64,000 nucleotides of DNA from Candidatus Latescibacterota bacterium (GCA_965248265.1 CBDFJF010000001.1:1920001-1984000), one strand, 5' to 3'. Positions 1 through 64,000 are shown, counted from the stretch's first letter. Program-made: numbers and translations. Notes: a model not told the origin generated them from the sequence alone.

Positions 1-1
1 A

Positions 2-133
2 TGGTTGTACCGGCTCATTCAGGAACCGAGGCGGATGTGGAAAAGGTACCTCACTACCAACAGCGTTTTCGTGTGCCTCTTTATCGTCGAATTCATTAAA
101 CGCCGGATTCTCTTCCTCCGTGAGGAGGTATAA
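2..133 (+). CDS. WecB/TagA/CpsF family glycosyltransferase, 3' end only (runs off the left edge)
   Basis: My translation from position 2 gives WLYRLIQEPRRMWKRYLTTNSVF...EEV*, the EWxxRLxxEPxRxWxRY C-terminal signature of the family. Not in the ORF track. Confidence 0.85.
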   Translation, partial: WLYRLIQEPRRMWKRYLTTNSVFVCLFIVEFIKRRILFLREEV

Positions 134-215
134 GGCGATGCGAGTGGCCAGCCTCTCCAACGTTGCTCGACCAGTAGCCATCAATCAAGAACTATTTGAT
201 TTAGGAGGCGAATGA

Positions 216-1091
216 ATGGTTGGTCTTAAAATGCTCATTCCAAATCTTCAACCCGATATTGCTGAAGCATTTGAGGAAGTCATTTCCTATTTTCCCCAAG
301 CAGCTCAAAGTAGGGCTCTTAATAAGAGTTACTATTCCCATCTTTTTTTTCTGTCGAAAATTAAAGAGCTAATGCCCAATCTGGAGGATAAGCATGTTTT
401 AGATGTTGGGGCTGGAGGTGGGCTGGAAGCTTTGACTGTAAAAAAATTAGGGGCCACCGTTACTGCTGTCGATACTTGGACTGAATACGATGAAGAAGAA
501 GATAATCCTATTGGACGAGTGTCTGATATCATAGCTCGATATGACAGCGCGGAGATAGCGCGGCATGAGTGCGATATTATGACATCATCTCTCCCTTTTT
601 CAGATAACAATTTTGATATGGTTCTCTTTTCAAATGTTTTAGAGCATTTACACGGTTCTCCAAAGTTTCCTTTAACAGAAATGGTTCGAGTCTTAAGACC
701 GGGCGGCATTTTACTTTTGGCTGTGCCTAATATTGCTAATCTTCGTTGGCGCATCAATTTATTGTTTGGCAGAAGTCCGCTTGGGTCACTGGATGCCTGG
801 TACTTCAGTGATCCATTCCATGGACATATTCGAGAATATACCCCGGCAGAAGTTGAGACGATGGTTCGTTGGCTGGATTTAACACTGATAGGGACTTGGC
901 CTAACGATGGCCTGATTTGGAATACAAAGGTACCGACTAAGGAATATGCACTTTATGAGCGGAGTCTTAAGTTTACGAGCCTGTTTCAATTAGCGAAGAT
1001 TCCGTACTTTGCGTTAACGGCGCTTATACCCAATCTACGATATGGGATTGTCACTGCTGGCTCAAAGCAAAAGGCTGTTAAAGAAACATGA
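216..1091 (+). CDS. Class I SAM-dependent methyltransferase
   Basis: VLDVGAGGG motif I, LPFSDNNFDMV, VLEHL, RVLRPGG; AGGAGG RBS upstream; clearly more AT-rich than the rest of the window. Confidence 0.88.
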   Translation: MVGLKMLIPNLQPDIAEAFEEVISYFPQAAQSRALNKSYYSHLFFLSKIKELMPNLEDKHVLDVGAGGGLEALTVKKLGATVTAVDTWTEYDEEEDNPIGRVSDIIARYDSAEIARHECDIMTSSLPFSDNNFDMVLFSNVLEHLHGSPKFPLTEMVRVLRPGGILLLAVPNIANLRWRINLLFGRSPLGSLDAWYFSDPFHGHIREYTPAEVETMVRWLDLTLIGTWPNDGLIWNTKVPTKEYALYERSLKFTSLFQLAKIPYFALTALIPNLRYGIVTAGSKQKAVKET

Positions 1092-1168
1092 TTGTATAGA
1101 AGGTGTATTGCAAATGAGCAAATATACTTTGCAAGAGTGCTCTAGGATATTGGTTATGTTGTAACAAT

Positions 1169-2308
1169 TCAGTCCGCACCGACTTCCAACCGTATCTCGT
1201 TGAAGAAGACGCACCCGATCTCATCGGATTGTTTCGTGCGCACAGTCCATCCCATCTCTTCTTCGATTTCCAGTCCGTCCAGTGACAGATCGAGCAGTCC
1301 CGTCGTGGTCTCATCGACCGGCATTTCGACAGCACCACGTGCTCCCTTGATGACAAGTACACCGGTCCCCGCGACAAAGGCAACGTCGATTGTGACGCGG
1401 GTAACCTCCCCGCTGATTCCCTTTAGCCGCGTTTCAACCGAGCTTCCGTCGACCGTCGACAGCAGCCGTCCGAAGTGATTCGGCTGATGCATCGGGACAT
1501 ACGTCAGGGAGCCGTCCCCGGAATCCGGATGAGGCCGCAGGTTGATCGTCCCGGAGTGGCCGAGCAGGATGTCCGTATCCGACCAGTCGACATACACCAA
1601 CGGGTCGCGTCCGGTCGCCATCCACTGCTCAAACCATACATCCGTCCGATTTGACACAGCATACTGCCGCGGGTGATCCGACTCCAGGACTTCCCTGGCT
1701 GACATCAGATCATCTCGCGACGATCTGTTGCGCCGAAAGACTGTCCCCCAGGTCACGTCGAAGAGCCGCCATAGACCACCTCGCGACGATCCGTTGCGCC
1801 GAAAGACTGTCCCCCAGGTCACGTCGAAGAGCCGCCATTTCCCGTCGTAGTAGACTTCGGCGCAGATATGGCTAAAGTTCTCCTCCGGCGTCTCACCGTG
1901 CATGTAGAACTCCACGCTGCGCGCGCGAAGCCCCGTGCTGTCGGCCAGCAGCAGGAACGTTGCAACCTGATTGCCGCAGATCCCTGCTCCCATCGACAGG
2001 CATGATTCCGGATCCGTTGGCACTGGTTCCCCCGCCCGCGCGAGAATCGCATAATTCAGGGGACTCAGGCGCGACTGGACAAAGTTCATGATGGCGGTCG
2101 CATGGAAGAAGCCGCCTGACAGGCCGTGCGGCCGCTCGCCGAAATGCGCCACCTGCCGCTCGATCAGCCGGGCTGCCTGATCGACATATGATTCCTCCCG
2201 CGAACCATCAGACGGTAATTCCTCGCCGAAGGCACCGGGCACGCCGACAACAGTGGCGCAGATGCTGAACAGGATTGGCAACCGGATTTCTCTCGCGCGG
2301 ATGTTCAT
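1169..2308 (-). CDS. Secreted transglutaminase-like (papain-fold Cys-His-Asp) protein
   Basis: GICGNQ...SHICAEVYYDGKWRLFDVTW transglutaminase-core motifs. Hydrophobic signal-like N-terminus from ATG 2308, which overlaps the upstream stop (ATGA). Confidence 0.75.
   Translation of the reverse strand: MNIRAREIRLPILFSICATVVGVPGAFGEELPSDGSREESYVDQAARLIERQVAHFGERPHGLSGGFFHATAIMNFVQSRLSPLNYAILARAGEPVPTDPESCLSMGAGICGNQVATFLLLADSTGLRARSVEFYMHGETPEENFSHICAEVYYDGKWRLFDVTWGTVFRRNGSSRGGLWRLFDVTWGTVFRRNRSSRDDLMSAREVLESDHPRQYAVSNRTDVWFEQWMATGRDPLVYVDWSDTDILLGHSGTINLRPHPDSGDGSLTYVPMHQPNHFGRLLSTVDGSSVETRLKGISGEVTRVTIDVAFVAGTGVLVIKGARGAVEMPVDETTTGLLDLSLDGLEIEEEMGWTVRTKQSDEIGCVFFNEIRLEVGAD
1714..1838. repeat. 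In-frame tandem duplication: 59-bp unit, period 66 bp
   Basis: 1714-1772 matches 1780-1838 with 1 mismatch and duplicates WRLFDVTWGTVFRRN. Confidence 0.95.
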
Positions 2309-2700
2309 CGTATTCCATCCGCTCGTCTGGCTCGAACCGGAGGGCAAGCCCATCCACATTGATCCCGCAGTGCTTGGACGAGCTCGCCCACACTGCCACT
2401 AGGCCAGAGCCCGAACTGCTCCGCTTGGACCCGAGCGTCATCGGCGAACTCGAGAAGCAGTTCGCGGTCGTCCCTTCGATCCTCCGCCTGGTATTCGACC
2501 TCGACGGCCCCGGGAGAGCCTTGCCCATTGCGCTGCCTCTCGAAGAACTCCATCTCCTTGCGCGCCCCTTCCAAGAGAGTATCGACGGGGCGGACCACCG
2601 CCACGAGATCGGGCATGGTCTAAATAGCCTCCCCCTGCAACCGCTCAAGCTCGCGCTGCCGCGCTTGCGCATAGGCCGCGACATCTACAAGACCGACCCA
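2305..2700 (-). pseudogene. Truncated gene of unknown function upstream of the transglutaminase-like gene
   Basis: ORFs 2620..2805 and 2305..2616 are in the same frame, separated by one TAG. Codon usage looks coding and the stop overlaps ATG 2308. Confidence 0.4.
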
Positions 2701-3090
2701 TAGCGCAGTCGCGAAAATCACCCGGTTCACGTTACTACTCCATTGCACACCGCCCATATCTTTGATACTGCACAACCGGTTGGCGTTGACTGTAGTTGAT
2801 CGCATCGATATAGGCTCACAGTTGGCCTATAGGGTACGGAGATTCGGAGGAGGGACCAAGAGGAGCACAAGGGGCTCAACATTGGGCGTGTGTATATGCC
2901 CTTCTCCCACCTTGAAATCCGCTGTCGGGTTCACCTTTTTCTGAGGGATTCTCGGATTTAAACCTGCCCCACCAACTCCCGGACAAACACGTGAAAACAC
3001 CGGCTCTACTGCTGCCCAGCCGCCATATCCACTCCCAGCCCTTCCTAAAGGGTGTCTGCAACCACCTCTGTAAGTCCCTGTGAACACTGA

Positions 3091-4045
3091 TTGATTTTCT
3101 GCGAGACTTTGCGGATCGCCGAACGGCTTGAGGACGAGCATCGCCAGGTCCGGCTGGGATATGGGCCAGCGCCAACTTCGGCCGACGGTTCAGCAAGCGC
3201 GACTTTGCGGAGGTGCGGGTCGAGTACTTGTCTTGGGGTCAGGCTCAAGGAGGACATGGAGGTCGCCCTTTGAGCGTTGTGCACGCTCGTACGCGGCGAA
3301 CGAAGCTGGGTCGGTGGCAGGATCACCTTGGGCTGTCCACGTTGGGTGATTTGTCTGGAATCCTCCCCCGTGCTGAGAGGGCTCTACGCGAGCTACAAAC
3401 CGCAGGTCGCGCTGGTAAAACCCTCACCAACTACGTCGGCACACTCGGGGCCTTCTGCAAATGGTGCGTCCAACGAGGCTACTTGGCAGACGATCCCCTG
3501 GCGGCAATCGCTCCTTTTGATACGACACCGCAGACAAGACGCCGGGCGATGGCCTCTGACGAGATCGCGGCGCTGCTGGAGTCCAGCCCTGCGCATCGTC
3601 GCCCCCTATACGAGGTTGCCTTCCTTACTGGGCTGCGGGTGAACGAGCTGCGCAATCTGACCGTGAACCATCTCGATGTTGAGAGCGGCGGCCTGCGATT
3701 GGACGCTGAATGGACAAGAACCGCAAGCCAGGTTTCCAGCGAGTCGCCTACATAAACCTGATCATCGAAAACGGGGTCAGCGTCAAGGAAGCACAAGAAC
3801 TGACCCGACACTCCTCGCCGCAACTCACCATGAACATCTACGGCCGAGCCCGGCCCGAACGTCTAACCCAAGCCGGGGAAAAGGTCGGTGAAACGATCCT
3901 TCAGACTGTGAATCGTGCAACATACGTGCAACGCCTGGCAATGGGCGCAGAACAAGAAAACGCAACCCCTTCGCCTACAAGACGTTGCGTCTCCAGGAAA
4001 CTGGTAGCGGCGGAGGGATTCGAACCCCCGACCCATGGATTATGA
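3091..4045 (+). pseudogene. Tyrosine recombinase/integrase relic (frameshifts and internal deletion)
   Basis: Fragments in different frames: ETLRIAERLEDEHRQVRLGY; KTLTNYVGTLGAFCKWCV; LYEVAFLTGLRVNELRNL (box I); AQELTRHSSPQLTMNIY (box II/catalytic Tyr). The segment carrying the HxxR His is missing. Confidence 0.88.
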
Positions 4046-4078
4046 TTCCACTGCTCTAACCAACTGAGCTACGCCGCC
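4002..4078 (-). tRNA. tRNA-Met (CAT), elongator type, CCA encoded
   Basis: Reverse complement GGCGGCGTAGCTCAGTTGGTTAGAGCAGTGGAATCATAATCCATGGGTCGGGGGTTCGAATCCCTCCGCCGCTACCA folds as a 77-nt cloverleaf. It lacks initiator features; Ile2 is not strictly excluded. Confidence 0.93.
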
Positions 4079-4094
4079 GCTTGCAGAGGAGCAA

Positions 4095-4122
4095 AACGTA
4101 CTGGGTCGCGGTCTTTTGTCAA
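4095..4122 (-). promoter_or_regulatory. sigma70-type promoter for the tRNA
   Basis: Minus strand TTGACA-N16-TACGTT, ending 16 nt before the tRNA 5' end. Confidence 0.65.
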
Positions 4123-4284
4123 CAGAGCGCGACCCGCCCACCGCTGTGAAGGAACGGTAACAGTGCTGTTTCGAATCAGTAACCACAGCGGTCCGAATGT
4201 GGGTGCCGTTCTTTCGATCCCGCACGAGTTAAACCCTCCACAAATAGAGACATACAGCTACTGCACTGCCGTTGCCATACAACC

Positions 4285-4300
4285 TGGCACGGGGGCTGCT
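4285..4300 (+). promoter_or_regulatory. Candidate sigma54 (-24/-12) promoter
   Basis: TGGCACGGGGGCTGCT has GG-N10-GC spacing and is close to the TGGCACG-N4-TTGCW consensus; about 100 bp upstream of GTG 4399. Confidence 0.5.
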
Positions 4301-4398
4301 AAGTCGACACCGAGATCTCATTGCGGAGCGGCTGATTGACAACAAATGCTTCTGGCCGTGCCCGCCGTCCCTTCCACCTCCAACGGATTGAGGTCCAT

Positions 4399-6918
4399 GT
4401 GAAAGTCTTTAGCTTGCTGCTCCCCGTTCTTCTTTCGTTGACACCGCAGATTGCATCTGCGCAACTCCTCATTCATGAAGTGCTTTATGACGGAGCCGGA
4501 ACCGATGCCGACGACGTCTTTACCGAGATCGTCGGGGCACCCGGTTACAGCCTTGCCGGATGGCGTCTTGTCGGCATCAACGGTGGAAATGGGGAGATCT
4601 ATCGAGACCTGGACCTCACCGGTGCCATGATCCCGGCTGACAGCATCCTCGTCATCGCTACCAGCAATGCTGAGGGCATTGTGCTGGAAGAAAGGGACTT
4701 CGACGCGAATGTCGACTGGCAGAACGGGCCGGATGCTGTTCAGTTGCGGGACTCGACAGGCACGGTCATCGATGCATTGCAGTATGGCGACGCTGGCGAA
4801 TTCAACTCAGGCGAGGGAGTTCCGGCGAACTCGGTACCTGCGGGAAGGAGCCTGTCGCGCGATAGGTCGAGTAGCGATAGTGATGACAATGCTGCCGACT
4901 TCTCCCCCCTCAACCCACCAACTCCGGGCTCACTCAGTGGAAATGAACTGAGGTTGTCGATTCCGGATACGTCGGCCGCCTACAACGATACGCTGGTAGT
5001 ACCATTGCGCCTCAGTGGCACCACCGGCAGGGGGATTCTGGCCGCAGAGGTGTTCGTCAGCTTCGACGGTGACTTGCTGACGGCGGACTCGGCCAAAACC
5101 ACAGCCATGAGCGACGGCTGGACCGTGGTCTTCAATCGAGTGTCCGGTTCTGATGGTCCGGTAGACACATTGAAAATCGCCATGGCCGCTGATGCCGACA
5201 CGCTCGAAGGCAGTGGTGATATCGTTGCCGTCCACTTTGACGTCAGTGACCACCGGCGACCCGCCGCGACAACGATTGCCCTCGAGCACGCCCTGTTCAA
5301 CGATGGCTCTTTCGAGCCGATCCTCGTCGACGGGCGCTTGTCGATCATCGGCAATGACGCTGCCATGGCCATCCTCCCCGCCACTCCAGTCGATCCTCCT
5401 GATGATCTCTACTTCGAGCTTTTCGACATGGATGAAAATCGCGACATCACGCTTGCCGATGCGTTGAAGATTCGCGTTGACGGAGACACCCAGGTCGAGT
5501 TACTAACGACCGTGGAGACGGGTGTGACCACCGGCTTCTTCCGCGGCTCCCTTCCCGTCGTCATCGGCTCCGCTCTATCGAACAACGGCGTCCTGGAAAC
5601 GATTCCGGGTGAGACGCTGACGTTCTGCTATGATGACAGTTTGACGGCAGATGGGCAAACGCTGGAGCGATGTGTGGTCACAACTGTAGCTGCCCATGAC
5701 GGACAACTCTCGACAACTGTGGTCGCCGAACCCGGAGACACGCTGCGAGTACAACTCATCGATGAAGATCTCAACTGGGACCCAGCGTCCATCGAGATGC
5801 TCGAGCTCTACGCCATCAATAGCACATCACCCGACACAGAGCAGGTCGCTCTGAAGGAGGCCAGTCCGGATGACAGCGTCTTCGTCGCCGTCCTGCCGAC
5901 ATCTGCGGTTTCGGCGACTACCGGTGACAGCCTGGTGAGCGTCACTGGAGGCGATGTGATCTCGATCACCTATGCCGACGAACACCGAACCTCCGGAAGC
6001 CCGGCCACCGTCCTCGACACCAGCTTCGTCGTCGCTCTCTTCGGAGATGCTGATCGCAACGGCCTGCTACAGGCTCTCGACGCCGCGGCCGTGTTGGGCC
6101 ACGTGCTGAATCCGTCGCTGGCCGGCATCGACTCCCTGGCCGCCAACGTGGATTCGTCCGCACCGCAAGGTGCAATCACTCCTTTCGACGCGGCCCTGAT
6201 CCTCCAGCACCGGGTCGGAATCCGCCACCGCTTCCCCGTGCAGGAATCAGGTTCCAGCAACCACCCATGGACAGACGCGCAGAGCCCGGCTGGCAAACCG
6301 CTGGTTCAGAGATCGATTCTGGAACCCCGCGTCGAGACCGAATACGTCTCGATCTGGACGGAAGACCGCTCTCAAATTATTTCGGGTGAGGTCTCGATAG
6401 AAGGCGTAATCGGAGAAGTGCAGGCCGCCGTGGATCTGAGCCATTTTCTAGTAGCCTTTCGCCCGTTCGACGGAGGTGTCCGGGTCGTGATGGCTGGCGC
6501 CTCCCCTGTGCCTGGGCCAGGAGAACTGCTCCGTATCTACCCCAGTGAACCGGTGACGGCGGTGAGAATACTGGGTGGCAGTTTCAACGACGGCCAGATC
6601 ACCGTACCGGTTAGCAGGGATCCACCTGCCTCAACGCCGAGCAGCTTCGCCCTGCATGCGAATTACCCCAATCCATTCAATCCAGAAACCACGATAGGCT
6701 TCGACTTACCGAGCCCGGCTGACGCGCTGCTGGAAGTCTTCGATGTTGCAGGACAGCTACAGAGGGTCTTGCTGGCTGGCAGGATGGAAGGGGGGCGGCA
6801 TCACGTCGCGTGGGACGGACGCGATGATGCAGGAAGGAGGGTCGGTAGCGGGGTGTATTTATACCGGTTGCGGACTGGAGTGTCGGATGAAGCCCGGCGA
6901 ATGGTGCTATTGAAGTGA
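4399..6918 (+). CDS. Secreted multidomain protein: lamin-tail domain, cohesin, two repeated beta-rich modules, dockerin, C-terminal FlgD-Ig/sorting domain
   Basis: GAGG RBS plus GTG 4399 and a signal peptide; LLIHEVLYD...PTPG (LTD); LSIPDTSAAYNDTLVVPLRL (cohesin-like); GDADRNGLLQALDAA...ANVD...ITPFDAALIL (dockerin-like); HANYPNPFNPETTIGFDL...WDGRDDAG...GVYLYRL. Confidence 0.82.
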   Translation: MKVFSLLLPVLLSLTPQIASAQLLIHEVLYDGAGTDADDVFTEIVGAPGYSLAGWRLVGINGGNGEIYRDLDLTGAMIPADSILVIATSNAEGIVLEERDFDANVDWQNGPDAVQLRDSTGTVIDALQYGDAGEFNSGEGVPANSVPAGRSLSRDRSSSDSDDNAADFSPLNPPTPGSLSGNELRLSIPDTSAAYNDTLVVPLRLSGTTGRGILAAEVFVSFDGDLLTADSAKTTAMSDGWTVVFNRVSGSDGPVDTLKIAMAADADTLEGSGDIVAVHFDVSDHRRPAATTIALEHALFNDGSFEPILVDGRLSIIGNDAAMAILPATPVDPPDDLYFELFDMDENRDITLADALKIRVDGDTQVELLTTVETGVTTGFFRGSLPVVIGSALSNNGVLETIPGETLTFCYDDSLTADGQTLERCVVTTVAAHDGQLSTTVVAEPGDTLRVQLIDEDLNWDPASIEMLELYAINSTSPDTEQVALKEASPDDSVFVAVLPTSAVSATTGDSLVSVTGGDVISITYADEHRTSGSPATVLDTSFVVALFGDADRNGLLQALDAAAVLGHVLNPSLAGIDSLAANVDSSAPQGAITPFDAALILQHRVGIRHRFPVQESGSSNHPWTDAQSPAGKPLVQRSILEPRVETEYVSIWTEDRSQIISGEVSIEGVIGEVQAAVDLSHFLVAFRPFDGGVRVVMAGASPVPGPGELLRIYPSEPVTAVRILGGSFNDGQITVPVSRDPPASTPSSFALHANYPNPFNPETTIGFDLPSPADALLEVFDVAGQLQRVLLAGRMEGGRHHVAWDGRDDAGRRVGSGVYLYRLRTGVSDEARRMVLLK

Positions 6919-9041
6919 GCGTCAAGAAGACAGCGCGACCTCGATGCCCGGAGAAAATGAGAGCGATTCGACTTCAGCAAGGGCAGCTCGGCATGCGATG
7001 GATCGCAAACTTGTGCCTGGTAGCTCAGGCAGGAGCGGTTCCGGATCTGGGTGCGATCGATGTCGCCGTGGCAGTGCCGATCTTCGAGATCCAGGGGGCG
7101 GATCATCACTCGGCATTTGCTGGGGATATGGTGAGGACCTCTGGAATCGTCACTGTCGTCGATGATGACGGATTTTTCCTGCAGGATCCCTGTGGCGATG
7201 GCAACGATTTCACGTCCGATGCCATTTACGTGTACACGAAAACGACGCCTGTTACGCGGGCACGCGACCAGGTCGAGGTCGTCGGCAAGGTGATCGAGTT
7301 CATCCCCGGTGGCGAGCGCTCCGCCAACCTGGCGATAACGGAAATTACTCTCTCGGAACGCGTCAATGTGCTTTCATCAGGCAACCCGCTACCACGCCCC
7401 GTTCTCATCGGGCGGAGCGGCCGCCTTGTACCGACAGAGATTGTCGACGATGACAACCTCACCGTGTTCGATCCGCACATGGACGGCATCGATTTCTACG
7501 AATCACTAGAGGGCATGCGTGTTACCGTTGAGGACGCATCGGCCGTAAGCGCCACCAACCGCTTCGGCGAGATATTCACCGTGTCAAACCGCGGGCAGCT
7601 GGCGACGGGGATGAACGCACGCGGCGGAATAGCCATGAGCGAGGGAGATTCCAATCCCGAGCGCCTCCAGATCGACGGCCGACTGCTGGTCGAGCCAATG
7701 CCGATCGTGAAAACGGGCGACCTTCTCGGTGAGGTAACCGGCGTGATGGGGTACAGCTACGGCAATTTCGAGGTTCTCGCTGAGACCGCCCCACAAGTGA
7801 TTTCCGCGGAATGGTCTCCCGAGGTCACCTTCCTGACCGGCGACGAGCATCACCTGACCATCGCCACCTACAATGTGCAGAATCTCGATCCGGGTGATTC
7901 GCCTGAGAAATTCCAACGCCTGGCAGGGCATATCGCGTGGAACCTGCAGTCCCCTGACATCATTGCGTTGCAGGAGGTGCAGGACAACAGCGGTCCGACG
8001 AATGATGGCGAGACTGCCGCAAACGTAACGGCCTCACTCCTGACGCATGCCATTCTTCAAGCCGGGGGGCCGGCCTACGATTACTACGACCTGGCCCCGG
8101 CCGATGGCAGAGCGGGAGGGGAACCCGGCGGCAATATCCGAGTGGCCTATCTGGTCAATCCGGGCAGGGTAACGTTGGCTGGATCCTTGCAATTGCTCGA
8201 GGATACCGGGCTCGACACCTTCGACCGTTCCCGCAATCCGCTCGAAGCAATGTTCCTCTTCAATGATGAAGAGATCATCCTGATCAACTGCCATTTGACC
8301 TCGAAAGCCGGGAGTGCGCCGCTGTTTGGATCAATCCAACCTCCTCTGATAAGTGGCAGGCACAAAAGAAAATCGCAGGCCGTTTTCCTGAGAAATCGCG
8401 TCGCCGTCTTGCTCGACCGTGACCCTCCAGCCTGCGTCATCCTGCTCGGAGACCTCAATGCCACTGAATTTTCTGAACCGCTACAGATACTGACCGGAGA
8501 GCCCCCGCTCTTCCTGAACCTCGGCACAACACTATCAACAGCTCAACGGTACTCCCACAATTACCAGGGCAATGCCCAGATGATCGATCATATCCTGGTC
8601 AATGCGGAAGGCATCCCTCCTGAGACCGCTCTTGATGTCGTCCACGTAAACACCGGTTTCGCGGACCAATCCAGTGATCATGACCCACTCATCGCCCGCA
8701 TTGCTGTTCCACTGAGAATTGACCGGTTATCGCTCAACGACGCCGAGACCGTGGGTAATTCCGCCCAATTGCAGCTTTCGCAAAATTCTCCAAACCCTGT
8801 CGGGGAGACTACGCACATCTCTTACCTGCTATCGCATCCTGGAATTGTTCAGCTGAAGATTTTCAACATCGCAGGTCAATTGGTTCGGACACTGGTAGAC
8901 ACCTACCAGGACCGTGGACGCCACCAATCCGCATGGAATCTTGTTGACCAGGGCGGGACGGCAGTAAGCAATGGCATCTATTGCTATCAGTTGAGAGTGG
9001 CCAGTACGACACTGTGCAGGAGCATGGTCGTCAAGAGGTGA
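6915..9041 (+). CDS. Extracellular endonuclease/exonuclease/phosphatase-family nuclease (ExeM/NucH-like, OB folds) with C-terminal FlgD-Ig domain
   Basis: IFEIQG, GFFLQD, YESLEGMRV, IATYNVQNL, DIIALQEVQD, GDLN, IDHIL, SDHDP; SQNSPNP C-terminal domain. Start may be 6957 or 6993. Confidence 0.88.
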   Translation: MSVKKTARPRCPEKMRAIRLQQGQLGMRWIANLCLVAQAGAVPDLGAIDVAVAVPIFEIQGADHHSAFAGDMVRTSGIVTVVDDDGFFLQDPCGDGNDFTSDAIYVYTKTTPVTRARDQVEVVGKVIEFIPGGERSANLAITEITLSERVNVLSSGNPLPRPVLIGRSGRLVPTEIVDDDNLTVFDPHMDGIDFYESLEGMRVTVEDASAVSATNRFGEIFTVSNRGQLATGMNARGGIAMSEGDSNPERLQIDGRLLVEPMPIVKTGDLLGEVTGVMGYSYGNFEVLAETAPQVISAEWSPEVTFLTGDEHHLTIATYNVQNLDPGDSPEKFQRLAGHIAWNLQSPDIIALQEVQDNSGPTNDGETAANVTASLLTHAILQAGGPAYDYYDLAPADGRAGGEPGGNIRVAYLVNPGRVTLAGSLQLLEDTGLDTFDRSRNPLEAMFLFNDEEIILINCHLTSKAGSAPLFGSIQPPLISGRHKRKSQAVFLRNRVAVLLDRDPPACVILLGDLNATEFSEPLQILTGEPPLFLNLGTTLSTAQRYSHNYQGNAQMIDHILVNAEGIPPETALDVVHVNTGFADQSSDHDPLIARIAVPLRIDRLSLNDAETVGNSAQLQLSQNSPNPVGETTHISYLLSHPGIVQLKIFNIAGQLVRTLVDTYQDRGRHQSAWNLVDQGGTAVSNGIYCYQLRVASTTLCRSMVVKR

Positions 9042-9155
9042 AGTCGACGATTCTGCTGACCGTCTCCGCCAGGGTCAAGCGGTCGACCTCGACGCCCAGA
9101 ACGTTGGCCCGATGTTTGCCGTGGTCGGCTGTCGCCCCCGTGCGCACTCACCGTC

Positions 9156-10604
9156 TCAGTACGCTCCACGGCCGAAAAGCACGGTGGGGATCGTCTTGAG
9201 TAGAATTTTGATATCGAGCACAGGCGACCAGTTCTCGATATAGAAGAGATCGAGGGCGATTGTATCATCGAAAGACAGATCACTCCGCCCGCTGACCTGC
9301 GGCAATCCCACTACGCCTGGCAGTACATCAAACCGGTTCATCTGCCAGTCGGCGTATTGATCAACTTCGGAAGGAAGCGGGGGCCGCGGGCCCACAAGGC
9401 TCATGGTGCCTCGCCAGACATTGTACAACTGAGGCAATTCATCGATGCTGTAGCGTCTGAGCACTCGCCCAACTCTGGTTACGCGAGGATCCGTGCGAAT
9501 CTTGAAAAGGGGGCCGCTGGCCTCGTTCAGGTCCTCCATGTCCTGCAGCATACCCTCCGCACCTTGGCGCATCGAGCGGAACTTGTATAGCCAAAATGGT
9601 CGCCCCCCCTTGCCGATGCGCTTCTGCTTGAACAGCAGGGGACCCCTCGACTCGAGCTTGATAGACAACGCAGCAGTCGTGACCAGCAGGATCAGGAAAG
9701 GCAGCGTGGCCACAGTGACAAGGACGAGAGCCGCAAGATCCATTGCGCGTTTGGTGAGCCTGCCCTTGCTGCCCAGGATTCGGACGTCACTGGTGACAAG
9801 GGGCAGCCCGGCAACCTCATGTATATGACTATTGACAGACAAAAAACCGGAGAATTGAGGCATCATCGTGAGTCTGATGTCGGCACGTTCGCAGATGGAA
9901 GCGATCCTCCGAATGGAATCCGGATGGAGATACTGATCGGACACAAGCACCTCATCGATCCATTGGTCGCGAATTACCTCCGAGAGCTGGTCAACGCTAC
10001 CGATCAGATCGTCAACATCGATGTAGCCACGATCCTGGTCATCCGCAAGGAACCCAGCGGGGCTATATCCCAGGGCAGGGTTAGCTCGTGTATACGAGAA
10101 AAACTCCTGTGACTGCTCGCATGCGCCGATGATGAGAACGCGGTTCAGCCCCAATCCCCTCAGCCGAAACCACCTCAGAACGTAGTCACATACAGCATGC
10201 CAGGTAGTGAGCAAAACGATCGAGAGAATCCAAATCAGCAGCAGGTTTCTTCTTGATTGAAGATCTATCTCAGCGCTCCAAAAACCTCGGATGGCGAAGC
10301 CACCGATGAATGTGATCCCGGCCGCCAGAGAGCACACCCTGACCAACGACAGGAACAAATCCGCATTAAAAAAGACCGTTTTGGGCTGATAGCGATGTGA
10401 AGAGATTAGCAGCGCAAGACCGATGAGTGCGAAGAACGCCGCGTACTGGTAGTACGCGTTTGGAATCTGGAACGGCTTGGCATCCAGGAGATCCGTACTG
10501 GACCGGATCCAGTACGCGATCAACACGGTGCACATCAGAAGAATTACATCTCCAGCGTAAACGAGCCAGACCAACCAAGGAGTTCGCTTCTGCGTACCGA
10601 TCAT
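9156..10604 (-). CDS. Priming sugar transferase (WcaJ/WbaP-type polyprenyl glycosylphosphotransferase)
   Basis: N-terminal TMs, CoA-binding-like domain, KRAMD, FKQKRIG, KFRSM, DPRVT, DELPQL, SLVGPRP. Confidence 0.93.
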   Translation of the reverse strand: MIGTQKRTPWLVWLVYAGDVILLMCTVLIAYWIRSSTDLLDAKPFQIPNAYYQYAAFFALIGLALLISSHRYQPKTVFFNADLFLSLVRVCSLAAGITFIGGFAIRGFWSAEIDLQSRRNLLLIWILSIVLLTTWHAVCDYVLRWFRLRGLGLNRVLIIGACEQSQEFFSYTRANPALGYSPAGFLADDQDRGYIDVDDLIGSVDQLSEVIRDQWIDEVLVSDQYLHPDSIRRIASICERADIRLTMMPQFSGFLSVNSHIHEVAGLPLVTSDVRILGSKGRLTKRAMDLAALVLVTVATLPFLILLVTTAALSIKLESRGPLLFKQKRIGKGGRPFWLYKFRSMRQGAEGMLQDMEDLNEASGPLFKIRTDPRVTRVGRVLRRYSIDELPQLYNVWRGTMSLVGPRPPLPSEVDQYADWQMNRFDVLPGVVGLPQVSGRSDLSFDDTIALDLFYIENWSPVLDIKILLKTIPTVLFGRGAY

Positions 10605-10837
10605 CGAAACCTCGGATCTGCGGAGTTCACGACATCGAATCTCGTCGCCCCAATCATCAGCTGCAATGCACGCCGGATCAGCATCGTTCTGCTCACAAAG
10701 CGACCGCCGTCCGAGAAGCTATCGAGAAAGACCGCCATACCTCGGACTCGAAGGCTCCATCAAAACTCTGAAATAGTCACCGGGGTCAATTCCGATAATC
10801 TCGCCATATTGGTCAGCTTGACGAAGTCCCTTTGCCG

Positions 10838-12982
10838 CTATCGGTTTTCCGAGGTATCGCCCGTTATAGTGCATCCGGTTTTGAGCACCTGCTGCACGAG
10901 TAGCGTTGTACGCGTAACCGCGATGCTGTCTTGCAGCAAAGCATCCGGCTCTCCATTGCCGAGCAATGCGTTGATGAAGTACTCCACTTCCCCACGATGT
11001 CCCTTGTCCTGGGAAATCTTCTTTGTCTTTTGCCGGCCTTCCGAAACGAAGGTCGCACGGCAAAAATCGTCGATGACGACGACCTTCCCGTTTGCGAACA
11101 TCTCGATTCGCTCCTTCGGGTACGCGGGATCTCCCAAACCCGCATATGTGACTGAGCCAACCGAGCCATCCGCGAATTGAATGATGATGACGACGCTGTC
11201 AGCGGACGAGCCTGCGCCGTACGCGGCCACATCCCTCGGCGTCGAACCTGAAAGAAAAGTCAGCAGATCGACGAAGTGACAGACCTCGCCGATAATCCTT
11301 CCTCCTCCTTCGATAGAGTCGAGCGCCCAGTGGTCGCCGGGAAGAGGTCCGGCGTTGATTCTGCAGTTGATGACTTTGGGGCCATCGCCAACGAAGTCAC
11401 GGGCCTGCGTAGACAGCGGAGCAAAGCGACGGTTGTGTCCGACCATTAGCAACGCGGGTGACTCCTGCGCCGCGCCTACGACCGCATCAAGCTCAACTTG
11501 GTCGAGCGCCATTGGCTTCTCGACGAAGGTCTGTTTGCTCGCCTTGAGAGCATCAATCGCAATGCGGGCGTGGAGATCGTGTCGAGTAGCGATTACGACA
11601 GCATCGATGTCTGAATCGGAGAGAATGTCTCTGTAATCCGTTGTGCAGTAGCTGAAACCCTCCCGCGTCGCGACATCCTTGCCGGATGAGCCTGAAGCGG
11701 TGGCGACACCAACCAGGGCGATTCGTGGCTGGGCCTTGAGAATGGGAAGCAGAGTCCCACGGGCGAAGTTTCCTGCTCCGATTACGCCCACACCAATCAC
11801 GCCCTCGCGTTGCTTGACGCTCTGCAGTCGCGCCCGTCTGTCGTAGGATACCTCAGCGGCCCCCTCTGGATACTCCAGCAACACTCCGATGGGGCGGTCA
11901 GGACGGTCTTGATCAAGCATCAGCTCGTAAGCGTCGACAGTCCGTTCGATGCCAAAGCGATGAGTCACCAACCCACTCAAACTGAGCTGTCCTCTGGCAG
12001 CTGTGTCCAGAAAGGCCTCCATGTTGCGGTTCTCAGTCCATCGAACATATCCTACCGGATAGTCGACACCCTGCTCCTCATACGCCCGGTCGTAACGACC
12101 TGGTCCGTAGGAGCGAGAAAGGCGAAGATCGAGTTCCTTTTCATAGAAAACGTCACGAGGTATGTTCAACCCCACATCACCGATGACGACGACGGTACCG
12201 CGATCCCGGCACAGCTGCGCCGCCAACTCGACCGCCTTGTTGCCGCCACCCCCTGCCGCGATGATGACTTTATCTGCACCCCGATCTCTCGTCATGCTGG
12301 CGATGACGACCTGCTCTCCTCCAGACACAGCGGCATTCCCGCCAAGACTGCGAGCCATGTCGACGGCTCTGGCGTCCACGTCGATTCCAAGGACCTGACA
12401 TCCGGCGCAGCGTAGTAATTGAGCAACAAGCTGTCCGACCAGGCCGAGCCCGACAACGACAACCACATCTCCGAGGGAAACATCCGCCTGTCGTATGGAT
12501 TGAAGGGCAATGGCCCCTACCGTAGTGAAGGCAGCGTCATCGAAGTTGACCTCGTCAGGCACGCGCACGCACAGATTTGTCGGCACGCTGACGTACTCCG
12601 CATGATTCGCGTACCCGCCACCGGCGCACGCAACCCGCATCCCGGGGCGAAATTCTGCGACGCCCTCTCCTGCCTCCACTACAACCCCCGCACAACTGTA
12701 GCCCAGTGGATGAGATCGTTCCAAGACTCCCATGGCCTTGGAATAAGCGGCCGCCATCCCCTCGCGTCGGGAAACATCTAATACCTTCTTCACTTGATCA
12801 GGGCGTGCAAGTGCTTTTCCTACCAGGCTCTTTGCACCAAGGCTTACGCTTTGGCGTTCGGTCCCAGAGCTGATCAAAGAGCGTGCGTTGCGTACGAGAA
12901 CTCTGCCCGGACCCGGTAGTGGAATCGGAACATCCTCTACCGTGAGCTGACCAGATCGCCTGTTCTGCAGAACCTGTTTCAA
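10838..12982 (-). CDS. Bi-domain oxidoreductase (Zn-ADH/MDR plus Gfo/Idh/MocA)
   Basis: SLISSGTE, LGYSCAG, GLGLVG, SRSYGPGRYD, GAGNFA, ATRHDLH, FVEKP, VGHNRRF, GEVCHF, DKGH. Confidence 0.92.
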   Translation of the reverse strand: MKQVLQNRRSGQLTVEDVPIPLPGPGRVLVRNARSLISSGTERQSVSLGAKSLVGKALARPDQVKKVLDVSRREGMAAAYSKAMGVLERSHPLGYSCAGVVVEAGEGVAEFRPGMRVACAGGGYANHAEYVSVPTNLCVRVPDEVNFDDAAFTTVGAIALQSIRQADVSLGDVVVVVGLGLVGQLVAQLLRCAGCQVLGIDVDARAVDMARSLGGNAAVSGGEQVVIASMTRDRGADKVIIAAGGGGNKAVELAAQLCRDRGTVVVIGDVGLNIPRDVFYEKELDLRLSRSYGPGRYDRAYEEQGVDYPVGYVRWTENRNMEAFLDTAARGQLSLSGLVTHRFGIERTVDAYELMLDQDRPDRPIGVLLEYPEGAAEVSYDRRARLQSVKQREGVIGVGVIGAGNFARGTLLPILKAQPRIALVGVATASGSSGKDVATREGFSYCTTDYRDILSDSDIDAVVIATRHDLHARIAIDALKASKQTFVEKPMALDQVELDAVVGAAQESPALLMVGHNRRFAPLSTQARDFVGDGPKVINCRINAGPLPGDHWALDSIEGGGRIIGEVCHFVDLLTFLSGSTPRDVAAYGAGSSADSVVIIIQFADGSVGSVTYAGLGDPAYPKERIEMFANGKVVVIDDFCRATFVSEGRQKTKKISQDKGHRGEVEYFINALLGNGEPDALLQDSIAVTRTTLLVQQVLKTGCTITGDTSENR

Positions 12983-13992
12983 TCGAACTCCAACCTCGAT
13001 GTGCGATGTCCCTGAGTCAGCATTTCAGAGGCCGTGATGTATGTTTTCGCCACCAGTCGAAAATCTGGATGTTCGTACATCGATGCGTACTCAGCGTTGC
13101 CCAAGCGACGTTTGAAACTGCGATACATTCCGCGATGGCCCTTATCCCGAAGCATGGATCCGTGCCGGCGTTGCCTTCCCGAGCCTGTTATTACCCTCAA
13201 TCTGCAAAGATCTTCGATAGTGAGCGTAAGGCCCCCTGTCGAATCTCGATGTGCTCTTGCACACTTCTGGTCTCAGAAACTTGGCGTACCTGCGATTGTA
13301 ACCGATCTCCAGGCTGCAGCCGGCTTCGCACAGCGAGTCTACGATCGCGTAATCTGCCCTGCTTACCGCCGCAGGCTTCTCTACAAAGATCGTTCCCGAG
13401 GAATTCCACTCAAACAGATCTCTGGCCTGCCGGGCATGGTCGCTGTGATACAAACAGCAAGGCGACTGGTCTCTTGGCCGCAGCCCAGCTACTCTTCATC
13501 TGCGTATGGGGCATCGGTGCGCGAACTCGCCCTGTACAATCCCCAGAGCAAGATCATTGTGGTCGACGCAGCAATACCGCTCACTCCGTGAAAGTGTGGG
13601 AGAACCTGGCTCTGGCATAGTCGCCGCAGCCGATCTGGAAGAGCGCCCGCTCGGCGTCGGGTGCGGCAGTGACCACGGCGTCTCCCGGCTCGTACACCGC
13701 TTGCGAAAATGGATGCACGCAGTCTTGTACCGCAAGCGCCTGGTAGAACGTAGTAGGTTTCTCCGCCATTGAACGAGACGGCATCTCCCGCCTCCGTTCT
13801 GGCTGCTACAAGGGACTTCTCGATACGTTCGCTACGCAGACGCGAGCGCGCCTTGGAGAGGACCGCGGCCGCCCCTCGTACCGACCGATGGAAGAAGAGT
13901 GCCTTTCTAACACTACGGTCGACGGTGCGACTGGGAGAGAGCTTGAAGAGCTCAACACTGGACAGCTCGTCTCTCCGTCTCTTCTCAAGCAT
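12979..13992 (-). pseudogene. Multiply frameshifted Gfo/Idh/MocA-like oxidoreductase
   Basis: Pieces in different frames: LFQIGCGDYAR (Rossmann), YHSDHA...IFVEKP...IGYNRRY, RDKGH. ATG 13992 overlaps the GT4 end and the stop overlaps the next start. Confidence 0.7.
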
Positions 13993-15199
13993 TCCGGTCT
14001 TGCAGCAGTCTTCCAAACAGAGCTTCGAGTTTTGAGGCGTAGACTTCGAGATTGAGATGTTGCCCCACGGTCTCCTGTCCGGAAAGTCCCATGCGAACAG
14101 CCTCCGCGGGGTTGCGGAGGAGATGACATATGTTTTCGGCCATAGCCTCCACATCACCAGCATCGAAAAAAATAATCTCTTGTCCATCCGTGAAGTAATC
14201 CGGCATCAGTCCAACTGGAGTCGAGATCACCGGAATCCCCGATGCCATCGCCTCAAGGACAGTCAGCGGACCACCCCCCTCACTGTAGGAAGGGCAAACG
14301 AACAGCGTCGCGCGCCGGAGGACATCCATCTTTGCTTCCCCCGTCACGAGTCCAGGAAAATGGACGGTCCCGGTCTGCTCCAGTTTCGCCACTAGATCCA
14401 GCAGCTCCTCGCCATCACGCTGATCGCCGCCGAGTCCACGGAGATTCCGTTCCTTGTGAATTTTGACTCCGGCAAGAACAAACTCGCATTGCGGAAACTC
14501 GCGTTGCACCATGGGAACCGCCTTCAGCAAGTCAATGGCCCCCTTTGCTTTTGAAATCATGCCCATGAACAAGATGACTGGAGTCGCCGAGACGGTCCTG
14601 CCGATACGACGATGTTCCTGGACATCGATGGCGACGGGAATGATCGAGAAACGCTCGCGTGGGACATGCTGGAGAAACTGAGCCTTGAAACGCTCAGAGC
14701 GTACTATGACGCAATCCAGCTGGCGCAAGATCCAGCGGACGTACCATTTGAGACCGCGTGAGGATATCTCATAGAACCTGTCGAACTGAGCGCCGCCAAA
14801 CCGCACCACGGCAAATCTCCCCGTGATCTTCGCCGCAAGCACATACACCGAGTCCCGCAGAAATCCGCTGGTATTCTGGGAGAGTAGCATGTAGACGATG
14901 TCAGGCCGGCGCCTTAGGCAGGCTCCCAGCAGCCATACGGTTACAAACAGCGTCCGCATCACATCTCCGGAGCCAACCCGGCCGCGGCTTTCGATTTTCT
15001 TTCTGAGGCTTGTGTCAATGTGGGTAAGCTCGACGGCTGAGGAAAACGGTGACTTCAGGAGCAAGGCCGTCATTACCTCTGTGCCGTTGTAGGGAGGCGG
15101 AATCGGCGCCGCAATGAGGACTTTCACGGGGACCCTCTCCTCAGGTCGTTCGGTAGCCGGGGACACCCGCTCTGTCTCACCCTCGTTCGCGGTTTGCAT
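13985..15199 (-). CDS. GT4 glycosyltransferase
   Basis: ILFMGMISKAKG, FVCPSYSEGGGPLTVLEAMASGIPVISTPVG. Start uncertain (15199 or near 15127). Confidence 0.9.
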   Translation of the reverse strand: MQTANEGETERVSPATERPEERVPVKVLIAAPIPPPYNGTEVMTALLLKSPFSSAVELTHIDTSLRKKIESRGRVGSGDVMRTLFVTVWLLGACLRRRPDIVYMLLSQNTSGFLRDSVYVLAAKITGRFAVVRFGGAQFDRFYEISSRGLKWYVRWILRQLDCVIVRSERFKAQFLQHVPRERFSIIPVAIDVQEHRRIGRTVSATPVILFMGMISKAKGAIDLLKAVPMVQREFPQCEFVLAGVKIHKERNLRGLGGDQRDGEELLDLVAKLEQTGTVHFPGLVTGEAKMDVLRRATLFVCPSYSEGGGPLTVLEAMASGIPVISTPVGLMPDYFTDGQEIIFFDAGDVEAMAENICHLLRNPAEAVRMGLSGQETVGQHLNLEVYASKLEALFGRLLQDRNA

Positions 15200-15221
15200 G
15201 GCCGTGTTCGGCAGCGGTCGA

Positions 15222-16502
15222 TCAGCCCTTTCCCAAGAGCTTTTTGAGCCTCTGTGTGACCTCCTGCGGCAACTCTCGGGCAAGCCACTCTGCCGGGGGG
15301 CGGAACACCCGGTGCCACCACCACGCCTTCACCCACCCATGCCGGTAACGCCGCCTGTGACGGGTCAGTGCAGCCTCGGGGAGTATCTTTCCTGCACTGT
15401 GCCCTCGCAAGCTCTTGTCCAGTACCAGGCGGGCGAAACCGCTGTAGGTGTAGGCGCCGCTTTCAACCACATCGCTGTAAGCCCGGCTGGTAATTTCTTC
15501 CCGCAATTGGTCTTCCTTCATCAGCCTCAGCACGTCGTCCAGATCGCTGAAATCGGCTTTGACAGGAATGTAGTGCTCCCAAGGATTCAAAACGCCGGCG
15601 TATTGCCCCTCCACCAATACTTGACAAGTGTGGGTAGCGCAACATTCCAGGTGGCGGGGGCTGATGGCCTTGCCTGGCAGCTTCCCATCCAGGCCGGGGA
15701 AACAGGCGGCCTCCACATCGTCGAAACCGGCGGCGGGATGCGTGGCAATGTAGGCGTTCACGTGGTCGCGGATGGAGCCATCGGGATCCATCATGCTGGT
15801 CCCTCCCTCCACCCCAATCATGTACTTGCACCGGACCATGAAGCGGTACCAGTCATCGCCGAGGAGGACGCTTTTTCGTTCCAATGAGATGTCGGTGCGA
15901 AGCCCAAAGCGCGGGGCGTGCTCGGCAAAAACATCGGCGATCTGTGCCTTGAGCATGCCGTGGCTGCCCAGCCACGGCGCCACCTGCCAGGAGCGGTACC
16001 CCACGTCAATGTCACGGGTGTGTTCCTGGCCGGCCAACTGCTCCATCTTTGCCACCCGGGAAGGAGACAGATAGCCGGTAAGGGCCTCCACGATCGTTAT
16101 CCGATCGCGGTCCACCGGCGCGTAGAGCGTAGGCCAGGACTCCTCGCAGTGAGAAGAGACCACGACGGACACGTCGAAGTCCGCGATGAAGGTCCACAAT
16201 GTCTGGGTGTTGAAGGAATCGTCCTGTGGTACGATCACTTTGATGGCGGGGTTGGTCTTTAGCGGACCCGCCTTCGCCTCGAATTTTTCAAACCGCCCGC
16301 GAAACCGCTGGGCGAAAAACGTGTAGTGGAAAACGATGAGGTCAAAGGGCAGGCTGGCCAACGCCTGGTCTAGCCGTTGTGTGGCCAGGTTCACGTAGAC
16401 GACGTTGGTGCCCTCCAATTCCTCGAAAGCATGCAAGTGATCCCAGATCGTGGCCTTCATGGGATACTGGTCGTAGGCCAACACCACCAGGATGTTCGTC
16501 AT
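15222..16502 (-). CDS. Conserved hypothetical protein, probable GT-B glycosyltransferase (CgeB/YkvP-like C-terminus); paralog of 22583-23884
   Basis: DVGYRS, CKYMIGVEGG, ISPRHLECCATHTCQVLVEGQY, HYIP shared with the paralog. Confidence 0.6.
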   Translation of the reverse strand: MTNILVVLAYDQYPMKATIWDHLHAFEELEGTNVVYVNLATQRLDQALASLPFDLIVFHYTFFAQRFRGRFEKFEAKAGPLKTNPAIKVIVPQDDSFNTQTLWTFIADFDVSVVVSSHCEESWPTLYAPVDRDRITIVEALTGYLSPSRVAKMEQLAGQEHTRDIDVGYRSWQVAPWLGSHGMLKAQIADVFAEHAPRFGLRTDISLERKSVLLGDDWYRFMVRCKYMIGVEGGTSMMDPDGSIRDHVNAYIATHPAAGFDDVEAACFPGLDGKLPGKAISPRHLECCATHTCQVLVEGQYAGVLNPWEHYIPVKADFSDLDDVLRLMKEDQLREEITSRAYSDVVESGAYTYSGFARLVLDKSLRGHSAGKILPEAALTRHRRRYRHGWVKAWWWHRVFRPPAEWLARELPQEVTQRLKKLLGKG

Positions 16503-16516
16503 ACAGGAGTGCCGTT

Positions 16517-17587
16517 CTATTGCGGCCCCCGCCCTTCCATGTGTTCCGAGTGCTTCTCAATGCACGCCTGGATAAGCGGCAAGTTCGCTTCCGTCCATGC
16601 CAGGGTGTGTTTCAGACCATCCTCGTGGCGTACCTCGGCCTCGAACCCCAGCCCACCCTTGGCTTTCTCCGTGCTGGCGAAACGTTTGCCGGAATGGTCC
16701 CACGGCCGTCTGGGAAGCTCCTCCACTCCGCCGGGGTTGCCGGTCAGTGCGTTGATGCGCTCCGCCAACTGGCGGATGGTCGTTTCCTCACCGGTGGCCA
16801 GGTTATAGGCCTCGCCGGGCACGCCTTTCGTGGCACACAACATCAACCCCCGGCAGATGTCTTCGACGAAAATGAAATCTCGCGTAGCTATGCCACCTGC
16901 CTGCAGCGGCAGTGCCTCACCCTTCAGTGACTTGTAGATAAACGTGGGCGTGACATTGCGCCACACGGTGGCGGGGGTGCCCCGCCAACGCCCGGCGCCG
17001 AGGATTTCCCCGGGGCCGTACACGTTTTGGAAACGCGCCGTCACCGCTGGCAGATCGTGCTGCCGGTGGTAGTATACCGCGTAGAACTCCCCCACTAACT
17101 TGGAGATGGAATAAGGGCTATCCTGTTCCAGGGACAGCGCCGCATCCTCGGTAGTGGCTTCGGCCTGATCAAAGGTCTTCACCGCGGAGGCGCATCCCGC
17201 ACCCGAGTACACCAGTTTCTTCATCTTCGTGAAATCACGCACGTGGTTCATGAGCTTCAACGTGGTGAGCGTGTTGTTGGCGTGGTCTTCGATGGGATCG
17301 TGGATAGAGCTCTGGTTTCCGTGATAACATGCCAGGTGGAAAATGTAGTCGTAGGTGTCGTCAATCTGGGCCAGCACGGCATCGTCGGCGATGGACCCCA
17401 CCAGTAACGCTACCCGCTCGTCCCAGGGAACGTTCTCCCGCTGCGCGGACAAGAGGTTGTCCACCACGGTGATGGTTATGTCGTCGTTGGCCTCCCGTAG
17501 CAACCGCACCAGGTTCGATCCGACGAACCCCGCACCGCCAGTTACCACCACGCGAGTGCCTGAAAGAGCTGCTGCCGCCTTTACCAT
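16517..17587 (-). CDS. wbmF: Extended SDR nucleotide-sugar epimerase, Bordetella WbmF-like
   Basis: GGAGFVG; FHLACYHGNQSSIHDP, FQNVYGPGEILGAGRWRGTPATVWRNVTPTFIYK and RPWDHSGKRF match WbmF as I recall its sequence. Confidence 0.82.
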   Translation of the reverse strand: MVKAAAALSGTRVVVTGGAGFVGSNLVRLLREANDDITITVVDNLLSAQRENVPWDERVALLVGSIADDAVLAQIDDTYDYIFHLACYHGNQSSIHDPIEDHANNTLTTLKLMNHVRDFTKMKKLVYSGAGCASAVKTFDQAEATTEDAALSLEQDSPYSISKLVGEFYAVYYHRQHDLPAVTARFQNVYGPGEILGAGRWRGTPATVWRNVTPTFIYKSLKGEALPLQAGGIATRDFIFVEDICRGLMLCATKGVPGEAYNLATGEETTIRQLAERINALTGNPGGVEELPRRPWDHSGKRFASTEKAKGGLGFEAEVRHEDGLKHTLAWTEANLPLIQACIEKHSEHMEGRGPQ

Positions 17588-18520
17588 TCAGTCGGTCTTC
17601 AAGTGGGTGTAGGTCTCTTCGAGACCGAATTCCGTGTAATGAACAATGGCCTTGTCCACACCCTCAACCAACGGGGTACTCGTCTTCCAGTCGAAGTCCT
17701 TATTGGTTTCCGTGGGGTCGATGAGAATGGTCTCCACGTCGTCCTCGCCACGCTCGCGGTGCTCTACCGGCGTGTCTTCCGGCAGACCCATAGCCTTGAC
17801 CGTGGCGGCGAACAGTTCGGGAATGGCGTAATCGGAGCCACTGGAAACATGGTACGGGCCCTTGCGGCCAGTGCCACTGATGGCCTTCATGACCACGTCC
17901 ACCAGGTCTTGCACGTAGATGAAATCCCGGCGGGTGTTCGTCACGAAACAGCCCTTGTTCTGCCCCAGGCGTTGAAAGAAAGTGGGCAACGGACCGGAGA
18001 CGTTGCGGGGGCCATAGGCGTTGGCCAGACGAAACGAGATCCAGTCCAGGTTGCTCATGGCGATGTACTGCTCACCGGCGGTTTTGCTGTAGGCATAGCT
18101 GGAACCCTCGGGACGGATCGGGTGACCCAACGTGATGGGCTGTTCCAGCGGCTTGAGCCCGTAGCACAGCGCCGTCTGAAAGTAGATGAAGCGGTTCACG
18201 TCTGTGGCCTCGGCGGCGCGCACACAGTTGACGGTGCCTGTGACGTTGGTGAGGGCATCTTCCTTCCAATCCTCCGGATCCTTGTAAGCTGCAGCAGCAT
18301 GCGCCACCACCTCTGGTTTGAACCGGCCGAAGAGGTCATCCACCAACGCCACATCGGCGATGGTACCCTCAACGACTTCCAAACGGTCGTGAGGCGCGAG
18401 ATTGTCACGCCGCCCAGTGTTGTAGTTGTCGATCACGAGGACCTCATTCCCCTCGTGAAGCAGACGATCCGCCAGGTGGGACCCGATAAAGCCGGCGCCA
18501 CCGGTGATGAGAACTTTCAT
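17588..18520 (-). CDS. Extended SDR nucleotide-sugar oxidoreductase, Bordetella WbmH/WbmG-like
   Basis: HAAAAYKDPEDW, YFQTALCYG, SSYAYSK, FRLAN.YGPRNVSGPLP.FFQRL, C-terminal YTHLK. Confidence 0.8.
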   Translation of the reverse strand: MKVLITGGAGFIGSHLADRLLHEGNEVLVIDNYNTGRRDNLAPHDRLEVVEGTIADVALVDDLFGRFKPEVVAHAAAAYKDPEDWKEDALTNVTGTVNCVRAAEATDVNRFIYFQTALCYGLKPLEQPITLGHPIRPEGSSYAYSKTAGEQYIAMSNLDWISFRLANAYGPRNVSGPLPTFFQRLGQNKGCFVTNTRRDFIYVQDLVDVVMKAISGTGRKGPYHVSSGSDYAIPELFAATVKAMGLPEDTPVEHRERGEDDVETILIDPTETNKDFDWKTSTPLVEGVDKAIVHYTEFGLEETYTHLKTD

Positions 18521-18646
18521 GTTACCTCCGTGCGCCGGTCAAACCGGCGTGATGTTGGATGTGGAACCATCTGTGTTTACGGCTTGCCCCAAACCACCGC
18601 CGCTGCAGAGATGACGCACACGCGAAGCATGGGGAAGCGTAGTGAA

Positions 18647-19480
18647 CTATTTGACGAGATGTGCATACAGATCGAGACCGGCAATCGGTCCGACCGTAAC
18701 CAGAGAAAGCCGCCTGACCCAGGGTCCCAGAACATTAAGGGGACCGGGGCTGGCGTTTTCCTTGTAGATTCTCACGGATGAAAAGGCGGCGCAGTATTCC
18801 TTCAACCGGCGCGCCGATACGAACTCGGTAGCCGGCGCTGCCGTCCCGGCGGCGTTGCTGTCGTAGCCGCCGCGAACCTCTGATGGTGCGATCAATGCCT
18901 CGGGGTTTTTCTTCCGCTCATGCCTGAGCTGCCTGAGGGTGTCACGCGGATAACGCAACCAGCGTAGATAGGAGTGCCCGTTGTAAACCATGACGATTGC
19001 GGAGCCACCGGGCTTGAGGATCCGATGAGTTTCGCTCAGTGCGCCGCCCAGGTCTCCAGTATGGTGAAAACAGCCGATGGCAACGACATGGTCGAAGGTG
19101 TCGTCTTCGAACGGCGCATCGAGAATGCTCCCCTGCCTTGCGTCTCCTTGGAGATCGTTGGATTTCAGCCGATGATTCACCATCGACACGGGGCCCGAGG
19201 CGATGTCCAATCCCGTGTAAATGGCGCCTTCGAAAGCCAGATGTTGAGCAACCGTTCCGTAGCCGAGACCGACCTCAAGCACTCTTTTGCCCTTAGCATT
19301 CTCGAAATCGATGTGACGTCTGAGATAGGGGTAGATGTTGAAGTACCATGCATCGAAGCGAGCCAGCGCGGCGGGGGATGCGTCCGTAACCCCCAGCGAA
19401 CGCGCGGCACGGGAACCGCACAGCTCGTCCCAGAATTCCTCATTCGCCTTGTCGATGTCCATGTGCGCGCTCACTTCCAC
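18647..19480 (-). CDS. Class I SAM-dependent methyltransferase (FWxxxCGxR N-terminus)
   Basis: VLEVGLGYG, GLDIA, PFEDDTFD, RILKPGG; same subfamily as 40865-41635. Confidence 0.88.
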   Translation of the reverse strand: MEVSAHMDIDKANEEFWDELCGSRAARSLGVTDASPAALARFDAWYFNIYPYLRRHIDFENAKGKRVLEVGLGYGTVAQHLAFEGAIYTGLDIASGPVSMVNHRLKSNDLQGDARQGSILDAPFEDDTFDHVVAIGCFHHTGDLGGALSETHRILKPGGSAIVMVYNGHSYLRWLRYPRDTLRQLRHERKKNPEALIAPSEVRGGYDSNAAGTAAPATEFVSARRLKEYCAAFSSVRIYKENASPGPLNVLGPWVRRLSLVTVGPIAGLDLYAHLVK

Positions 19481-19507
19481 AGATTCCTTCGAGTTTGTAT
19501 CACACCA

Positions 19508-20623
19508 TCAAATCTGTTCTTTACACCAGGCGACCATGCGGTCCACTACTTTCTCTCCGGCGTGGCCATCTCCAAAGATCGAGGGACGCGCCTTGCCGAC
19601 GGTACTGGTCTGCAACGCCTCCGCTGCTTCGATGATGCGCTCGGCACACCCTCCTGTCACGATGTTCCAACCCACCTCCACTGTTTCCACCCATTCTGTC
19701 TCATCCCTCATAGTCACGCAGGGAACTCCCAGAAAGTAGGCCTCCTTTTGAACGCCTCCCGAGTCGGTAAGGATGACTCGCGCATTGGCCTCCAGTTCGA
19801 CCATCTCCGGATATCCGACTGGCTCCAGGCTGATAAAGCGATCCCCAAGCACGACGCCAATGCTTTCGAGCTTGTGCCGGGTGCGCGGGTGCAGCGGAAG
19901 GACCACAGGGGCCTCGAGCGTTGACAGCCCCTCCACTATGTTCGCAAGCCTGCCGGAGTCATCCGTGTTCTCGGGCCGATGAATGGTCGCCAGATAGTAG
20001 GGCACGGCCTCACCCCCATCCTCACGTAGGCCGAGGCGCTCAAGCACACCCGCCTTGTCACAGCCGCCTGATACAAACTGCATGGTGCAATCGAGCATGA
20101 CATCCCCGACGTTGGCAACGCCGTCCACAATCCCCTCCCGAGTGAGGTTGTCAACCGCTGTCTGGGTAGGGCATAAACACAGTGTGGAAATGTGATCGGT
20201 GATGACCCGGTTCACCTCCTCTGGCATCCGCCTGTTGAAGCTCCTCAGACCTGCCTCCACATGAGCTATGGGGACATGCAACTTGCTCGCGGCAATTGCC
20301 CCCGCGAGCGTGGAGTTGGTGTCTCCGTAGAGGAGGACCAGGTCTGGACGGTGTGCCTGAAGGGTTTGCTCCAGAGCCGCCAGCATGGCACCGGTTTGCT
20401 GGCCGTGCGATCCTGAACCTACACCGAGATTCTCTGTCACCGGTCGCATGCACAGATCTCGGAAGAATACGTCAGACATGTTGGCATCGTAATGCTGACC
20501 GGTGTGAATCAACACCTCGTCGATTTCGGTGCCTTGCACCGCATTGCGGGCATCAATGGCAGCCGAAACTACGGCAGCCTTCACGAATTGCGGGCGCGCA
20601 CCGACCACGGTCAGAACCCTCAC
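19508..20623 (-). CDS. wecB: UDP-N-acetylglucosamine 2-epimerase (non-hydrolysing), WbpI/WlbD-like
   Basis: VVGARPQFVK, HTGQHYD, YGDTNST, HVEAGLRS, TIHRPENTD, TDSGGVQKEA, RDETEW. Confidence 0.93.
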   Translation of the reverse strand: MRVLTVVGARPQFVKAAVVSAAIDARNAVQGTEIDEVLIHTGQHYDANMSDVFFRDLCMRPVTENLGVGSGSHGQQTGAMLAALEQTLQAHRPDLVLLYGDTNSTLAGAIAASKLHVPIAHVEAGLRSFNRRMPEEVNRVITDHISTLCLCPTQTAVDNLTREGIVDGVANVGDVMLDCTMQFVSGGCDKAGVLERLGLREDGGEAVPYYLATIHRPENTDDSGRLANIVEGLSTLEAPVVLPLHPRTRHKLESIGVVLGDRFISLEPVGYPEMVELEANARVILTDSGGVQKEAYFLGVPCVTMRDETEWVETVEVGWNIVTGGCAERIIEAAEALQTSTVGKARPSIFGDGHAGEKVVDRMVAWCKEQI

Positions 20624-20656
20624 CGGACCCGCCTGTCCGTGGAAGCAGACAACATT

Positions 20657-22567
20657 CTATTGCGGACAATACTTGAATTCATTCGCTTTGTCGTGAAATT
20701 CCTGCTGCCACAACTCCAGGCACAGGAGGCCCCAAGTCTTTCTCCCAAACTGTGATTCATTGACAATCTGATCCAGCACTACCCGATTGTTAATCAACGT
20801 CCGGTTTTGAGCGCGCTCGGAGGAGAAAACGTCGTGGACGAAGTTGCGCGCATCACCCTGCAACCACTGGGTCAGAGGTGTGGGGAAGCCCATTTTGTCC
20901 TCGCGTTTGGTGATTACTTCTGGTAGAAGGGGTTGGGCCACCTGCTGAAAAATATGCTTCATCGTTCCGTCTTTGAACTTGATGTTCGACGGGATGGTTG
21001 CGCACAATTCAACCAGCGGGTGGTCCAGTAAGGGAACACGCGACTCGAGACCATGTGCCATACTCATACGGTCCTCGACCTGCAACAGTGCCGGTAGCAA
21101 TGTCTTAAAGTCGAAGTGCGTCATCTGATCAAAGTATGACTCCTTTTCGACGTTATCCCCATTGAAGATCGTCCTGAATGTCTCAAGAGGAGAATAATCC
21201 CCCAGCAACGACCAACGAATCTCATCCTGCAGGCTAGAGGCACGATTAACCAGGCGGAAGTAACGCCGGTCCATGTCCTCAAACAGACCCTCTCGCCAGA
21301 ACTCCTGAAGGAGCGGTTTGTAGTTTCGCAGCGCCGTCAAGTTGGGAATGATCGATTCATAGGTGACGACGAACTCACCGCTATCCTTCGTGCCATCTAT
21401 GGCCCCTCTTATACACTGTTCAAAGTAGGCGATGAGATAACGAGTATAGCCTCCAAAGATTTCGTCCCCACCCTGTCCGCCCAGCACCACCTTTCGATGG
21501 CGAGCAGCTAGCTCAGACACCATGTACTGCGGAAACGCCCCCGGCCCTGCGACCGGGTAGTCCAGGTGATAGATCACCCTTCGAATGTGGTTCATGAAGT
21601 CGTCGACTTTGATGTCAACCTCCAACAGGTCGAACCCTCGTTCTTCTGCAAGGGCACGCGCATAGCGGCTTTCATCGTACTGCGAACCATAGGTACCGAA
21701 TTTGCCGGTGAATCCCAGCATGTCCCCATCATGTTGCTCGTGCGTTGCCAAACTTGCGATCGTGCTTGAATCCAGCCCACCACTGACGTAAGCCCCTACA
21801 GGAACATCGCTGCGCAGGTGTAGCTTGACGGAGTCTGTCAGCAGCCCTCGAAGCTCGTCCTCGAAGTACTGAGCCGTGTGGCGCCAATCCAGCTCGTAAT
21901 ACACCTCCCAGTATCTCCTGACATCCAGCACACCTCCTGCTACCCGCAACAGATGAGCGGGGAGTAACTCACGGACGTTCTTGAACAACGTCTTGCCGTC
22001 CAGGCAAAACTGGAAAGCCAGATAATCCTTCAGGCCTTCGAGATCTGTCTCAACATCGTCAACGAAGGGCAGGAGAACCTTTACTTCGGAGGCAAAGTAG
22101 AAAACGTCCCCGACGATAGTGTAGTAGAACGGCTTGATCCCGAAGCGGTCTCGGGCACAAAACAGGGTCCCGTCCTGCTCGTCCCACAGGGCAAAGGCAA
22201 ACATGCCGCGGAAATGATTAACACACTCCTGTCCCCATTTGCGATAGGCATGCAGAATGACCTCAGTGTCTGAGGTCGTAACGAAGTTCTCAGGACCGAT
22301 CTCCTCGCGAAGTTCGAGATAGTTGTAGATTTCTCCGTTGTAGGTCACCCAGTTACCACCAGCATCACACATCGGTTGCTCACCCGTGGTCAAGTCAATG
22401 ATGCTCAACCGTCGATGTGAAAAACCGACGTGCGCCCTTGGATGAACCCACAGACCCTCGCCATCCGGCCCGCGATGACGCGAAAGACGATTCGCCAGTG
22501 CCAGTTGCCCTTCCAGATTGGCGATTGGTTCCGACCTAAGTGACAATGCGCCTGCAATACCGCACAT
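20657..22567 (-). CDS. asnB: Asparagine synthase (glutamine-hydrolysing) family amidotransferase
   Basis: MCGIAG, HRGPD, RRLSIIDL, NGEIYN, SGGLDSS, GQGGDEIFGGY, DRMSMAHGLESRVP. Confidence 0.95.
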   Translation of the reverse strand: MCGIAGALSLRSEPIANLEGQLALANRLSRHRGPDGEGLWVHPRAHVGFSHRRLSIIDLTTGEQPMCDAGGNWVTYNGEIYNYLELREEIGPENFVTTSDTEVILHAYRKWGQECVNHFRGMFAFALWDEQDGTLFCARDRFGIKPFYYTIVGDVFYFASEVKVLLPFVDDVETDLEGLKDYLAFQFCLDGKTLFKNVRELLPAHLLRVAGGVLDVRRYWEVYYELDWRHTAQYFEDELRGLLTDSVKLHLRSDVPVGAYVSGGLDSSTIASLATHEQHDGDMLGFTGKFGTYGSQYDESRYARALAEERGFDLLEVDIKVDDFMNHIRRVIYHLDYPVAGPGAFPQYMVSELAARHRKVVLGGQGGDEIFGGYTRYLIAYFEQCIRGAIDGTKDSGEFVVTYESIIPNLTALRNYKPLLQEFWREGLFEDMDRRYFRLVNRASSLQDEIRWSLLGDYSPLETFRTIFNGDNVEKESYFDQMTHFDFKTLLPALLQVEDRMSMAHGLESRVPLLDHPLVELCATIPSNIKFKDGTMKHIFQQVAQPLLPEVITKREDKMGFPTPLTQWLQGDARNFVHDVFSSERAQNRTLINNRVVLDQIVNESQFGRKTWGLLCLELWQQEFHDKANEFKYCPQ

Positions 22568-22582
22568 ATGATCAGCTTTCCT

Positions 22583-23884
22583 TCATTGGCGCTGGCCTTG
22601 AACCCTTGCTCGCACCAGGTGCCAAAACCCCAATCCCCTGGCAATCCGCCTTGCGTTCCACAGCACGGCGACCACTACCCACGACGATTCATCACATATC
22701 CTGCATAATAACTGACATGCCTTGATCTCAAATGAACCCTTACCCACCGATTTCATCGCCCCGCGTTTTCCAAAACAGCACATGAGAATGAATTCAACGA
22801 GCCTCTCATAAGAGTATCTTCCCGACGCAACAATATCCTGGTAAGCCTTTCCAGTAATCCTGTCCCTGTCCTCGTCCTTCACGATCCTGTCCATCACCTG
22901 CGCGATATTGCTGAAGTCTCGTTTCAACTCTATGTAATGTTCATCTGCGACAAGAATCCCGTTGTACTCTCCTTCGATTAATACCTGACACGTTCTCGTG
23001 GCACAGGCCTCCAGATGCCTCGGAGTGATCGCAGTGTAGTGGATGGACCCATCCAGACCAGGAAATATTGCCGCCTCGATTTCATCGAAACTAGCGTGTC
23101 GATTACCTGCTGTGAAGTCCGTTGTCCTCTTGCGCAATGTGCCATCCCTATCCATGACACTCGCCCCCCCCTCAACGCCAATCGTATATTTACATTCGCA
23201 CAAGAACTTGTACCACTCATCGCCCAAAAAAACATCGTCCGGCGAATTCGAGATATCTGAAACCAACCGATACTCGCTTGCGTACTTATTGAATAGGTCA
23301 GTCAGTTGAACCTTTAACATGGCGTGTTTACCCATACACGCAACGACTGGTCTTGCTCTGTACCCAATATGGATACGTCGCTCATCAATGGTTCGTCGAA
23401 TGTTCTCGATTGCCGTTATATCCTCGGACGTTAGATATCCTGTCAGAATCCTGAAAAATGAGACCCGCTCACGATCGACGTTGTTGTACAGCACACGCCA
23501 CTGATGCTCCGCCGCCGGGGTAAACACATAGTTCACGCCAAATTCATTGACAAACTCGCAGAGCGCGTCTGTCTCGCGGTGCTCATCCTGTGGCATAATA
23601 ACCTTGACGGCCGCGGATTCCTTCAAGTGTTGGACTCTCTTGAGCAGCCTCTTGTGTTTGTTACGGTGATCTCGGAGTGAAAAAAACGTGTGGTTGAACA
23701 CGATGAGATCAAATCGAATCTTTCTGAAATGCCAGGGAATGTGTCTGGCAGCCAGGTTGACATGGAAGCAGTAGTGACTTGAGCTATTGTTGAGGAAATA
23801 GAGATAGTTTTTCACGCTCTTCCGTAGGGGAAACTCACCCCTGTAATAGGACAAGATCAAAATTCTATACATGCGACCGCTCAT
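22583..23884 (-). CDS. Conserved hypothetical protein, probable glycosyltransferase; paralog of 15222-16502
   Basis: FDLIVF, PQDE, LTGYL, IGYRA, CKYTIGVEGG, TPRHLEACATRTCQVLIEGEY. True start is 23884 or 23872; lower GC than its paralog. Confidence 0.6.
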   Translation of the reverse strand: MSGRMYRILILSYYRGEFPLRKSVKNYLYFLNNSSSHYCFHVNLAARHIPWHFRKIRFDLIVFNHTFFSLRDHRNKHKRLLKRVQHLKESAAVKVIMPQDEHRETDALCEFVNEFGVNYVFTPAAEHQWRVLYNNVDRERVSFFRILTGYLTSEDITAIENIRRTIDERRIHIGYRARPVVACMGKHAMLKVQLTDLFNKYASEYRLVSDISNSPDDVFLGDEWYKFLCECKYTIGVEGGASVMDRDGTLRKRTTDFTAGNRHASFDEIEAAIFPGLDGSIHYTAITPRHLEACATRTCQVLIEGEYNGILVADEHYIELKRDFSNIAQVMDRIVKDEDRDRITGKAYQDIVASGRYSYERLVEFILMCCFGKRGAMKSVGKGSFEIKACQLLCRICDESSWVVVAVLWNARRIARGLGFWHLVRARVQGQRQ

Positions 23885-23922
23885 CCACGGTCCGACTCCA
23901 GCTCCACCGGAAAGCCCCCCTG
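23874..23922. repeat. 49-bp imperfect direct repeat, copy 1
   Basis: 44/49 identical to 24941-24989 by manual alignment. Confidence 0.9.
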
Positions 23923-24090
23923 CTCCAACGACCGCTGTACCGCCTGCAACACGCGGCACTCGCAGCCAATCCTGGCCGTCGCTACTGGGTTTGGCTTGAG
24001 CGCGAACACAGTCGACGAGTGCTGGCACTCGAGCTTGAGCGGCTCGTCCATGTGGATGTGCGGTATCACCACGTCACCAAACCGTCCATC
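23881..24090 (-). pseudogene. 3'-terminal relic of a Gfo/Idh/MocA oxidoreductase
   Basis: Joining frames gives RFGDVVIPHIHMDEPLKLECQH/LVDCVRAQAKPSSDG..LRV/RVLQAVQRSLEQGGFPVEL*, a typical C-terminus for the family. Confidence 0.72.
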
Positions 24091-24204
24091 ACGAACTGCT
24101 CCCGTTTTGGGCACTCTGCTGCTCAGCGATCCTTTGGTTTCGTGTGTCATGCAGTGGTAGGGGATGATAGGGGCGCTTATGTGCAGGCAGCATCAGATGA
24201 AAAG

Positions 24205-24606
24205 TCAGAACCCCATTCGATCGGCTGCCGCCTGCAGGGCCGAATCGGCAGTGATAAGCCTTGCCCGGTGCTTCTCGGCCAACGCCAGGAAAAGCGCATC
24301 GTAGACGGTCAAGCTAGCGCGAGGCGCTATCTTGCAGGCTGAGGTGAGGATGTCCGAGTGAGGCGTGATTCTCAGGGGCAACGACAGGATATGAGTGATA
24401 AGCAGCTCGACATCCTCGTCGGTCAACAGGTGCGCGAGTCTCTTTTTGTGCAAGACTTGACCGGCTTCCGCGAGTATGAGATCGGGGGCGAGCAGGGCGT
24501 CCTCGCCCCGTTCCGCAGATAGTATGGCTCGCTCCATTGTCTCCGGTAGGGGACCGTCCGGTACGAACAACCGGATGAGAGCCGAGGTATCTACCACCCA
24601 GATCAT
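24205..24606 (-). CDS. vapC: PIN-domain toxin
   Basis: VVDTSAL, APDLILAEAG, LTVYDALFLALA, LITAD. Confidence 0.92.
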   Translation of the reverse strand: MIWVVDTSALIRLFVPDGPLPETMERAILSAERGEDALLAPDLILAEAGQVLHKKRLAHLLTDEDVELLITHILSLPLRITPHSDILTSACKIAPRASLTVYDALFLALAEKHRARLITADSALQAAADRMGF

Positions 24607-24833
24607 CGTTGACGATCTTCACGGATCTCTGCAGGGATATCGCCCCACGCTCGGTCCTTGAGTTTTTCTCTCCATTCACGGGCCACTGACACGTGGCCTC
24701 CGCCGGCCAGGCTGACTTCTCGTTGAAGAATCAATTTGATCTGCTCCTGCATGCTTCGACGATTTGATTTCGCCATTTCCCGAAGCCCTTGGTAGGTTGC
24801 CGTGTCTACACCCCGGATCGTCAGCGACTTCAT
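24603..24833 (-). CDS. FitA-like ribbon-helix-helix antitoxin
   Basis: MKSLTIRGVD...LREMAKSNRRSMQEQIKLIL; GGAG RBS; ATGA overlap with the toxin gene. Confidence 0.85.
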   Translation of the reverse strand: MKSLTIRGVDTATYQGLREMAKSNRRSMQEQIKLILQREVSLAGGGHVSVAREWREKLKDRAWGDIPAEIREDRQR

Positions 24834-24848
24834 TTGATGCTCCAATAC

Positions 24849-24890
24849 ATGAATGCATTATGCTTTCATATCTATGGTGCAATAATAGAT
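24849..24890. promoter_or_regulatory. AT-rich palindromes upstream of the antitoxin (likely autoregulatory operator)
   Basis: ATGAATGCAT-T-ATGCTTTCAT (1 mismatch, 24849-24869) directly followed by ATCTAT-N9-ATAGAT (24870-24890). Confidence 0.55.
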
Positions 24891-24940
24891 GCTTTTCTGT
24901 TCATGGGCAACCGGCGCAAATCCTGAGGTCTCCTTCACCT

Positions 24941-24989
24941 CGATCGCTCATCTACGGTCCGACTCCAGCTCCACGGGAATGCCCTCCTG
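24941..24989. repeat. 49-bp imperfect direct repeat, copy 2
   Basis: Matches 23874-23922; the minus strand reads QEGIPVELESDRR*. Confidence 0.9.
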
Positions 24990-25050
24990 ACTAATATCCT
25001 ATACATGCTGCCTCATGGGTTCCGCCAAGGTGCTCTTGGGGTCGGCGCGT

Positions 25051-25179
25051 TCTCAGTCTCAGCCAGGCGCTTGGTCGCTCCCATGACGCTCGTAGGCCGC
25101 ACAGCCTTGTCAGTCGAGGTCAGTACGAAGCGCTCAACACCATGACGCAGAGCGCTCCGTGCCATGGAACATTACCTAG
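25051..25179 (-). repeat. Orphan near-identical copy of an internal capD segment
   Basis: 25051-25171 equals 31441-31561 with 3 mismatches, same orientation, offset 6390 bp; covers the [21 protein letters not shown] motif. Confidence 0.95.
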
Positions 25180-25466
25180 CAGCTAGGTGCAGCAGGCACT
25201 GGAGCAGGTTGACTTCATCGTCATCTGTAATGACAGCTGACTAGCGACAATCATAACTGCCGGAATGAAAAACGTATTGACGCCGGACAGACAGCCGCGA
25301 CAAATACGGCCGCTACCTCAGTGACCTCTTCTACTGCCAGGTTCGACCAATCCCGCCGCAGTGCTCGCTGATGGATTCTTCCTCACCGCCAGCTCCAGGT
25401 TGCGCGGCCCTGCCGTGCCTGAGTCATTCGTTGCGGCCATGAGAAGATCAGAACGACGACCGCCGC

Positions 25467-26432
25467 TCATTTCTCCAGCTTTATAGACCGCGCCTGGTCC
25501 AGGGAGACGGGTTTGGCCAACCACCCCAAAGCCCCTATTACTCCACCGGCGACATAGAAGGTCACGAATATCAGGAAGGCGAATCCAAGCGCCCGCTCGT
25601 ACTCCACTCCACAGCTCCCCAAGTAGGCGACAATAGCTGCTTCGCGCGTGCCAATACCTGATATCGACAAAGGCAGCAGCGTGACAAGACTGCCCAATGC
25701 CACGGCAAAGCTGATGGGAAAAAACCCGACTTCAATACCTATGGATAAAGCGACAAGATGGCACTGCCAGAAAAAGACGGTATAGGCCATTATGGTCAGA
25801 ACGATACAGGCGACCAAGGAGGTTACCGGCAATACCTTCAAACCGCCCCGCAAATCGCGCACCAAACTCTCGGGGCCGAAGAGGCGTGCGCCCCCCCTGC
25901 CAAGGCGGCTCCCCAGGCGGCTGATCCAGGTGAAGGCCTCGTCTGACAGAAGCGCAACGAGCAAACCGGTCAACCCCATGACGGCCGCGACGATTCCCAA
26001 CCACGCGTTGTGATCCCCGGCGGCGGTCAGCATCAACGCGAGCCCACCTACTCCCAAGAGCATATACAGATCGAAGATGCGGTCCGCCAGAACAGAGGAA
26101 AACGCCCTGCCGATCGAAACGCGGCAGTCCTGTTTAACGTGAAAGGCCTTGACCAACTCCCCAAGGCGGCCAGGTGTCAGCAGCCCTAGGAAAATACTGC
26201 CGGAATACGCCAGTCCGGCCTTCCAAACACCATAACATATCCCCTGGGCCAAGAGCAGTGTTTTCCAGCGCACAACTTTCAAAGACAGTTGGGGAATATT
26301 TAAAAAAATAGCCACGACCAGGTACCACGACGCATCTGCTATGGTGCTTACCAGATGCCCAAGGTCGACGCGGCTGAGCAGAAAACCGAGTAGTAGAACG
26401 CCGACGAGCCGTAACAGGGAAGAGCCTCTCAT
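25467..26432 (-). CDS. Lysylphosphatidylglycerol-synthase TM (flippase-like, UPF0104) protein
   Basis: RWKTLL, LTPGRLGELVK, SVLADRIFD, LLPLSISGIGTRE. Confidence 0.88.
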   Translation of the reverse strand: MRGSSLLRLVGVLLLGFLLSRVDLGHLVSTIADASWYLVVAIFLNIPQLSLKVVRWKTLLLAQGICYGVWKAGLAYSGSIFLGLLTPGRLGELVKAFHVKQDCRVSIGRAFSSVLADRIFDLYMLLGVGGLALMLTAAGDHNAWLGIVAAVMGLTGLLVALLSDEAFTWISRLGSRLGRGGARLFGPESLVRDLRGGLKVLPVTSLVACIVLTIMAYTVFFWQCHLVALSIGIEVGFFPISFAVALGSLVTLLPLSISGIGTREAAIVAYLGSCGVEYERALGFAFLIFVTFYVAGGVIGALGWLAKPVSLDQARSIKLEK

Positions 26433-26485
26433 TCAGCAGGATTATCTAGCTAGGCGTTTGTGCGCTTCCCGGACCGTACGACGCT

Positions 26486-27541
26486 TCACTCATGTTCTAG
26501 GGCGATTGCTACTGTGGGACCGGCATTGGAGGGATTGCGGAAAATCTCTCTGAGCGTTCTCAGATAGGAACTACTGACATTGTTTGGGTGCGCCGCGTAG
26601 TAGCCTTCTTCTTGAAACAGCCGGTAGATGTCGTGCAGCCTGTGGCGCGGCACCTGGGGAAAGAGATGGTGTTCATGATGGAAATTGAAATTGAAGGGGG
26701 CAAAGAGAAGTCTCTCTATCAACGATGGCAGAGTCGTCACCGTCATGCCTGTTTCGAAGGTGGTCCTCGCTATGAAGGGCTGTTCGAGTTTGCTCAAATC
26801 CCCGTAGCGGTACCCTCCGTGCTCGCCGACCAGCCGAATTCGATTGAGGAAACTTGTGACTGTGACCAGCGGCAAAATCCAGAAGACAAAATAGAACCAC
26901 CACTCGCTCCAAAAGAGGAACGCGCCTAAAACACCCACTTGCACCACGCCCAACAGGGCCAAAACCGCCAACTGGTCCTTGAGACTGTTAGGCGTGTTTT
27001 TCAGCTTTGAAGTGGAAGCCAACGTCTTTTCAAAGAAACGTTTGAACGCATATAATCCCGTCGATTCGACCACGAGGGCAGTGGCGATGAAACTGGCAAG
27101 CGTGGACTGCCGCGTCTCGTATTTTGGGTACTCGGGGTCTTCGTGGCGGCCGTACTCAACGTGATGCAACATGTGATATTTGCGGTAATTGCGGAGATTT
27201 AAAAAGATCAGAGGGGCAATTAGATTGCCCAGCAGTTCATTCAGCCATTTGGGGCTTAGAAGGGTATAGTGCGAGGCTTCGTGAATACCCACCGCAAGAT
27301 GGTAGAAGACAATGCCGTTCAGCAGGAAGACGGGCATCACCGCCACTCTCAAAGGCAGAGAATTGAGGCCCAATACCCCCGCGACCAATAAGGCGAACAG
27401 CGCCAGGACGTGTACGGCGGGACCTATGAACGGCGTCCGCCGGAACGAGATATCATCTTTGATGAGTTGCCGGGCACGCCTGTGGATTCCCGCGTCGCAA
27501 TCTCGACTGCCAGGCTGAACGGTCGTCGTGTCTTGGCGCAT
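26486..27541 (-). CDS. Membrane fatty-acid-desaturase family protein
   Basis: Three His boxes HEASH, HMLHH and HHEHH plus GEH; TAATG overlap with the upstream gene. Confidence 0.88.
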   Translation of the reverse strand: MRQDTTTVQPGSRDCDAGIHRRARQLIKDDISFRRTPFIGPAVHVLALFALLVAGVLGLNSLPLRVAVMPVFLLNGIVFYHLAVGIHEASHYTLLSPKWLNELLGNLIAPLIFLNLRNYRKYHMLHHVEYGRHEDPEYPKYETRQSTLASFIATALVVESTGLYAFKRFFEKTLASTSKLKNTPNSLKDQLAVLALLGVVQVGVLGAFLFWSEWWFYFVFWILPLVTVTSFLNRIRLVGEHGGYRYGDLSKLEQPFIARTTFETGMTVTTLPSLIERLLFAPFNFNFHHEHHLFPQVPRHRLHDIYRLFQEEGYYAAHPNNVSSSYLRTLREIFRNPSNAGPTVAIALEHE

Positions 27542-29229
27542 TACCGGATTTCCTCCGATCCCCTTACATGGGCACCGACAAAGGAAACTCGGATCAAGTG
27601 ATTCCACCGCTTTTCGGCGTTTAGACTTGTGAGCTCGTCTGCAGAGAGCCAGTACCCCTCCACGCCGAGTTCCGAGGATTGAAAATAACGGGATTGAGGC
27701 ACGTAACGCAAATGCAGTTCATCGCCCAGGACGGCCGCTTTGACTTTCACCTTTCCTCTCAAATTTACCGTCGAGTCGACACTCACGCCGTCCTCGGCAA
27801 ATAGGAATGCGCGCGAGAAACGGCAGTCATTCCCTGACGCTCCAGCCGACAGGACGAGGACTCTGCGGATCTTCGTCTTTATCTTCGAAGCCATGAAGGT
27901 GCTGTTGGCCAAATAACACATAAAGAGTTTGAAGATAGACATGCTCATAGGGTTGAATAATTGGAACGGAATTTGGTGCAGTGCCCCCTCCACACACGCT
28001 TCCCCGGTTTTGGGGTCCCAACGGATGGCGTAATCGCGATCTATCCACTGACTACTTACCAATTTCTTATCGGCCAGCTGTACGTGTATGCCGCTGTCGT
28101 TATAGATTAGCCGATCGCCGCTGAAGACTTTTAGCACCCCGCCTCTGGAGAGATTGAGGACGGAATACGAGAAGCCTTTCTTGTAGGTCAGGACCTTAGC
28201 CCCCGGAAAATATTGCACAAAGTCGGGGCGCTCGTAGGGCACGGACGGCTCATCGCCTTGGCGCGGACAATAGTCCAAATAGCTTAGCAAGAATTCCTCG
28301 ACGCGGTAGTACGTATAGCGATCGGATTGGATCTCCGGCGGGACGAGTCCACCCGCAGCCAGCGATTCGAGCATTTTCTGGGCGCAAGCGCGCGCCATCG
28401 GGAACTCCCTCCCGAAGTACTCATATCCGTGGGAATAGAAATGCAAGGTCTGCCTGCTCCCCACCGATCCGCCATAAGAGCCATCGGGGAAGACGAAATG
28501 GGCGCTGAACTCGATAGCCCGTTCAATAAAGTCTCGTAAATCCTCGTTCTGGTAATACAACCAAGTCTTGGCCAAGAAACTGATGGTAGTCGTCAGGTAA
28601 CCAGGGTCTACTCCGTCGTACTCTAGCGCCCACCCTTCGGGGTCGCACATCTCGAGGAACTCTACTAAATAGCGCTGGAACGCGACGAACGATTGAGGAT
28701 CGTCAAATTGCTTGTGGTGGGTGATCAGAGCACACAAAATCATGGTGTAGTGATTCGCCAAGAGCCCCTCGGTCTGTTTCGGCAGCTCTCTTATATAAGC
28801 GGCACAGCAGTCACACAGTTCGCCAACGCGGTCGTACTCTTCTGGCGTCAGTTCCTCTTTGAGGATCTCAAAGGCCCCGAGGAAACTGTGGAGCATTATG
28901 CCTGTCACCGCACGTCCGCGCTCGTTGGGGTAGAACTCGTCGAACGACCCGTCGGAGTGCTGGATCTTCAGACTGTAGTCCAAGGCCGCGACAATCCACC
29001 TCTTGAGCTTCGGGTTCCTGTAATAGATACTACCGGGCAAGCGATGCCCGTACACCAAAGCCAGCGAGTATACGGCACACTGGAAATGGCCGTTGGGAAA
29101 GTCCACTATCTTCTCGTGCCAGTACTCCCTGAAGAAGCATCCGTACGTTGGAGAAAAGGGATTCCGGTCTAAAAAGGAAAGGAGGCGCGGTATCTGCGGC
29201 AGCGCTTTTTGTAGGTAGGTTTCTTTCAC
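27541..29229 (-). CDS. Conserved hypothetical protein (QxxDGSFDE motif; probable alpha/alpha-toroid plus beta domain); paralog of 51157-52834
   Basis: DRNPFSPTYGC, IQHSDGSFDEFYP, LANH, EYDGVDPGY, GSRQTLHFY, YVPQSRYFQ shared with the paralog. Confidence 0.7.
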   Translation of the reverse strand: MKETYLQKALPQIPRLLSFLDRNPFSPTYGCFFREYWHEKIVDFPNGHFQCAVYSLALVYGHRLPGSIYYRNPKLKRWIVAALDYSLKIQHSDGSFDEFYPNERGRAVTGIMLHSFLGAFEILKEELTPEEYDRVGELCDCCAAYIRELPKQTEGLLANHYTMILCALITHHKQFDDPQSFVAFQRYLVEFLEMCDPEGWALEYDGVDPGYLTTTISFLAKTWLYYQNEDLRDFIERAIEFSAHFVFPDGSYGGSVGSRQTLHFYSHGYEYFGREFPMARACAQKMLESLAAGGLVPPEIQSDRYTYYRVEEFLLSYLDYCPRQGDEPSVPYERPDFVQYFPGAKVLTYKKGFSYSVLNLSRGGVLKVFSGDRLIYNDSGIHVQLADKKLVSSQWIDRDYAIRWDPKTGEACVEGALHQIPFQLFNPMSMSIFKLFMCYLANSTFMASKIKTKIRRVLVLSAGASGNDCRFSRAFLFAEDGVSVDSTVNLRGKVKVKAAVLGDELHLRYVPQSRYFQSSELGVEGYWLSADELTSLNAEKRWNHLIRVSFVGAHVRGSEEIR

Positions 29230-30191
29230 GCCGGTTTTCTCAATATCATTCTCATATTCGATGTGTAACCCAACTTCGCGGTAAAGAGATCTACGCCCGT
29301 AAATGCGACCAAAGCCAACGGATTTTTTATGGTAAACAACCTGTAGGCCTTAGTCCGCGGCGCCCTCTCGAGAAGCCAATGGTGAAAACTCTGAATCCAA
29401 AAACTCGGACTTGGCAAGAATTGAACGGCGTTAACCGCAAAGCCGCACGTGGTGAACAACCGGGCAAGCGAATTCTCGGTAAAAACTGTCCAGTGGCGAG
29501 GAAAGTGCCATCCACCCCAATACCGACGTCCGAAAAGGCGAAAATCCGCTCCTTTTAAACAAGGAGTTTCTATAATGAGGACCTTCCCGGGTTTCAGCAA
29601 CTCGTAGGCTTTTGCAGCGACCCCTTTCACGGCATCTAAATGCTCTATGACCTGGTTCATAATGAGTGCGTCGAAGTGGCCAGCGGGAAGTTCCAAGTCC
29701 TCCAAGCGACCGACGGCCAGTGATATGCCCATTGGTTCGAGATGGGCGACGATCGCCTTATCCATATCGTTGGCCCACAAGTCGTACGAATTCCGGCCTT
29801 TCTTCTGCAACAGCATCAATAGATTACCCGACCCACATCCAATGTCCATGACTCGGTCTCCCTCCGTCAGATACTTTTCCAAAGTCCTAACCTTACGCAA
29901 CTGGACGGCCTCCCGTCCAAAACGTATGAAGGGGTTTTTCATCTTTTGAAAATTAAAAGGGTTGTATTCGGGGGGGTATATGCGGGAAAGCTCGTCTATA
30001 ACTGGACGAGGAGACAGATAGGCCAAGTCGCATTGACGACAGACTCTTATCTTGAACTCGTCAGTACTCGTACAATACTCGAAATCCCACCCACTTGCCA
30101 TTTCCTCCTGGCGCATGACACCGCAACCAGGACACGGCACGTCTTCCGTTTTGACATGGAGTTGGGCGTCGATACTGCTCGTCTCTGTCAT
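29226..30191 (-). CDS. Class I SAM methyltransferase with N-terminal CxxC..CxxC zinc site
   Basis: CPGCG...CRQCD, MDIGCGSG, VIEHL, LKPG, HFPRH. Confidence 0.88.
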   Translation of the reverse strand: MTETSSIDAQLHVKTEDVPCPGCGVMRQEEMASGWDFEYCTSTDEFKIRVCRQCDLAYLSPRPVIDELSRIYPPEYNPFNFQKMKNPFIRFGREAVQLRKVRTLEKYLTEGDRVMDIGCGSGNLLMLLQKKGRNSYDLWANDMDKAIVAHLEPMGISLAVGRLEDLELPAGHFDALIMNQVIEHLDAVKGVAAKAYELLKPGKVLIIETPCLKGADFRLFGRRYWGGWHFPRHWTVFTENSLARLFTTCGFAVNAVQFLPSPSFWIQSFHHWLLERAPRTKAYRLFTIKNPLALVAFTGVDLFTAKLGYTSNMRMILRKPA

Positions 30192-30772
30192 GTCTTTTGG
30201 AGGATTGCCAATTGGTTCTGCCCTAATAAGAACCTGGAAAACGAGACCATATTGAGTGTAGTCTGTTGCGCGCAGACTTTTATGGCGTCTCGCCCTAAGA
30301 GGTCGTAATGTTGATCCTTGTCTTGGGCAAAAATCCTCAACTTTGAACCAAACTCCAAGATACTGTCTGTCCAGGGAGCCGGCGTAGTCAGGACGATTTT
30401 TCCTCCCCCTTCCAGCAGAGTGGCTACTGCTTGCAGCACGCGATGGGGAAATTCGAAGTGTTCAATGACCGCCAACATGACGACAAGATCGAATTTTCCC
30501 GGCAAAGAAGTGACTTTATCCTCGGCAAAATCAAAGACTCTGAACTCCATATTCCCCCTGGGGACGTTCCTGTCGACCAGTTCGGAATCGCGGTCCAACC
30601 CCAGATAATACTGCTCGGGCTTCAAACGGTCCTCCCATAGGGAAATGCCACAACCTATGTCGAGAATGCGTGTAGCTCTATCAAAAAAGGCGGTCGCTTG
30701 GCGCTTGCGTGCATTTCTGAGGAAAGAGGAAAAGAGGCCGTCTAATCTTCCTGAATGATCAGGGGTTGACAT
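30188..30772 (-). CDS. Class I SAM methyltransferase
   Basis: ILDIGCG, FDLVVMLAVIEH, GKIVLTTP. Confidence 0.85.
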   Translation of the reverse strand: MSTPDHSGRLDGLFSSFLRNARKRQATAFFDRATRILDIGCGISLWEDRLKPEQYYLGLDRDSELVDRNVPRGNMEFRVFDFAEDKVTSLPGKFDLVVMLAVIEHFEFPHRVLQAVATLLEGGGKIVLTTPAPWTDSILEFGSKLRIFAQDKDQHYDLLGRDAIKVCAQQTTLNMVSFSRFLLGQNQLAILQKT

Positions 30773-30877
30773 ATCTGTTTTCAACGGGAAATTTTCGGTA
30801 TAGTCGAACGGTCTAAAAAGGATGCCGGAAGCCGAGGCCCTCACGATGGAATAATAGGTTGATCAATTTACGGTCGC

Positions 30878-32938
30878 TCATCCGTCTGCCTCCCAACCAC
30901 GGTAATCTGGAACGTAGCGCTTGAGCAGCTCTCGGATGAGAACCCGATCGCCCGCTTTGGCTGCAGCCCTCAGCTCCTCTACTGCCTGGTCCCAACCGGT
31001 GAGACAGCTCGTTCGTCCTGCGCAAACGGCGATCTTGCCGTGGTGGCGAAGGGCCTTCACTTGCTCATCTGTCACCAGCTCTTCTGAGAGCTTCTCACCG
31101 GGCCGAATCCCGGTGAACTCGATCTTGATGTCTCTGTATGGCTCCAGGCCTGCCAGCCGAATCATGTTCTCCGCCAGATCCAGAATGCGCACAGGATCGC
31201 CCATGTCGAGGATACACAACTCGCCGTTCTGCCCGACGGCGGCGCTGTGGAGAACCAGGCGTACCGCTTCGGGAATGGTCATCAGATAGCGGTACATTTC
31301 TGGATGGGTTACGGTTACTGGCCCTCCTTGGCGTATCTGGCGCTCGAATATCGGCACCACACTGCCTCGGCTACCCAGCACATTCCCGAAACGCACCGTC
31401 ACAAACCGGGTATTCTCACTCTTTGCCGCGAGCCGCTGTATCTCAGTCTCAGCCAGGCGCTTGGTCGCTCCCATGACGCTCGTAGGCCGAACAGCCTTGT
31501 CAGTCGAGATCAGTACGAAGCGCTCAACACCGTGACGCAGAGCGCTCCGTGCCATGGAACACGTACCTAGAAAGATTGCCGATACGGCCTCGTCCGGATC
31601 CTGTTCCATGAAAGGCACATGTTTGTGCGCCGCGGCGTGAAACACAATGTGGGGCCGCGACTCAGCCATCACCCTGTCTACTTTCCCCTCGTTTCGTATG
31701 TCACCGATGATCGCCTTCAGCTGTAGTTGGGGATGCAAGCTGGACAAATTCTGAATGGTGCTATGAATGCTGGCCTCTCCCTTCCCCAACATCACAAGGC
31801 ATTGCGGTGAGAATGCCGCAATCTGCCGGCAGAGCTCCGAACCGATCGAGCCCCCTGCGCCGCTCACGAGGACCACCTTGTCCCGCAAATACCCCTCTAT
31901 CTCTACGGGATTGAGCTGCACTTCCTGTCTCCCAAGAAGGTCCGTACCGCTCACTGAAGGCAGATCCGACACATCCACGCGGCCACTGAGATAAGCCGAC
32001 AGTTTCGGGAGCTTACGAACAGCCACTGCTTTGGTCCGACAGAGCGTGACGACCTCACTGAGCCGGCCCTCGTCCAGTTCATCCACGGCAATCAACACTT
32101 CTTGGATGGCGTGTTCCGAGAGTATGTCAGCCAGCTTCTCTCGGCCGCCGAATACTCTGAGGCCATGAATTCTGCTGTAGCGCTTTGCGGGGTCGTCGTC
32201 GAGGAATCCCACTACCTGATAGACTTCCGGGCTCCTCATGAGCGCGCGGGCGACGCTCTCCCCAAAATCACCTGCACCGTAGATCGCTACCCTGCGTCCT
32301 CCTGCCTGACGCTGGCCGCGAAGGTCATGAGACAGACGTGGGGCGAGCCTCACGAAAGAGATCGCCAGGAAGGCCAGAATCCCCTCCAGCAATACCACTG
32401 ATCTCGGAATGCCGAGGTCGTACGACTCCGACTCGAAATCGAGGGCAGCTCCAATCGGGGTTTCGCCCAGGGTTCGAGGGGTCTGCTCCGACCGGGTAAA
32501 CAGCAGTACGCTGACAAGGACAGCTGCGCCCGCAACTGATGTTATGACCGACAGTGCAAGTCGCTTCACTCTCGAGAGCCTCAGTTTGTCGAGGGAGATC
32601 CGGTGCAGGACCGCAGCAAGAAAGAACCCGGAAGCCGCAAGGAGGGCCCAGTCATGATTCTTCAGATAGTCGACGCTGATCAGGGCGACAGAGCCAAAGG
32701 CAACACCGCGAATGACAGAGAAAAGATCGTTAATCCCGCAATACCGCCAGAAGGATTGGTACCCACCAAAAAAGTAGAGAGAGGCAATCCTCAACAGGAC
32801 GATGACCGGTAACAACTTTATCAGCTGAGTCTGGTAATAGGGCCACACATCGAAGTCGAAGCGGATCAAGTAGGCCAGCCACGCTGCCCCCGCTACGGTA
32901 GCGCCGTCGACGATGACGATTGCTGCCCGTCTCAACAC
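30878..32938 (-). CDS. capD: CapD/PglF/WbpM-type UDP-GlcNAc 4,6-dehydratase
   Basis: N-terminal TMs, GAGGSIGSEL, HAAAHKHVP, STDKAV, MGATKR, VRFGNVLGSRGSV, RPGEKL. Confidence 0.92.
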   Translation of the reverse strand: MLRRAAIVIVDGATVAGAAWLAYLIRFDFDVWPYYQTQLIKLLPVIVLLRIASLYFFGGYQSFWRYCGINDLFSVIRGVAFGSVALISVDYLKNHDWALLAASGFFLAAVLHRISLDKLRLSRVKRLALSVITSVAGAAVLVSVLLFTRSEQTPRTLGETPIGAALDFESESYDLGIPRSVVLLEGILAFLAISFVRLAPRLSHDLRGQRQAGGRRVAIYGAGDFGESVARALMRSPEVYQVVGFLDDDPAKRYSRIHGLRVFGGREKLADILSEHAIQEVLIAVDELDEGRLSEVVTLCRTKAVAVRKLPKLSAYLSGRVDVSDLPSVSGTDLLGRQEVQLNPVEIEGYLRDKVVLVSGAGGSIGSELCRQIAAFSPQCLVMLGKGEASIHSTIQNLSSLHPQLQLKAIIGDIRNEGKVDRVMAESRPHIVFHAAAHKHVPFMEQDPDEAVSAIFLGTCSMARSALRHGVERFVLISTDKAVRPTSVMGATKRLAETEIQRLAAKSENTRFVTVRFGNVLGSRGSVVPIFERQIRQGGPVTVTHPEMYRYLMTIPEAVRLVLHSAAVGQNGELCILDMGDPVRILDLAENMIRLAGLEPYRDIKIEFTGIRPGEKLSEELVTDEQVKALRHHGKIAVCAGRTSCLTGWDQAVEELRAAAKAGDRVLIRELLKRYVPDYRGWEADG

Positions 32939-33876
32939 GGGTCGCTCACCCTTCCATCGGATCGCTCATCGTTGGGGGTCCCTTTGGAGGCCGATATTCT
33001 GCGAATCAACGGCGCGATACCTTCCTCGAAAGAACGTGGTGAGAACCCGAAGTCCGCCGTCGCCTCCCGGTAGTCAAACTGCTTGTCTTCATTGAGGCGA
33101 CGTACCTGTTCCACCGACAGTCGCGGATTTCGCGACAACAGGCCATAGACTTTCAATCCGGCAACACATGCTCCCAAAGGAAGATGCAGCCGAATAATCT
33201 TCTTATTCAAATGATTACCGATCGTATCAATCATCGAGTTATAAGAGATTGGCTCTTTGCCAGGGACTGCGTAGCTCTTTCCGCGAGTTCGATCCGACTG
33301 GAGAACGTCGGCCACAGCTCCTGCCAGATCCGCCACGTGAACGGGTTGCTGAAGCGATTGGCCATCGCCCGGGATGGGGATCAAGGGACATCGGTGGAGA
33401 AATGAGACCAATCTCGAAATATTGCGATCTCGAGTTGTCCCATAGATCATGGTCGGTCTGAGAATCGTGGAGGCGAGGCCGCTGGCGGCAATAGCCTCCT
33501 CCGCAGCGACCCGCACTGATTTGCTGCTCGCATCGATAGAGGTGAAGATGGCTGTGGTTGACAGAAATACGGCTCGGCTGACACGCGCTTGCACACAGGC
33601 TCTCACGATGCCCGGTCCATGCCCGAAACCCAAGGAAGCGACATTTACCAGAAGCTGGCAACCGCGGAGAGCCGCCGTAACTGTGCTCTCGTCGTCAAGA
33701 TTCCCGTAGCGCAAGCTCACGCGGTCTTCTGGTAAGATGCTGCTATCGCTCGTCGGGCGTACAAGACATGCAACATCGTACGTGCCCCGCTTCAAGAGTT
33801 CTTTGACAACGAACGACCCGAGGAATCCCGTGGCTCCTGTAACAAGGACTGTACCCCCTGTGCTAGGTAACATCAA
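32932..33876 (-). CDS. NAD-dependent epimerase/dehydratase (SDR)
   Basis: VTGATGFLG, ASLGFGH, LRPTMIYG, QPVHVADLA. Confidence 0.88.
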   Translation of the reverse strand: MMLPSTGGTVLVTGATGFLGSFVVKELLKRGTYDVACLVRPTSDSSILPEDRVSLRYGNLDDESTVTAALRGCQLLVNVASLGFGHGPGIVRACVQARVSRAVFLSTTAIFTSIDASSKSVRVAAEEAIAASGLASTILRPTMIYGTTRDRNISRLVSFLHRCPLIPIPGDGQSLQQPVHVADLAGAVADVLQSDRTRGKSYAVPGKEPISYNSMIDTIGNHLNKKIIRLHLPLGACVAGLKVYGLLSRNPRLSVEQVRRLNEDKQFDYREATADFGFSPRSFEEGIAPLIRRISASKGTPNDERSDGRVSDPC

Positions 33877-34080
33877 ACGGCTCGATGCTCGATCCGCCTA
33901 GCCGGGTCATCAGTCGGTTTGATCGTCGAAGACGTAGTGGCAATAGATACATCTGAGAAAAGAGCCTTTGGCCTTCGGACAAAACGCTTCCAGAGCCGAC
34001 AGCACAACTTTTCGGGTCGAGATTCTGGCAGCATCTCTAACACGCCGTGAGACCGGCACGGCCCCCGCCAATGGGTGACA
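33873..34080 (-). pseudogene. Collapsed relic, N-terminal part resembling a polysaccharide deacetylase
   Basis: My translation gives RVRDAARISTRKVVLSAL...SFLRCIYCHYVFDDQ* (FLRCIYCHYVFDDQ at 33919-33960), then a short tail ending on the next start (TTGA). Confidence 0.45.
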
Positions 34081-34132
34081 TAAGGTTCGTCAGACACTCA
34101 ATGCTCGGTGCAATTTGTCGTAGACGAAAGGC

Positions 34133-36136
34133 CTATCTTGCCTCGGCGGGATCTGCAAAGACCTCTGTAAATTCAGCAAGTCGATCATTGTGGTCATCGA
34201 ACAGGAAGAGTTCCAACCACTGGCGCACGGCCTCCGGTTGACTTTCTACCTCGTGCAGCATGTCTCCGAGATCGAACATGTTCAGCCGAATGCGATTGTC
34301 TATATGGGCTTTCACAAGCGGCGCTGCCGCAGTAACCACTGCTCCAGACAGTGTGGCTGATGTTTGTAGGAAAACGGCCAGATCAATCCGAGTGGCAAAG
34401 TCCTTGTCAGCAGCCTGCAGCACGAAAACCACTCGACCGTCGCTCAGCGCCGGTGCAACCCAATGATCGAACTCTCCCTCGGCCATATAGATCCAGACTT
34501 GATCCCCGTCGTGATACACCAACTCGATGTGCCCAACTATTCCTGACGGATCTACCACTCGAAATCCGTTGCCCTCCTTCTCGACGCGATACTCGGGAGC
34601 AAACCCGAACATACTCCAGAGCTCGGCAATGACCATCGGGTGTTTCAGCGCTCGCTTCCAGGTGTCCATACGACATTCGACAAGCGCCTCCATGTCATGT
34701 CGCAGGTGGGAATCTTCGATGACCGACACGGCTTCGTCCGGGATACTTTCGATTCCAGCGGCACTGAGGATCTCATCGACTGTCTTGGCGACCTGCCTGT
34801 AGCCCTCGTCCGAGTTTCCCGCCGCATCAATCGCCGATCCGGTACCGATCGATATCACACCTGAAGTCCCCGAAGCCTCGAAAGTACTCTCTATGGCAGC
34901 TACTACTGATGGGAGGAGGTCATCTGCGGTTAGCCGGTGACCTGTCTCATTCATATGAGCGTCCAGCACGAAATAGGGACTAACCCCTGCCATCACCGAG
35001 CGTTCGAAAGTGGGTAACACGTCCACCACCTGAATATCCCTCATCTCGCAGAACTCCGTGACGAGCTTGTTGGCTTTTGAGAGGTCAAGTTCCTGTGGAT
35101 CTATATTGTGTCGCCAAACGACCTTGTTCACAGCAGCTTGTTCAACCTGTAACCGCTGTGGCAGTAGCACTACGATAAGACGAGTTCCACGTGCACTCAG
35201 AAATCGATGAATCTGATCGAGAATTTCGGCGGCATGTTGAAAATCTGCCAGGAATTCAGTCGATGGCGTCTTTAAGTACTTCTGCATGAACATTGGCGGC
35301 TCTTCATGCTGGTTGCTCGAGAGATACTCGTGGCGATCGCGCTCGACGCTGGCCGCCCTTTGCTCAACCAACGACTGTTCGCCTGAGATACCAAATCTGT
35401 GCAGCAGCGATCTCAGGCTGAGAGGCCTTTTTGCCCGATCCACAACAAGATTGTAAAGGTGGCTACGTCTTCCCAGAAAAACCTTGGCGTGCATAAAAAG
35501 AGAGAGGTCATCGCTGTTGGAAACCGACGCGCTAGTATCGCCCTTGCTCACCAGGAAGCCGCGCCACACAGTTCTCTTTCCAAGTCGGCGCGCAAAGTCA
35601 TTTCCAAAAAAAAATCCGACGACTACCAGATCAGGTTGGTATGTGCTGTGGTGTTCCGTAAGGAGATCGTGGTAGTGATCAATATCGTATCCGCCGACCC
35701 CTGCGTTCACCACCTCGATCTCTCCCCCGGCGCCGCCGTAACGGGAGTTCAACAGATCCTCCAAAACCTCTGGATAGGCGGCTTCAGCCGGACAACCATG
35801 ACCGAAAGTGAAAGAGTCACCGATTACTAGTATCTTCGCTCTGCTCGAGTCCCTGGCGCTGTATTCCCGATCTCTGAAGCCGGCGCTATTCGTCCGAATT
35901 TCCACGTTGAATTCGGGCGACCTGTGGAACCCGCTGAAATTGGGCGTCAGTTCGTAGTCGCGGTCTGGATGGACTTGGAAAAGGCCCTGCGGAAAACCGT
36001 ACGGAGGATGCGGGAGCCAAAGCCTCACCACACCCTCGGCTGCTATGATGCCAACAGCGAGTCCAACGAACATGAGGAGGATCTTCGTTCCGTCCTGTTT
36101 TCGACCATCGTTGTCTTTTGCCGGGACTGTTCCCAT
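34133..36136 (-). CDS. SGNH/GDSL (AlgX/AlgJ-like) protein fused to an unrelated C-terminal domain
   Basis: TM anchor, TNSAGFRD, IGDSFTFG, NAGVGGY, FFGND, DAHMNETGH, followed by about 240 extra residues. Confidence 0.8.
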   Translation of the reverse strand: MGTVPAKDNDGRKQDGTKILLMFVGLAVGIIAAEGVVRLWLPHPPYGFPQGLFQVHPDRDYELTPNFSGFHRSPEFNVEIRTNSAGFRDREYSARDSSRAKILVIGDSFTFGHGCPAEAAYPEVLEDLLNSRYGGAGGEIEVVNAGVGGYDIDHYHDLLTEHHSTYQPDLVVVGFFFGNDFARRLGKRTVWRGFLVSKGDTSASVSNSDDLSLFMHAKVFLGRRSHLYNLVVDRAKRPLSLRSLLHRFGISGEQSLVEQRAASVERDRHEYLSSNQHEEPPMFMQKYLKTPSTEFLADFQHAAEILDQIHRFLSARGTRLIVVLLPQRLQVEQAAVNKVVWRHNIDPQELDLSKANKLVTEFCEMRDIQVVDVLPTFERSVMAGVSPYFVLDAHMNETGHRLTADDLLPSVVAAIESTFEASGTSGVISIGTGSAIDAAGNSDEGYRQVAKTVDEILSAAGIESIPDEAVSVIEDSHLRHDMEALVECRMDTWKRALKHPMVIAELWSMFGFAPEYRVEKEGNGFRVVDPSGIVGHIELVYHDGDQVWIYMAEGEFDHWVAPALSDGRVVFVLQAADKDFATRIDLAVFLQTSATLSGAVVTAAAPLVKAHIDNRIRLNMFDLGDMLHEVESQPEAVRQWLELFLFDDHNDRLAEFTEVFADPAEAR

Positions 36137-36220
36137 GCTACCGATGGTCAACCTGCGCCGGAAAGACCGAGCACACTCGCGAATACGTCTACAAGACATC
36201 TTTTGGAGGTCTTGCCATCG

Positions 36221-36403
36221 TTAGCCGCTCAGGTCACGTGGCTGTATGATGTCTCCCTCTACGATTTCGGCTCCGCATGCCTCTAGGTCCGATGCGCGTC
36301 TGCGATCTCGAGTGATGACTACCACCGCGTCCCCACGATCCAGGAGGCGCTGCACCTCGCGTCTACCTAGAAAACCCGAACCTCCAGTTACAACTGCACG
36401 CAC
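36221..36403 (-). pseudogene. 5' fragment of an NAD-dependent epimerase
   Basis: MRAVVTGGSGFLG...EIVEGDI stops after 60 aa. Confidence 0.78.
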
Positions 36404-37515
36404 CGTTCCACCACGCTCTGCAGGACCCGATCGAACTCAGATGCCATGAAACCGATGGAGAACCTCTTCCGCACACGACTCATTCCTGCCGCTCGAAGTT
36501 GTCTCCAGGTCTGAGGTGAACTGCACACCTCCTCGATCCGCCGCGCCAGCACCCGTGGCTCACCTGGAGGAACCAGAACCCCGGACACACCATCCTCAAC
36601 GACCTCCGGCAGTCCGCCCACAGCGCTCGCAACGATGGGCACCCCAGCAGCCATGCCTTCGACTGTGACGATCCCGAAAGATTCGCTCAGAGAGGGTACG
36701 ACTAAGATGTCGGAGTGCGAAAGTGCCTCTCTGACTTCCCGGTGGTGGAGGAATCCGCGAAACACGACTCGATCCTCTAATCCCAACGCTCGCACCAGGG
36801 ATTTCGCCTCTGGCAACAGTACCCCATCTCCGATGAAATCAATGCTGTACCCTGCAGGAAGAGATGTCATTGCCTCTATTGCCACATGCTGCCCCTTCAC
36901 CTCGGAATAGAAGTTCGCAATACAGCCGATCTTGACCTCATCCTTGGGCGGAAGGTCGCCTCTGCATGGGCCATCGATCTCGGCGCCATTGGGGATGATC
37001 GCAAGCTTTTCTAGAGGCGCCAGTCGGCGCGAAACAAGCTTTCCCCCTAGATCCCGTGAAGGAGCGATGACCTTTGCGGCCCTGCGAAAGGTCTGCCGCT
37101 GTACGAGTATGCGCCAAAACTTGAAAGTTGCTACCGGGCCATAGACACAGGGAATCCAGGGTATGTGCCGGCGCCCAGCAGCATGCCAGCCTAGCAGATT
37201 ACTTGCAAAATCGAACGAGGCGATCACATCCGGACGGTAATCATCTACCACCTGACGGAACAACCGCAGCGCCTGCAAGTCGAGCCGCCCGCGGCTCTTC
37301 AAGAAAATCAGCTCGTCCGCGCACGCGATTGACGAGGCGGCGAGCTCTTCTTCCGCCTGATCGTATATTACAACCACCGCGAAGCGCGTGCCTTCAGGCC
37401 GATGACGCAGGACACTGTCGAGGACGCGGGGGGGGCCCCCTAGATAGGTGCTCACAATGGCGAGCACCCGCGTATCTACGTTACCGGCGGCCATGGTTTC
37501 AGCGGCCTGAACCAC
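36388..37515 (-). CDS. GT4 glycosyltransferase
   Basis: IIPNG, KGQ, PSLSESFGIVTVEGMAAGVPIVASAVGG. Confidence 0.9.
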   Translation of the reverse strand: MVQAAETMAAGNVDTRVLAIVSTYLGGPPRVLDSVLRHRPEGTRFAVVVIYDQAEEELAASSIACADELIFLKSRGRLDLQALRLFRQVVDDYRPDVIASFDFASNLLGWHAAGRRHIPWIPCVYGPVATFKFWRILVQRQTFRRAAKVIAPSRDLGGKLVSRRLAPLEKLAIIPNGAEIDGPCRGDLPPKDEVKIGCIANFYSEVKGQHVAIEAMTSLPAGYSIDFIGDGVLLPEAKSLVRALGLEDRVVFRGFLHHREVREALSHSDILVVPSLSESFGIVTVEGMAAGVPIVASAVGGLPEVVEDGVSGVLVPPGEPRVLARRIEEVCSSPQTWRQLRAAGMSRVRKRFSIGFMASEFDRVLQSVVERCVQL

Positions 37516-38743
37516 CTTCGTCGCCCGTCATCGATTTCAGGAGATTGAGGTAGCCGTGCGCGAGCTTGCTGCGGTCGTACTCTCTCTCTACGAAACGACG
37601 ACCAACCTCCCCTAGGCGCCGTCGAAGGTCTGCATCTCCTCGCAGACGACGCACTGCGGCCGACATTTCAACAGCATCCTCCGGAGCTACAACGAGGGCA
37701 CATCCTGCACGCCTTAGGATTTCGGCTGCCTCCCCGCGTACCGCGCCTACGATCGGTCGTCCCGCAGCCATGATCTCGAACATTTTTGATGGAATGAACG
37801 TATCGAAGAGATCGACGTTTCTGAGAGGAACAAGGCAGAGGCTGCTGGCAGCGTATATCTGAGGGACATTTTCGCGGGATTGCCCTGACAGGAATGTAAC
37901 ATTCTCCAATTCGAGCTTCTCTGCGTATGCTTGCGTCGACTCCTTCTCCGTACCCTCTCCCACGAAGAGAAAGTGTACATCGTCGCCACGCATCAAAGCA
38001 GCACACTCGATGACAGTATCCAATCCATGTGAGATTCCGTGGGCGCCGAGGTAGAGTACTACGAACTTGCTCCACAGATCGTTCTCCTCAATGAACTGAA
38101 CTCTCATAGATTCGGAACATGTGAAGAAATCAACGTCCGCTCCGTTTGTTATGACATCGATCTTGCCTGCTGGCACCCCACGCTGTGCAAGGACCGTGCG
38201 GAACCCTTCGGTGACCGTCACAATTTTCTTCGCTCGTGAGTACAGAAATAATTCGAGTCGCTCGAGGGCCCTCAGGATGTGGCGATTGCGCACCACGCCC
38301 AATTGGGCGAAGATCGCCGGCCACAGATCACGGACTTCAAAGACGTAGGGAACCCCCTTGACCAGGCTGATGATGTAGGCGGAGATGACCGAGAACAGAG
38401 TCGGAGAGCTGACAACCACGATATCGGCGTGACCGACTCTCGGAAGCGTCATCAATAGCGAGCTAGCCGTGAAGGAAAGGTGGTTGAACGTCCTGCCGAA
38501 GATCCCCGAGTTCGGTCGCGCATACACATAACTCCGAAAAACTTCGATGTCCTCGATGATCTCTTTTCCGAAAAGCTTCCATCTATACTCTGCGGAGATG
38601 ACGCCAGTGGGGTGATTCGGAAACCCGGTTATCACCTTCACGCTGTGGCCGCTTTTCGTCCACTCTCGCGCCATCTCGAGGACACGAGCTGATGGAGCCC
38701 CGATTTCAGGATGAAAGAAGTGACAGACAAAGACAATCTTCAT
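37499..38743 (-). CDS. GT4 glycosyltransferase (WbuB-like)
   Basis: FFHPEIGAPSAR, TGFPNHP, FEVRDLWP, IPSKMFEIMA; ATG 38743 overlaps the upstream stop. Confidence 0.92.
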   Translation of the reverse strand: MKIVFVCHFFHPEIGAPSARVLEMAREWTKSGHSVKVITGFPNHPTGVISAEYRWKLFGKEIIEDIEVFRSYVYARPNSGIFGRTFNHLSFTASSLLMTLPRVGHADIVVVSSPTLFSVISAYIISLVKGVPYVFEVRDLWPAIFAQLGVVRNRHILRALERLELFLYSRAKKIVTVTEGFRTVLAQRGVPAGKIDVITNGADVDFFTCSESMRVQFIEENDLWSKFVVLYLGAHGISHGLDTVIECAALMRGDDVHFLFVGEGTEKESTQAYAEKLELENVTFLSGQSRENVPQIYAASSLCLVPLRNVDLFDTFIPSKMFEIMAAGRPIVGAVRGEAAEILRRAGCALVVAPEDAVEMSAAVRRLRGDADLRRRLGEVGRRFVEREYDRSKLAHGYLNLLKSMTGDEGGSGR

Positions 38744-40758
38744 GCCTTCTCTCTGCGCTCGCTCTGTGAGGTTGCCACGCTCCAATAGCTCTCTCCTCCA
38801 GTGAGGAGTTCGCAGGTTTCTGCCTCCCAATCTACTGCCACCCGCCACTGCCGATCCTCGATCCGCAAATCCATATACCGATCACGGTAGCGCAGGTCCA
38901 CGTCCGAACTCGCCTCTCTCGTTATGACATAACTCAACCTGAGCGGCGCCCGGCCTCTCGAAGTGAGGCTACAACAAGCCCGAGCGTGCCGAACGCCGAA
39001 CTGAGGCGAGTACCAACTGCGCCTTGAGCCGCTATCCCCGTGGCTGCATTCAACTTCATCGCATTCTGTCCCTGTCAGCGTGTAGTTGTTGCCGTTTCGT
39101 GAGATGCGTGCTGTTCGACCTGCGGATGTTACCTCAGCATCAGGATGGAAGTGCAGTAGGCTGGCTGCCTCATGGATGCCGTGACCGGTTATTTCATCGA
39201 TGACAACAAGCCAATATTCCCAAGCGAAAAACACGATCCGGTTGTGTACTGGCGAACCTTTAAGAGCGCGATAGCCATCGTGACTGGACCGGAAGCAGCT
39301 GATCCCGTCCCCTATGGGCACGCTCACCCGCCCGGGACGCGCTCTCCTTGCGACCCTGAAGCTACCCCAGACTTCAGAGTTGTCTTCGCCGTCGACCACC
39401 ACTGTATTGTGTGCCGCCGTGCTGCGAAAGAACGTGCGCCATTCTCCAGTCGTGTACTCAAATATGCCGCTGTCGGTCACCAATGGCAGGCCGTCGAGCC
39501 AAAGCTCGTAGCTCAGCGAGTCCGCGTGACCGTGGGCTGGCAGGTAATCTGGACAGACATCGCCTGCATCAATGACGGCGCAGTTGCCTTGGCGACCACC
39601 GAGGATGAAATACCCGGTTGCCCCCAATTTGCCGGACGGCGTGTCACAGACGTCAGTAACCGCTGTTCCTGGCTGCATTGAGGGACGGGAGAGCCAACGG
39701 ATAAGGTCGGCATCACCAAGTTCCTCTTGCTTGGCTAGTCTGTGTGAAACATCGATTACGAATCTCGGATCCGGTGTCTGATCGAAGGCGGTATCTCCTA
39801 GCAACGGCAACACGCCCTGAGGCAGCAAGAGCGCGCTGGCGTAACCTGCCATGGCGCTCAGGTGTGAACGGAGTACTGTTGTTTCGGTAGCCTTGTTGCT
39901 CTGTAAGACCATGACACACTCAGCCAGGAGTCGCATGACCTTGAGGTGGTACATGGGACTCCTCTCGAAATGACCACCGTCCGAGAGAATTTGTTCATTC
40001 AGTTCCGTTTGCAACGTTGTTTTGGCGTGTGCGAGCCACTCAGCAGCCTCGTGTCCCTCAAAAAAACACCCCCCCATGATCAGAGCTCTCAAGTTTTCGA
40101 GCAGGTGGTTTCCCCTCACATGAGACTCGAGATTCCGGCGCAGGAAACGGCACTGAGACCAGAGTGACCCCAACAGTTCGGTACGAAAGGAGGGACATTG
40201 CTCCAGGTGATCGTGCAGTAACTGGATGGCGACAGTACAGTTGCCCACGCGGAGGGAGGCGGTGTAGGGGTGCCATGCATCAGCTGTTCCCACCGGATTC
40301 TCCCTTATCCAGCTCGTGGCCAGTCGACGGAACGCCTGAAATTCCTCCGCCTCACCAGCGGATCTTGCCGCCAAACCGAGATCTAACGCGAACTCCCAAT
40401 AGTGAAGGTGATACCTCCAGAGCTGTGGCATATCCGGGCATCGCCAATCAATTCGCGCACCGAAACACCTCTTCTTGTTGAGAAATTCGAACTGGTTCTC
40501 CGTTGCTGCTGACGCCCGCTCGAGCACTTCAAGCGCCACACTGTCTTCGCCGGTTTCGGAGCGTGTGAGCCTGGCAAACGGCGCCAGGGATCGAATTGGA
40601 GTCTCAGCATTCGGAGCACCACGAGCATAGAGCCATCCAAACATCGTCGGCGCACGTCGATGAGCTCTTTGCAGAAATTCGAAGCGAATCCGCAGAATGA
40701 TCTGTCGTAAGGGGATGTAGCGCAGGGTTCGAACAAACAGCGGGAGTCGTGCGATCAT
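38740..40758 (-). CDS. Heparinase II/III family protein
   Basis: LWRYHLHY, GNHLLEN, DGGHFERSPMYH, HGHADSLS, RSTAAHNT, SEVWGSFRVARR. Confidence 0.9.
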   Translation of the reverse strand: MIARLPLFVRTLRYIPLRQIILRIRFEFLQRAHRRAPTMFGWLYARGAPNAETPIRSLAPFARLTRSETGEDSVALEVLERASAATENQFEFLNKKRCFGARIDWRCPDMPQLWRYHLHYWEFALDLGLAARSAGEAEEFQAFRRLATSWIRENPVGTADAWHPYTASLRVGNCTVAIQLLHDHLEQCPSFRTELLGSLWSQCRFLRRNLESHVRGNHLLENLRALIMGGCFFEGHEAAEWLAHAKTTLQTELNEQILSDGGHFERSPMYHLKVMRLLAECVMVLQSNKATETTVLRSHLSAMAGYASALLLPQGVLPLLGDTAFDQTPDPRFVIDVSHRLAKQEELGDADLIRWLSRPSMQPGTAVTDVCDTPSGKLGATGYFILGGRQGNCAVIDAGDVCPDYLPAHGHADSLSYELWLDGLPLVTDSGIFEYTTGEWRTFFRSTAAHNTVVVDGEDNSEVWGSFRVARRARPGRVSVPIGDGISCFRSSHDGYRALKGSPVHNRIVFFAWEYWLVVIDEITGHGIHEAASLLHFHPDAEVTSAGRTARISRNGNNYTLTGTECDEVECSHGDSGSRRSWYSPQFGVRHARACCSLTSRGRAPLRLSYVITREASSDVDLRYRDRYMDLRIEDRQWRVAVDWEAETCELLTGGESYWSVATSQSERREKA

Positions 40759-40868
40759 GTGTGCGGAACACCAGCGGATGTTTTCAAGGAGTCGCTGATG
40801 TCAAAGGTGCTGCGCATGACCTCGACCAGAGAAGGGCCCGTCATGAGATCTTGCACAACCTGCCTCAT
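40755..40868 (-). pseudogene. 37-aa in-frame head-tail relic of a bi-domain oxidoreductase gene
   Basis: MRQVVQDLMTGPSLVEVMRSTFDISDSLKTSAGVPHT*. The head resembles MKQVLQNRRSG and the tail resembles IAVTRTTLLVQQVLKTG of the 10838-12982 product. ATGA overlaps at both ends. Confidence 0.7.
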
Positions 40869-41635
40869 GCCGACTTGGTTCCGCGAACGACGATAAACCA
40901 GCCCAGGTCGTGAGGGACGATTTTATACATCCATTTAGGGAGGAATCTCTCTCTGCTCATGCGCATGTCATAGGGGGTCAGTATCGTATTCACCTGCAGA
41001 TCAGGTAGATCGGGAAACATCCCCCGAGCCTCCGACCTCGTGTAGGCCTTGGTGCCGGGGCTCTCCATATGCTCTGACAGCACCGTGCGAAGGGATCTCC
41101 ACGGTTGCCCCCTCAGGAGGGCATAGATTATCCAGGTCTGCAGCGCCACGATGGATCTGCGATGGTACAACATCACGCACACCTCGCCACCTGGCCGACA
41201 GACCCTCACTATTTCTCGTGCAGCCGCTACGGTGTCGGTGGTGTGATGGATGACACCCCAGCTGTAGACCAAGTCGAAAGCTCCGTCATCGAAGGGGAGT
41301 CGCTCCGCGTCGGCTTGTAACAACCGTGAAGAGAGTCCGCGAAGACGCAGTCGCTCGGCAGTAAGCTGGAGAGAGCGTCGTGTTAGATCGGTCCCGACAG
41401 CCGCAGCGCCTGCCTGCAGAAACTCGGTGTGGTCCGTACCGACACCGGTGCCCACTTCGAGAACTCGGCGGCCGGCCCACGAGGGGAATCTCGCGTAGTC
41501 GTGTATAAAAGGTTCGAGCTGGTACCGCCTTCTGGCTATGTGCTCGAAATACTCCCGTTCCCCCTCCTGCTCGGGCACGTCCCGCGTCCCGCACGGTTCG
41601 CTCTCCCAAAAGGCGGCGACATCACTCTTCATCAT
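40865..41635 (-). CDS. Class I SAM methyltransferase
   Basis: FWESEPCGTR, VLEVGTGVGTD, LPFDDGAFDLVYSWGVIHH, ESPGTKAYT. True start is 41635 or 41632, not 42106. Confidence 0.9.
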   Translation of the reverse strand: MMKSDVAAFWESEPCGTRDVPEQEGEREYFEHIARRRYQLEPFIHDYARFPSWAGRRVLEVGTGVGTDHTEFLQAGAAAVGTDLTRRSLQLTAERLRLRGLSSRLLQADAERLPFDDGAFDLVYSWGVIHHTTDTVAAAREIVRVCRPGGEVCVMLYHRRSIVALQTWIIYALLRGQPWRSLRTVLSEHMESPGTKAYTRSEARGMFPDLPDLQVNTILTPYDMRMSRERFLPKWMYKIVPHDLGWFIVVRGTKSA

Positions 41636-42110
41636 TCTTTTGGACACTGGACCTTTGATTTCCTCCCATAGTAGGCGATCACCCCCAAGACGGCGGCTCC
41701 CCCATAGAACACCAACAGCATGAGGGTCGAAAAGAGCACGGCAGTCTCGGCCTTCAGATCGTATACCTCGAAGGCGCGCACCAGGAACGCGTCGCGAGTG
41801 CCCAACCCCAGCAATCGAAACGGGCAAGAGCACCACCATATTGGCTGCCGCCGCGGTTGTCGTCAGTTGCGCCAGATCTATGTGTCCGCCCACCCCCAGG
41901 GAACACGCCAGGAAATAGATCTGCAGACCGAAAATGACGAACGCTCCGATGGTGAGCGCCACTGCGGATCCTGAAATTGAAGCACGCATGACGGCAGCCG
42001 AGCGATGGCTTGGGCCACTTCCGAAGAGCGTCGGCGTAGTCTGTATCCGAGATCTGCCTTTTTCTGCCTGTTGCGGTAGTAATGTACGTAGTCCACCGAC
42101 CCTCACTCAT
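41632..42110 (-). pseudogene. Deleted and frameshifted lysylphosphatidylglycerol-synthase TM gene
   Basis: LLPVSIAG/LGTRDAFLV is split by an extra G near 41808. Only the C-terminal part remains, behind a short N-terminus from ATG 42110. Confidence 0.75.
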
Positions 42111-43470
42111 CTCCCCCGACTTCATTCTCCGTCGAAAGCAGGAGTGCGAAGGCCACTCCCTGGAAGAGCCAGAAATACGTACGGATCACCGGATGATAGA
42201 GCCCATCCCACTCGAGAAACATTGCACCGCACGCCAGCAGGGAAAGCGCCAAAGTGCGCCGCTGCCCGGGCCGGGCTTCGGGGATCCCAGCGCCGTGTCG
42301 TATCAGCCCGATCCAGATATAACCGCACAGGATCGCAAAGATCGCCACCCCCAGGACTCCTCTCTCTGCGAGCATGATCAGGTACATATTGTCTGCCGTT
42401 TTCACGGTGCCACCGTGCGCCTCGACATCTGACCGGACGTAATTGTCGCGTACCTCGGTATAACGCCCGGTACCGACTCCAATGAGGGGGGACGAGCGCA
42501 GCATCTCGCCCGCCACGCGATATTGCGATAACCGGTAGGCCAGCGACGTGCCGCTCAGAACATTCTGCACGACGCGTCGGGCAATTAAATCCGTAACGTC
42601 TGTCGCAGACGTCCGCTCCTGCAAGCCAATCGTCCTCATACCTCCCCATACGACCGACCACCCCAGAAGCAGACAGACACCGGTCGTCAGGAGATATTGC
42701 CGGTCTTCCGAGAGGCGGCGTCTCACCGGGCGATACAGGAGTACTGCAACGAGCACCATTCCTCCTACGGCCCAGCCACCACGAGAAAGCGCAAACAGGA
42801 CGCAGGCGATGTGTGCCCCCGCTGCCACCAGCCACCCCATGCGCTCCAGGGGGCGGGGCGAACTCTCGTACCGTTGAACACAGAGAGGCATGGACATGCA
42901 CAGCAACGTTGCCAGTGGAATCGGGTTTCCCACTGTTGAGGTGGCCTGGTCGGGGGTGAAATACGGATTGTTGGAAAGGTACCACTCTTCAAACAGCGGA
43001 TTTGAGCCATGGACGACTTCGATGACCCCGTAGACGGATATCGCCGTGCCGATCAAAGCCACCCAAGACAGCAGACCATGCAACTCCCGGGCCTCGCGGA
43101 AGGCAACCGGCACAAGCACCATAACGGTGACTCCAGTCGCTGCATAGTGGACCGATCGTCCGAGCCCCAACCAGTTGCCGGTTACAACCGATCCCAGCGT
43201 CATCTGAATCGTGTAGAGGGCTGCCAGGATAAGGACTGTCTTGCCAGCACGTGAGGCTGTCAGAATCGAAAGGTGCTTTGCTCCCATGAGCGCCAGAACG
43301 CAGCAGCCCAGTGTCGGCAAGTATTTGAGGACTGGTATGCTCGTCCCTGCGAACGAGATGGGCGGCAGGTAGTAGAATGGGACAAGGCCAGCGTAGATGA
43401 TGAGAACGCGGACCCCCCATCTCAGTCCATGTATGCCTGACACCACAGCTCTAATGCGACGAGCGCCCAT
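42103..43470 (-). CDS. O-antigen ligase family membrane protein
   Basis: STVGNP, ALSRGG, PLIGVGTG, ADNMYLIMLAERGVLG. Start uncertain; possibly ATG 43420 with a frameshift. Confidence 0.85.
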   Translation of the reverse strand: MGARRIRAVVSGIHGLRWGVRVLIIYAGLVPFYYLPPISFAGTSIPVLKYLPTLGCCVLALMGAKHLSILTASRAGKTVLILAALYTIQMTLGSVVTGNWLGLGRSVHYAATGVTVMVLVPVAFREARELHGLLSWVALIGTAISVYGVIEVVHGSNPLFEEWYLSNNPYFTPDQATSTVGNPIPLATLLCMSMPLCVQRYESSPRPLERMGWLVAAGAHIACVLFALSRGGWAVGGMVLVAVLLYRPVRRRLSEDRQYLLTTGVCLLLGWSVVWGGMRTIGLQERTSATDVTDLIARRVVQNVLSGTSLAYRLSQYRVAGEMLRSSPLIGVGTGRYTEVRDNYVRSDVEAHGGTVKTADNMYLIMLAERGVLGVAIFAILCGYIWIGLIRHGAGIPEARPGQRRTLALSLLACGAMFLEWDGLYHPVIRTYFWLFQGVAFALLLSTENEVGGDE

Positions 43471-45302
43471 ACATGCAGAGAGTTGTCTCGTTTACCCGAT
43501 CTCTGCATCCGCACGAGATTCGTCACCGCGGAGGGGTTGAAAAGTCCACGGGAGCGGACCCGCTGCGTCGACAGTGTATCTTCCACGAGCGGGGCAAGAT
43601 CGTCCCGCAGCCACATTCCGATTGGCGGGTTCAGCCCGATCTTCCCGCTTCTTGTTACTTCTTCGGGCAGCAGCTCTTCGAAGGCCTTCCGTAAGATCCA
43701 CTTGGTCTGCCTGCCGGAGAGCTTCAACTGACCGGAAATCGAAGCCGCCGTTTCGACGACTTTGTGATCGGTGAATGGCACCCGGAGTTCGAGTCCATGC
43801 GCCATACTCATCCGGTCCGAATATTGCAGTACGTTGAACGGTAGAAACGAGTGCAGATCCACATAAGATGCCCGTAGTGCGGGATCGTGCACTTCAGGTA
43901 CATCGTAGAGTGCACGTACAAATTCTCCTGAATCGGACCCGTGCGTCGCATTCTGAAACCAGGGCTCATACAACTCATGCTTATCGTTATCGCTTAGATA
44001 CCCAACCCAGTCCAGACATCGCTCGCCCGGCTTCAGGGGAAGAGCTCGGAGGAACTGGCGCAGACGCCGGGTAGTGTGGTGGCCCGACCTGCTCTCTGGA
44101 ATCAGTTCGACTGCGCGCGCCATCGCCGGACTCAGTTGTCGCAGCACTCCCAGTCTATCTGCGATTCGCGCCCCAAGGTAACGAGGGTACCCCAGAAAAA
44201 CTTCGTCCCCGCCGTCCCCGGCCAGAGCGACACTCACGTGCTCTTTCAACATCTTCGACAGTACGAAAATCAGCACAGCGGTGGGATTCCCAAAAGGCTG
44301 ATCGAATTGGGTGACAACCTCGGGCACTACTTCGGCAACCCGGAAGTCCACTTCCAACTCACGATGGTGCGTACCGAAATGTTGTGCCACCCGACGAGCT
44401 GCATCTCTCTCGTCGTATCTGCGTCCCTCGGCGCCAAATCCTATTGTGAAACTGTTTACCTTCTCTCCGGTTTGTGCCAGCAGACCTACCACGACCGAAG
44501 AATCAAGGCCCCCGCTGAGCAGCGCTCCGATCGGGACATCAGACACTCGCCGAATGTCTACCGCCTCACGAACACCTTTCTGCACGGCGAAGATGGCCTC
44601 TTCTTCATCCAGAATCGTCTCCGAGAACTGCACGTCCCAGTATCGTTCTATCCTGAGTGTGCCTCCGCGCCACTTCAGCCAGTGGCCAGGCGGCAATTCG
44701 TGAATCCCCTCAAATGCTGTCCTTGGCGGCGGTATATACAGGTAGGTCAGATAGTCATGGATCGCCACGGGATCGAGGCGGCGCTCCGCCTGACTGTAGC
44801 AGAGCAGGGCTTTGATCTCGCTTGCGAACAGCAGTCGGTTGCCGTGGATCATGTAATACAAAGGTTTGACGCCGATCCGATCCCGGACCAGAACCAGCTC
44901 GCTCTCTTCTTTGTCCCAGATGGCGAAGGCGAACATCCCACGGAGTCGATCGAGACAGCCGAGGCCCATCTCTTCCCAGAGGTGGACGATCACCTCCGAG
45001 TCCGTTCGCGATTTCATTCTGTGACCACGCTCAAGCAGATCCTCACGCAGTCCCAGAAAGTTGTAGATCTCTCCATTGTAGGTCAGCCAGAAGCGCTCGC
45101 GTTCATCGGTCATCGGCTGCCTGCCAGCTGGCGACAGGTCGATGATACTGAGCCTCCGATGGCCTATTCCAGCCGCCGTCTCGGCGGTACCTGGAAAAAG
45201 GACCTCTCCCCCGTCATCTGGCCCGCGATGCGCTAAAGCTTCACACATTCGGCTGAGAAGGGGGCCATCTGCCAATCCGACCATGCCCGCAATACCGCAC
45301 AC
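43422..45302 (-). CDS. asnB: Asparagine synthase family amidotransferase (second copy)
   Basis: GTG-CGIAG, HRGPD, HRRLSIIDL, LSGGLDSS, GDGGDE, DRMSMAHGLELRVP. Confidence 0.93.
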   Translation of the reverse strand: MCGIAGMVGLADGPLLSRMCEALAHRGPDDGGEVLFPGTAETAAGIGHRRLSIIDLSPAGRQPMTDERERFWLTYNGEIYNFLGLREDLLERGHRMKSRTDSEVIVHLWEEMGLGCLDRLRGMFAFAIWDKEESELVLVRDRIGVKPLYYMIHGNRLLFASEIKALLCYSQAERRLDPVAIHDYLTYLYIPPPRTAFEGIHELPPGHWLKWRGGTLRIERYWDVQFSETILDEEEAIFAVQKGVREAVDIRRVSDVPIGALLSGGLDSSVVVGLLAQTGEKVNSFTIGFGAEGRRYDERDAARRVAQHFGTHHRELEVDFRVAEVVPEVVTQFDQPFGNPTAVLIFVLSKMLKEHVSVALAGDGGDEVFLGYPRYLGARIADRLGVLRQLSPAMARAVELIPESRSGHHTTRRLRQFLRALPLKPGERCLDWVGYLSDNDKHELYEPWFQNATHGSDSGEFVRALYDVPEVHDPALRASYVDLHSFLPFNVLQYSDRMSMAHGLELRVPFTDHKVVETAASISGQLKLSGRQTKWILRKAFEELLPEEVTRSGKIGLNPPIGMWLRDDLAPLVEDTLSTQRVRSRGLFNPSAVTNLVRMQRSGKRDNSLHVWALVALELWCQAYMD

Positions 45303-45307
45303 TCGAG

Positions 45308-46423
45308 TTACCCAGCCACCTCTTCCAGCAACTGCACGAGGTTTTCTGCTGTTCTCGACCAACGGAAGCTGGAGACTCTTTTTTTGCCGGACATGATAAG
45401 ACGTTCACGCTGCTCGTCATCGGTAAGCAGCGCCGACATGGCGGTCGCCATCGCATCGACGCTGAACGGGTCGAAGTATAATGCTGCATCCCCTGCTACT
45501 TCCCGACACACAGGTATGTCAGAGCACGCCAGAGGCACGCCGCTCTGCATGGCCTCTAGGATGGGGTGCCCGAAGGTTTCCAGGTATGATGGAAAGACGC
45601 AGAGCGCTGCCCGTGTGTAGTATTCGCCCACGTCCTTGTATGGAACAGCGCCGACAAGATTGACGCGGTCGCCGAGCTCGAAGCGTCGGATGGTCTCGGT
45701 CATCTCGTCCCAGTGACTGCTGTCCAGATTTCTGCCGACAATCAGAAGCTGCTCAGGCCGTCCCTCCCGTATGAGTCGTGCGTAGGCCTCGATGAGGCGC
45801 ACGAAGTTCTTGTAACGATAGATTGACGAAACGGACAGGATGTACGGCTCGTTGGCGTCAAGTCTCCGAGCTTCTTTTCGGTCGCCGAAATTCTCGGCTA
45901 TGCCGTGGTGAATCACCCGTGACGGTATGTGGTGTAGTGAGAAAGCATCCATGTAATGCCTCGACGAAGCAGCCGAGACGTAAACGAGTGCATCTGCTCT
46001 TCTGGCCGAGAGTCGGGAAATCAGCCGTAATAGCCGCAGTCGCCAACGCTGCGCGATTTCCCATTCAATGCCGGTGGCCACGGTGTTGGGGTTCCGAAGC
46101 ATGAGTATGATTTTGGTCCGACCAGGTGCTAGGAGGGGTCCGACATCCGCCGGACATATGATCGCGGCAGCTCGGAGCTTCCATGCCATCAAGGGAAGAA
46201 TCACCTGCTCGAAGATGAGCCTCACGGCCAGCGAGTGACCCGCGGGAACGGCGATCACCCGAATCCCCTGAGCGTCGACCGCCCTGAGCTTTCGCGCTGC
46301 GGAACGATCGACGACCACGTAGTACCGGTGCTGCAAGACTCGCGCCAGTTCCGGGAGGATGTTATGGATATAGGTCCATCCTCCGCCAATTGACGCGGAG
46401 AGACAATTCAGAACTATGGTCAC
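45308..46423 (-). CDS. GT4 glycosyltransferase
   Basis: GGGWTY, YKN, FPSYLETFGHPILEAM; GTG 46423 overlaps the upstream stop. Confidence 0.9.
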   Translation of the reverse strand: MTIVLNCLSASIGGGWTYIHNILPELARVLQHRYYVVVDRSAARKLRAVDAQGIRVIAVPAGHSLAVRLIFEQVILPLMAWKLRAAAIICPADVGPLLAPGRTKIILMLRNPNTVATGIEWEIAQRWRLRLLRLISRLSARRADALVYVSAASSRHYMDAFSLHHIPSRVIHHGIAENFGDRKEARRLDANEPYILSVSSIYRYKNFVRLIEAYARLIREGRPEQLLIVGRNLDSSHWDEMTETIRRFELGDRVNLVGAVPYKDVGEYYTRAALCVFPSYLETFGHPILEAMQSGVPLACSDIPVCREVAGDAALYFDPFSVDAMATAMSALLTDDEQRERLIMSGKKRVSSFRWSRTAENLVQLLEEVAG

Positions 46424-47793
46424 TGAATGTCTTTGATTTGAGTCTTGAGCCACATAAGTACGCCGGTGAAAAACCAGAATGGCATGAGCCGTGCGGAATC
46501 GCTCAACGTAGGGTGACCCTTGATGGCCACGAAAATCACCGCAATCTGCAGTGCCGCCAGCGTCACTGCATGCGGGAGCGCATGCGTCCCTCGAGTATCT
46601 CGAACCGCAGACAGACCGGCAGCTAGAGCGCAGGTCCAAAATCCGCAGTAAGCAAGCAGGTGGAGTGGACCGCCTTCGACGAGCAGCATGACGATCCCGC
46701 TGTCGGAGCTGACCCCCGTGGAAACGGGCAGGTTCGGACTCAGCAGCCGCACTTGCCCGTAGGTACCAACTCCCTGACCCAGCGCGCCCGCCACGTGCAC
46801 AGCCCGCAGAGTGTCATCAACCAGCCATCCTGCCCTCAGCCAAATCTCGGTGGTCAGAGTGTATGCGAAGAAGTCGACCCAGGTCGCTAGACTTGCCGAC
46901 AGGTAGGGGAATATCGCCACGACCAGGAGAGCGGCGACGCCGGCTCCTAGCATCAGTCCGCGGCGAATGCCTCGGATACGCTGTCCTGTTCGATCGCTGA
47001 GCCGGGCCGACATCTGCACCGCCGTGAGCATGCCGACCACTGCCACGAGTAGGATCAATCGTCGACCCGAAAGGAGCACGGCCAACAGACCTGCGCTCAT
47101 CAACAACCACGCGCGCCGGTCGCCGTTGACCGCCAGTGCTCCGGCGAGAAAGGTTAGAATCAACGACATGAAGGCCATGCGATCCGCCGACAGGAACCAC
47201 GCCGCGGCCAACGGCACCGATCCCTTGTAATGACTGTGAAATAAATGTGCCGCTGCACCGGGGAGAAATAGCGACTCAAGAGCCTCGGGCATCAGTGCCG
47301 TGACGCCGTCGTACCCCAGCAGGATCTGTGCCGTGGCAGTCACCGCTATCGGCACGGCAAACCAGCACAGAGCCCGGCTGAATCGCGAAAGCCCACTCAT
47401 ATCCCGAAAGCACATCAGCCCGACACAGACCATTGGCACGTAGAAGAGGTCGTTTCGCAAAACCACCATCTTCCCGAGTGGTCCTGCGGGTGAGAGAGTG
47501 AGCATCAGAAGGACCCAGGCGGCGAATCCGCTGTAGAGCAGGACAAGAGGTATCCGAGGCATGCTCCGACGCCCCCAGGCGACATGAAACAGCATCGACA
47601 GGTAGGTGAGACCGATCAGGCCGTCCCTCAACAACTGGACCCACAGCGCGTCGCCGGGAAGGAGCTTGCGTGCTACATCCTCCAGCAGGAGGGCGCCGAA
47701 AGCGAGCCACACCCCAACCCGCCAATCATGTAGGATGAACACGACCAACGACAGACACGCAATTCCCACCAACACCGCTCCCTGTCCATCCAT
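46420..47793 (-). CDS. Polytopic membrane protein, Wzy/O-antigen polymerase-like
   Basis: Many TM helices, EDVARK, LLSGRR, GQGVG, DSG...EGG. Confidence 0.65.
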   Translation of the reverse strand: MDGQGAVLVGIACLSLVVFILHDWRVGVWLAFGALLLEDVARKLLPGDALWVQLLRDGLIGLTYLSMLFHVAWGRRSMPRIPLVLLYSGFAAWVLLMLTLSPAGPLGKMVVLRNDLFYVPMVCVGLMCFRDMSGLSRFSRALCWFAVPIAVTATAQILLGYDGVTALMPEALESLFLPGAAAHLFHSHYKGSVPLAAAWFLSADRMAFMSLILTFLAGALAVNGDRRAWLLMSAGLLAVLLSGRRLILLVAVVGMLTAVQMSARLSDRTGQRIRGIRRGLMLGAGVAALLVVAIFPYLSASLATWVDFFAYTLTTEIWLRAGWLVDDTLRAVHVAGALGQGVGTYGQVRLLSPNLPVSTGVSSDSGIVMLLVEGGPLHLLAYCGFWTCALAAGLSAVRDTRGTHALPHAVTLAALQIAVIFVAIKGHPTLSDSARLMPFWFFTGVLMWLKTQIKDIQ

Positions 47794-47805
47794 CGCTTTC
47801 TACTC

Positions 47806-47994
47806 TCAGGGCTCACCGACAATTCCGGCTGGAAGCAAGGCCCGCAGGACGGGTCCTGCAAGATCGCTGAACTGCCGGAAATACATCACATATACGAACA
47901 AGGCCCAGAGCGAGAAGGCCACAGCTCCGCACCACTCCCATTTGGACGGCCGCCGCCTCGCTTCGTCTGACTCAGTTGACATGTCCTCTTCCAA
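47806..47994 (-). CDS. Small single-TM hypothetical protein
   Basis: Hydrophobic stretch VAFSLWALFVYVMYF; fills an operon gap. Start may be 47982. Confidence 0.45.
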   Translation of the reverse strand: MEEDMSTESDEARRRPSKWEWCGAVAFSLWALFVYVMYFRQFSDLAGPVLRALLPAGIVGEP

Positions 47995-49345
47995 CGACCC
48001 ATCGAAATTTTCCGGAAGGATCTGGTGAGAGATGGTCGACGACGGACAACTCGACGTGCATATCGCCGAGATGCTCCGTGAACTGCTTCTCCAGTTTAGC
48101 GCCTTCGCTGGACGTCAGCGGGCGTCTCGTTTCCAGCTTCACCGTTATCTGCCCTGGACCCGTCTCGACAATTCGGTACTTTCTGACAGCTGGTTGGTAG
48201 CGCATGATGTAGTCGAAGAGTTCTGGGTGCACATACTCGCCGTTGGGCCGCCTGATCAGGTCGTTGTCCCGCCCGACCAGGCTTTTCATCACGGAAAGCT
48301 CGCGACCGCATGAGCATCTCTCTGTCGACAATGAGCCGACGTCACCAATCCGATAGCGTAGTAGAGGCAATCCAAAACTCCGGAGATGCGTTACGACGAG
48401 ATACCCGGCTCCATCTGCGGCCGACTCACCGCCTTCGATCTCTGTCAGTATCGTCTCGTCCGCAAGATGCAGCGATCCGTTCTGACACTCGTTTGCCATC
48501 ACCCCTGCCTCGACAGAGCCGTACTCGCTGACCAGGCGGCACCCGAAGACCTCCTCGATGAGTTGCCGCTGATTCGGGTATAGTGTCTCGGACGTGTACA
48601 TTGCGACAACGGGTGCTGCGCCATCTATCGACAGCGCATGGTCGCGGATGAAGTCAGCAAAGACATACAGCGCCGTACCGTACCCGAAGAGGATCCTGGG
48701 CCGCTCACGGATCAGGATTCTGTAGCTCTCCATCAGGTAGCGCTCGGAAAGTTCAAAAGCGGATCGAATATGAACGGCGAGAGCCCTGTCTTTGAGGAGA
48801 TGCACTTGCTGCAGAAGCCGACCAGAAACTGACCGGTCGAAGGGCGAGCGATCACCCCAGAGCCTGAGCTCTCGGTCGCCGATATCGATCCCCCACCATC
48901 GCCGCCCGCGGATCATGTTGGCCAGATGATAAGACAGGGCAACCGCGCTTAACCGAAAAGAGACAGGCTCCCCAGTGGACCCGCTGGTCCTGACGGTGCA
49001 CATGCGACCATCCGGCTCTGTAGAATACAGATCGGCCATTCGGGCTCGCAGATCTTCCTTTGTGAGTATCGGAAAGGACGAAAAATCCTCGATGCAGCAG
49101 AAGTCTCCCGGTTCCGCTCCGAGTATCTCGAATTGCTCCCTGTAATAGGGGGAAGAATGATAGCAGTGATCGAGGAGAGCGCGCAGGCTGCTCCATTGCA
49201 GCTCACGGAGTTGCTCCTTGGAGTACCATTGCGACCTGTCCAGCGCGCGCAGAACGGCGGGCGTTTTCCTGGCCAGGAGTCGTTCCTTGATAGGAAAGAG
49301 ACACTTTCTAGCTATCCGGGCGCGCACGTCATCCTCCCATCGCAT
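47972..49345 (-). CDS. Phenylacetate-CoA ligase family (CapK-like) adenylating enzyme
   Basis: PILTK, TSGSTGEP, EYGSVE, PLLRYRIGD, GRDND, SGKFR. Confidence 0.9.
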   Translation of the reverse strand: MRWEDDVRARIARKCLFPIKERLLARKTPAVLRALDRSQWYSKEQLRELQWSSLRALLDHCYHSSPYYREQFEILGAEPGDFCCIEDFSSFPILTKEDLRARMADLYSTEPDGRMCTVRTSGSTGEPVSFRLSAVALSYHLANMIRGRRWWGIDIGDRELRLWGDRSPFDRSVSGRLLQQVHLLKDRALAVHIRSAFELSERYLMESYRILIRERPRILFGYGTALYVFADFIRDHALSIDGAAPVVAMYTSETLYPNQRQLIEEVFGCRLVSEYGSVEAGVMANECQNGSLHLADETILTEIEGGESAADGAGYLVVTHLRSFGLPLLRYRIGDVGSLSTERCSCGRELSVMKSLVGRDNDLIRRPNGEYVHPELFDYIMRYQPAVRKYRIVETGPGQITVKLETRRPLTSSEGAKLEKQFTEHLGDMHVELSVVDHLSPDPSGKFRWVVGRGHVN

Positions 49346-49510
49346 GTTGCCGCTGCAGTTGTTTGTAGAGAATACCAGGCCACGGTTTCGATGGCGAAAC
49401 GCTTTAGTATCGTTTCGCGGGCACATGTCCCCAACGTCGCACGCCGAGCGGGATCAAGCAGCAAACCGACCAACGTATCGGCGAACTTTTCTGGATTTCC
49501 TTGTAACCCC
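49312..49510 (-). pseudogene. 3' relic of a GT4 glycosyltransferase
   Basis: NPEKFADTLVGLLLDPARRATLGTCARETILKRFAIETVA matches the GT4 C-terminal helix pattern. Confidence 0.65.
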
Positions 49511-49541
49511 GTTTGGCGATCTCGGGCGGGCGGACACTTCT

Positions 49542-51314
49542 CTACCTCTTTAAGATGGGCAGAAACACCTCGATCTCGTCCAGACTCAGTCGGCAACTCT
49601 CACCATGCGTGTCGATTCCAACCATCACCACTCTCCTCGGGGTACGCGCCTCACTATCAAACAGGCCACCGTGCTTGGTCACCTCCTCGATGTCTGGCGT
49701 GCTCAAGCACGTCCACTCAGATCCCACTACTTGGGGCGCCGACCTAACGACGCCGTGAGTCGTTCCATAGTCCACACCGACAACAATCGAGACTCTGCTC
49801 TTCCACCCTTCGTCGTTCCGCGCGTAGAGGCGGATTCCCATGGGACCGTCAACTCCTATATCACTCCCCATCCGCCAATAGTGGTAGGGCCCTCCTGTTG
49901 GCCTCCCATAATCGGCCTCGATCCGGACTGCGGCGGCTCCTTTGTAAGCAGTGGAAGATCGCCCAACAACCTGGTTGGAAGGCTCCATATTCCCCGCCCA
50001 GTGTACGGGCAACTCGACTCCGCTCTCAAAACCATTGTACTGAACGAAAGGGAGTCCCCTCCACAGTTTCTGTCCTGATGGCCCCGGGTACTTACGCTGG
50101 ACGGCCGCCAGCGTCTGCGAGAATTTTCCCCCGACGCTGGCGGACTTACCGAACATGCGGTTGGCCTGTTCGTCGCTCCCTAGAGAAAAGAGGATTTCAC
50201 CGGTCTGCATGTATGCCGCCGCTCGCTGACCAGAGGGCGCTTCTACCCTTTCCAGGAGATCCACTCCTCTCGACTGCAACCGGAGGGCTTCTTCGGCCCG
50301 GCCCTGATGATGGAGAACACTCGCAAGCCTGAGATAGTCATCTGGGGAACCCAGCGTAATCCCGAACTGCGACGCCGCCCCTGCAGCAGCGAGATACGCC
50401 TCTGCCGCAGCACCGAGATTTCCGTCAGAAAGAAGCGTCTGAGCTTCCTTCTTTTCGGAGTGAACATTCGCCAGATGCAGAAGACTCCCGACATCTGCGA
50501 TCACGAGCCCAGCCCACGCCGACAGAACCATGATCTGCCCGACTCGCCATCCTTTCCAACACGCCGTATTCGCAGCCGTGCGAGTTACGGCATAGTAGAT
50601 CAGCAGGAAAGTCACCACTGCTCCAGTGGCCCGAACTGTTGTCTCGACTGTGCCGCCGTTTCCAATCACGTGCCGTGCCAAAATCATCGCCAGGATGACT
50701 GCGCCCAACGCCGCAACCGTCAAGTCCCAGGTGACAGTTCGCGACTGTGGTTCGTCTCTCGCTCCTCCGAGTTTTGTCAGGACTGCCGATGCGATAGCGA
50801 TGCCCAAAACAGATACGCTCAACAGATCTCCGTTGGAAGTCTGTGAACCAATGTTGTATTGGGCTATCAGGTAGGAGTAGACCAGTGCCAACAGTAACGC
50901 CGCGTGCCATGCCCCCTGTGTCGTAAGAGGAATCCCGCGTGCCAGTCCCCTCCACACTGGTACCAGCCCGAGACCGGCGACAATCAGGACTTCGCGAAGC
51001 AGTTCCGTCCACTCAGGGCGACGACCAAGAAAAACCAACGCCCATGGCAGGACGCATAGCATCGCGGCGCTGGCCACTTTCGCTGTCTGTTTCAAGAGGA
51101 GGGATCCACAGCGGCCTTCAGCAACGGCAACTGACGATTGGCCACCGTTGGCACATTCACTGTCTGAGGTCGAGCCCACGCTCGATAGATAGGGACCGGC
51201 TAAAGTTGAGAATATCAAGAGTTTCGGAATCCAAGAACCGCGGTGGGTGATCGAGCTCCCGAGACTGAAAATACCTGCTCTGCGGGACGAAGCGTATAAA
51301 AAACTCCCCTCCAA
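49542..51314 (-). CDS. Membrane protein with TPR-like helices and a C-terminal beta-rich domain
   Basis: Multiple TMs, then TPR-like AAAYMQTGEILFSLG. The real start must be downstream of about 51160 because the corrected upstream gene ends at 51157. Confidence 0.55.
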   Translation of the reverse strand: MEGSFLYASSRRAGIFSLGSSITHRGSWIPKLLIFSTLAGPYLSSVGSTSDSECANGGQSSVAVAEGRCGSLLLKQTAKVASAAMLCVLPWALVFLGRRPEWTELLREVLIVAGLGLVPVWRGLARGIPLTTQGAWHAALLLALVYSYLIAQYNIGSQTSNGDLLSVSVLGIAIASAVLTKLGGARDEPQSRTVTWDLTVAALGAVILAMILARHVIGNGGTVETTVRATGAVVTFLLIYYAVTRTAANTACWKGWRVGQIMVLSAWAGLVIADVGSLLHLANVHSEKKEAQTLLSDGNLGAAAEAYLAAAGAASQFGITLGSPDDYLRLASVLHHQGRAEEALRLQSRGVDLLERVEAPSGQRAAAYMQTGEILFSLGSDEQANRMFGKSASVGGKFSQTLAAVQRKYPGPSGQKLWRGLPFVQYNGFESGVELPVHWAGNMEPSNQVVGRSSTAYKGAAAVRIEADYGRPTGGPYHYWRMGSDIGVDGPMGIRLYARNDEGWKSRVSIVVGVDYGTTHGVVRSAPQVVGSEWTCLSTPDIEEVTKHGGLFDSEARTPRRVVMVGIDTHGESCRLSLDEIEVFLPILKR

Positions 51315-52834
51315 GCGTCATGCGTGCAACACTCTCCTTCCCCAGCAATTCGATGGTATCGACTACCGTCAGAGACCGGCTGCTCCATTCGATCGTACGC
51401 TCAAAAGCGACGGAAACCTGTCTCTGGCCGAGGATGAGGGTTTTCCGGATTCGACCCTTCAGCCGGTGGCAGAACCCTGCGGCTCGGTCCCATCACGGCG
51501 AGAACAGAGCGAAAGAGTATATTGCGCCAGAGCGTGAACACCCGATGCGTGGGTACCCTCTGCAACCGCCCACTCACCCTCCCACCGTTGTCGTTTACCA
51601 GAACTTCGTACTCCGGGTCCACCCACTGGCTCGATACTATTGTCCCGTCCGTCAGAGTCCCGATGACTCCGCAATCATTGAATCTCAGCCTGCCGCTCGT
51701 GCGCTCGAAGACTTTTACAACCCCTCCCTTGCGATAGTTCACCAGGAGAAAGTGCTCTCCAATGGTCCTGGCCACGATGCCTCCTCTACGCAAGTGGGTC
51801 TGTGTAACCGACTTCTGGTGGGGCAACTCTGGTAACGGAGTTGTACGTTCGGCATGGTCGAGGTACGCCAGCAGGTACTCCGGTACACGATAACCGACAT
51901 ATCGGTCGGACATGATCTCCGGGGGAACCAGTCCTCCGGTGGTCAGAGACCGAAGCATCGGCTCGCAGACAGCCTGTGCCATCGGCAGGTGCCGCCCCAT
52001 GATTTCGAATCCGTGTGGATAGAAATGCAGTGTATTCCGGCTCCCCATGCTGCCGGCATAGAACCCGTTCGGGTAAACAAAATAGCCGCACACCTCTATC
52101 GATTGAGACAGGACTTTCTTGAGGCTTTCGTCGGGCCACTCCTGGTAAATCTTCGCGAGAAAAGAGACTGTGGCAGAGAGATAGCCGGGATCGATTCCGT
52201 CGTACTCTCTCGACCAGCCCTCATCGGCATCATGGTAGGTTACAAACCCACTCCACAAGTGCTCGAAATCGGCTCGCAGACTGTCGCTGCGGAGAAGAGC
52301 GGCTGCTTTCCACACGGCGAGACAGGCCATGGCGTGATGATTGGCCAGATGATCTTCTTCTTTGTCTCCAGAGGCGATGAAGTCGGCGGCCCTCCCGATC
52401 GCCCCGCGAACGCGGTTACGTACTTCCTCACCCATTCCCTCCTCGAGGAGACGATAACTCTCGACCGCCGTATAGGTCGTAAAGGCCGTGGGGCCAACCC
52501 AACCACGCTCGTATGGGTAGAACTCGTCAAAGGAGCCATCGCGATGCTGAATTGAGGCCCAGAAGTCCAACCCCGCAATCGCCCATTCCAGGACGCGTTC
52601 GTTGTGATAGTACTGACTCCCCGGAAACTTATGGCTATAGACGAGGGCCAGGGCGTGCACACCAAACTGTCGCACCGCGTCGGGAAAGTCGGATACCTTG
52701 TCCAGCCAATAATCGTGGTGCAGACAACCGTAAGTCGGAGAGAACGGGTCTCTGTCTTGATTGCCCAACAGTCTCGGAACCTGACTCAACGCATGCTGAG
52801 CGTACACCTCCGGTGGGCTATAGCCGGAACTCAT
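51157..52834 (-). CDS. QxxDGSFDE-motif hypothetical protein, paralog of 27541-29229, one frameshift near 51485
   Basis: The shifted frame continues GFCHRLKGRIRKTLIL...FVPQSRYFQSRELD, collinear with the paralog. Confidence 0.72.
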
Positions 52835-53721
52835 CGGCTTCTTTTGTCAACGAGATCCGCGATAAGACCGATCGCCAGCAGCTGCAGCCCACTGGAGGCG
52901 AGAACGATCGTCGTCACGTCCATGATCTGTGGAGTAAAGAAGTAACTGTAAGAGAGGACACTGAAGGACGCCCCAAAGAGGAATAAAGAAAAAGGCAGGA
53001 AGACTTTGAGCGGATTGAAATACATCACGGTTCGGACGATCAGTTGAGCGAATTTCAGCGTATCTCTGAGCGGCCGGATCTTCGACCGACCTGTCCTTTT
53101 GTGGTAGTCGATCGGTATGAACCTGACCTCGAAGTCGTTTGTGAGCATAGCGAGTGTTATCGTCGTAGTGAACGAGAACCCGTTCGGCAGAATACTCAGG
53201 AATCGCTCCACTACACTCTTGCGCATGACTCTCAATCCCGAGTTCAGATCGGGAATCTTCACTCCCGCCAAATAGCTCGCCAATCGTCCAATCAGCCACT
53301 TCGCCGGGCGCCGGATCAATGAGATGTGAACATGTCTGCCAGTTCGCGCGCCGACCGTCATATCACATCCATCTATGAGAGCGATCAGCTCGGGCAGTCG
53401 ATCCGATGGATAGGTGCCGTCCGCATCCGTGATGGCGACCAGCTCGGCCTTTGCCTGCCGTATGCCGTGCTTGAGCGATGCCCCATACCCGCGGTTTTCC
53501 TCGTGACGCAACACGACGGCACGCTTCTCCAATGCCTGTTCGCTGGTCCCGTCGTCTGATCCGTCGTCGACGACGATCACTTCGAATGGAATACCTGCCT
53601 TGTCCATAACTTCGTAGATCTCATCGATAGCGACCCCAATACCGGCGACCTCGTTGTAGGCAGGAACGATGATGCTGACTTCCGGCTTGGTATTCACCTC
53701 AGGCAACTCCAAACAGGGCAT
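52831..53721 (-). CDS. GT2 glycosyltransferase (DPM-synthase-like, C-terminal TMs)
   Basis: IIVPAYNE, VDDGSDD, NRGYG, DADG, DLNSG. Confidence 0.92.
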   Translation of the reverse strand: MPCLELPEVNTKPEVSIIVPAYNEVAGIGVAIDEIYEVMDKAGIPFEVIVVDDGSDDGTSEQALEKRAVVLRHEENRGYGASLKHGIRQAKAELVAITDADGTYPSDRLPELIALIDGCDMTVGARTGRHVHISLIRRPAKWLIGRLASYLAGVKIPDLNSGLRVMRKSVVERFLSILPNGFSFTTTITLAMLTNDFEVRFIPIDYHKRTGRSKIRPLRDTLKFAQLIVRTVMYFNPLKVFLPFSLFLFGASFSVLSYSYFFTPQIMDVTTIVLASSGLQLLAIGLIADLVDKRSR

Positions 53722-53785
53722 AAGGCTACATTTTCTTGCGCAATTTTCACATGGTCTCCAAGATTGTCAGAGAACTGGAGATGGG

Positions 53786-54393
53786 ATGGCTGAGATAACC
53801 TCCGACGCGTCATGCGTCGTATGTAGTTCGCAACCATGCGAAATCTACCGGATCTACAGAACCACTCTCGAGAGAATCGGCTCTATGATCCCAAAGGGCC
53901 ACCTGCTGGACATCGGATGTTCCTATCGCGCGTTTGTAGAGCCCGCTCGGAATAGCGGCTGGGAGGCCACTGGTGTTGACATCTCCCGGAAAGCGACCTC
54001 GTACGCACGGCAGCACAGAATTTAATTGCTTGAGATTCGTCGAATACTGATCGCTGGTGAAATTGTAGCGATATTCACAACAAACCAGAAAAGCCTCATG
54101 AATAGGCTTGCCCATATGTCAAACCGACTCACGCTCGGCAGATTCAAATCGCCGTTAGCCCTTTGTACGACAAGCATCATCGATTCTACCCGAGCGAAGG
54201 GACTCTGATAGAACTGCTGCGGAATGCGTGCATTACTGGAGATATTGTAGTGGATTGGATGGATGCCGATATCGGATGGCAAGCCGTTCCTATCCCGAAA
54301 ATCCTTGGACCGGGCAGCAAGTGCGTCGATGTCGCTGCTCGGTTGATCGGCTCTCGATACCGGATGTTGCTGTGTGCCATCAATGCCAGTTGA
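53786..54393 (+). pseudogene. Decayed zinc-site class I methyltransferase on the opposite strand
   Basis: GGAG plus ATG 53786; CVVC, LLDIGCS, GVDIS, stop, LLEIRRIL, YDKHH. Internal segments are missing. Confidence 0.72.
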
Positions 54394-54432
54394 GCCGTCC
54401 CCTGTCCGGCCCATTGCCTGTTACCACGATAA

Positions 54433-54840
54433 TCAGTTAGACTCCGGCGAAGCACGATCCTCAGTAGAGCCCGCCTCGACTCTCTTCTGTAACCGCTCTA
54501 TTTGCTCACGGAGGAGCCCGATCTCCTGGGCCATTGCGCGATTCCGATCAACTTGACGACTCAGGTCCACAGAAAACTGCACAGAGACCAGTACCAATCC
54601 CACGAGCCAGATCAGAAACAGTGCTGATGGTGCGTAGGCTACGCCAATCACGGCGGCGATCCACTCCAAACCCCCTCTGAAAAGCGAGGCGCCTATGAAG
54701 AGGAGGGCGGTTCCCAGCCACAGCATCGAGTACTCGACTCGAAGCCTCTCGTGCCGTACGAGTCGAATCAAAAAGAGGGCAAAGAGTACACTTCCAGTGA
54801 CTGCGAGTACCTGAAGACGCCAGATGTCGACATTCATCAT
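54433..54840 (-). CDS. DUF2304 family membrane protein
   Basis: Three TMs, LRVEYSMLWL, GVAYAPS, LSR...MAQEIGLL; directly downstream of a GT2. Confidence 0.85.
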   Translation of the reverse strand: MMNVDIWRLQVLAVTGSVLFALFLIRLVRHERLRVEYSMLWLGTALLFIGASLFRGGLEWIAAVIGVAYAPSALFLIWLVGLVLVSVQFSVDLSRQVDRNRAMAQEIGLLREQIERLQKRVEAGSTEDRASPESN

Positions 54841-54885
54841 TATCCCCCTAGCGCTCCAAAGCGACTGCTACGAGCACGCTATCGT

Positions 54886-55647
54886 TCATTTTCTCTTGTT
54901 CCCTGCGCTGCCGCCCACCAGTGCATGGCAGAAGGCAAGCGCCATGAACACCCTCAGGCAGTAATAGGCTGATCCGATGAAACCGATCGAGGATTTGCCA
55001 CCCGTCCGTTCAGCCATGCGGACGGGAGCTTCCACGACTTTGAGGTCGGCAAGGGCCGCCATGCCGATACTCTCGATCTCGGGATAGTCGACGGGATAGC
55101 TCTCGGCAAACAGCTTGATAGCTTCCGGGCCACAGACACGCAAACCCGATGTGGGGTCCGTGACTCGTACTCCATAGATCATGCGTAGCGCGGTACCGAA
55201 TATCCTGCCTCCGAGACGACGTGCTTTCGAAGATTGAAACCCTTCCCGTTCGATGTAGCGCGACCCGATCACGATATCAGCATCGGTTTCGAAAAGAGTG
55301 CGGACGATCCGCCGCGCCTCGCAAGCCATGTGCTGGCCGTCACCGTCGATCTGAACGACAATGTCGTAACCGTGCCGCCAGGCGAAGACAAAGCCGACTT
55401 GTCGAGCCCCGCCGATTCCGAGATTGCAAGGGAGACGAATAAGATCAACTTCATCTACACGTCTGACAGCGTCCGCAGTGTTGTCAGTCGAGCCGTCGTC
55501 GACAACGACGATCGACCACTTGGGTTCACAGGCCCGAACATCAGTGAGGACGCCCGCTATCGAGGTCGACTCGTTGTATGCCGGCACGACAACCAGAACC
55601 CTACAGTGATCGACGTTGGTGCACGTCGCTCTTTTGACGTCGCTCAC
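54886..55647 (-). CDS. GT2 glycosyltransferase (DPM1-like)
   Basis: VVPAYNE, VDDGSTD, NLGIGG, QIDGDGQH, DPTSG, DYPE. Confidence 0.92.
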   Translation of the reverse strand: MSDVKRATCTNVDHCRVLVVVPAYNESTSIAGVLTDVRACEPKWSIVVVDDGSTDNTADAVRRVDEVDLIRLPCNLGIGGARQVGFVFAWRHGYDIVVQIDGDGQHMACEARRIVRTLFETDADIVIGSRYIEREGFQSSKARRLGGRIFGTALRMIYGVRVTDPTSGLRVCGPEAIKLFAESYPVDYPEIESIGMAALADLKVVEAPVRMAERTGGKSSIGFIGSAYYCLRVFMALAFCHALVGGSAGNKRK

Positions 55648-57062
55648 TCCCCGGCATCCTGGCATGTTTGTGTTGCGTGGACTGGTCGATCAGTTGCGCG
55701 TGACCTTCTGAAGTCGAGGAGTAAGCCTATCCATAAAATCACTAAAGGCTGAATCATCAGAGCAACTCTGGGAATCGATTGCCTCACGATGTCCGGCCTC
55801 CCGGCGAGGGTAAAGGCCATTGCCGTTGCGAAAAGCAGAGCAACTTGGACGGGTATTACCCATGCAAAATAGGCTGTACCGTGCAGCCGCGCGATGTCGG
55901 TTATCAGAACCAAAATCAGGAAAATCAGCAGGTATGCGTCACCATTTGCCGCCTCCCACGTGGCCAGCCAGACATGCCTGTGCTCAGGGAGAAAGATGAC
56001 ACCGAGAGTCAGCTTTGAGAGAATCAAAGGGGCGTACTGGTCCAGCAAAGTCATCCACCCTCGAACATACCTCGAGTAGATAATCCACGGAGCGATCACT
56101 GCCCCGATCATCCCGACGGTTGCGACCGCCATCACCCAGTGTCCGCGTGCAAGACACCACACGGCCGGCCAGATCACGGCAATCAGGCCGTAGACCTGCG
56201 CGTCAGGGCGGACCCAGGCGGCACTACCGAGAAGAAAAGATCCCAGAATCAGTGTATCGAATCGATTCTCCCGCATGCCCAGATACAAGCAGCCTACACC
56301 CAGCAACATGTAACAGGCGGCTGTGAAGTCAAGCATGGAGTTGGTACCACCAGGGAATGCGTTCAGGCTGAAGACGAGCCCCAGATAGAGACCGGCTCGA
56401 ATCCCTCTGTACCTGACTACGAGAGCAAAGAGGAATGCCAGCGCATTCGCGTAGTGAAGTGAGGAGATTACCGTCTCGGCCTCGCCCCCAAGGAGGTACA
56501 TCCAAGTGCGTTGCAGGGGAACGAGCGGAGGATAGTTTGGAGTGGCGATGTGATATTGCCCCTCGGGGGCTGTGACCATCGACCTATGGTGAAAGAAAAT
56601 CTGCGAACGTTTGACGTGTTGCCCGATCTCGTCCCACAGAACAGGGGGCGTGTGCGCCGCTATGAATAGATTGTAACCCACCATGGCAATCAGGACGACC
56701 AGCAGGATTTTGAGTAGGACAGGAAGGTTTGCACCTACCCCGCGTGCCTCTTGTCCCGCCCGTCTAAGGCAGCTGAGTAAGGCCGACGGCGGCCAAACAG
56801 CGCTGAATCGCCAGAACAGCAAGATCAGTGCGGAATACGTCAGGCATACTGCGGCGACAAAACCGCCGCCGAAACTGAAACCTGCCCATGAGCCTGTGAA
56901 CATCACGAGGATCGTGACCATCCAGCCGACATGGTATCCCGCGCTTACAACGGCAAGTGCCGGCAAGTCGCGGCAACTGATGGATACCAAGGCTGTCCCA
57001 AGCATCCATGGGGCCAGGATACTAGCGAAGCCACCAAGAATTTGAATCAGATGATCCGTCAC
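55644..57062 (-). CDS. GT-C-like polytopic membrane protein
   Basis: Many TMs; LWDE loop motif, NYPPLVP, AWVRPD. Confidence 0.6.
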   Translation of the reverse strand: MTDHLIQILGGFASILAPWMLGTALVSISCRDLPALAVVSAGYHVGWMVTILVMFTGSWAGFSFGGGFVAAVCLTYSALILLFWRFSAVWPPSALLSCLRRAGQEARGVGANLPVLLKILLVVLIAMVGYNLFIAAHTPPVLWDEIGQHVKRSQIFFHHRSMVTAPEGQYHIATPNYPPLVPLQRTWMYLLGGEAETVISSLHYANALAFLFALVVRYRGIRAGLYLGLVFSLNAFPGGTNSMLDFTAACYMLLGVGCLYLGMRENRFDTLILGSFLLGSAAWVRPDAQVYGLIAVIWPAVWCLARGHWVMAVATVGMIGAVIAPWIIYSRYVRGWMTLLDQYAPLILSKLTLGVIFLPEHRHVWLATWEAANGDAYLLIFLILVLITDIARLHGTAYFAWVIPVQVALLFATAMAFTLAGRPDIVRQSIPRVALMIQPLVILWIGLLLDFRRSRATDRPVHATQTCQDAGE

Positions 57063-57065
57063 AGC

Positions 57066-58121
57066 CTACAACCCTTCCCTGTTTACCGTGATCAAGCCCC
57101 AGTCGCGGTAAGGGTATTTTCGCTCATCACTCAATAGGTTGAGCTGGATGACGGCCAGCCGCCCTGGATTCATTTGCGGTGCCTGTTTCCGAATTGCTTC
57201 ACCCAGGTTCTCAATGACATGCTCCACCCAGCCGTCTTCCCTGGCGATCGCCAAAGCATTGATGTTCCTTAGTCCGACTCCTGGTTTCAAGAGAGACAAA
57301 GCCACTGCCATCTGTCCCCCTGTCGTTCTCTCCCAAAGCGAGAATCGAACCGGTGGGTCATCGTCTGGAGATACAAAGATCGTCTTGCCGGACACTCCGA
57401 GGCGCCACATATCGTGCTCAGCATATCCATAGGTGATGTCGAAGTACTCTGAAAACCCGGAGCGCGAGCCGGTGTCGCTTCTCCTATGCTCGTGGATTTC
57501 TCTCGTAGCTCTGGTGATGTAATCCCCGGCAATCTGAGTCGAGTCCGAATTGGTGTCGTAGTCGTTCTCGAACAACACCTCGGCTTCAGTCCAGATCCGG
57601 ACGTCATCGATATTCACTTCCATCCGCTTGCTCACAGTAGGTCGAAGATCAATTCCACGTCCTTGATGATAGTACTCGCGCGTACCGGGGACGGTGAAAG
57701 AGGGGGAATCGTCAGCCATCACAACGTATTGGATGTCCTCCTGAGTCTGCAGGGTCTCCTGCCCACCGAGAACAAGCCGACGAGGAAACACGAAGTAGGC
57801 AATAAGACTGGGATTCGAGAGATGCGGTCCCATGCCAACAGTAGACAGAAGAATACGCGCATCTGAGGGGGTCCTTTCACAAATGAACTGACCGAATCTG
57901 TATAGATCACCCCATGTTCTCCAGATCCTCTCGTCTTTGCTCTGAAATGCGTAATCCAGACTGAACATCCCCACCCTTGGATACATTACCGCCAACACCA
58001 GGAAAATCAGGAGCACGGAATGTCTGCGACTCCAGATCGCACTCCACGCGGATAACGCCGTAATCCTATTTGTTGCTGGCAGCTTCATCGATTGGTTAGC
58101 TCGACCCCGTGTAATGACCAT
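57066..58121 (-). CDS. Hypothetical membrane-anchored protein
   Basis: 351-aa ORF in operon order with an N-terminal TM; no family recognised. Confidence 0.55.
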   Translation of the reverse strand: MVITRGRANQSMKLPATNRITALSAWSAIWSRRHSVLLIFLVLAVMYPRVGMFSLDYAFQSKDERIWRTWGDLYRFGQFICERTPSDARILLSTVGMGPHLSNPSLIAYFVFPRRLVLGGQETLQTQEDIQYVVMADDSPSFTVPGTREYYHQGRGIDLRPTVSKRMEVNIDDVRIWTEAEVLFENDYDTNSDSTQIAGDYITRATREIHEHRRSDTGSRSGFSEYFDITYGYAEHDMWRLGVSGKTIFVSPDDDPPVRFSLWERTTGGQMAVALSLLKPGVGLRNINALAIAREDGWVEHVIENLGEAIRKQAPQMNPGRLAVIQLNLLSDERKYPYRDWGLITVNREGL

Positions 58122-58139
58122 CGAACACTACATTGCTAC

Positions 58140-58375
58140 TCGGTTTGAGCCGGCGTGCTTCATCGTGGTGGAGGGATCCCTGCCGGCGGTCGACCGGGTT
58201 AAATCCATCCACTTGATGTCGGGATAGTACCACGTCTTTCTTCATGAAGTTCTCCGACTCCTCTAAACCAATGAAGACCGGCACAAACTGTGCACCGTGC
58301 AGCACTGCCTGCAACCACTAGATCATCACCCCGACCTCGCCCAATCTCCAACCCCTCCACGGATTCTTCAGACCC
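58140..58375 (-). pseudogene. Relic of a second copy of the adjacent GT-C gene
   Basis: HGAQFVPVFIGLEESENFM/KTWYYPDIKWM versus HGAQFIPVALGIESSEDFTRRKTWYHDDVVWL in 58376-60343. Confidence 0.72.
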
Positions 58376-60343
58376 TCAACGCTCGCCTTCCTGACAGTTG
58401 CCAAGGTGGAGTCTGTAGACCACAGACTCCAGTTGCCGCGTGCCTATTCCCAAGGTTCGCGACTCGGCCGTAGTTCGCCGACTCCTGTAGACCTCCTCTC
58501 CGCATTCCGTGGTGAGATCGCGTATCACGGTCATGGCGTTGCGTATGACCGGGTCCGGTATTGCCTCGAGGCGCGACGGCGGGTAGCGCCGCTCATCGAT
58601 ATACAGGTGGGTGATGCCCAGAGCAGTGAGCTCCGCCGACAGCCCTCGGACGTTGCGGGTACGGCTCCAATCGAGGAACCCCTGGAAATACACGGAGGCG
58701 AAGAAGTAATCCACGTTAAGAGGGTAATTCAGCAGCCTGTTGAAGTGCAGCAGTCGTTCGCCAGGCTGAAGTGTGTGGTTGAGCCAGACGACATCGTCGT
58801 GATACCAGGTCTTCCTCCTCGTGAAATCCTCACTCGACTCGATTCCGAGTGCGACCGGGATGAACTGCGCGCCATGCACGACTGTGACAGACAGCTGGAA
58901 CACGACGCCCACTGCGAGTGGCCAGACGATGAAAGGCCTGAGCCTCTCCCATTTCCAGGCACCTTGCACACCACCCACGCCGAGGATCAGGAGCCATGGC
59001 ACTACCGGGAGTAAGTGACGGGATCGATGAAAGGCAAGGGCGAGCCAGAGAGACGCAAACAAGCCTGCATAGACGATGACGAAAATCCCGATTTCGCGAA
59101 ACCGCTGGTTATGCCACATCGCCAGACCGACGGTGGGAATCATCAGGAATGGAACCAAGCCGTACCCATTCCGGGCAGCGCCAAGTACAGACCCGTTCAT
59201 AGTCACGATCCAAGGCAGCGTCAAGAGCATCCACGGGGTGACTGGCAGTGCCCTCTTGTGGCGCTCTGTGAAGGCCGAGAACGCTGCGTCGAGTGAGGCG
59301 CTCCAATCGGTACCTCCAAAGAGCGAGTAGAACGCGGGATAAAGGGGATTGCCTGTGTTGGCATAGTTCCGAAGCCACCAGGGACAGGCCACGCATACTG
59401 CTACCATCAGAATGAGGCCAGTGGCGAGAACGATCCTTCTGACGGGAATCCGCCTCCACACAACGATCGACAACATGGTCAAAACTGGGACGATCGCCAG
59501 TGTGAAGAGGCCATAGTATTTAATTCCAGCGGCGAAGCCCAGGAAGAGCCCTGCAAGCACAGCTGTGAGGTAGCGATCTGCCCTAGCCCATTCAAGCATC
59601 ATCCATACGCCCATCAGACTGTATAGCATGAGCGGTATATCGACATGTCCCGCCACGCCAATATCGGCAACCATCGGCAAAGTTATGAAGATCGACCCAA
59701 CCCAAAGCCCGGCATGCCGGGATCCAAGCAGCGCTCCTGCGAGGGCGACGATGGCCAAGCAGGCGACGGCCAATTGGATCCATGAAATAACTCCGGCCAA
59801 CCTCACGTCGGCCAAGGCCATGCCAAGAGCGTAGAGCATATGCGAGTACAGGGGGCCGTTCGTCGCAACGTCTGGCACGTACACGAGTCCAGCCTCGGAC
59901 GCGACCAGTTTGGGATAGGCGTAGTGGTATGCCAGGGTATCAGCGGCCGTGGGTGGGGATACCGCTTCGAAAGTGTACAGGAGCAGGGCAACTGCAATCA
60001 CGGCTACGGGCAGGCGTTCCCACGGCGAGTGGGTGTCCAACCACTGCCTGCTCATGGTGCAGAACGTTCGGACCCAACAACTCAGGTCGCGCCACACAAA
60101 GGGCAGCAAGACAGCGGTACCAATACCGGTCACGCTGGCTTCCAGCACGTCCAGACTGGCCATCGCCGTGCCCGTAAGCGACAGGACACCCAGCCCGAGA
60201 CTGGCCGAGCCCGCCAGGTACGGCCCCTTGGCAAGCTCCCAATCATCCGTCAGGCAGCGCCAGATCGCGCTTCCCAAAGCGATTGCTGTGCTGATGACGG
60301 CGCCTGCCAGCGCTGCTGTACTGACGGCTGCGAGTACGTTCAT
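58376..60343 (-). CDS. GT-C (ArnT/PMT-like) membrane glycosyltransferase
   Basis: PPTAADTLAYH, GFAAGIKY, PWWLRNYANTGNPLYP, SRHLLP. Confidence 0.75.
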   Translation of the reverse strand: MNVLAAVSTAALAGAVISTAIALGSAIWRCLTDDWELAKGPYLAGSASLGLGVLSLTGTAMASLDVLEASVTGIGTAVLLPFVWRDLSCWVRTFCTMSRQWLDTHSPWERLPVAVIAVALLLYTFEAVSPPTAADTLAYHYAYPKLVASEAGLVYVPDVATNGPLYSHMLYALGMALADVRLAGVISWIQLAVACLAIVALAGALLGSRHAGLWVGSIFITLPMVADIGVAGHVDIPLMLYSLMGVWMMLEWARADRYLTAVLAGLFLGFAAGIKYYGLFTLAIVPVLTMLSIVVWRRIPVRRIVLATGLILMVAVCVACPWWLRNYANTGNPLYPAFYSLFGGTDWSASLDAAFSAFTERHKRALPVTPWMLLTLPWIVTMNGSVLGAARNGYGLVPFLMIPTVGLAMWHNQRFREIGIFVIVYAGLFASLWLALAFHRSRHLLPVVPWLLILGVGGVQGAWKWERLRPFIVWPLAVGVVFQLSVTVVHGAQFIPVALGIESSEDFTRRKTWYHDDVVWLNHTLQPGERLLHFNRLLNYPLNVDYFFASVYFQGFLDWSRTRNVRGLSAELTALGITHLYIDERRYPPSRLEAIPDPVIRNAMTVIRDLTTECGEEVYRSRRTTAESRTLGIGTRQLESVVYRLHLGNCQEGER

Positions 60344-60350
60344 GACCTGG

Positions 60351-60661
60351 TCAAGCGCTGCCTGAGCTCAATTGAGCGTACCTGCTTGTGAGACTGCGGC
60401 CTTCAGCTGGGTTGCATATCGTCTGGGAAGCCGAGAGCGACAACGCTCGGAGCCCGTCGAAGACTAACTGGGCGACAGAATACTTGATAATACCAGGCTT
60501 TCCTTTCCGTGAAGCTATCATGGTCTTCGTGGTAGCGGCCAGGCCAAATGCGAGCGACGCCTCGACTGGCAATGAGGGTCGTCCACGTTCGCCGCGTAGA
60601 TACCGCCACAACTCCGCACCGTCCCCATGCCATTGGAAATTGGAAGGACAAAGCTGATCAC
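60351..60661 (-). pseudogene. Collapsed GT2 glycosyltransferase relic
   Basis: GTG 60661 (GTGA overlap) starts MISFVLPISNGMGTVRSC, a GT2-like N-terminus. A different frame supplies a tail ending at 60351, just before the next ATG. Confidence 0.55.
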
Positions 60662-61854
60662 GACTCGCAGTCAGTCCCATCCTCGCTTGCGGCCAGCACA
60701 TCCCTGTACAATTGGACGTATCTCTGTGAAACTCGGCCTATGCAGAAATCTCGTAATACTCGCTCACGCGCAGCCTTAGTTACGCTCGTATCCTTACCCA
60801 CTAGAACCCTTACGACGGTCTCGGCAACACATGAAGGTGTCGCTTCACGCAACTCGTAACCTGTGCTCTCGTCGCGAACCAATCCGTCTGTGACTCCTCT
60901 GATCGGCCTTACTACGCATGGCAGTTCGCATGCCATGGCCTCTATCAATGCATTGGGAAGCCCTTCCCTCTCTGAGAGAAAGACATACACGTCGGCAATC
61001 TGGAGATACTCAACTACGTTCTGCACGTGCCCAGTAAGGACCACTGAAGCATTGAGCTTCCTATCAAGCAAGAATTCCCGAATTCCCTCTGCGCATTGCG
61101 GATCCTCAGTGCAGCTGCCTACAAGGACTAGGAAGGCGCCAGGCACCTCCTTCTCAATCTGCGGCCATGCCTCGACTATCAAGCCGACACCTTTCGCGGG
61201 TCGAATTATTCCCGTATAGAGTACGATATGTGCTGTTGGTGGCAGACCCAGTTTCAATCGTTTCCCTGTGCGGTCCACTCCTGACTCCAATTTCCGAAAC
61301 GCTGTCGTATCAACACCATTTGGTATATAGTGAAATCTCCTTGTTGGAAGACCGGACTGGCGGTAGGATTCCGTCAGCAAGGGAGATACACTTATTACCG
61401 CGTTTGCCAGTCTAAACAGGCTGACCTTCAGCCAGCCGAGTCGCTCACGCATCAACGCAATGGGATCGTCTTGGCCATGACCAGTCATTTTTAGTACTAC
61501 ACGTTTCTTTAATAGCCGTGCGAGTAAGACAGAAGGAAGCGCCCAGATGTTCACACCATGTACGTGTAGAATATCATAGCTATCACGGGCCCTTAGGAGC
61601 GTGGCCAACACCCTTAACCCCCAGCCGTATGGCCACAACCTCCCCTTTGCTTTAGTCGGGACACGTGTGACTGTGATTCCTTTAACGTGCTCGACCCGTT
61701 TAGCCTTCTCTCCAATACCAGCACCGACGATTACGACGCAGGTGCCGGACGCAGAAAGACTCTTGGACAAACAGAGCGCCTGTGTGCCGGCCCCTGATGG
61801 TGTGGGCGGCAGCCGGACAGCCAACATCATTATTCGTGGATCGGGTTGCGTCAC
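60658..61854 (-). CDS. GT4 glycosyltransferase
   Basis: YIPNGVD, AKG, SEREGLPNALIEAMA. Confidence 0.92.
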   Translation of the reverse strand: MTQPDPRIMMLAVRLPPTPSGAGTQALCLSKSLSASGTCVVIVGAGIGEKAKRVEHVKGITVTRVPTKAKGRLWPYGWGLRVLATLLRARDSYDILHVHGVNIWALPSVLLARLLKKRVVLKMTGHGQDDPIALMRERLGWLKVSLFRLANAVISVSPLLTESYRQSGLPTRRFHYIPNGVDTTAFRKLESGVDRTGKRLKLGLPPTAHIVLYTGIIRPAKGVGLIVEAWPQIEKEVPGAFLVLVGSCTEDPQCAEGIREFLLDRKLNASVVLTGHVQNVVEYLQIADVYVFLSEREGLPNALIEAMACELPCVVRPIRGVTDGLVRDESTGYELREATPSCVAETVVRVLVGKDTSVTKAARERVLRDFCIGRVSQRYVQLYRDVLAASEDGTDCES

Positions 61855-62029
61855 TGCCTTGACCTGCTAGCAAGCTGTGGCAAGAGCCGGTGACTTTCCT
61901 GCGGCGATGATGAAGTGCTTCTCCTTACCTATGAGCTTTCAACGAGATGCATTGATGGGGCGGGGAAACGGAACCGCGAGAGCTAGCAGCTGTGGGTGGC
62001 ACGCGTGACCAACCTTACAGAACCCCACT

Positions 62030-63248
62030 TTACTGGTGGATGTTGGAGGTTGACAGATCTTGCGCCTGAGGCTTTGTGCCATGTGCAGGAAGAACAGAGG
62101 CGAGCTCTTCGGCGACGATATGTGCCAGCACCGTCGCCCCGGCATTCGTCAGATGTAAGACGTCGTACATCAACTCTGGATCCTTTGGGACCCTACGATC
62201 GAGGTCTATCAGCAGGACGCCTTTCTTCAGTCGCTACCTGGCGCACGGCTTGATTGAACTGATCGTATTGCCTCTTGAACTCGCCATACCCAAGGCCGAT
62301 TTCCTCGCTTCGCTGTCTTACCGCCATCCATGCCAGAGAGCTGTCCCTGTCACCCTCGTCCCCGAGGCGGTTGGACTGTGTCATCAGTACCGGAATACAG
62401 CCCCAGATGCGCGCAATGGCCACAAATGTCCGCAGGCTCTTGCGGAACTGCGTATCTGTGAGGGCGACCTTCCCGGAGGTCGGTACCGGCGCGAATGGCG
62501 CATTGTCATGCCAGGCCGTAGTCAATTGCTGGCCGAATAGGCGCTTCACAGTGAAGTAAATCTTGGGTATCGTAGCGTTGCGTATGCTTTTGGCAAAGAG
62601 TGCCAGCTGTGTCAAGGGTGGCTGATTGACAGGTCGGGATATGACAATGCTCCGCTCGGAATCGCGATTCCAATAGCTTCTGTGATGCAGTAGGTGCGCA
62701 AAATCGTTTATGTTGTGCATCAGGACCACGAAGTCAGGCTCGAGCGGTATGACCTTGGACAACAGCACAGTAATGCTATGGAGCGAGTGACTTCCTCCCT
62801 TGCCGCCATTGATAGCGTTTATCCTGAGCCCTGTTTGCTGCTCGATGAGTCTGCCAACCTGATACGGCCACCGCTTTGTTTCATCGTTGTATACACATTC
62901 GGTGGTAGATCCACCAAGGAAGATGATGGTCAGATCCGGCGCATCGTGTATGCGACTCGGCATCATGAAACCAGCATCGTCGGTCCTGACACTGTACTCG
63001 CGACGAACCAGACCGTCGGAGCCGCTGAGTTGCTCCTCGGAGGGCACCGCAATCCACACGAGATCGGGGGGCAGCTCACGCAATCGGACATGTCTCTCGA
63101 CCTTGGCAATGGTCGTGAAGGGCGAAGCAGAATCGGGCAGGAGGAACTCGGTCACACCAGCTATTGAGCTGGTCAGCAGCACCAGAACAGCACCGAGTGT
63201 CAGCCTCGGATGTCTCTCAAAGACAGATCTGTATTCAGCCACCGTCAT
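62030..63248 (-). CDS. SGNH/GDSL hydrolase family protein, one frameshift near 62223
   Basis: FLGGSTTEC, NGG, HNIND. The shifted frame continues GVLLIDLDRRVPKDPELMYDVLHLTNAG (catalytic DxxH) to a stop at 62030. Confidence 0.8.
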
Positions 63249-64000
63249 CTCGCGGTCAACTCGCTCTTGCTGTGTAGTCTGATCTCGTACACCTGTTCAG
63301 GGCAGAATACGTCACTGTGACTAAGGGTCGGCCAATCCGGTGGCAACAGCACGGCGCATGTCGTGCCGTTGACATGGTAGAGGCGATGCCACAATCCCTC
63401 TGGTACGCCTTCGAGGATTCCAGTGAACACCGGCTCGTTTACCATCCATCCACCCAGTGAGTAATCGTGCCACACTACGGCAGAGTGCTGGGCGCACACC
63501 GATAGTGCGTTGCGGGTGTCGCTCAGGACAGCGCCGAATGTGTGGTCGGCATCGATGAAGACGAGGTTGAATCTTCGTTCCAACTGGCTGAAATCGAGCT
63601 CGAGAGAATTCGCGTAGACTACTTCGAGATTCGCGATGTCATTGGCAAACATCAGATTGGCATCGACCAGACTCTCTCGATATCCGAAATCCGCCATCTG
63701 CACTTTCGAGAACGTGATCGATGTCACTGATGAGGCGAATGGACTGACACTTGCCAGCACTTCGCCGCGAAGAGAGCCGATCTCCAGGAAATGACATCCC
63801 TCAAACCGAGCCGCTAATCCCTGAAGGAGAACGTGCTCCAACGGATGTGCACTCCAAGGCGCAAATGAATAGTGCGACAGGCCAAACGGACCACTTCCTG
63901 CCAGGTCGGCGAGTGTGATCAACGGCAGTTGATCGGACCCGAAGCGCGTCGTCAGATGCTTGTGTCTGGGTACCATCCTGCGGTCAATGGCGAGCACGCC
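63245..64000 (-). CDS. Class I SAM methyltransferase (Methyltransf_24-like), probably 5'-partial
   Basis: FLEIGSLRG, FNLVFIDADH, VVWHDY; the frame is open to the window edge. Confidence 0.8.
   Translation of the reverse strand, partial: GVLAIDRRMVPRHKHLTTRFGSDQLPLITLADLAGSGPFGLSHYSFAPWSAHPLEHVLLQGLAARFEGCHFLEIGSLRGEVLASVSPFASSVTSITFSKVQMADFGYRESLVDANLMFANDIANLEVVYANSLELDFSQLERRFNLVFIDADHTFGAVLSDTRNALSVCAQHSAVVWHDYSLGGWMVNEPVFTGILEGVPEGLWHRLYHVNGTTCAVLLPPDWPTLSHSDVFCPEQVYEIRLHSKSELTAR

Follow-up and report, generated by a model that had tools for sequence, protein, structure and literature searches.

Gene remnants in the spacers of a polysaccharide locus of a Candidatus Latescibacterota bacterium and their probable origin in the decay of redundant paralogues

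A polysaccharide locus of a Candidatus Latescibacterota bacterium raises the question of how pieces of genes came to lie in the spacers between its intact genes, with native starts or stops set against their neighbours. The locus was studied in a window of 64,000 nucleotides (GCA_965248265.1, CBDFJF010000001.1:1920001-1984000) from a metagenome-derived assembly of two contigs. Pfam searches of 38 large open reading frames (ORFs) place the stubs inside a polysaccharide biosynthesis cluster, an all-minus-strand gene run (9156-63997) with genes for a sugar transferase, GT4 and GT2 enzymes, a Wzy-like protein, two AsnB, epimerases, methyltransferases and a heparinase II/III-like protein. Paralogue families comprise the two AsnB, at least three bi-domain oxidoreductases (biOR), many GT4, SDR and methyltransferase genes, and two LPG_synthase_TM genes. 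An integrase fragment and a tRNA-Met lie about 5 kb outside the locus.

A sequence-only reading of this DNA had proposed that genes were removed by internal deletion while the ends that couple translation to neighbouring genes were kept, and had seen no IS or recombinase to explain this. The latter point was confirmed: neither the 38 large ORFs nor 146 six-frame segments from the gaps matched any transposase or integrase family. The only mobile-type element in the locus is a vapBC pair, and the association with IS or mobile elements that is frequent, not obligatory, for such stubs was not found. Canonical 4-nt overlaps are available at nine of the 38 locus junctions, so tight junctions are the norm; 14 junctions are more than 100 nt wide, and eight of these carry homology-supported fragments. 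Eight spacer intervals had been listed as relics, and homology supports six (12979-13992, 23881-24090, 36221-36403, 40755-40868, 41632-42110 and 49312-49510) and not 33873-34080 and 60351-60661; besides these two, four more wide gaps showed no detectable homology. Four additional fragments were found (24941-25008, 25051-25179, 53702-54022 and 58197-58335), and these and the six resemble part of a full-length family with the rest missing or disrupted. Coordinate pairs were not divisible by three in four of the eight listed intervals, and for two supported ones (41632-42110 and 49312-49510) the true reading frames differ from those first proposed. The features are as follows.

10838..12982, minus strand: intact bi-domain oxidoreductase (ADH_zinc_N + GFO_IDH_MocA by Pfam, 714 aa), the reference for two relics
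12983..13992, minus strand: degraded, frameshifted biOR copy directly upstream of the intact biOR
23881..24090, minus strand: Gfo/Idh/MocA oxidoreductase C-terminus, about 65-70 codons, with an internal frame change and native stop
24205..24845, minus strand: intact vapBC-type toxin-antitoxin pair (RHH antitoxin 24603-24845, PIN toxin 24205-24606)
24941..25008, minus strand: duplicated fragments in permuted order, the oxidoreductase 3' end and the next gene's first 16 nt
25051..25179, minus strand: relocated internal fragment of the Polysacc_synt_2 (PglF-like) gene 30878..32938 (blastn, Pfam)
33873..34097, minus strand: listed relic without detectable homology in a 259-nt gap; its ORF stop overlaps the next ATG (TGATG)
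36221..36403, minus strand: N-terminal 60 codons of an NAD-dependent epimerase/SDR, the Rossmann GxxGxxG part (Pfam, BLASTP)
38740..40758, minus strand: heparinase II/III-like gene (Pfam), its start overlapping the stop of the 37-codon ORF
40755..40868, minus strand: 37-codon ORF, a collapsed biOR with about 16 N-terminal and 20 C-terminal residues
41632..42110, minus strand: LPG_synthase_TM-like remnant, C-terminal third (homology at 41662-41968, about residues 208-307 of 321)
49312..49515, minus strand: GT4 glycosyltransferase C-terminus, about 65 codons (HMMs, NCBIfam)
53702..54022, plus (opposite) strand: N-terminal fragment of a class I SAM methyltransferase within a 300-nt gap
58197..58335, minus strand: short fragment resembling residues 488-525 of the adjoining GT-C (PMT-like) gene 58376..60343 (tblastx, phmmer, BLASTP)
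60351..60701, minus strand: listed relic without informative homology in a 314-nt gap, with GTGA at the upstream stop (60661)

The description of relics as genes with both ends present and most of the middle missing suits only 40755-40868; four other supported relics are one-ended, three of them C-terminal and one N-terminal. The 37-codon ORF lies between a methyltransferase gene and the heparinase-like gene and overlaps both through ATGA, at 40865-40868 and 40755-40758, as read directly from the sequence. End profiles built from the biOR of nine relatives gave 8.7 bits for the N-terminus (matched by two shuffled sequences of 5000 and by one small ORF in 6519) and 9.9 bits for the C-terminus, and a joined-ends profile gave 13.6 bits; neither of the latter two scores was matched by any of the 5000 shuffles or 6519 small ORFs. 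The two signatures thus exceed the controls and stand in order in one frame, the C-terminal part being open in the native frame, and the full-length biOR profile runs from positions 2 to 708 across one giant deletion. All catalytic domains are absent, which excludes a functional biOR.

Gene order in relatives bears on the same ORF. Eight relatives' loci, all distant, were fetched for comparison, and all eight contain homologues of the intact biOR (38-48% identity). A pair formed by the heparinase-like gene and a 37499-type GT4 gene occurs in four of the eight, in every case with a biOR upstream: 3.9-4.7 kb away in L035, L036 and L037, and directly upstream of the heparinase-like gene, in the same place as the 37-codon ORF, in L033. 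AsnB is found upstream of biOR in three of these four relatives, as a direct neighbour only in L033. The biOR-then-heparinase order of these distant relatives, with direct adjacency in L033 alone, is compatible with a possible full-length ancestor where the stub now lies. As the identity of the 37-codon ORF agrees with the L033 order, relics can record ancestral gene order, as had been suggested; that they also record glycan structure is not justified by the results. Judged from its sequence, the 37-codon ORF is a true internal collapse that stayed in frame and left the coupling junction on either side intact. It alone among the relics has its start over an upstream stop and its stop over a downstream start, and ribosomes leaving the methyltransferase gene could still reach the heparinase-like gene by way of its two ATGA overlaps.

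The second biOR relic is colinear with the window's intact biOR in pieces spread over three frames (tblastn). Residues 468-563 match at 13447-13181 (E 1.4e-6) and residues 632-697 at 13233-13012 (E 5e-6); weaker pieces correspond to residues 63-109 of the intact biOR at 13914-13774 (E 0.4) and to residues 381-457 of the L035 and L036 biOR at 13712-13455 (E 0.003 and 0.089). A profile of nine relatives matches at positions 471-532 (iE 3e-5). This interval had been described as a frameshifted relic with both junctions kept, and the frameshift, the 3' end and both junctions were found: its stop (12979-12981) shares nucleotides with the TTG at 12982 from which the intact biOR starts (TTGA), and its ATG (13992) precedes the upstream TGA by 5 nt. 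The 40 codons that begin at this ATG, on the other hand, were unmatched by the N-terminal profile. Tandem biOR pairs are present in one relative, L039.

The remaining stubs belong to other families. The SDR stub keeps a native GTG start (36403), 16 nt inside the end of the upstream GT4 gene, and meets a premature stop 21 nt ahead of the next ATG. It scores above the Pfam cut-offs for NAD_binding_10 (32.3 bits) and Epimerase (31.3 bits) over profile positions 1-56, and its residues 1-30 are 57% identical to residues 1-30 of a 327-aa epimerase (BLASTP). The LPG_synthase_TM relic (PF03706, E 0.0017) matches residues 208-261 (BLASTP against the paralogue 25467..26432, E 7e-7) and 254-307 in two frames (tblastn), with one frame change near 41815; its native TGA (41632) overlaps the methyltransferase ATG (ATGA). 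Its upstream part is in frame into ORF 40865..42106, and its first 45 or so codons are without homology. The GT4 stub was scored with HMMs built from 23 GT4 proteins of the same genome, giving 17.7 bits at positions 345-385 of 401 and 21.0 bits with a C-terminal model, scores equalled by none of 9982 control ORFs and 3000 shuffles; NCBIfam EpsE matches positions 346-386 of 389 (E 0.005). The next gene encodes a PaaK/CapK-like ligase, and its closest candidate starts in frame are GTG 49327 and ATG 49345; the stop of the stub lies 13 and 31 nt past these. The fragment at 58197-58335 was supported by phmmer (E 5e-4) and by BLASTP (45% identity over 38 residues, E 9e-9 pairwise). For every family represented among the relics, an intact paralogue exists either within the window or in L011, about 30 kb off. 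Relics and paralogues share only about 32-59% of their residues (aa), too little for the relics to have been copied recently from genes that survive.

The identities of the fragments, the way they adjoin their neighbours, and the agreement in position between the 37-codon ORF and the biOR of L033 have a probable common explanation, namely that the stubs arose by decay of redundant paralogues in a composite, recombining polysaccharide locus. In the order of events that we infer, the composite locus would once have held redundant paralogues, and the surplus copies would have been lost by deletions and illegitimate recombination, one event involving the insertion of vapBC. Leftover stubs would then remain in the spacers, against intact genes and with native starts or stops, and one deletion would have happened in frame to give the 37-codon ORF. 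Deletions or breakpoints that ran into a needed neighbour, or into an initiation region embedded in the upstream gene's end, would presumably have been purged by selection, which is the likely reason that native ends survive. Counting against this explanation, no close relative of the locus was found, with one weak locus among genome contigs and two among metagenome contigs, and homology was lacking in the two listed intervals and four other wide gaps named above.

In the interval 23874-25179 a vapBC pair has been inserted among fragments that are duplicated or relocated, a patchwork that reflects recombination and insertion and not internal deletion. Its Gfo/Idh/MocA relic ends 8 nt ahead of the ATG at 23872 and is 77.6% identical over 192 nt to G000:C1:2013018-2013208 (blastn); it matches residues 276-339 of a 341-aa paralogue with GFO_IDH_MocA Pfam domains (59% identity, E 6e-22, BLASTP), with tblastx pieces in different frames. 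The vapBC genes encode a PIN toxin (PF01850, E 1.3e-14) and a FitA-like_RHH antitoxin (PF22513, E 1.4e-10), the RHH gene lying immediately upstream of the PIN gene and overlapping it by 4 nt, as expected of a type II VapBC system; the genome holds no second DNA copy of the pair. Beyond it, 24941-24989 repeats the oxidoreductase 3' end at 23874-23922 (90% over 49 nt, blastn), 24993-25008 resembles 23859-23874 (14 of 16 identical by local alignment, equalled by 2 of 2000 shuffles), and 25051-25179 is 96% identical to 31441-31570 over 130 nt (PF02719, E 4.7e-12, profile positions 111-147 of 293). The 96% copy of 130 nt and the 90% copy of 49 nt point to recent events within the locus.

Such a patchwork would also be expected if the stubs were scars of recombination between different polysaccharide loci, with crossovers inside genes leaving truncated ends at block boundaries and no deletion within a once-complete locus. 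This reading has a substantial chance of being correct, if somewhat less than even, and is compatible with the decay of paralogues. One-ended stubs agree with it, as do the steps in G+C along the locus (0.51 to 0.61) and the opposite-strand methyltransferase fragment at 53702-54022 (matched by Pfam Methyltransf_23 over profile positions 12-58 with E 1e-4, and aligned by BLASTP, E 1.2e-9, with residues 27-79 of a 255-aa L011 methyltransferase at 38% identity). The locus is moreover absent from 75 same-family genomes queried with the heparinase-like gene (E 1e-30). However, two relics, the 37-codon ORF and the 1-kb biOR pseudogene with its colinear pieces, represent loss of sequence inside a gene and not block boundaries, and the boundaries inside the locus lack any IS, integrase or repeat.

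It had been argued that internal deletions keeping both ends were preferred because these ends supply translational coupling, the stubs acting as ribosome relays. This is unlikely. The 37-codon ORF, with ATGA at both ends, and the native 3' ends kept against the next gene's start in five of the six verified relics speak for it. A precedent exists in Bacillus subtilis, where the available part of one account describes comEB, upstream of comEC, as an ORF needed for its translation and not its product (bioRxiv 10.1101/2020.12.30.424838); there too, an upstream stop abutting the next start could deliver ribosomes downstream, but comEB is a full-length gene, whereas the 37-codon ORF is collapsed and its relay role is putative. 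As a general rule the proposal fails, because four of the six verified relics keep only one end, several are frameshifted and 23874-25179 reflects recombination and insertion. Both ends share one open frame in only one of the six, a recognisable 5' part is absent from three, and the 1-kb relic extends over three frames, the LPG_synthase_TM relic over two and the Gfo/Idh/MocA relic across a frame change. Ribosomes from a kept start could not reach the kept stop of a frameshifted relic, so coupling through such relics is not preserved; any translation of stubs is presumed at most. Moreover, one in-frame deletion among several is the chance level (one in three), and the kept pieces, at 60-330 nt, far exceed what an initiation region needs. 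Whenever a deletion stays within a gene that can be spared, both ends remain, and retained ends therefore need no special mechanism.

There is little likelihood that the stubs are ORFs arising by chance in spacers that are ordinary non-coding DNA of a G+C-rich genome. The window does contain 349 ORFs of at least 60 aa, no small ORF has a codon score above zero, and codon-usage scoring did not separate the verified relics from chance ORFs, but control-checked, family-specific homology refutes this reading for six of the eight listed intervals and also characterises the four further fragments. It accords with the other two. For 33873-34097 there was no match in Pfam, NCBIfam, tblastx (genome and relatives' loci) or a large protein search with longer lengths, and Atlas leads were all below threshold. 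For 60351-60701, whose ORF stop lies 7 nt ahead of the next ATG, Pfam and NCBIfam gave no informative family match and Atlas no usable one; a GT4 N-terminus was rejected by HMMs of same-genome GT4 proteins. Its four phmmer matches among 1.84 billion proteins, in proteins of 1266-2387 aa and in 3-9 stretches, are read as repeat or composition matches. Least credible is an artefact of assembly or sequencing, through collapsed repeats, chimeric bins or erroneous indels. The assembly is metagenome-derived, and frame changes could in principle be indel errors. Such errors, however, cannot explain losses of hundreds of codons or the low relic-paralogue identity, and Logan contigs from three of four runs each cover 33000-50000 unbroken with no differences, other letters or gaps; all runs come from one sample, possibly the assembly source, and contigs mask minority variants.

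The closest known systems, as far as the available parts of the sources describe them, are O-antigen clusters. In Salmonella these carry gene remnants degraded by serial deletions, such as wzy of groups B1/D1 (PMC3715488), and in E. coli remnant or non-coding anomalies occur in 9 of 178 serogroups (PMC7685785). As here, truncated pathway genes are interspersed with intact ones in a polysaccharide cluster (PMC3715488; PMC7685785), and decay by serial deletion, once another copy had taken over, has been used to trace cluster history (PMC3715488). The present locus differs in having no IS or H-repeat elements inside, in having one remnant that is still an open in-frame mini-ORF and overlaps each neighbour canonically, and in belonging to an uncultured bacterium without a close relative found. 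A second parallel is The Life-Cycle of Operons by Price, Arkin and Alm, in which deletion bias and selection lead to close spacing and persisting start/stop overlaps, and operons are remodelled by deletion of intervening genes (PMC1480536). Close spacing and canonical overlaps arising through deletion are common to both; the available part of that study compares orthologous operons and does not describe two-ended collapsed ORFs (PMC1480536), whereas intermediate stages of deletion are still visible here. Decay of this sort is thus already known, and what is unusual in this locus is the density of stubs, with at least 10 fragments in about 50 kb, much higher than that of the E. coli remnants.

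Nearly all long ORFs between 63997 and 9156 of the window (G000:C1:1920001-1984000, from a 7.3-Mb assembly in two contigs) are carried by the minus strand. By Pfam assignment, this run is a polysaccharide-synthesis locus with the following genes:

Initiating sugar transferase
Five GT4 and two GT2 glycosyltransferases
Wzy-like polymerase
Two asparagine-synthase-like genes
PglF-like dehydratase, several SDR epimerases and UDP-GlcNAc 2-epimerase
Six methyltransferases, five of class I and one of Methyltransf_24 type (63245..63997)
Heparinase II/III-like gene
LPG_synthase_TM gene
10838..12982, minus strand: bi-domain oxidoreductase (biOR) of 714 aa, ADH_zinc_N + GFO_IDH_MocA

A canonical 4-nt overlap is possible at 9 of the 38 consecutive-gene junctions, and the gap exceeds 100 nt at 14; homology-supported fragments are present in eight of these 14 wide gaps. 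The sequence-only reading listed eight relics, six of which are real gene remnants, while 33873-34097 and 60351-60701 gave no informative match. Its observation was mostly right, and the locus holds more remnants than were listed.

Several other features were recorded in the window. The 688-aa SGNH/AlgX-like ORF at 34133-36199 (minus strand) resembles a fusion: in relatives, residues 34-426 and 478-663 belong to two distinct ORFs, ~400 and ~240 aa long. Two minus-strand genes without a Pfam family (51401-52834 and 27541-29229) are paralogues with 40% amino acid identity over ~460 residues, and gave only faint NCBIfam matches of pectate-lyase or squalene-cyclase type (E ~0.1). Approximately 5 kb past the downstream end of the locus, a phage-integrase fragment (3213-3755, plus strand; Pfam E 1.5e-5, only the N-terminal part of the catalytic domain) adjoins a tRNA-Met (4002-4078, minus strand). 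A 66-nt tandem duplication with 95% identity (1707-1838) lies in or near a transglutaminase-like ORF (1169..2359), and G+C falls to 0.50 in 1-2000.

The six remnants are:

12983-13992: degraded biOR
23881-24090: Gfo/Idh/MocA oxidoreductase, C-terminal part
36221-36403: SDR epimerase, first 60 codons
40755-40868, minus strand: 37-codon mini-ORF between methyltransferase and heparinase-like genes
41632-42110: LPG_synthase_TM, internal to C-terminal part
49312-49510: GT4 C-terminus

The Gfo/Idh/MocA relic matches residues 276-339 of a 341-aa paralogue 29 kb beyond the window (59% protein identity, E 6e-22; 77.6% DNA identity); it changes frame internally, and its stop lies 8 nt ahead of the next ATG. 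The SDR relic scores above the cut-offs of two Pfam models (profile positions 1-56), and its residues 1-30 align to the same positions in a full-length epimerase. The relic starts at a GTG 16 nt within the upstream gene, and the remainder of the epimerase gene is missing. The LPG_synthase_TM relic holds approximately residues 208-307 of its paralogue, spread over two frames, with its native stop overlapping the methyltransferase ATG. Because the upstream piece of this relic is in frame with the methyltransferase, a misleading 413-aa ORF appears (40865-42106, minus strand), and the methyltransferase proper probably begins at the ATG near 41637. The GT4 relic scored 17.7-21.0 bits against models of 23 same-genome GT4 proteins, which was equalled by 0/9982 control ORFs and 0/3000 shuffles, and matched the extreme C-terminus of the NCBIfam EpsE model (E 0.005). 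Codon-usage log-odds, trained on 2490 long genome ORFs, did not separate the verified relics from chance ORFs.

In the degraded biOR, two stretches in different frames are colinear with the intact copy, at its residues 468-563 (E 1.4e-6) and 632-697 (E 5e-6). Weaker pieces match residues 63-109 of that copy and residues 381-457 of the biOR proteins in two distant relatives' loci (L035 and L036). The relic ends in a TGA that overlaps the TTG at which the intact biOR begins. No match to the N-terminal biOR profile was found in the first 40 codons from ATG 13992, and thus the native junction is verified only at the 3' end. The relatives' C-terminal profile matches the window's intact biOR and missed the last ORF of the relic. 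Tandem biOR genes occur in one relative (L039).

A 1.6-kb stretch (25467-23872) is a patchwork of fragments, listed here with two further fragments from elsewhere in the locus:

25051-25179: copy of 130 nt from inside the PglF-like gene, 96% identity
24941-25008: permuted pair of copies, 16 nt from the start of the next gene and then 49 nt (90%) from the oxidoreductase 3' end
24205-24845, minus strand: intact vapBC pair (FitA-like RHH antitoxin and PIN toxin) amid the polysaccharide locus
Within 25467-23872: the oxidoreductase (Gfo/Idh/MocA) C-terminus itself
53702-54022, plus strand, opposite to the whole locus: methyltransferase N-terminus fragment
58197-58335: short GT-C fragment

The vapBC pair lies between two direct repeats of 49 nt (24941-24989 and 23874-23922), and a second copy of its DNA was not found in the genome. 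Its strand implies that the methyltransferase fragment was either inverted or inserted in reverse. Some 30 kb away from the window, a second polysaccharide locus (G000:C1:2003001-2021000) carries full-length paralogues of three relic families (Gfo/Idh/MocA, SDR and methyltransferase). This locus additionally contains a radical-SAM/SPASM gene and a HepT toxin gene.

The mini-ORF overlaps both of its neighbours: its ATG overlaps the methyltransferase TGA, and its TGA overlaps the heparinase-like ATG. Profiles built from the biOR proteins of nine relatives were compared with 5000 shuffles and 6519 small genome ORFs. The N-terminal profile scored 8.7 bits on the mini-ORF (equalled by 2/5000 shuffles and 1/6519 small ORFs), the C-terminal profile 9.9 bits (0/5000 and 0/6519), and the joined profile 13.6 bits (equalled by no shuffle and no small ORF). 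With the full-length profile, HMMER aligned the peptide at positions 2-708 with one giant deletion between. The heparinase-like gene is paired with a 37499-type GT4 in four of the eight fetched relatives' loci, with biOR upstream of the pair in all four; it adjoins the pair in L033 and is 3.9-4.7 kb distant in L035, L036 and L037. The mini-ORF lies directly upstream of the heparinase-like gene, as does biOR in L033. This makes it a tidy candidate for a coupling relay, and one open to test; on a reading that is unlikely, it would be a maintained ribosome relay on which the heparinase-like gene depends for its expression.

The two uninformative spacers were searched widely. For 33873-34097, conjecturally a deacetylase or zinc-ribbon N-terminus, nothing was found in Pfam or NCBIfam up to E 10, in tblastx, or at E<=1 in a large protein search with longer lengths. 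The top own-genome phmmer match, a 184-aa ORF without annotation, had E 0.0075, and Atlas gave rubredoxin-like clusters at 0.76-0.78, under the lead threshold. A GT4 N-terminus was rejected for 60351-60701, given that 6841/9982 control ORFs score equally high. Its four phmmer matches among 1.84 billion proteins, all to proteins of 1266-2387 aa in 3-9 stretches, are read as repeat or composition matches; Atlas gave no usable match, and Pfam, NCBIfam, tblastx and own-genome phmmer were uninformative. Gaps 10605-10837 and 18521-18646 had no tblastx match. As a non-coding account of the gaps, Rfam returned only tRNA, and in 33000-50000 neither sigma-70-like promoter sites (2 vs shuffle mean 6.9) nor terminator-like sites (8 vs 12.1) were more frequent than in shuffles.

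The simplest reading is ordinary decay of redundant copies, with selection on neighbours. An intact paralogue of every relic family exists in the window or in the second polysaccharide locus 30 kb off. The composite locus would shed redundant copies through deletion and illegitimate recombination. Breakpoints harming a needed neighbour, or an initiation region that lies within the end of the gene upstream, would not survive, and their loss is proposed to explain why stubs abut intact genes.

The sequence-only reading had instead proposed internal deletion that preserves coupling, which fits one relic fully and another partly. Four relics are one-ended and three are frameshifted, so that no open frame links kept start to kept stop in the latter, and one in-frame event among several is the chance expectation; on these grounds the proposal is partly supported. 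It is unlikely that selection for translational coupling shapes gene death in long operons, with open stop-to-start mini-ORF deletions favoured as natural 'non-polar' ones. If it did, 3' stubs would be retained generally for the next gene's initiation region that they carry.

Assembly error fares worst, since losses of hundreds of codons are not indel errors, and Logan contigs from three runs of one sample each span 33000-50000 in one piece with 0 differences and 0 gaps (a fourth run covers it partially), a contig-level agreement within a sample that may be the assembly's own source and in which contigs conceal minority variants. Among close relatives, the heparinase-like query gave none in 75 same-family genomes at E 1e-30, and only short matches of ~38-39% identity elsewhere (one locus in genome_contigs, two in metagenome_contigs).

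Comparable remnants are described in earlier work. In Salmonella O-antigen clusters, wzy remnants were 'degraded by serial deletions' once another wzy took over (PMC3715488). Of 178 E. coli serogroups, 9 have gene remnants and 14 have non-coding regions according to a review, which interprets them as signs of recent events (PMC7685785). Price and co-workers argue that deletion bias creates close or canonical operon spacings and selection holds them (PMC1480536). Keyword searches of an open-access library found no report of a remnant that joins a gene's two ends in an open ORF and overlaps canonically with both neighbours, which does not prove the idea unpublished. The locus adds a new case, of unusual density, to a known type of event.

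The rebuilding of polysaccharide loci has its main fossil record in gene remnants, and many stages of decay occur together here: a frameshifted pseudogene of 1 kb, stubs with a single end, fragments that have moved, and a mini-ORF fully collapsed in frame. Such remnants are also a trap for annotation, as 40865..42106 would be called a 413-aa protein when its first ~155 codons belong to a dead gene, and the ORFs of 37 and 60 codons might be taken for small proteins. Gene content would also give too high an enzyme count if used to infer the glycan. The locus thereby offers a concrete test case for whether translational coupling limits the deletions that an operon tolerates.
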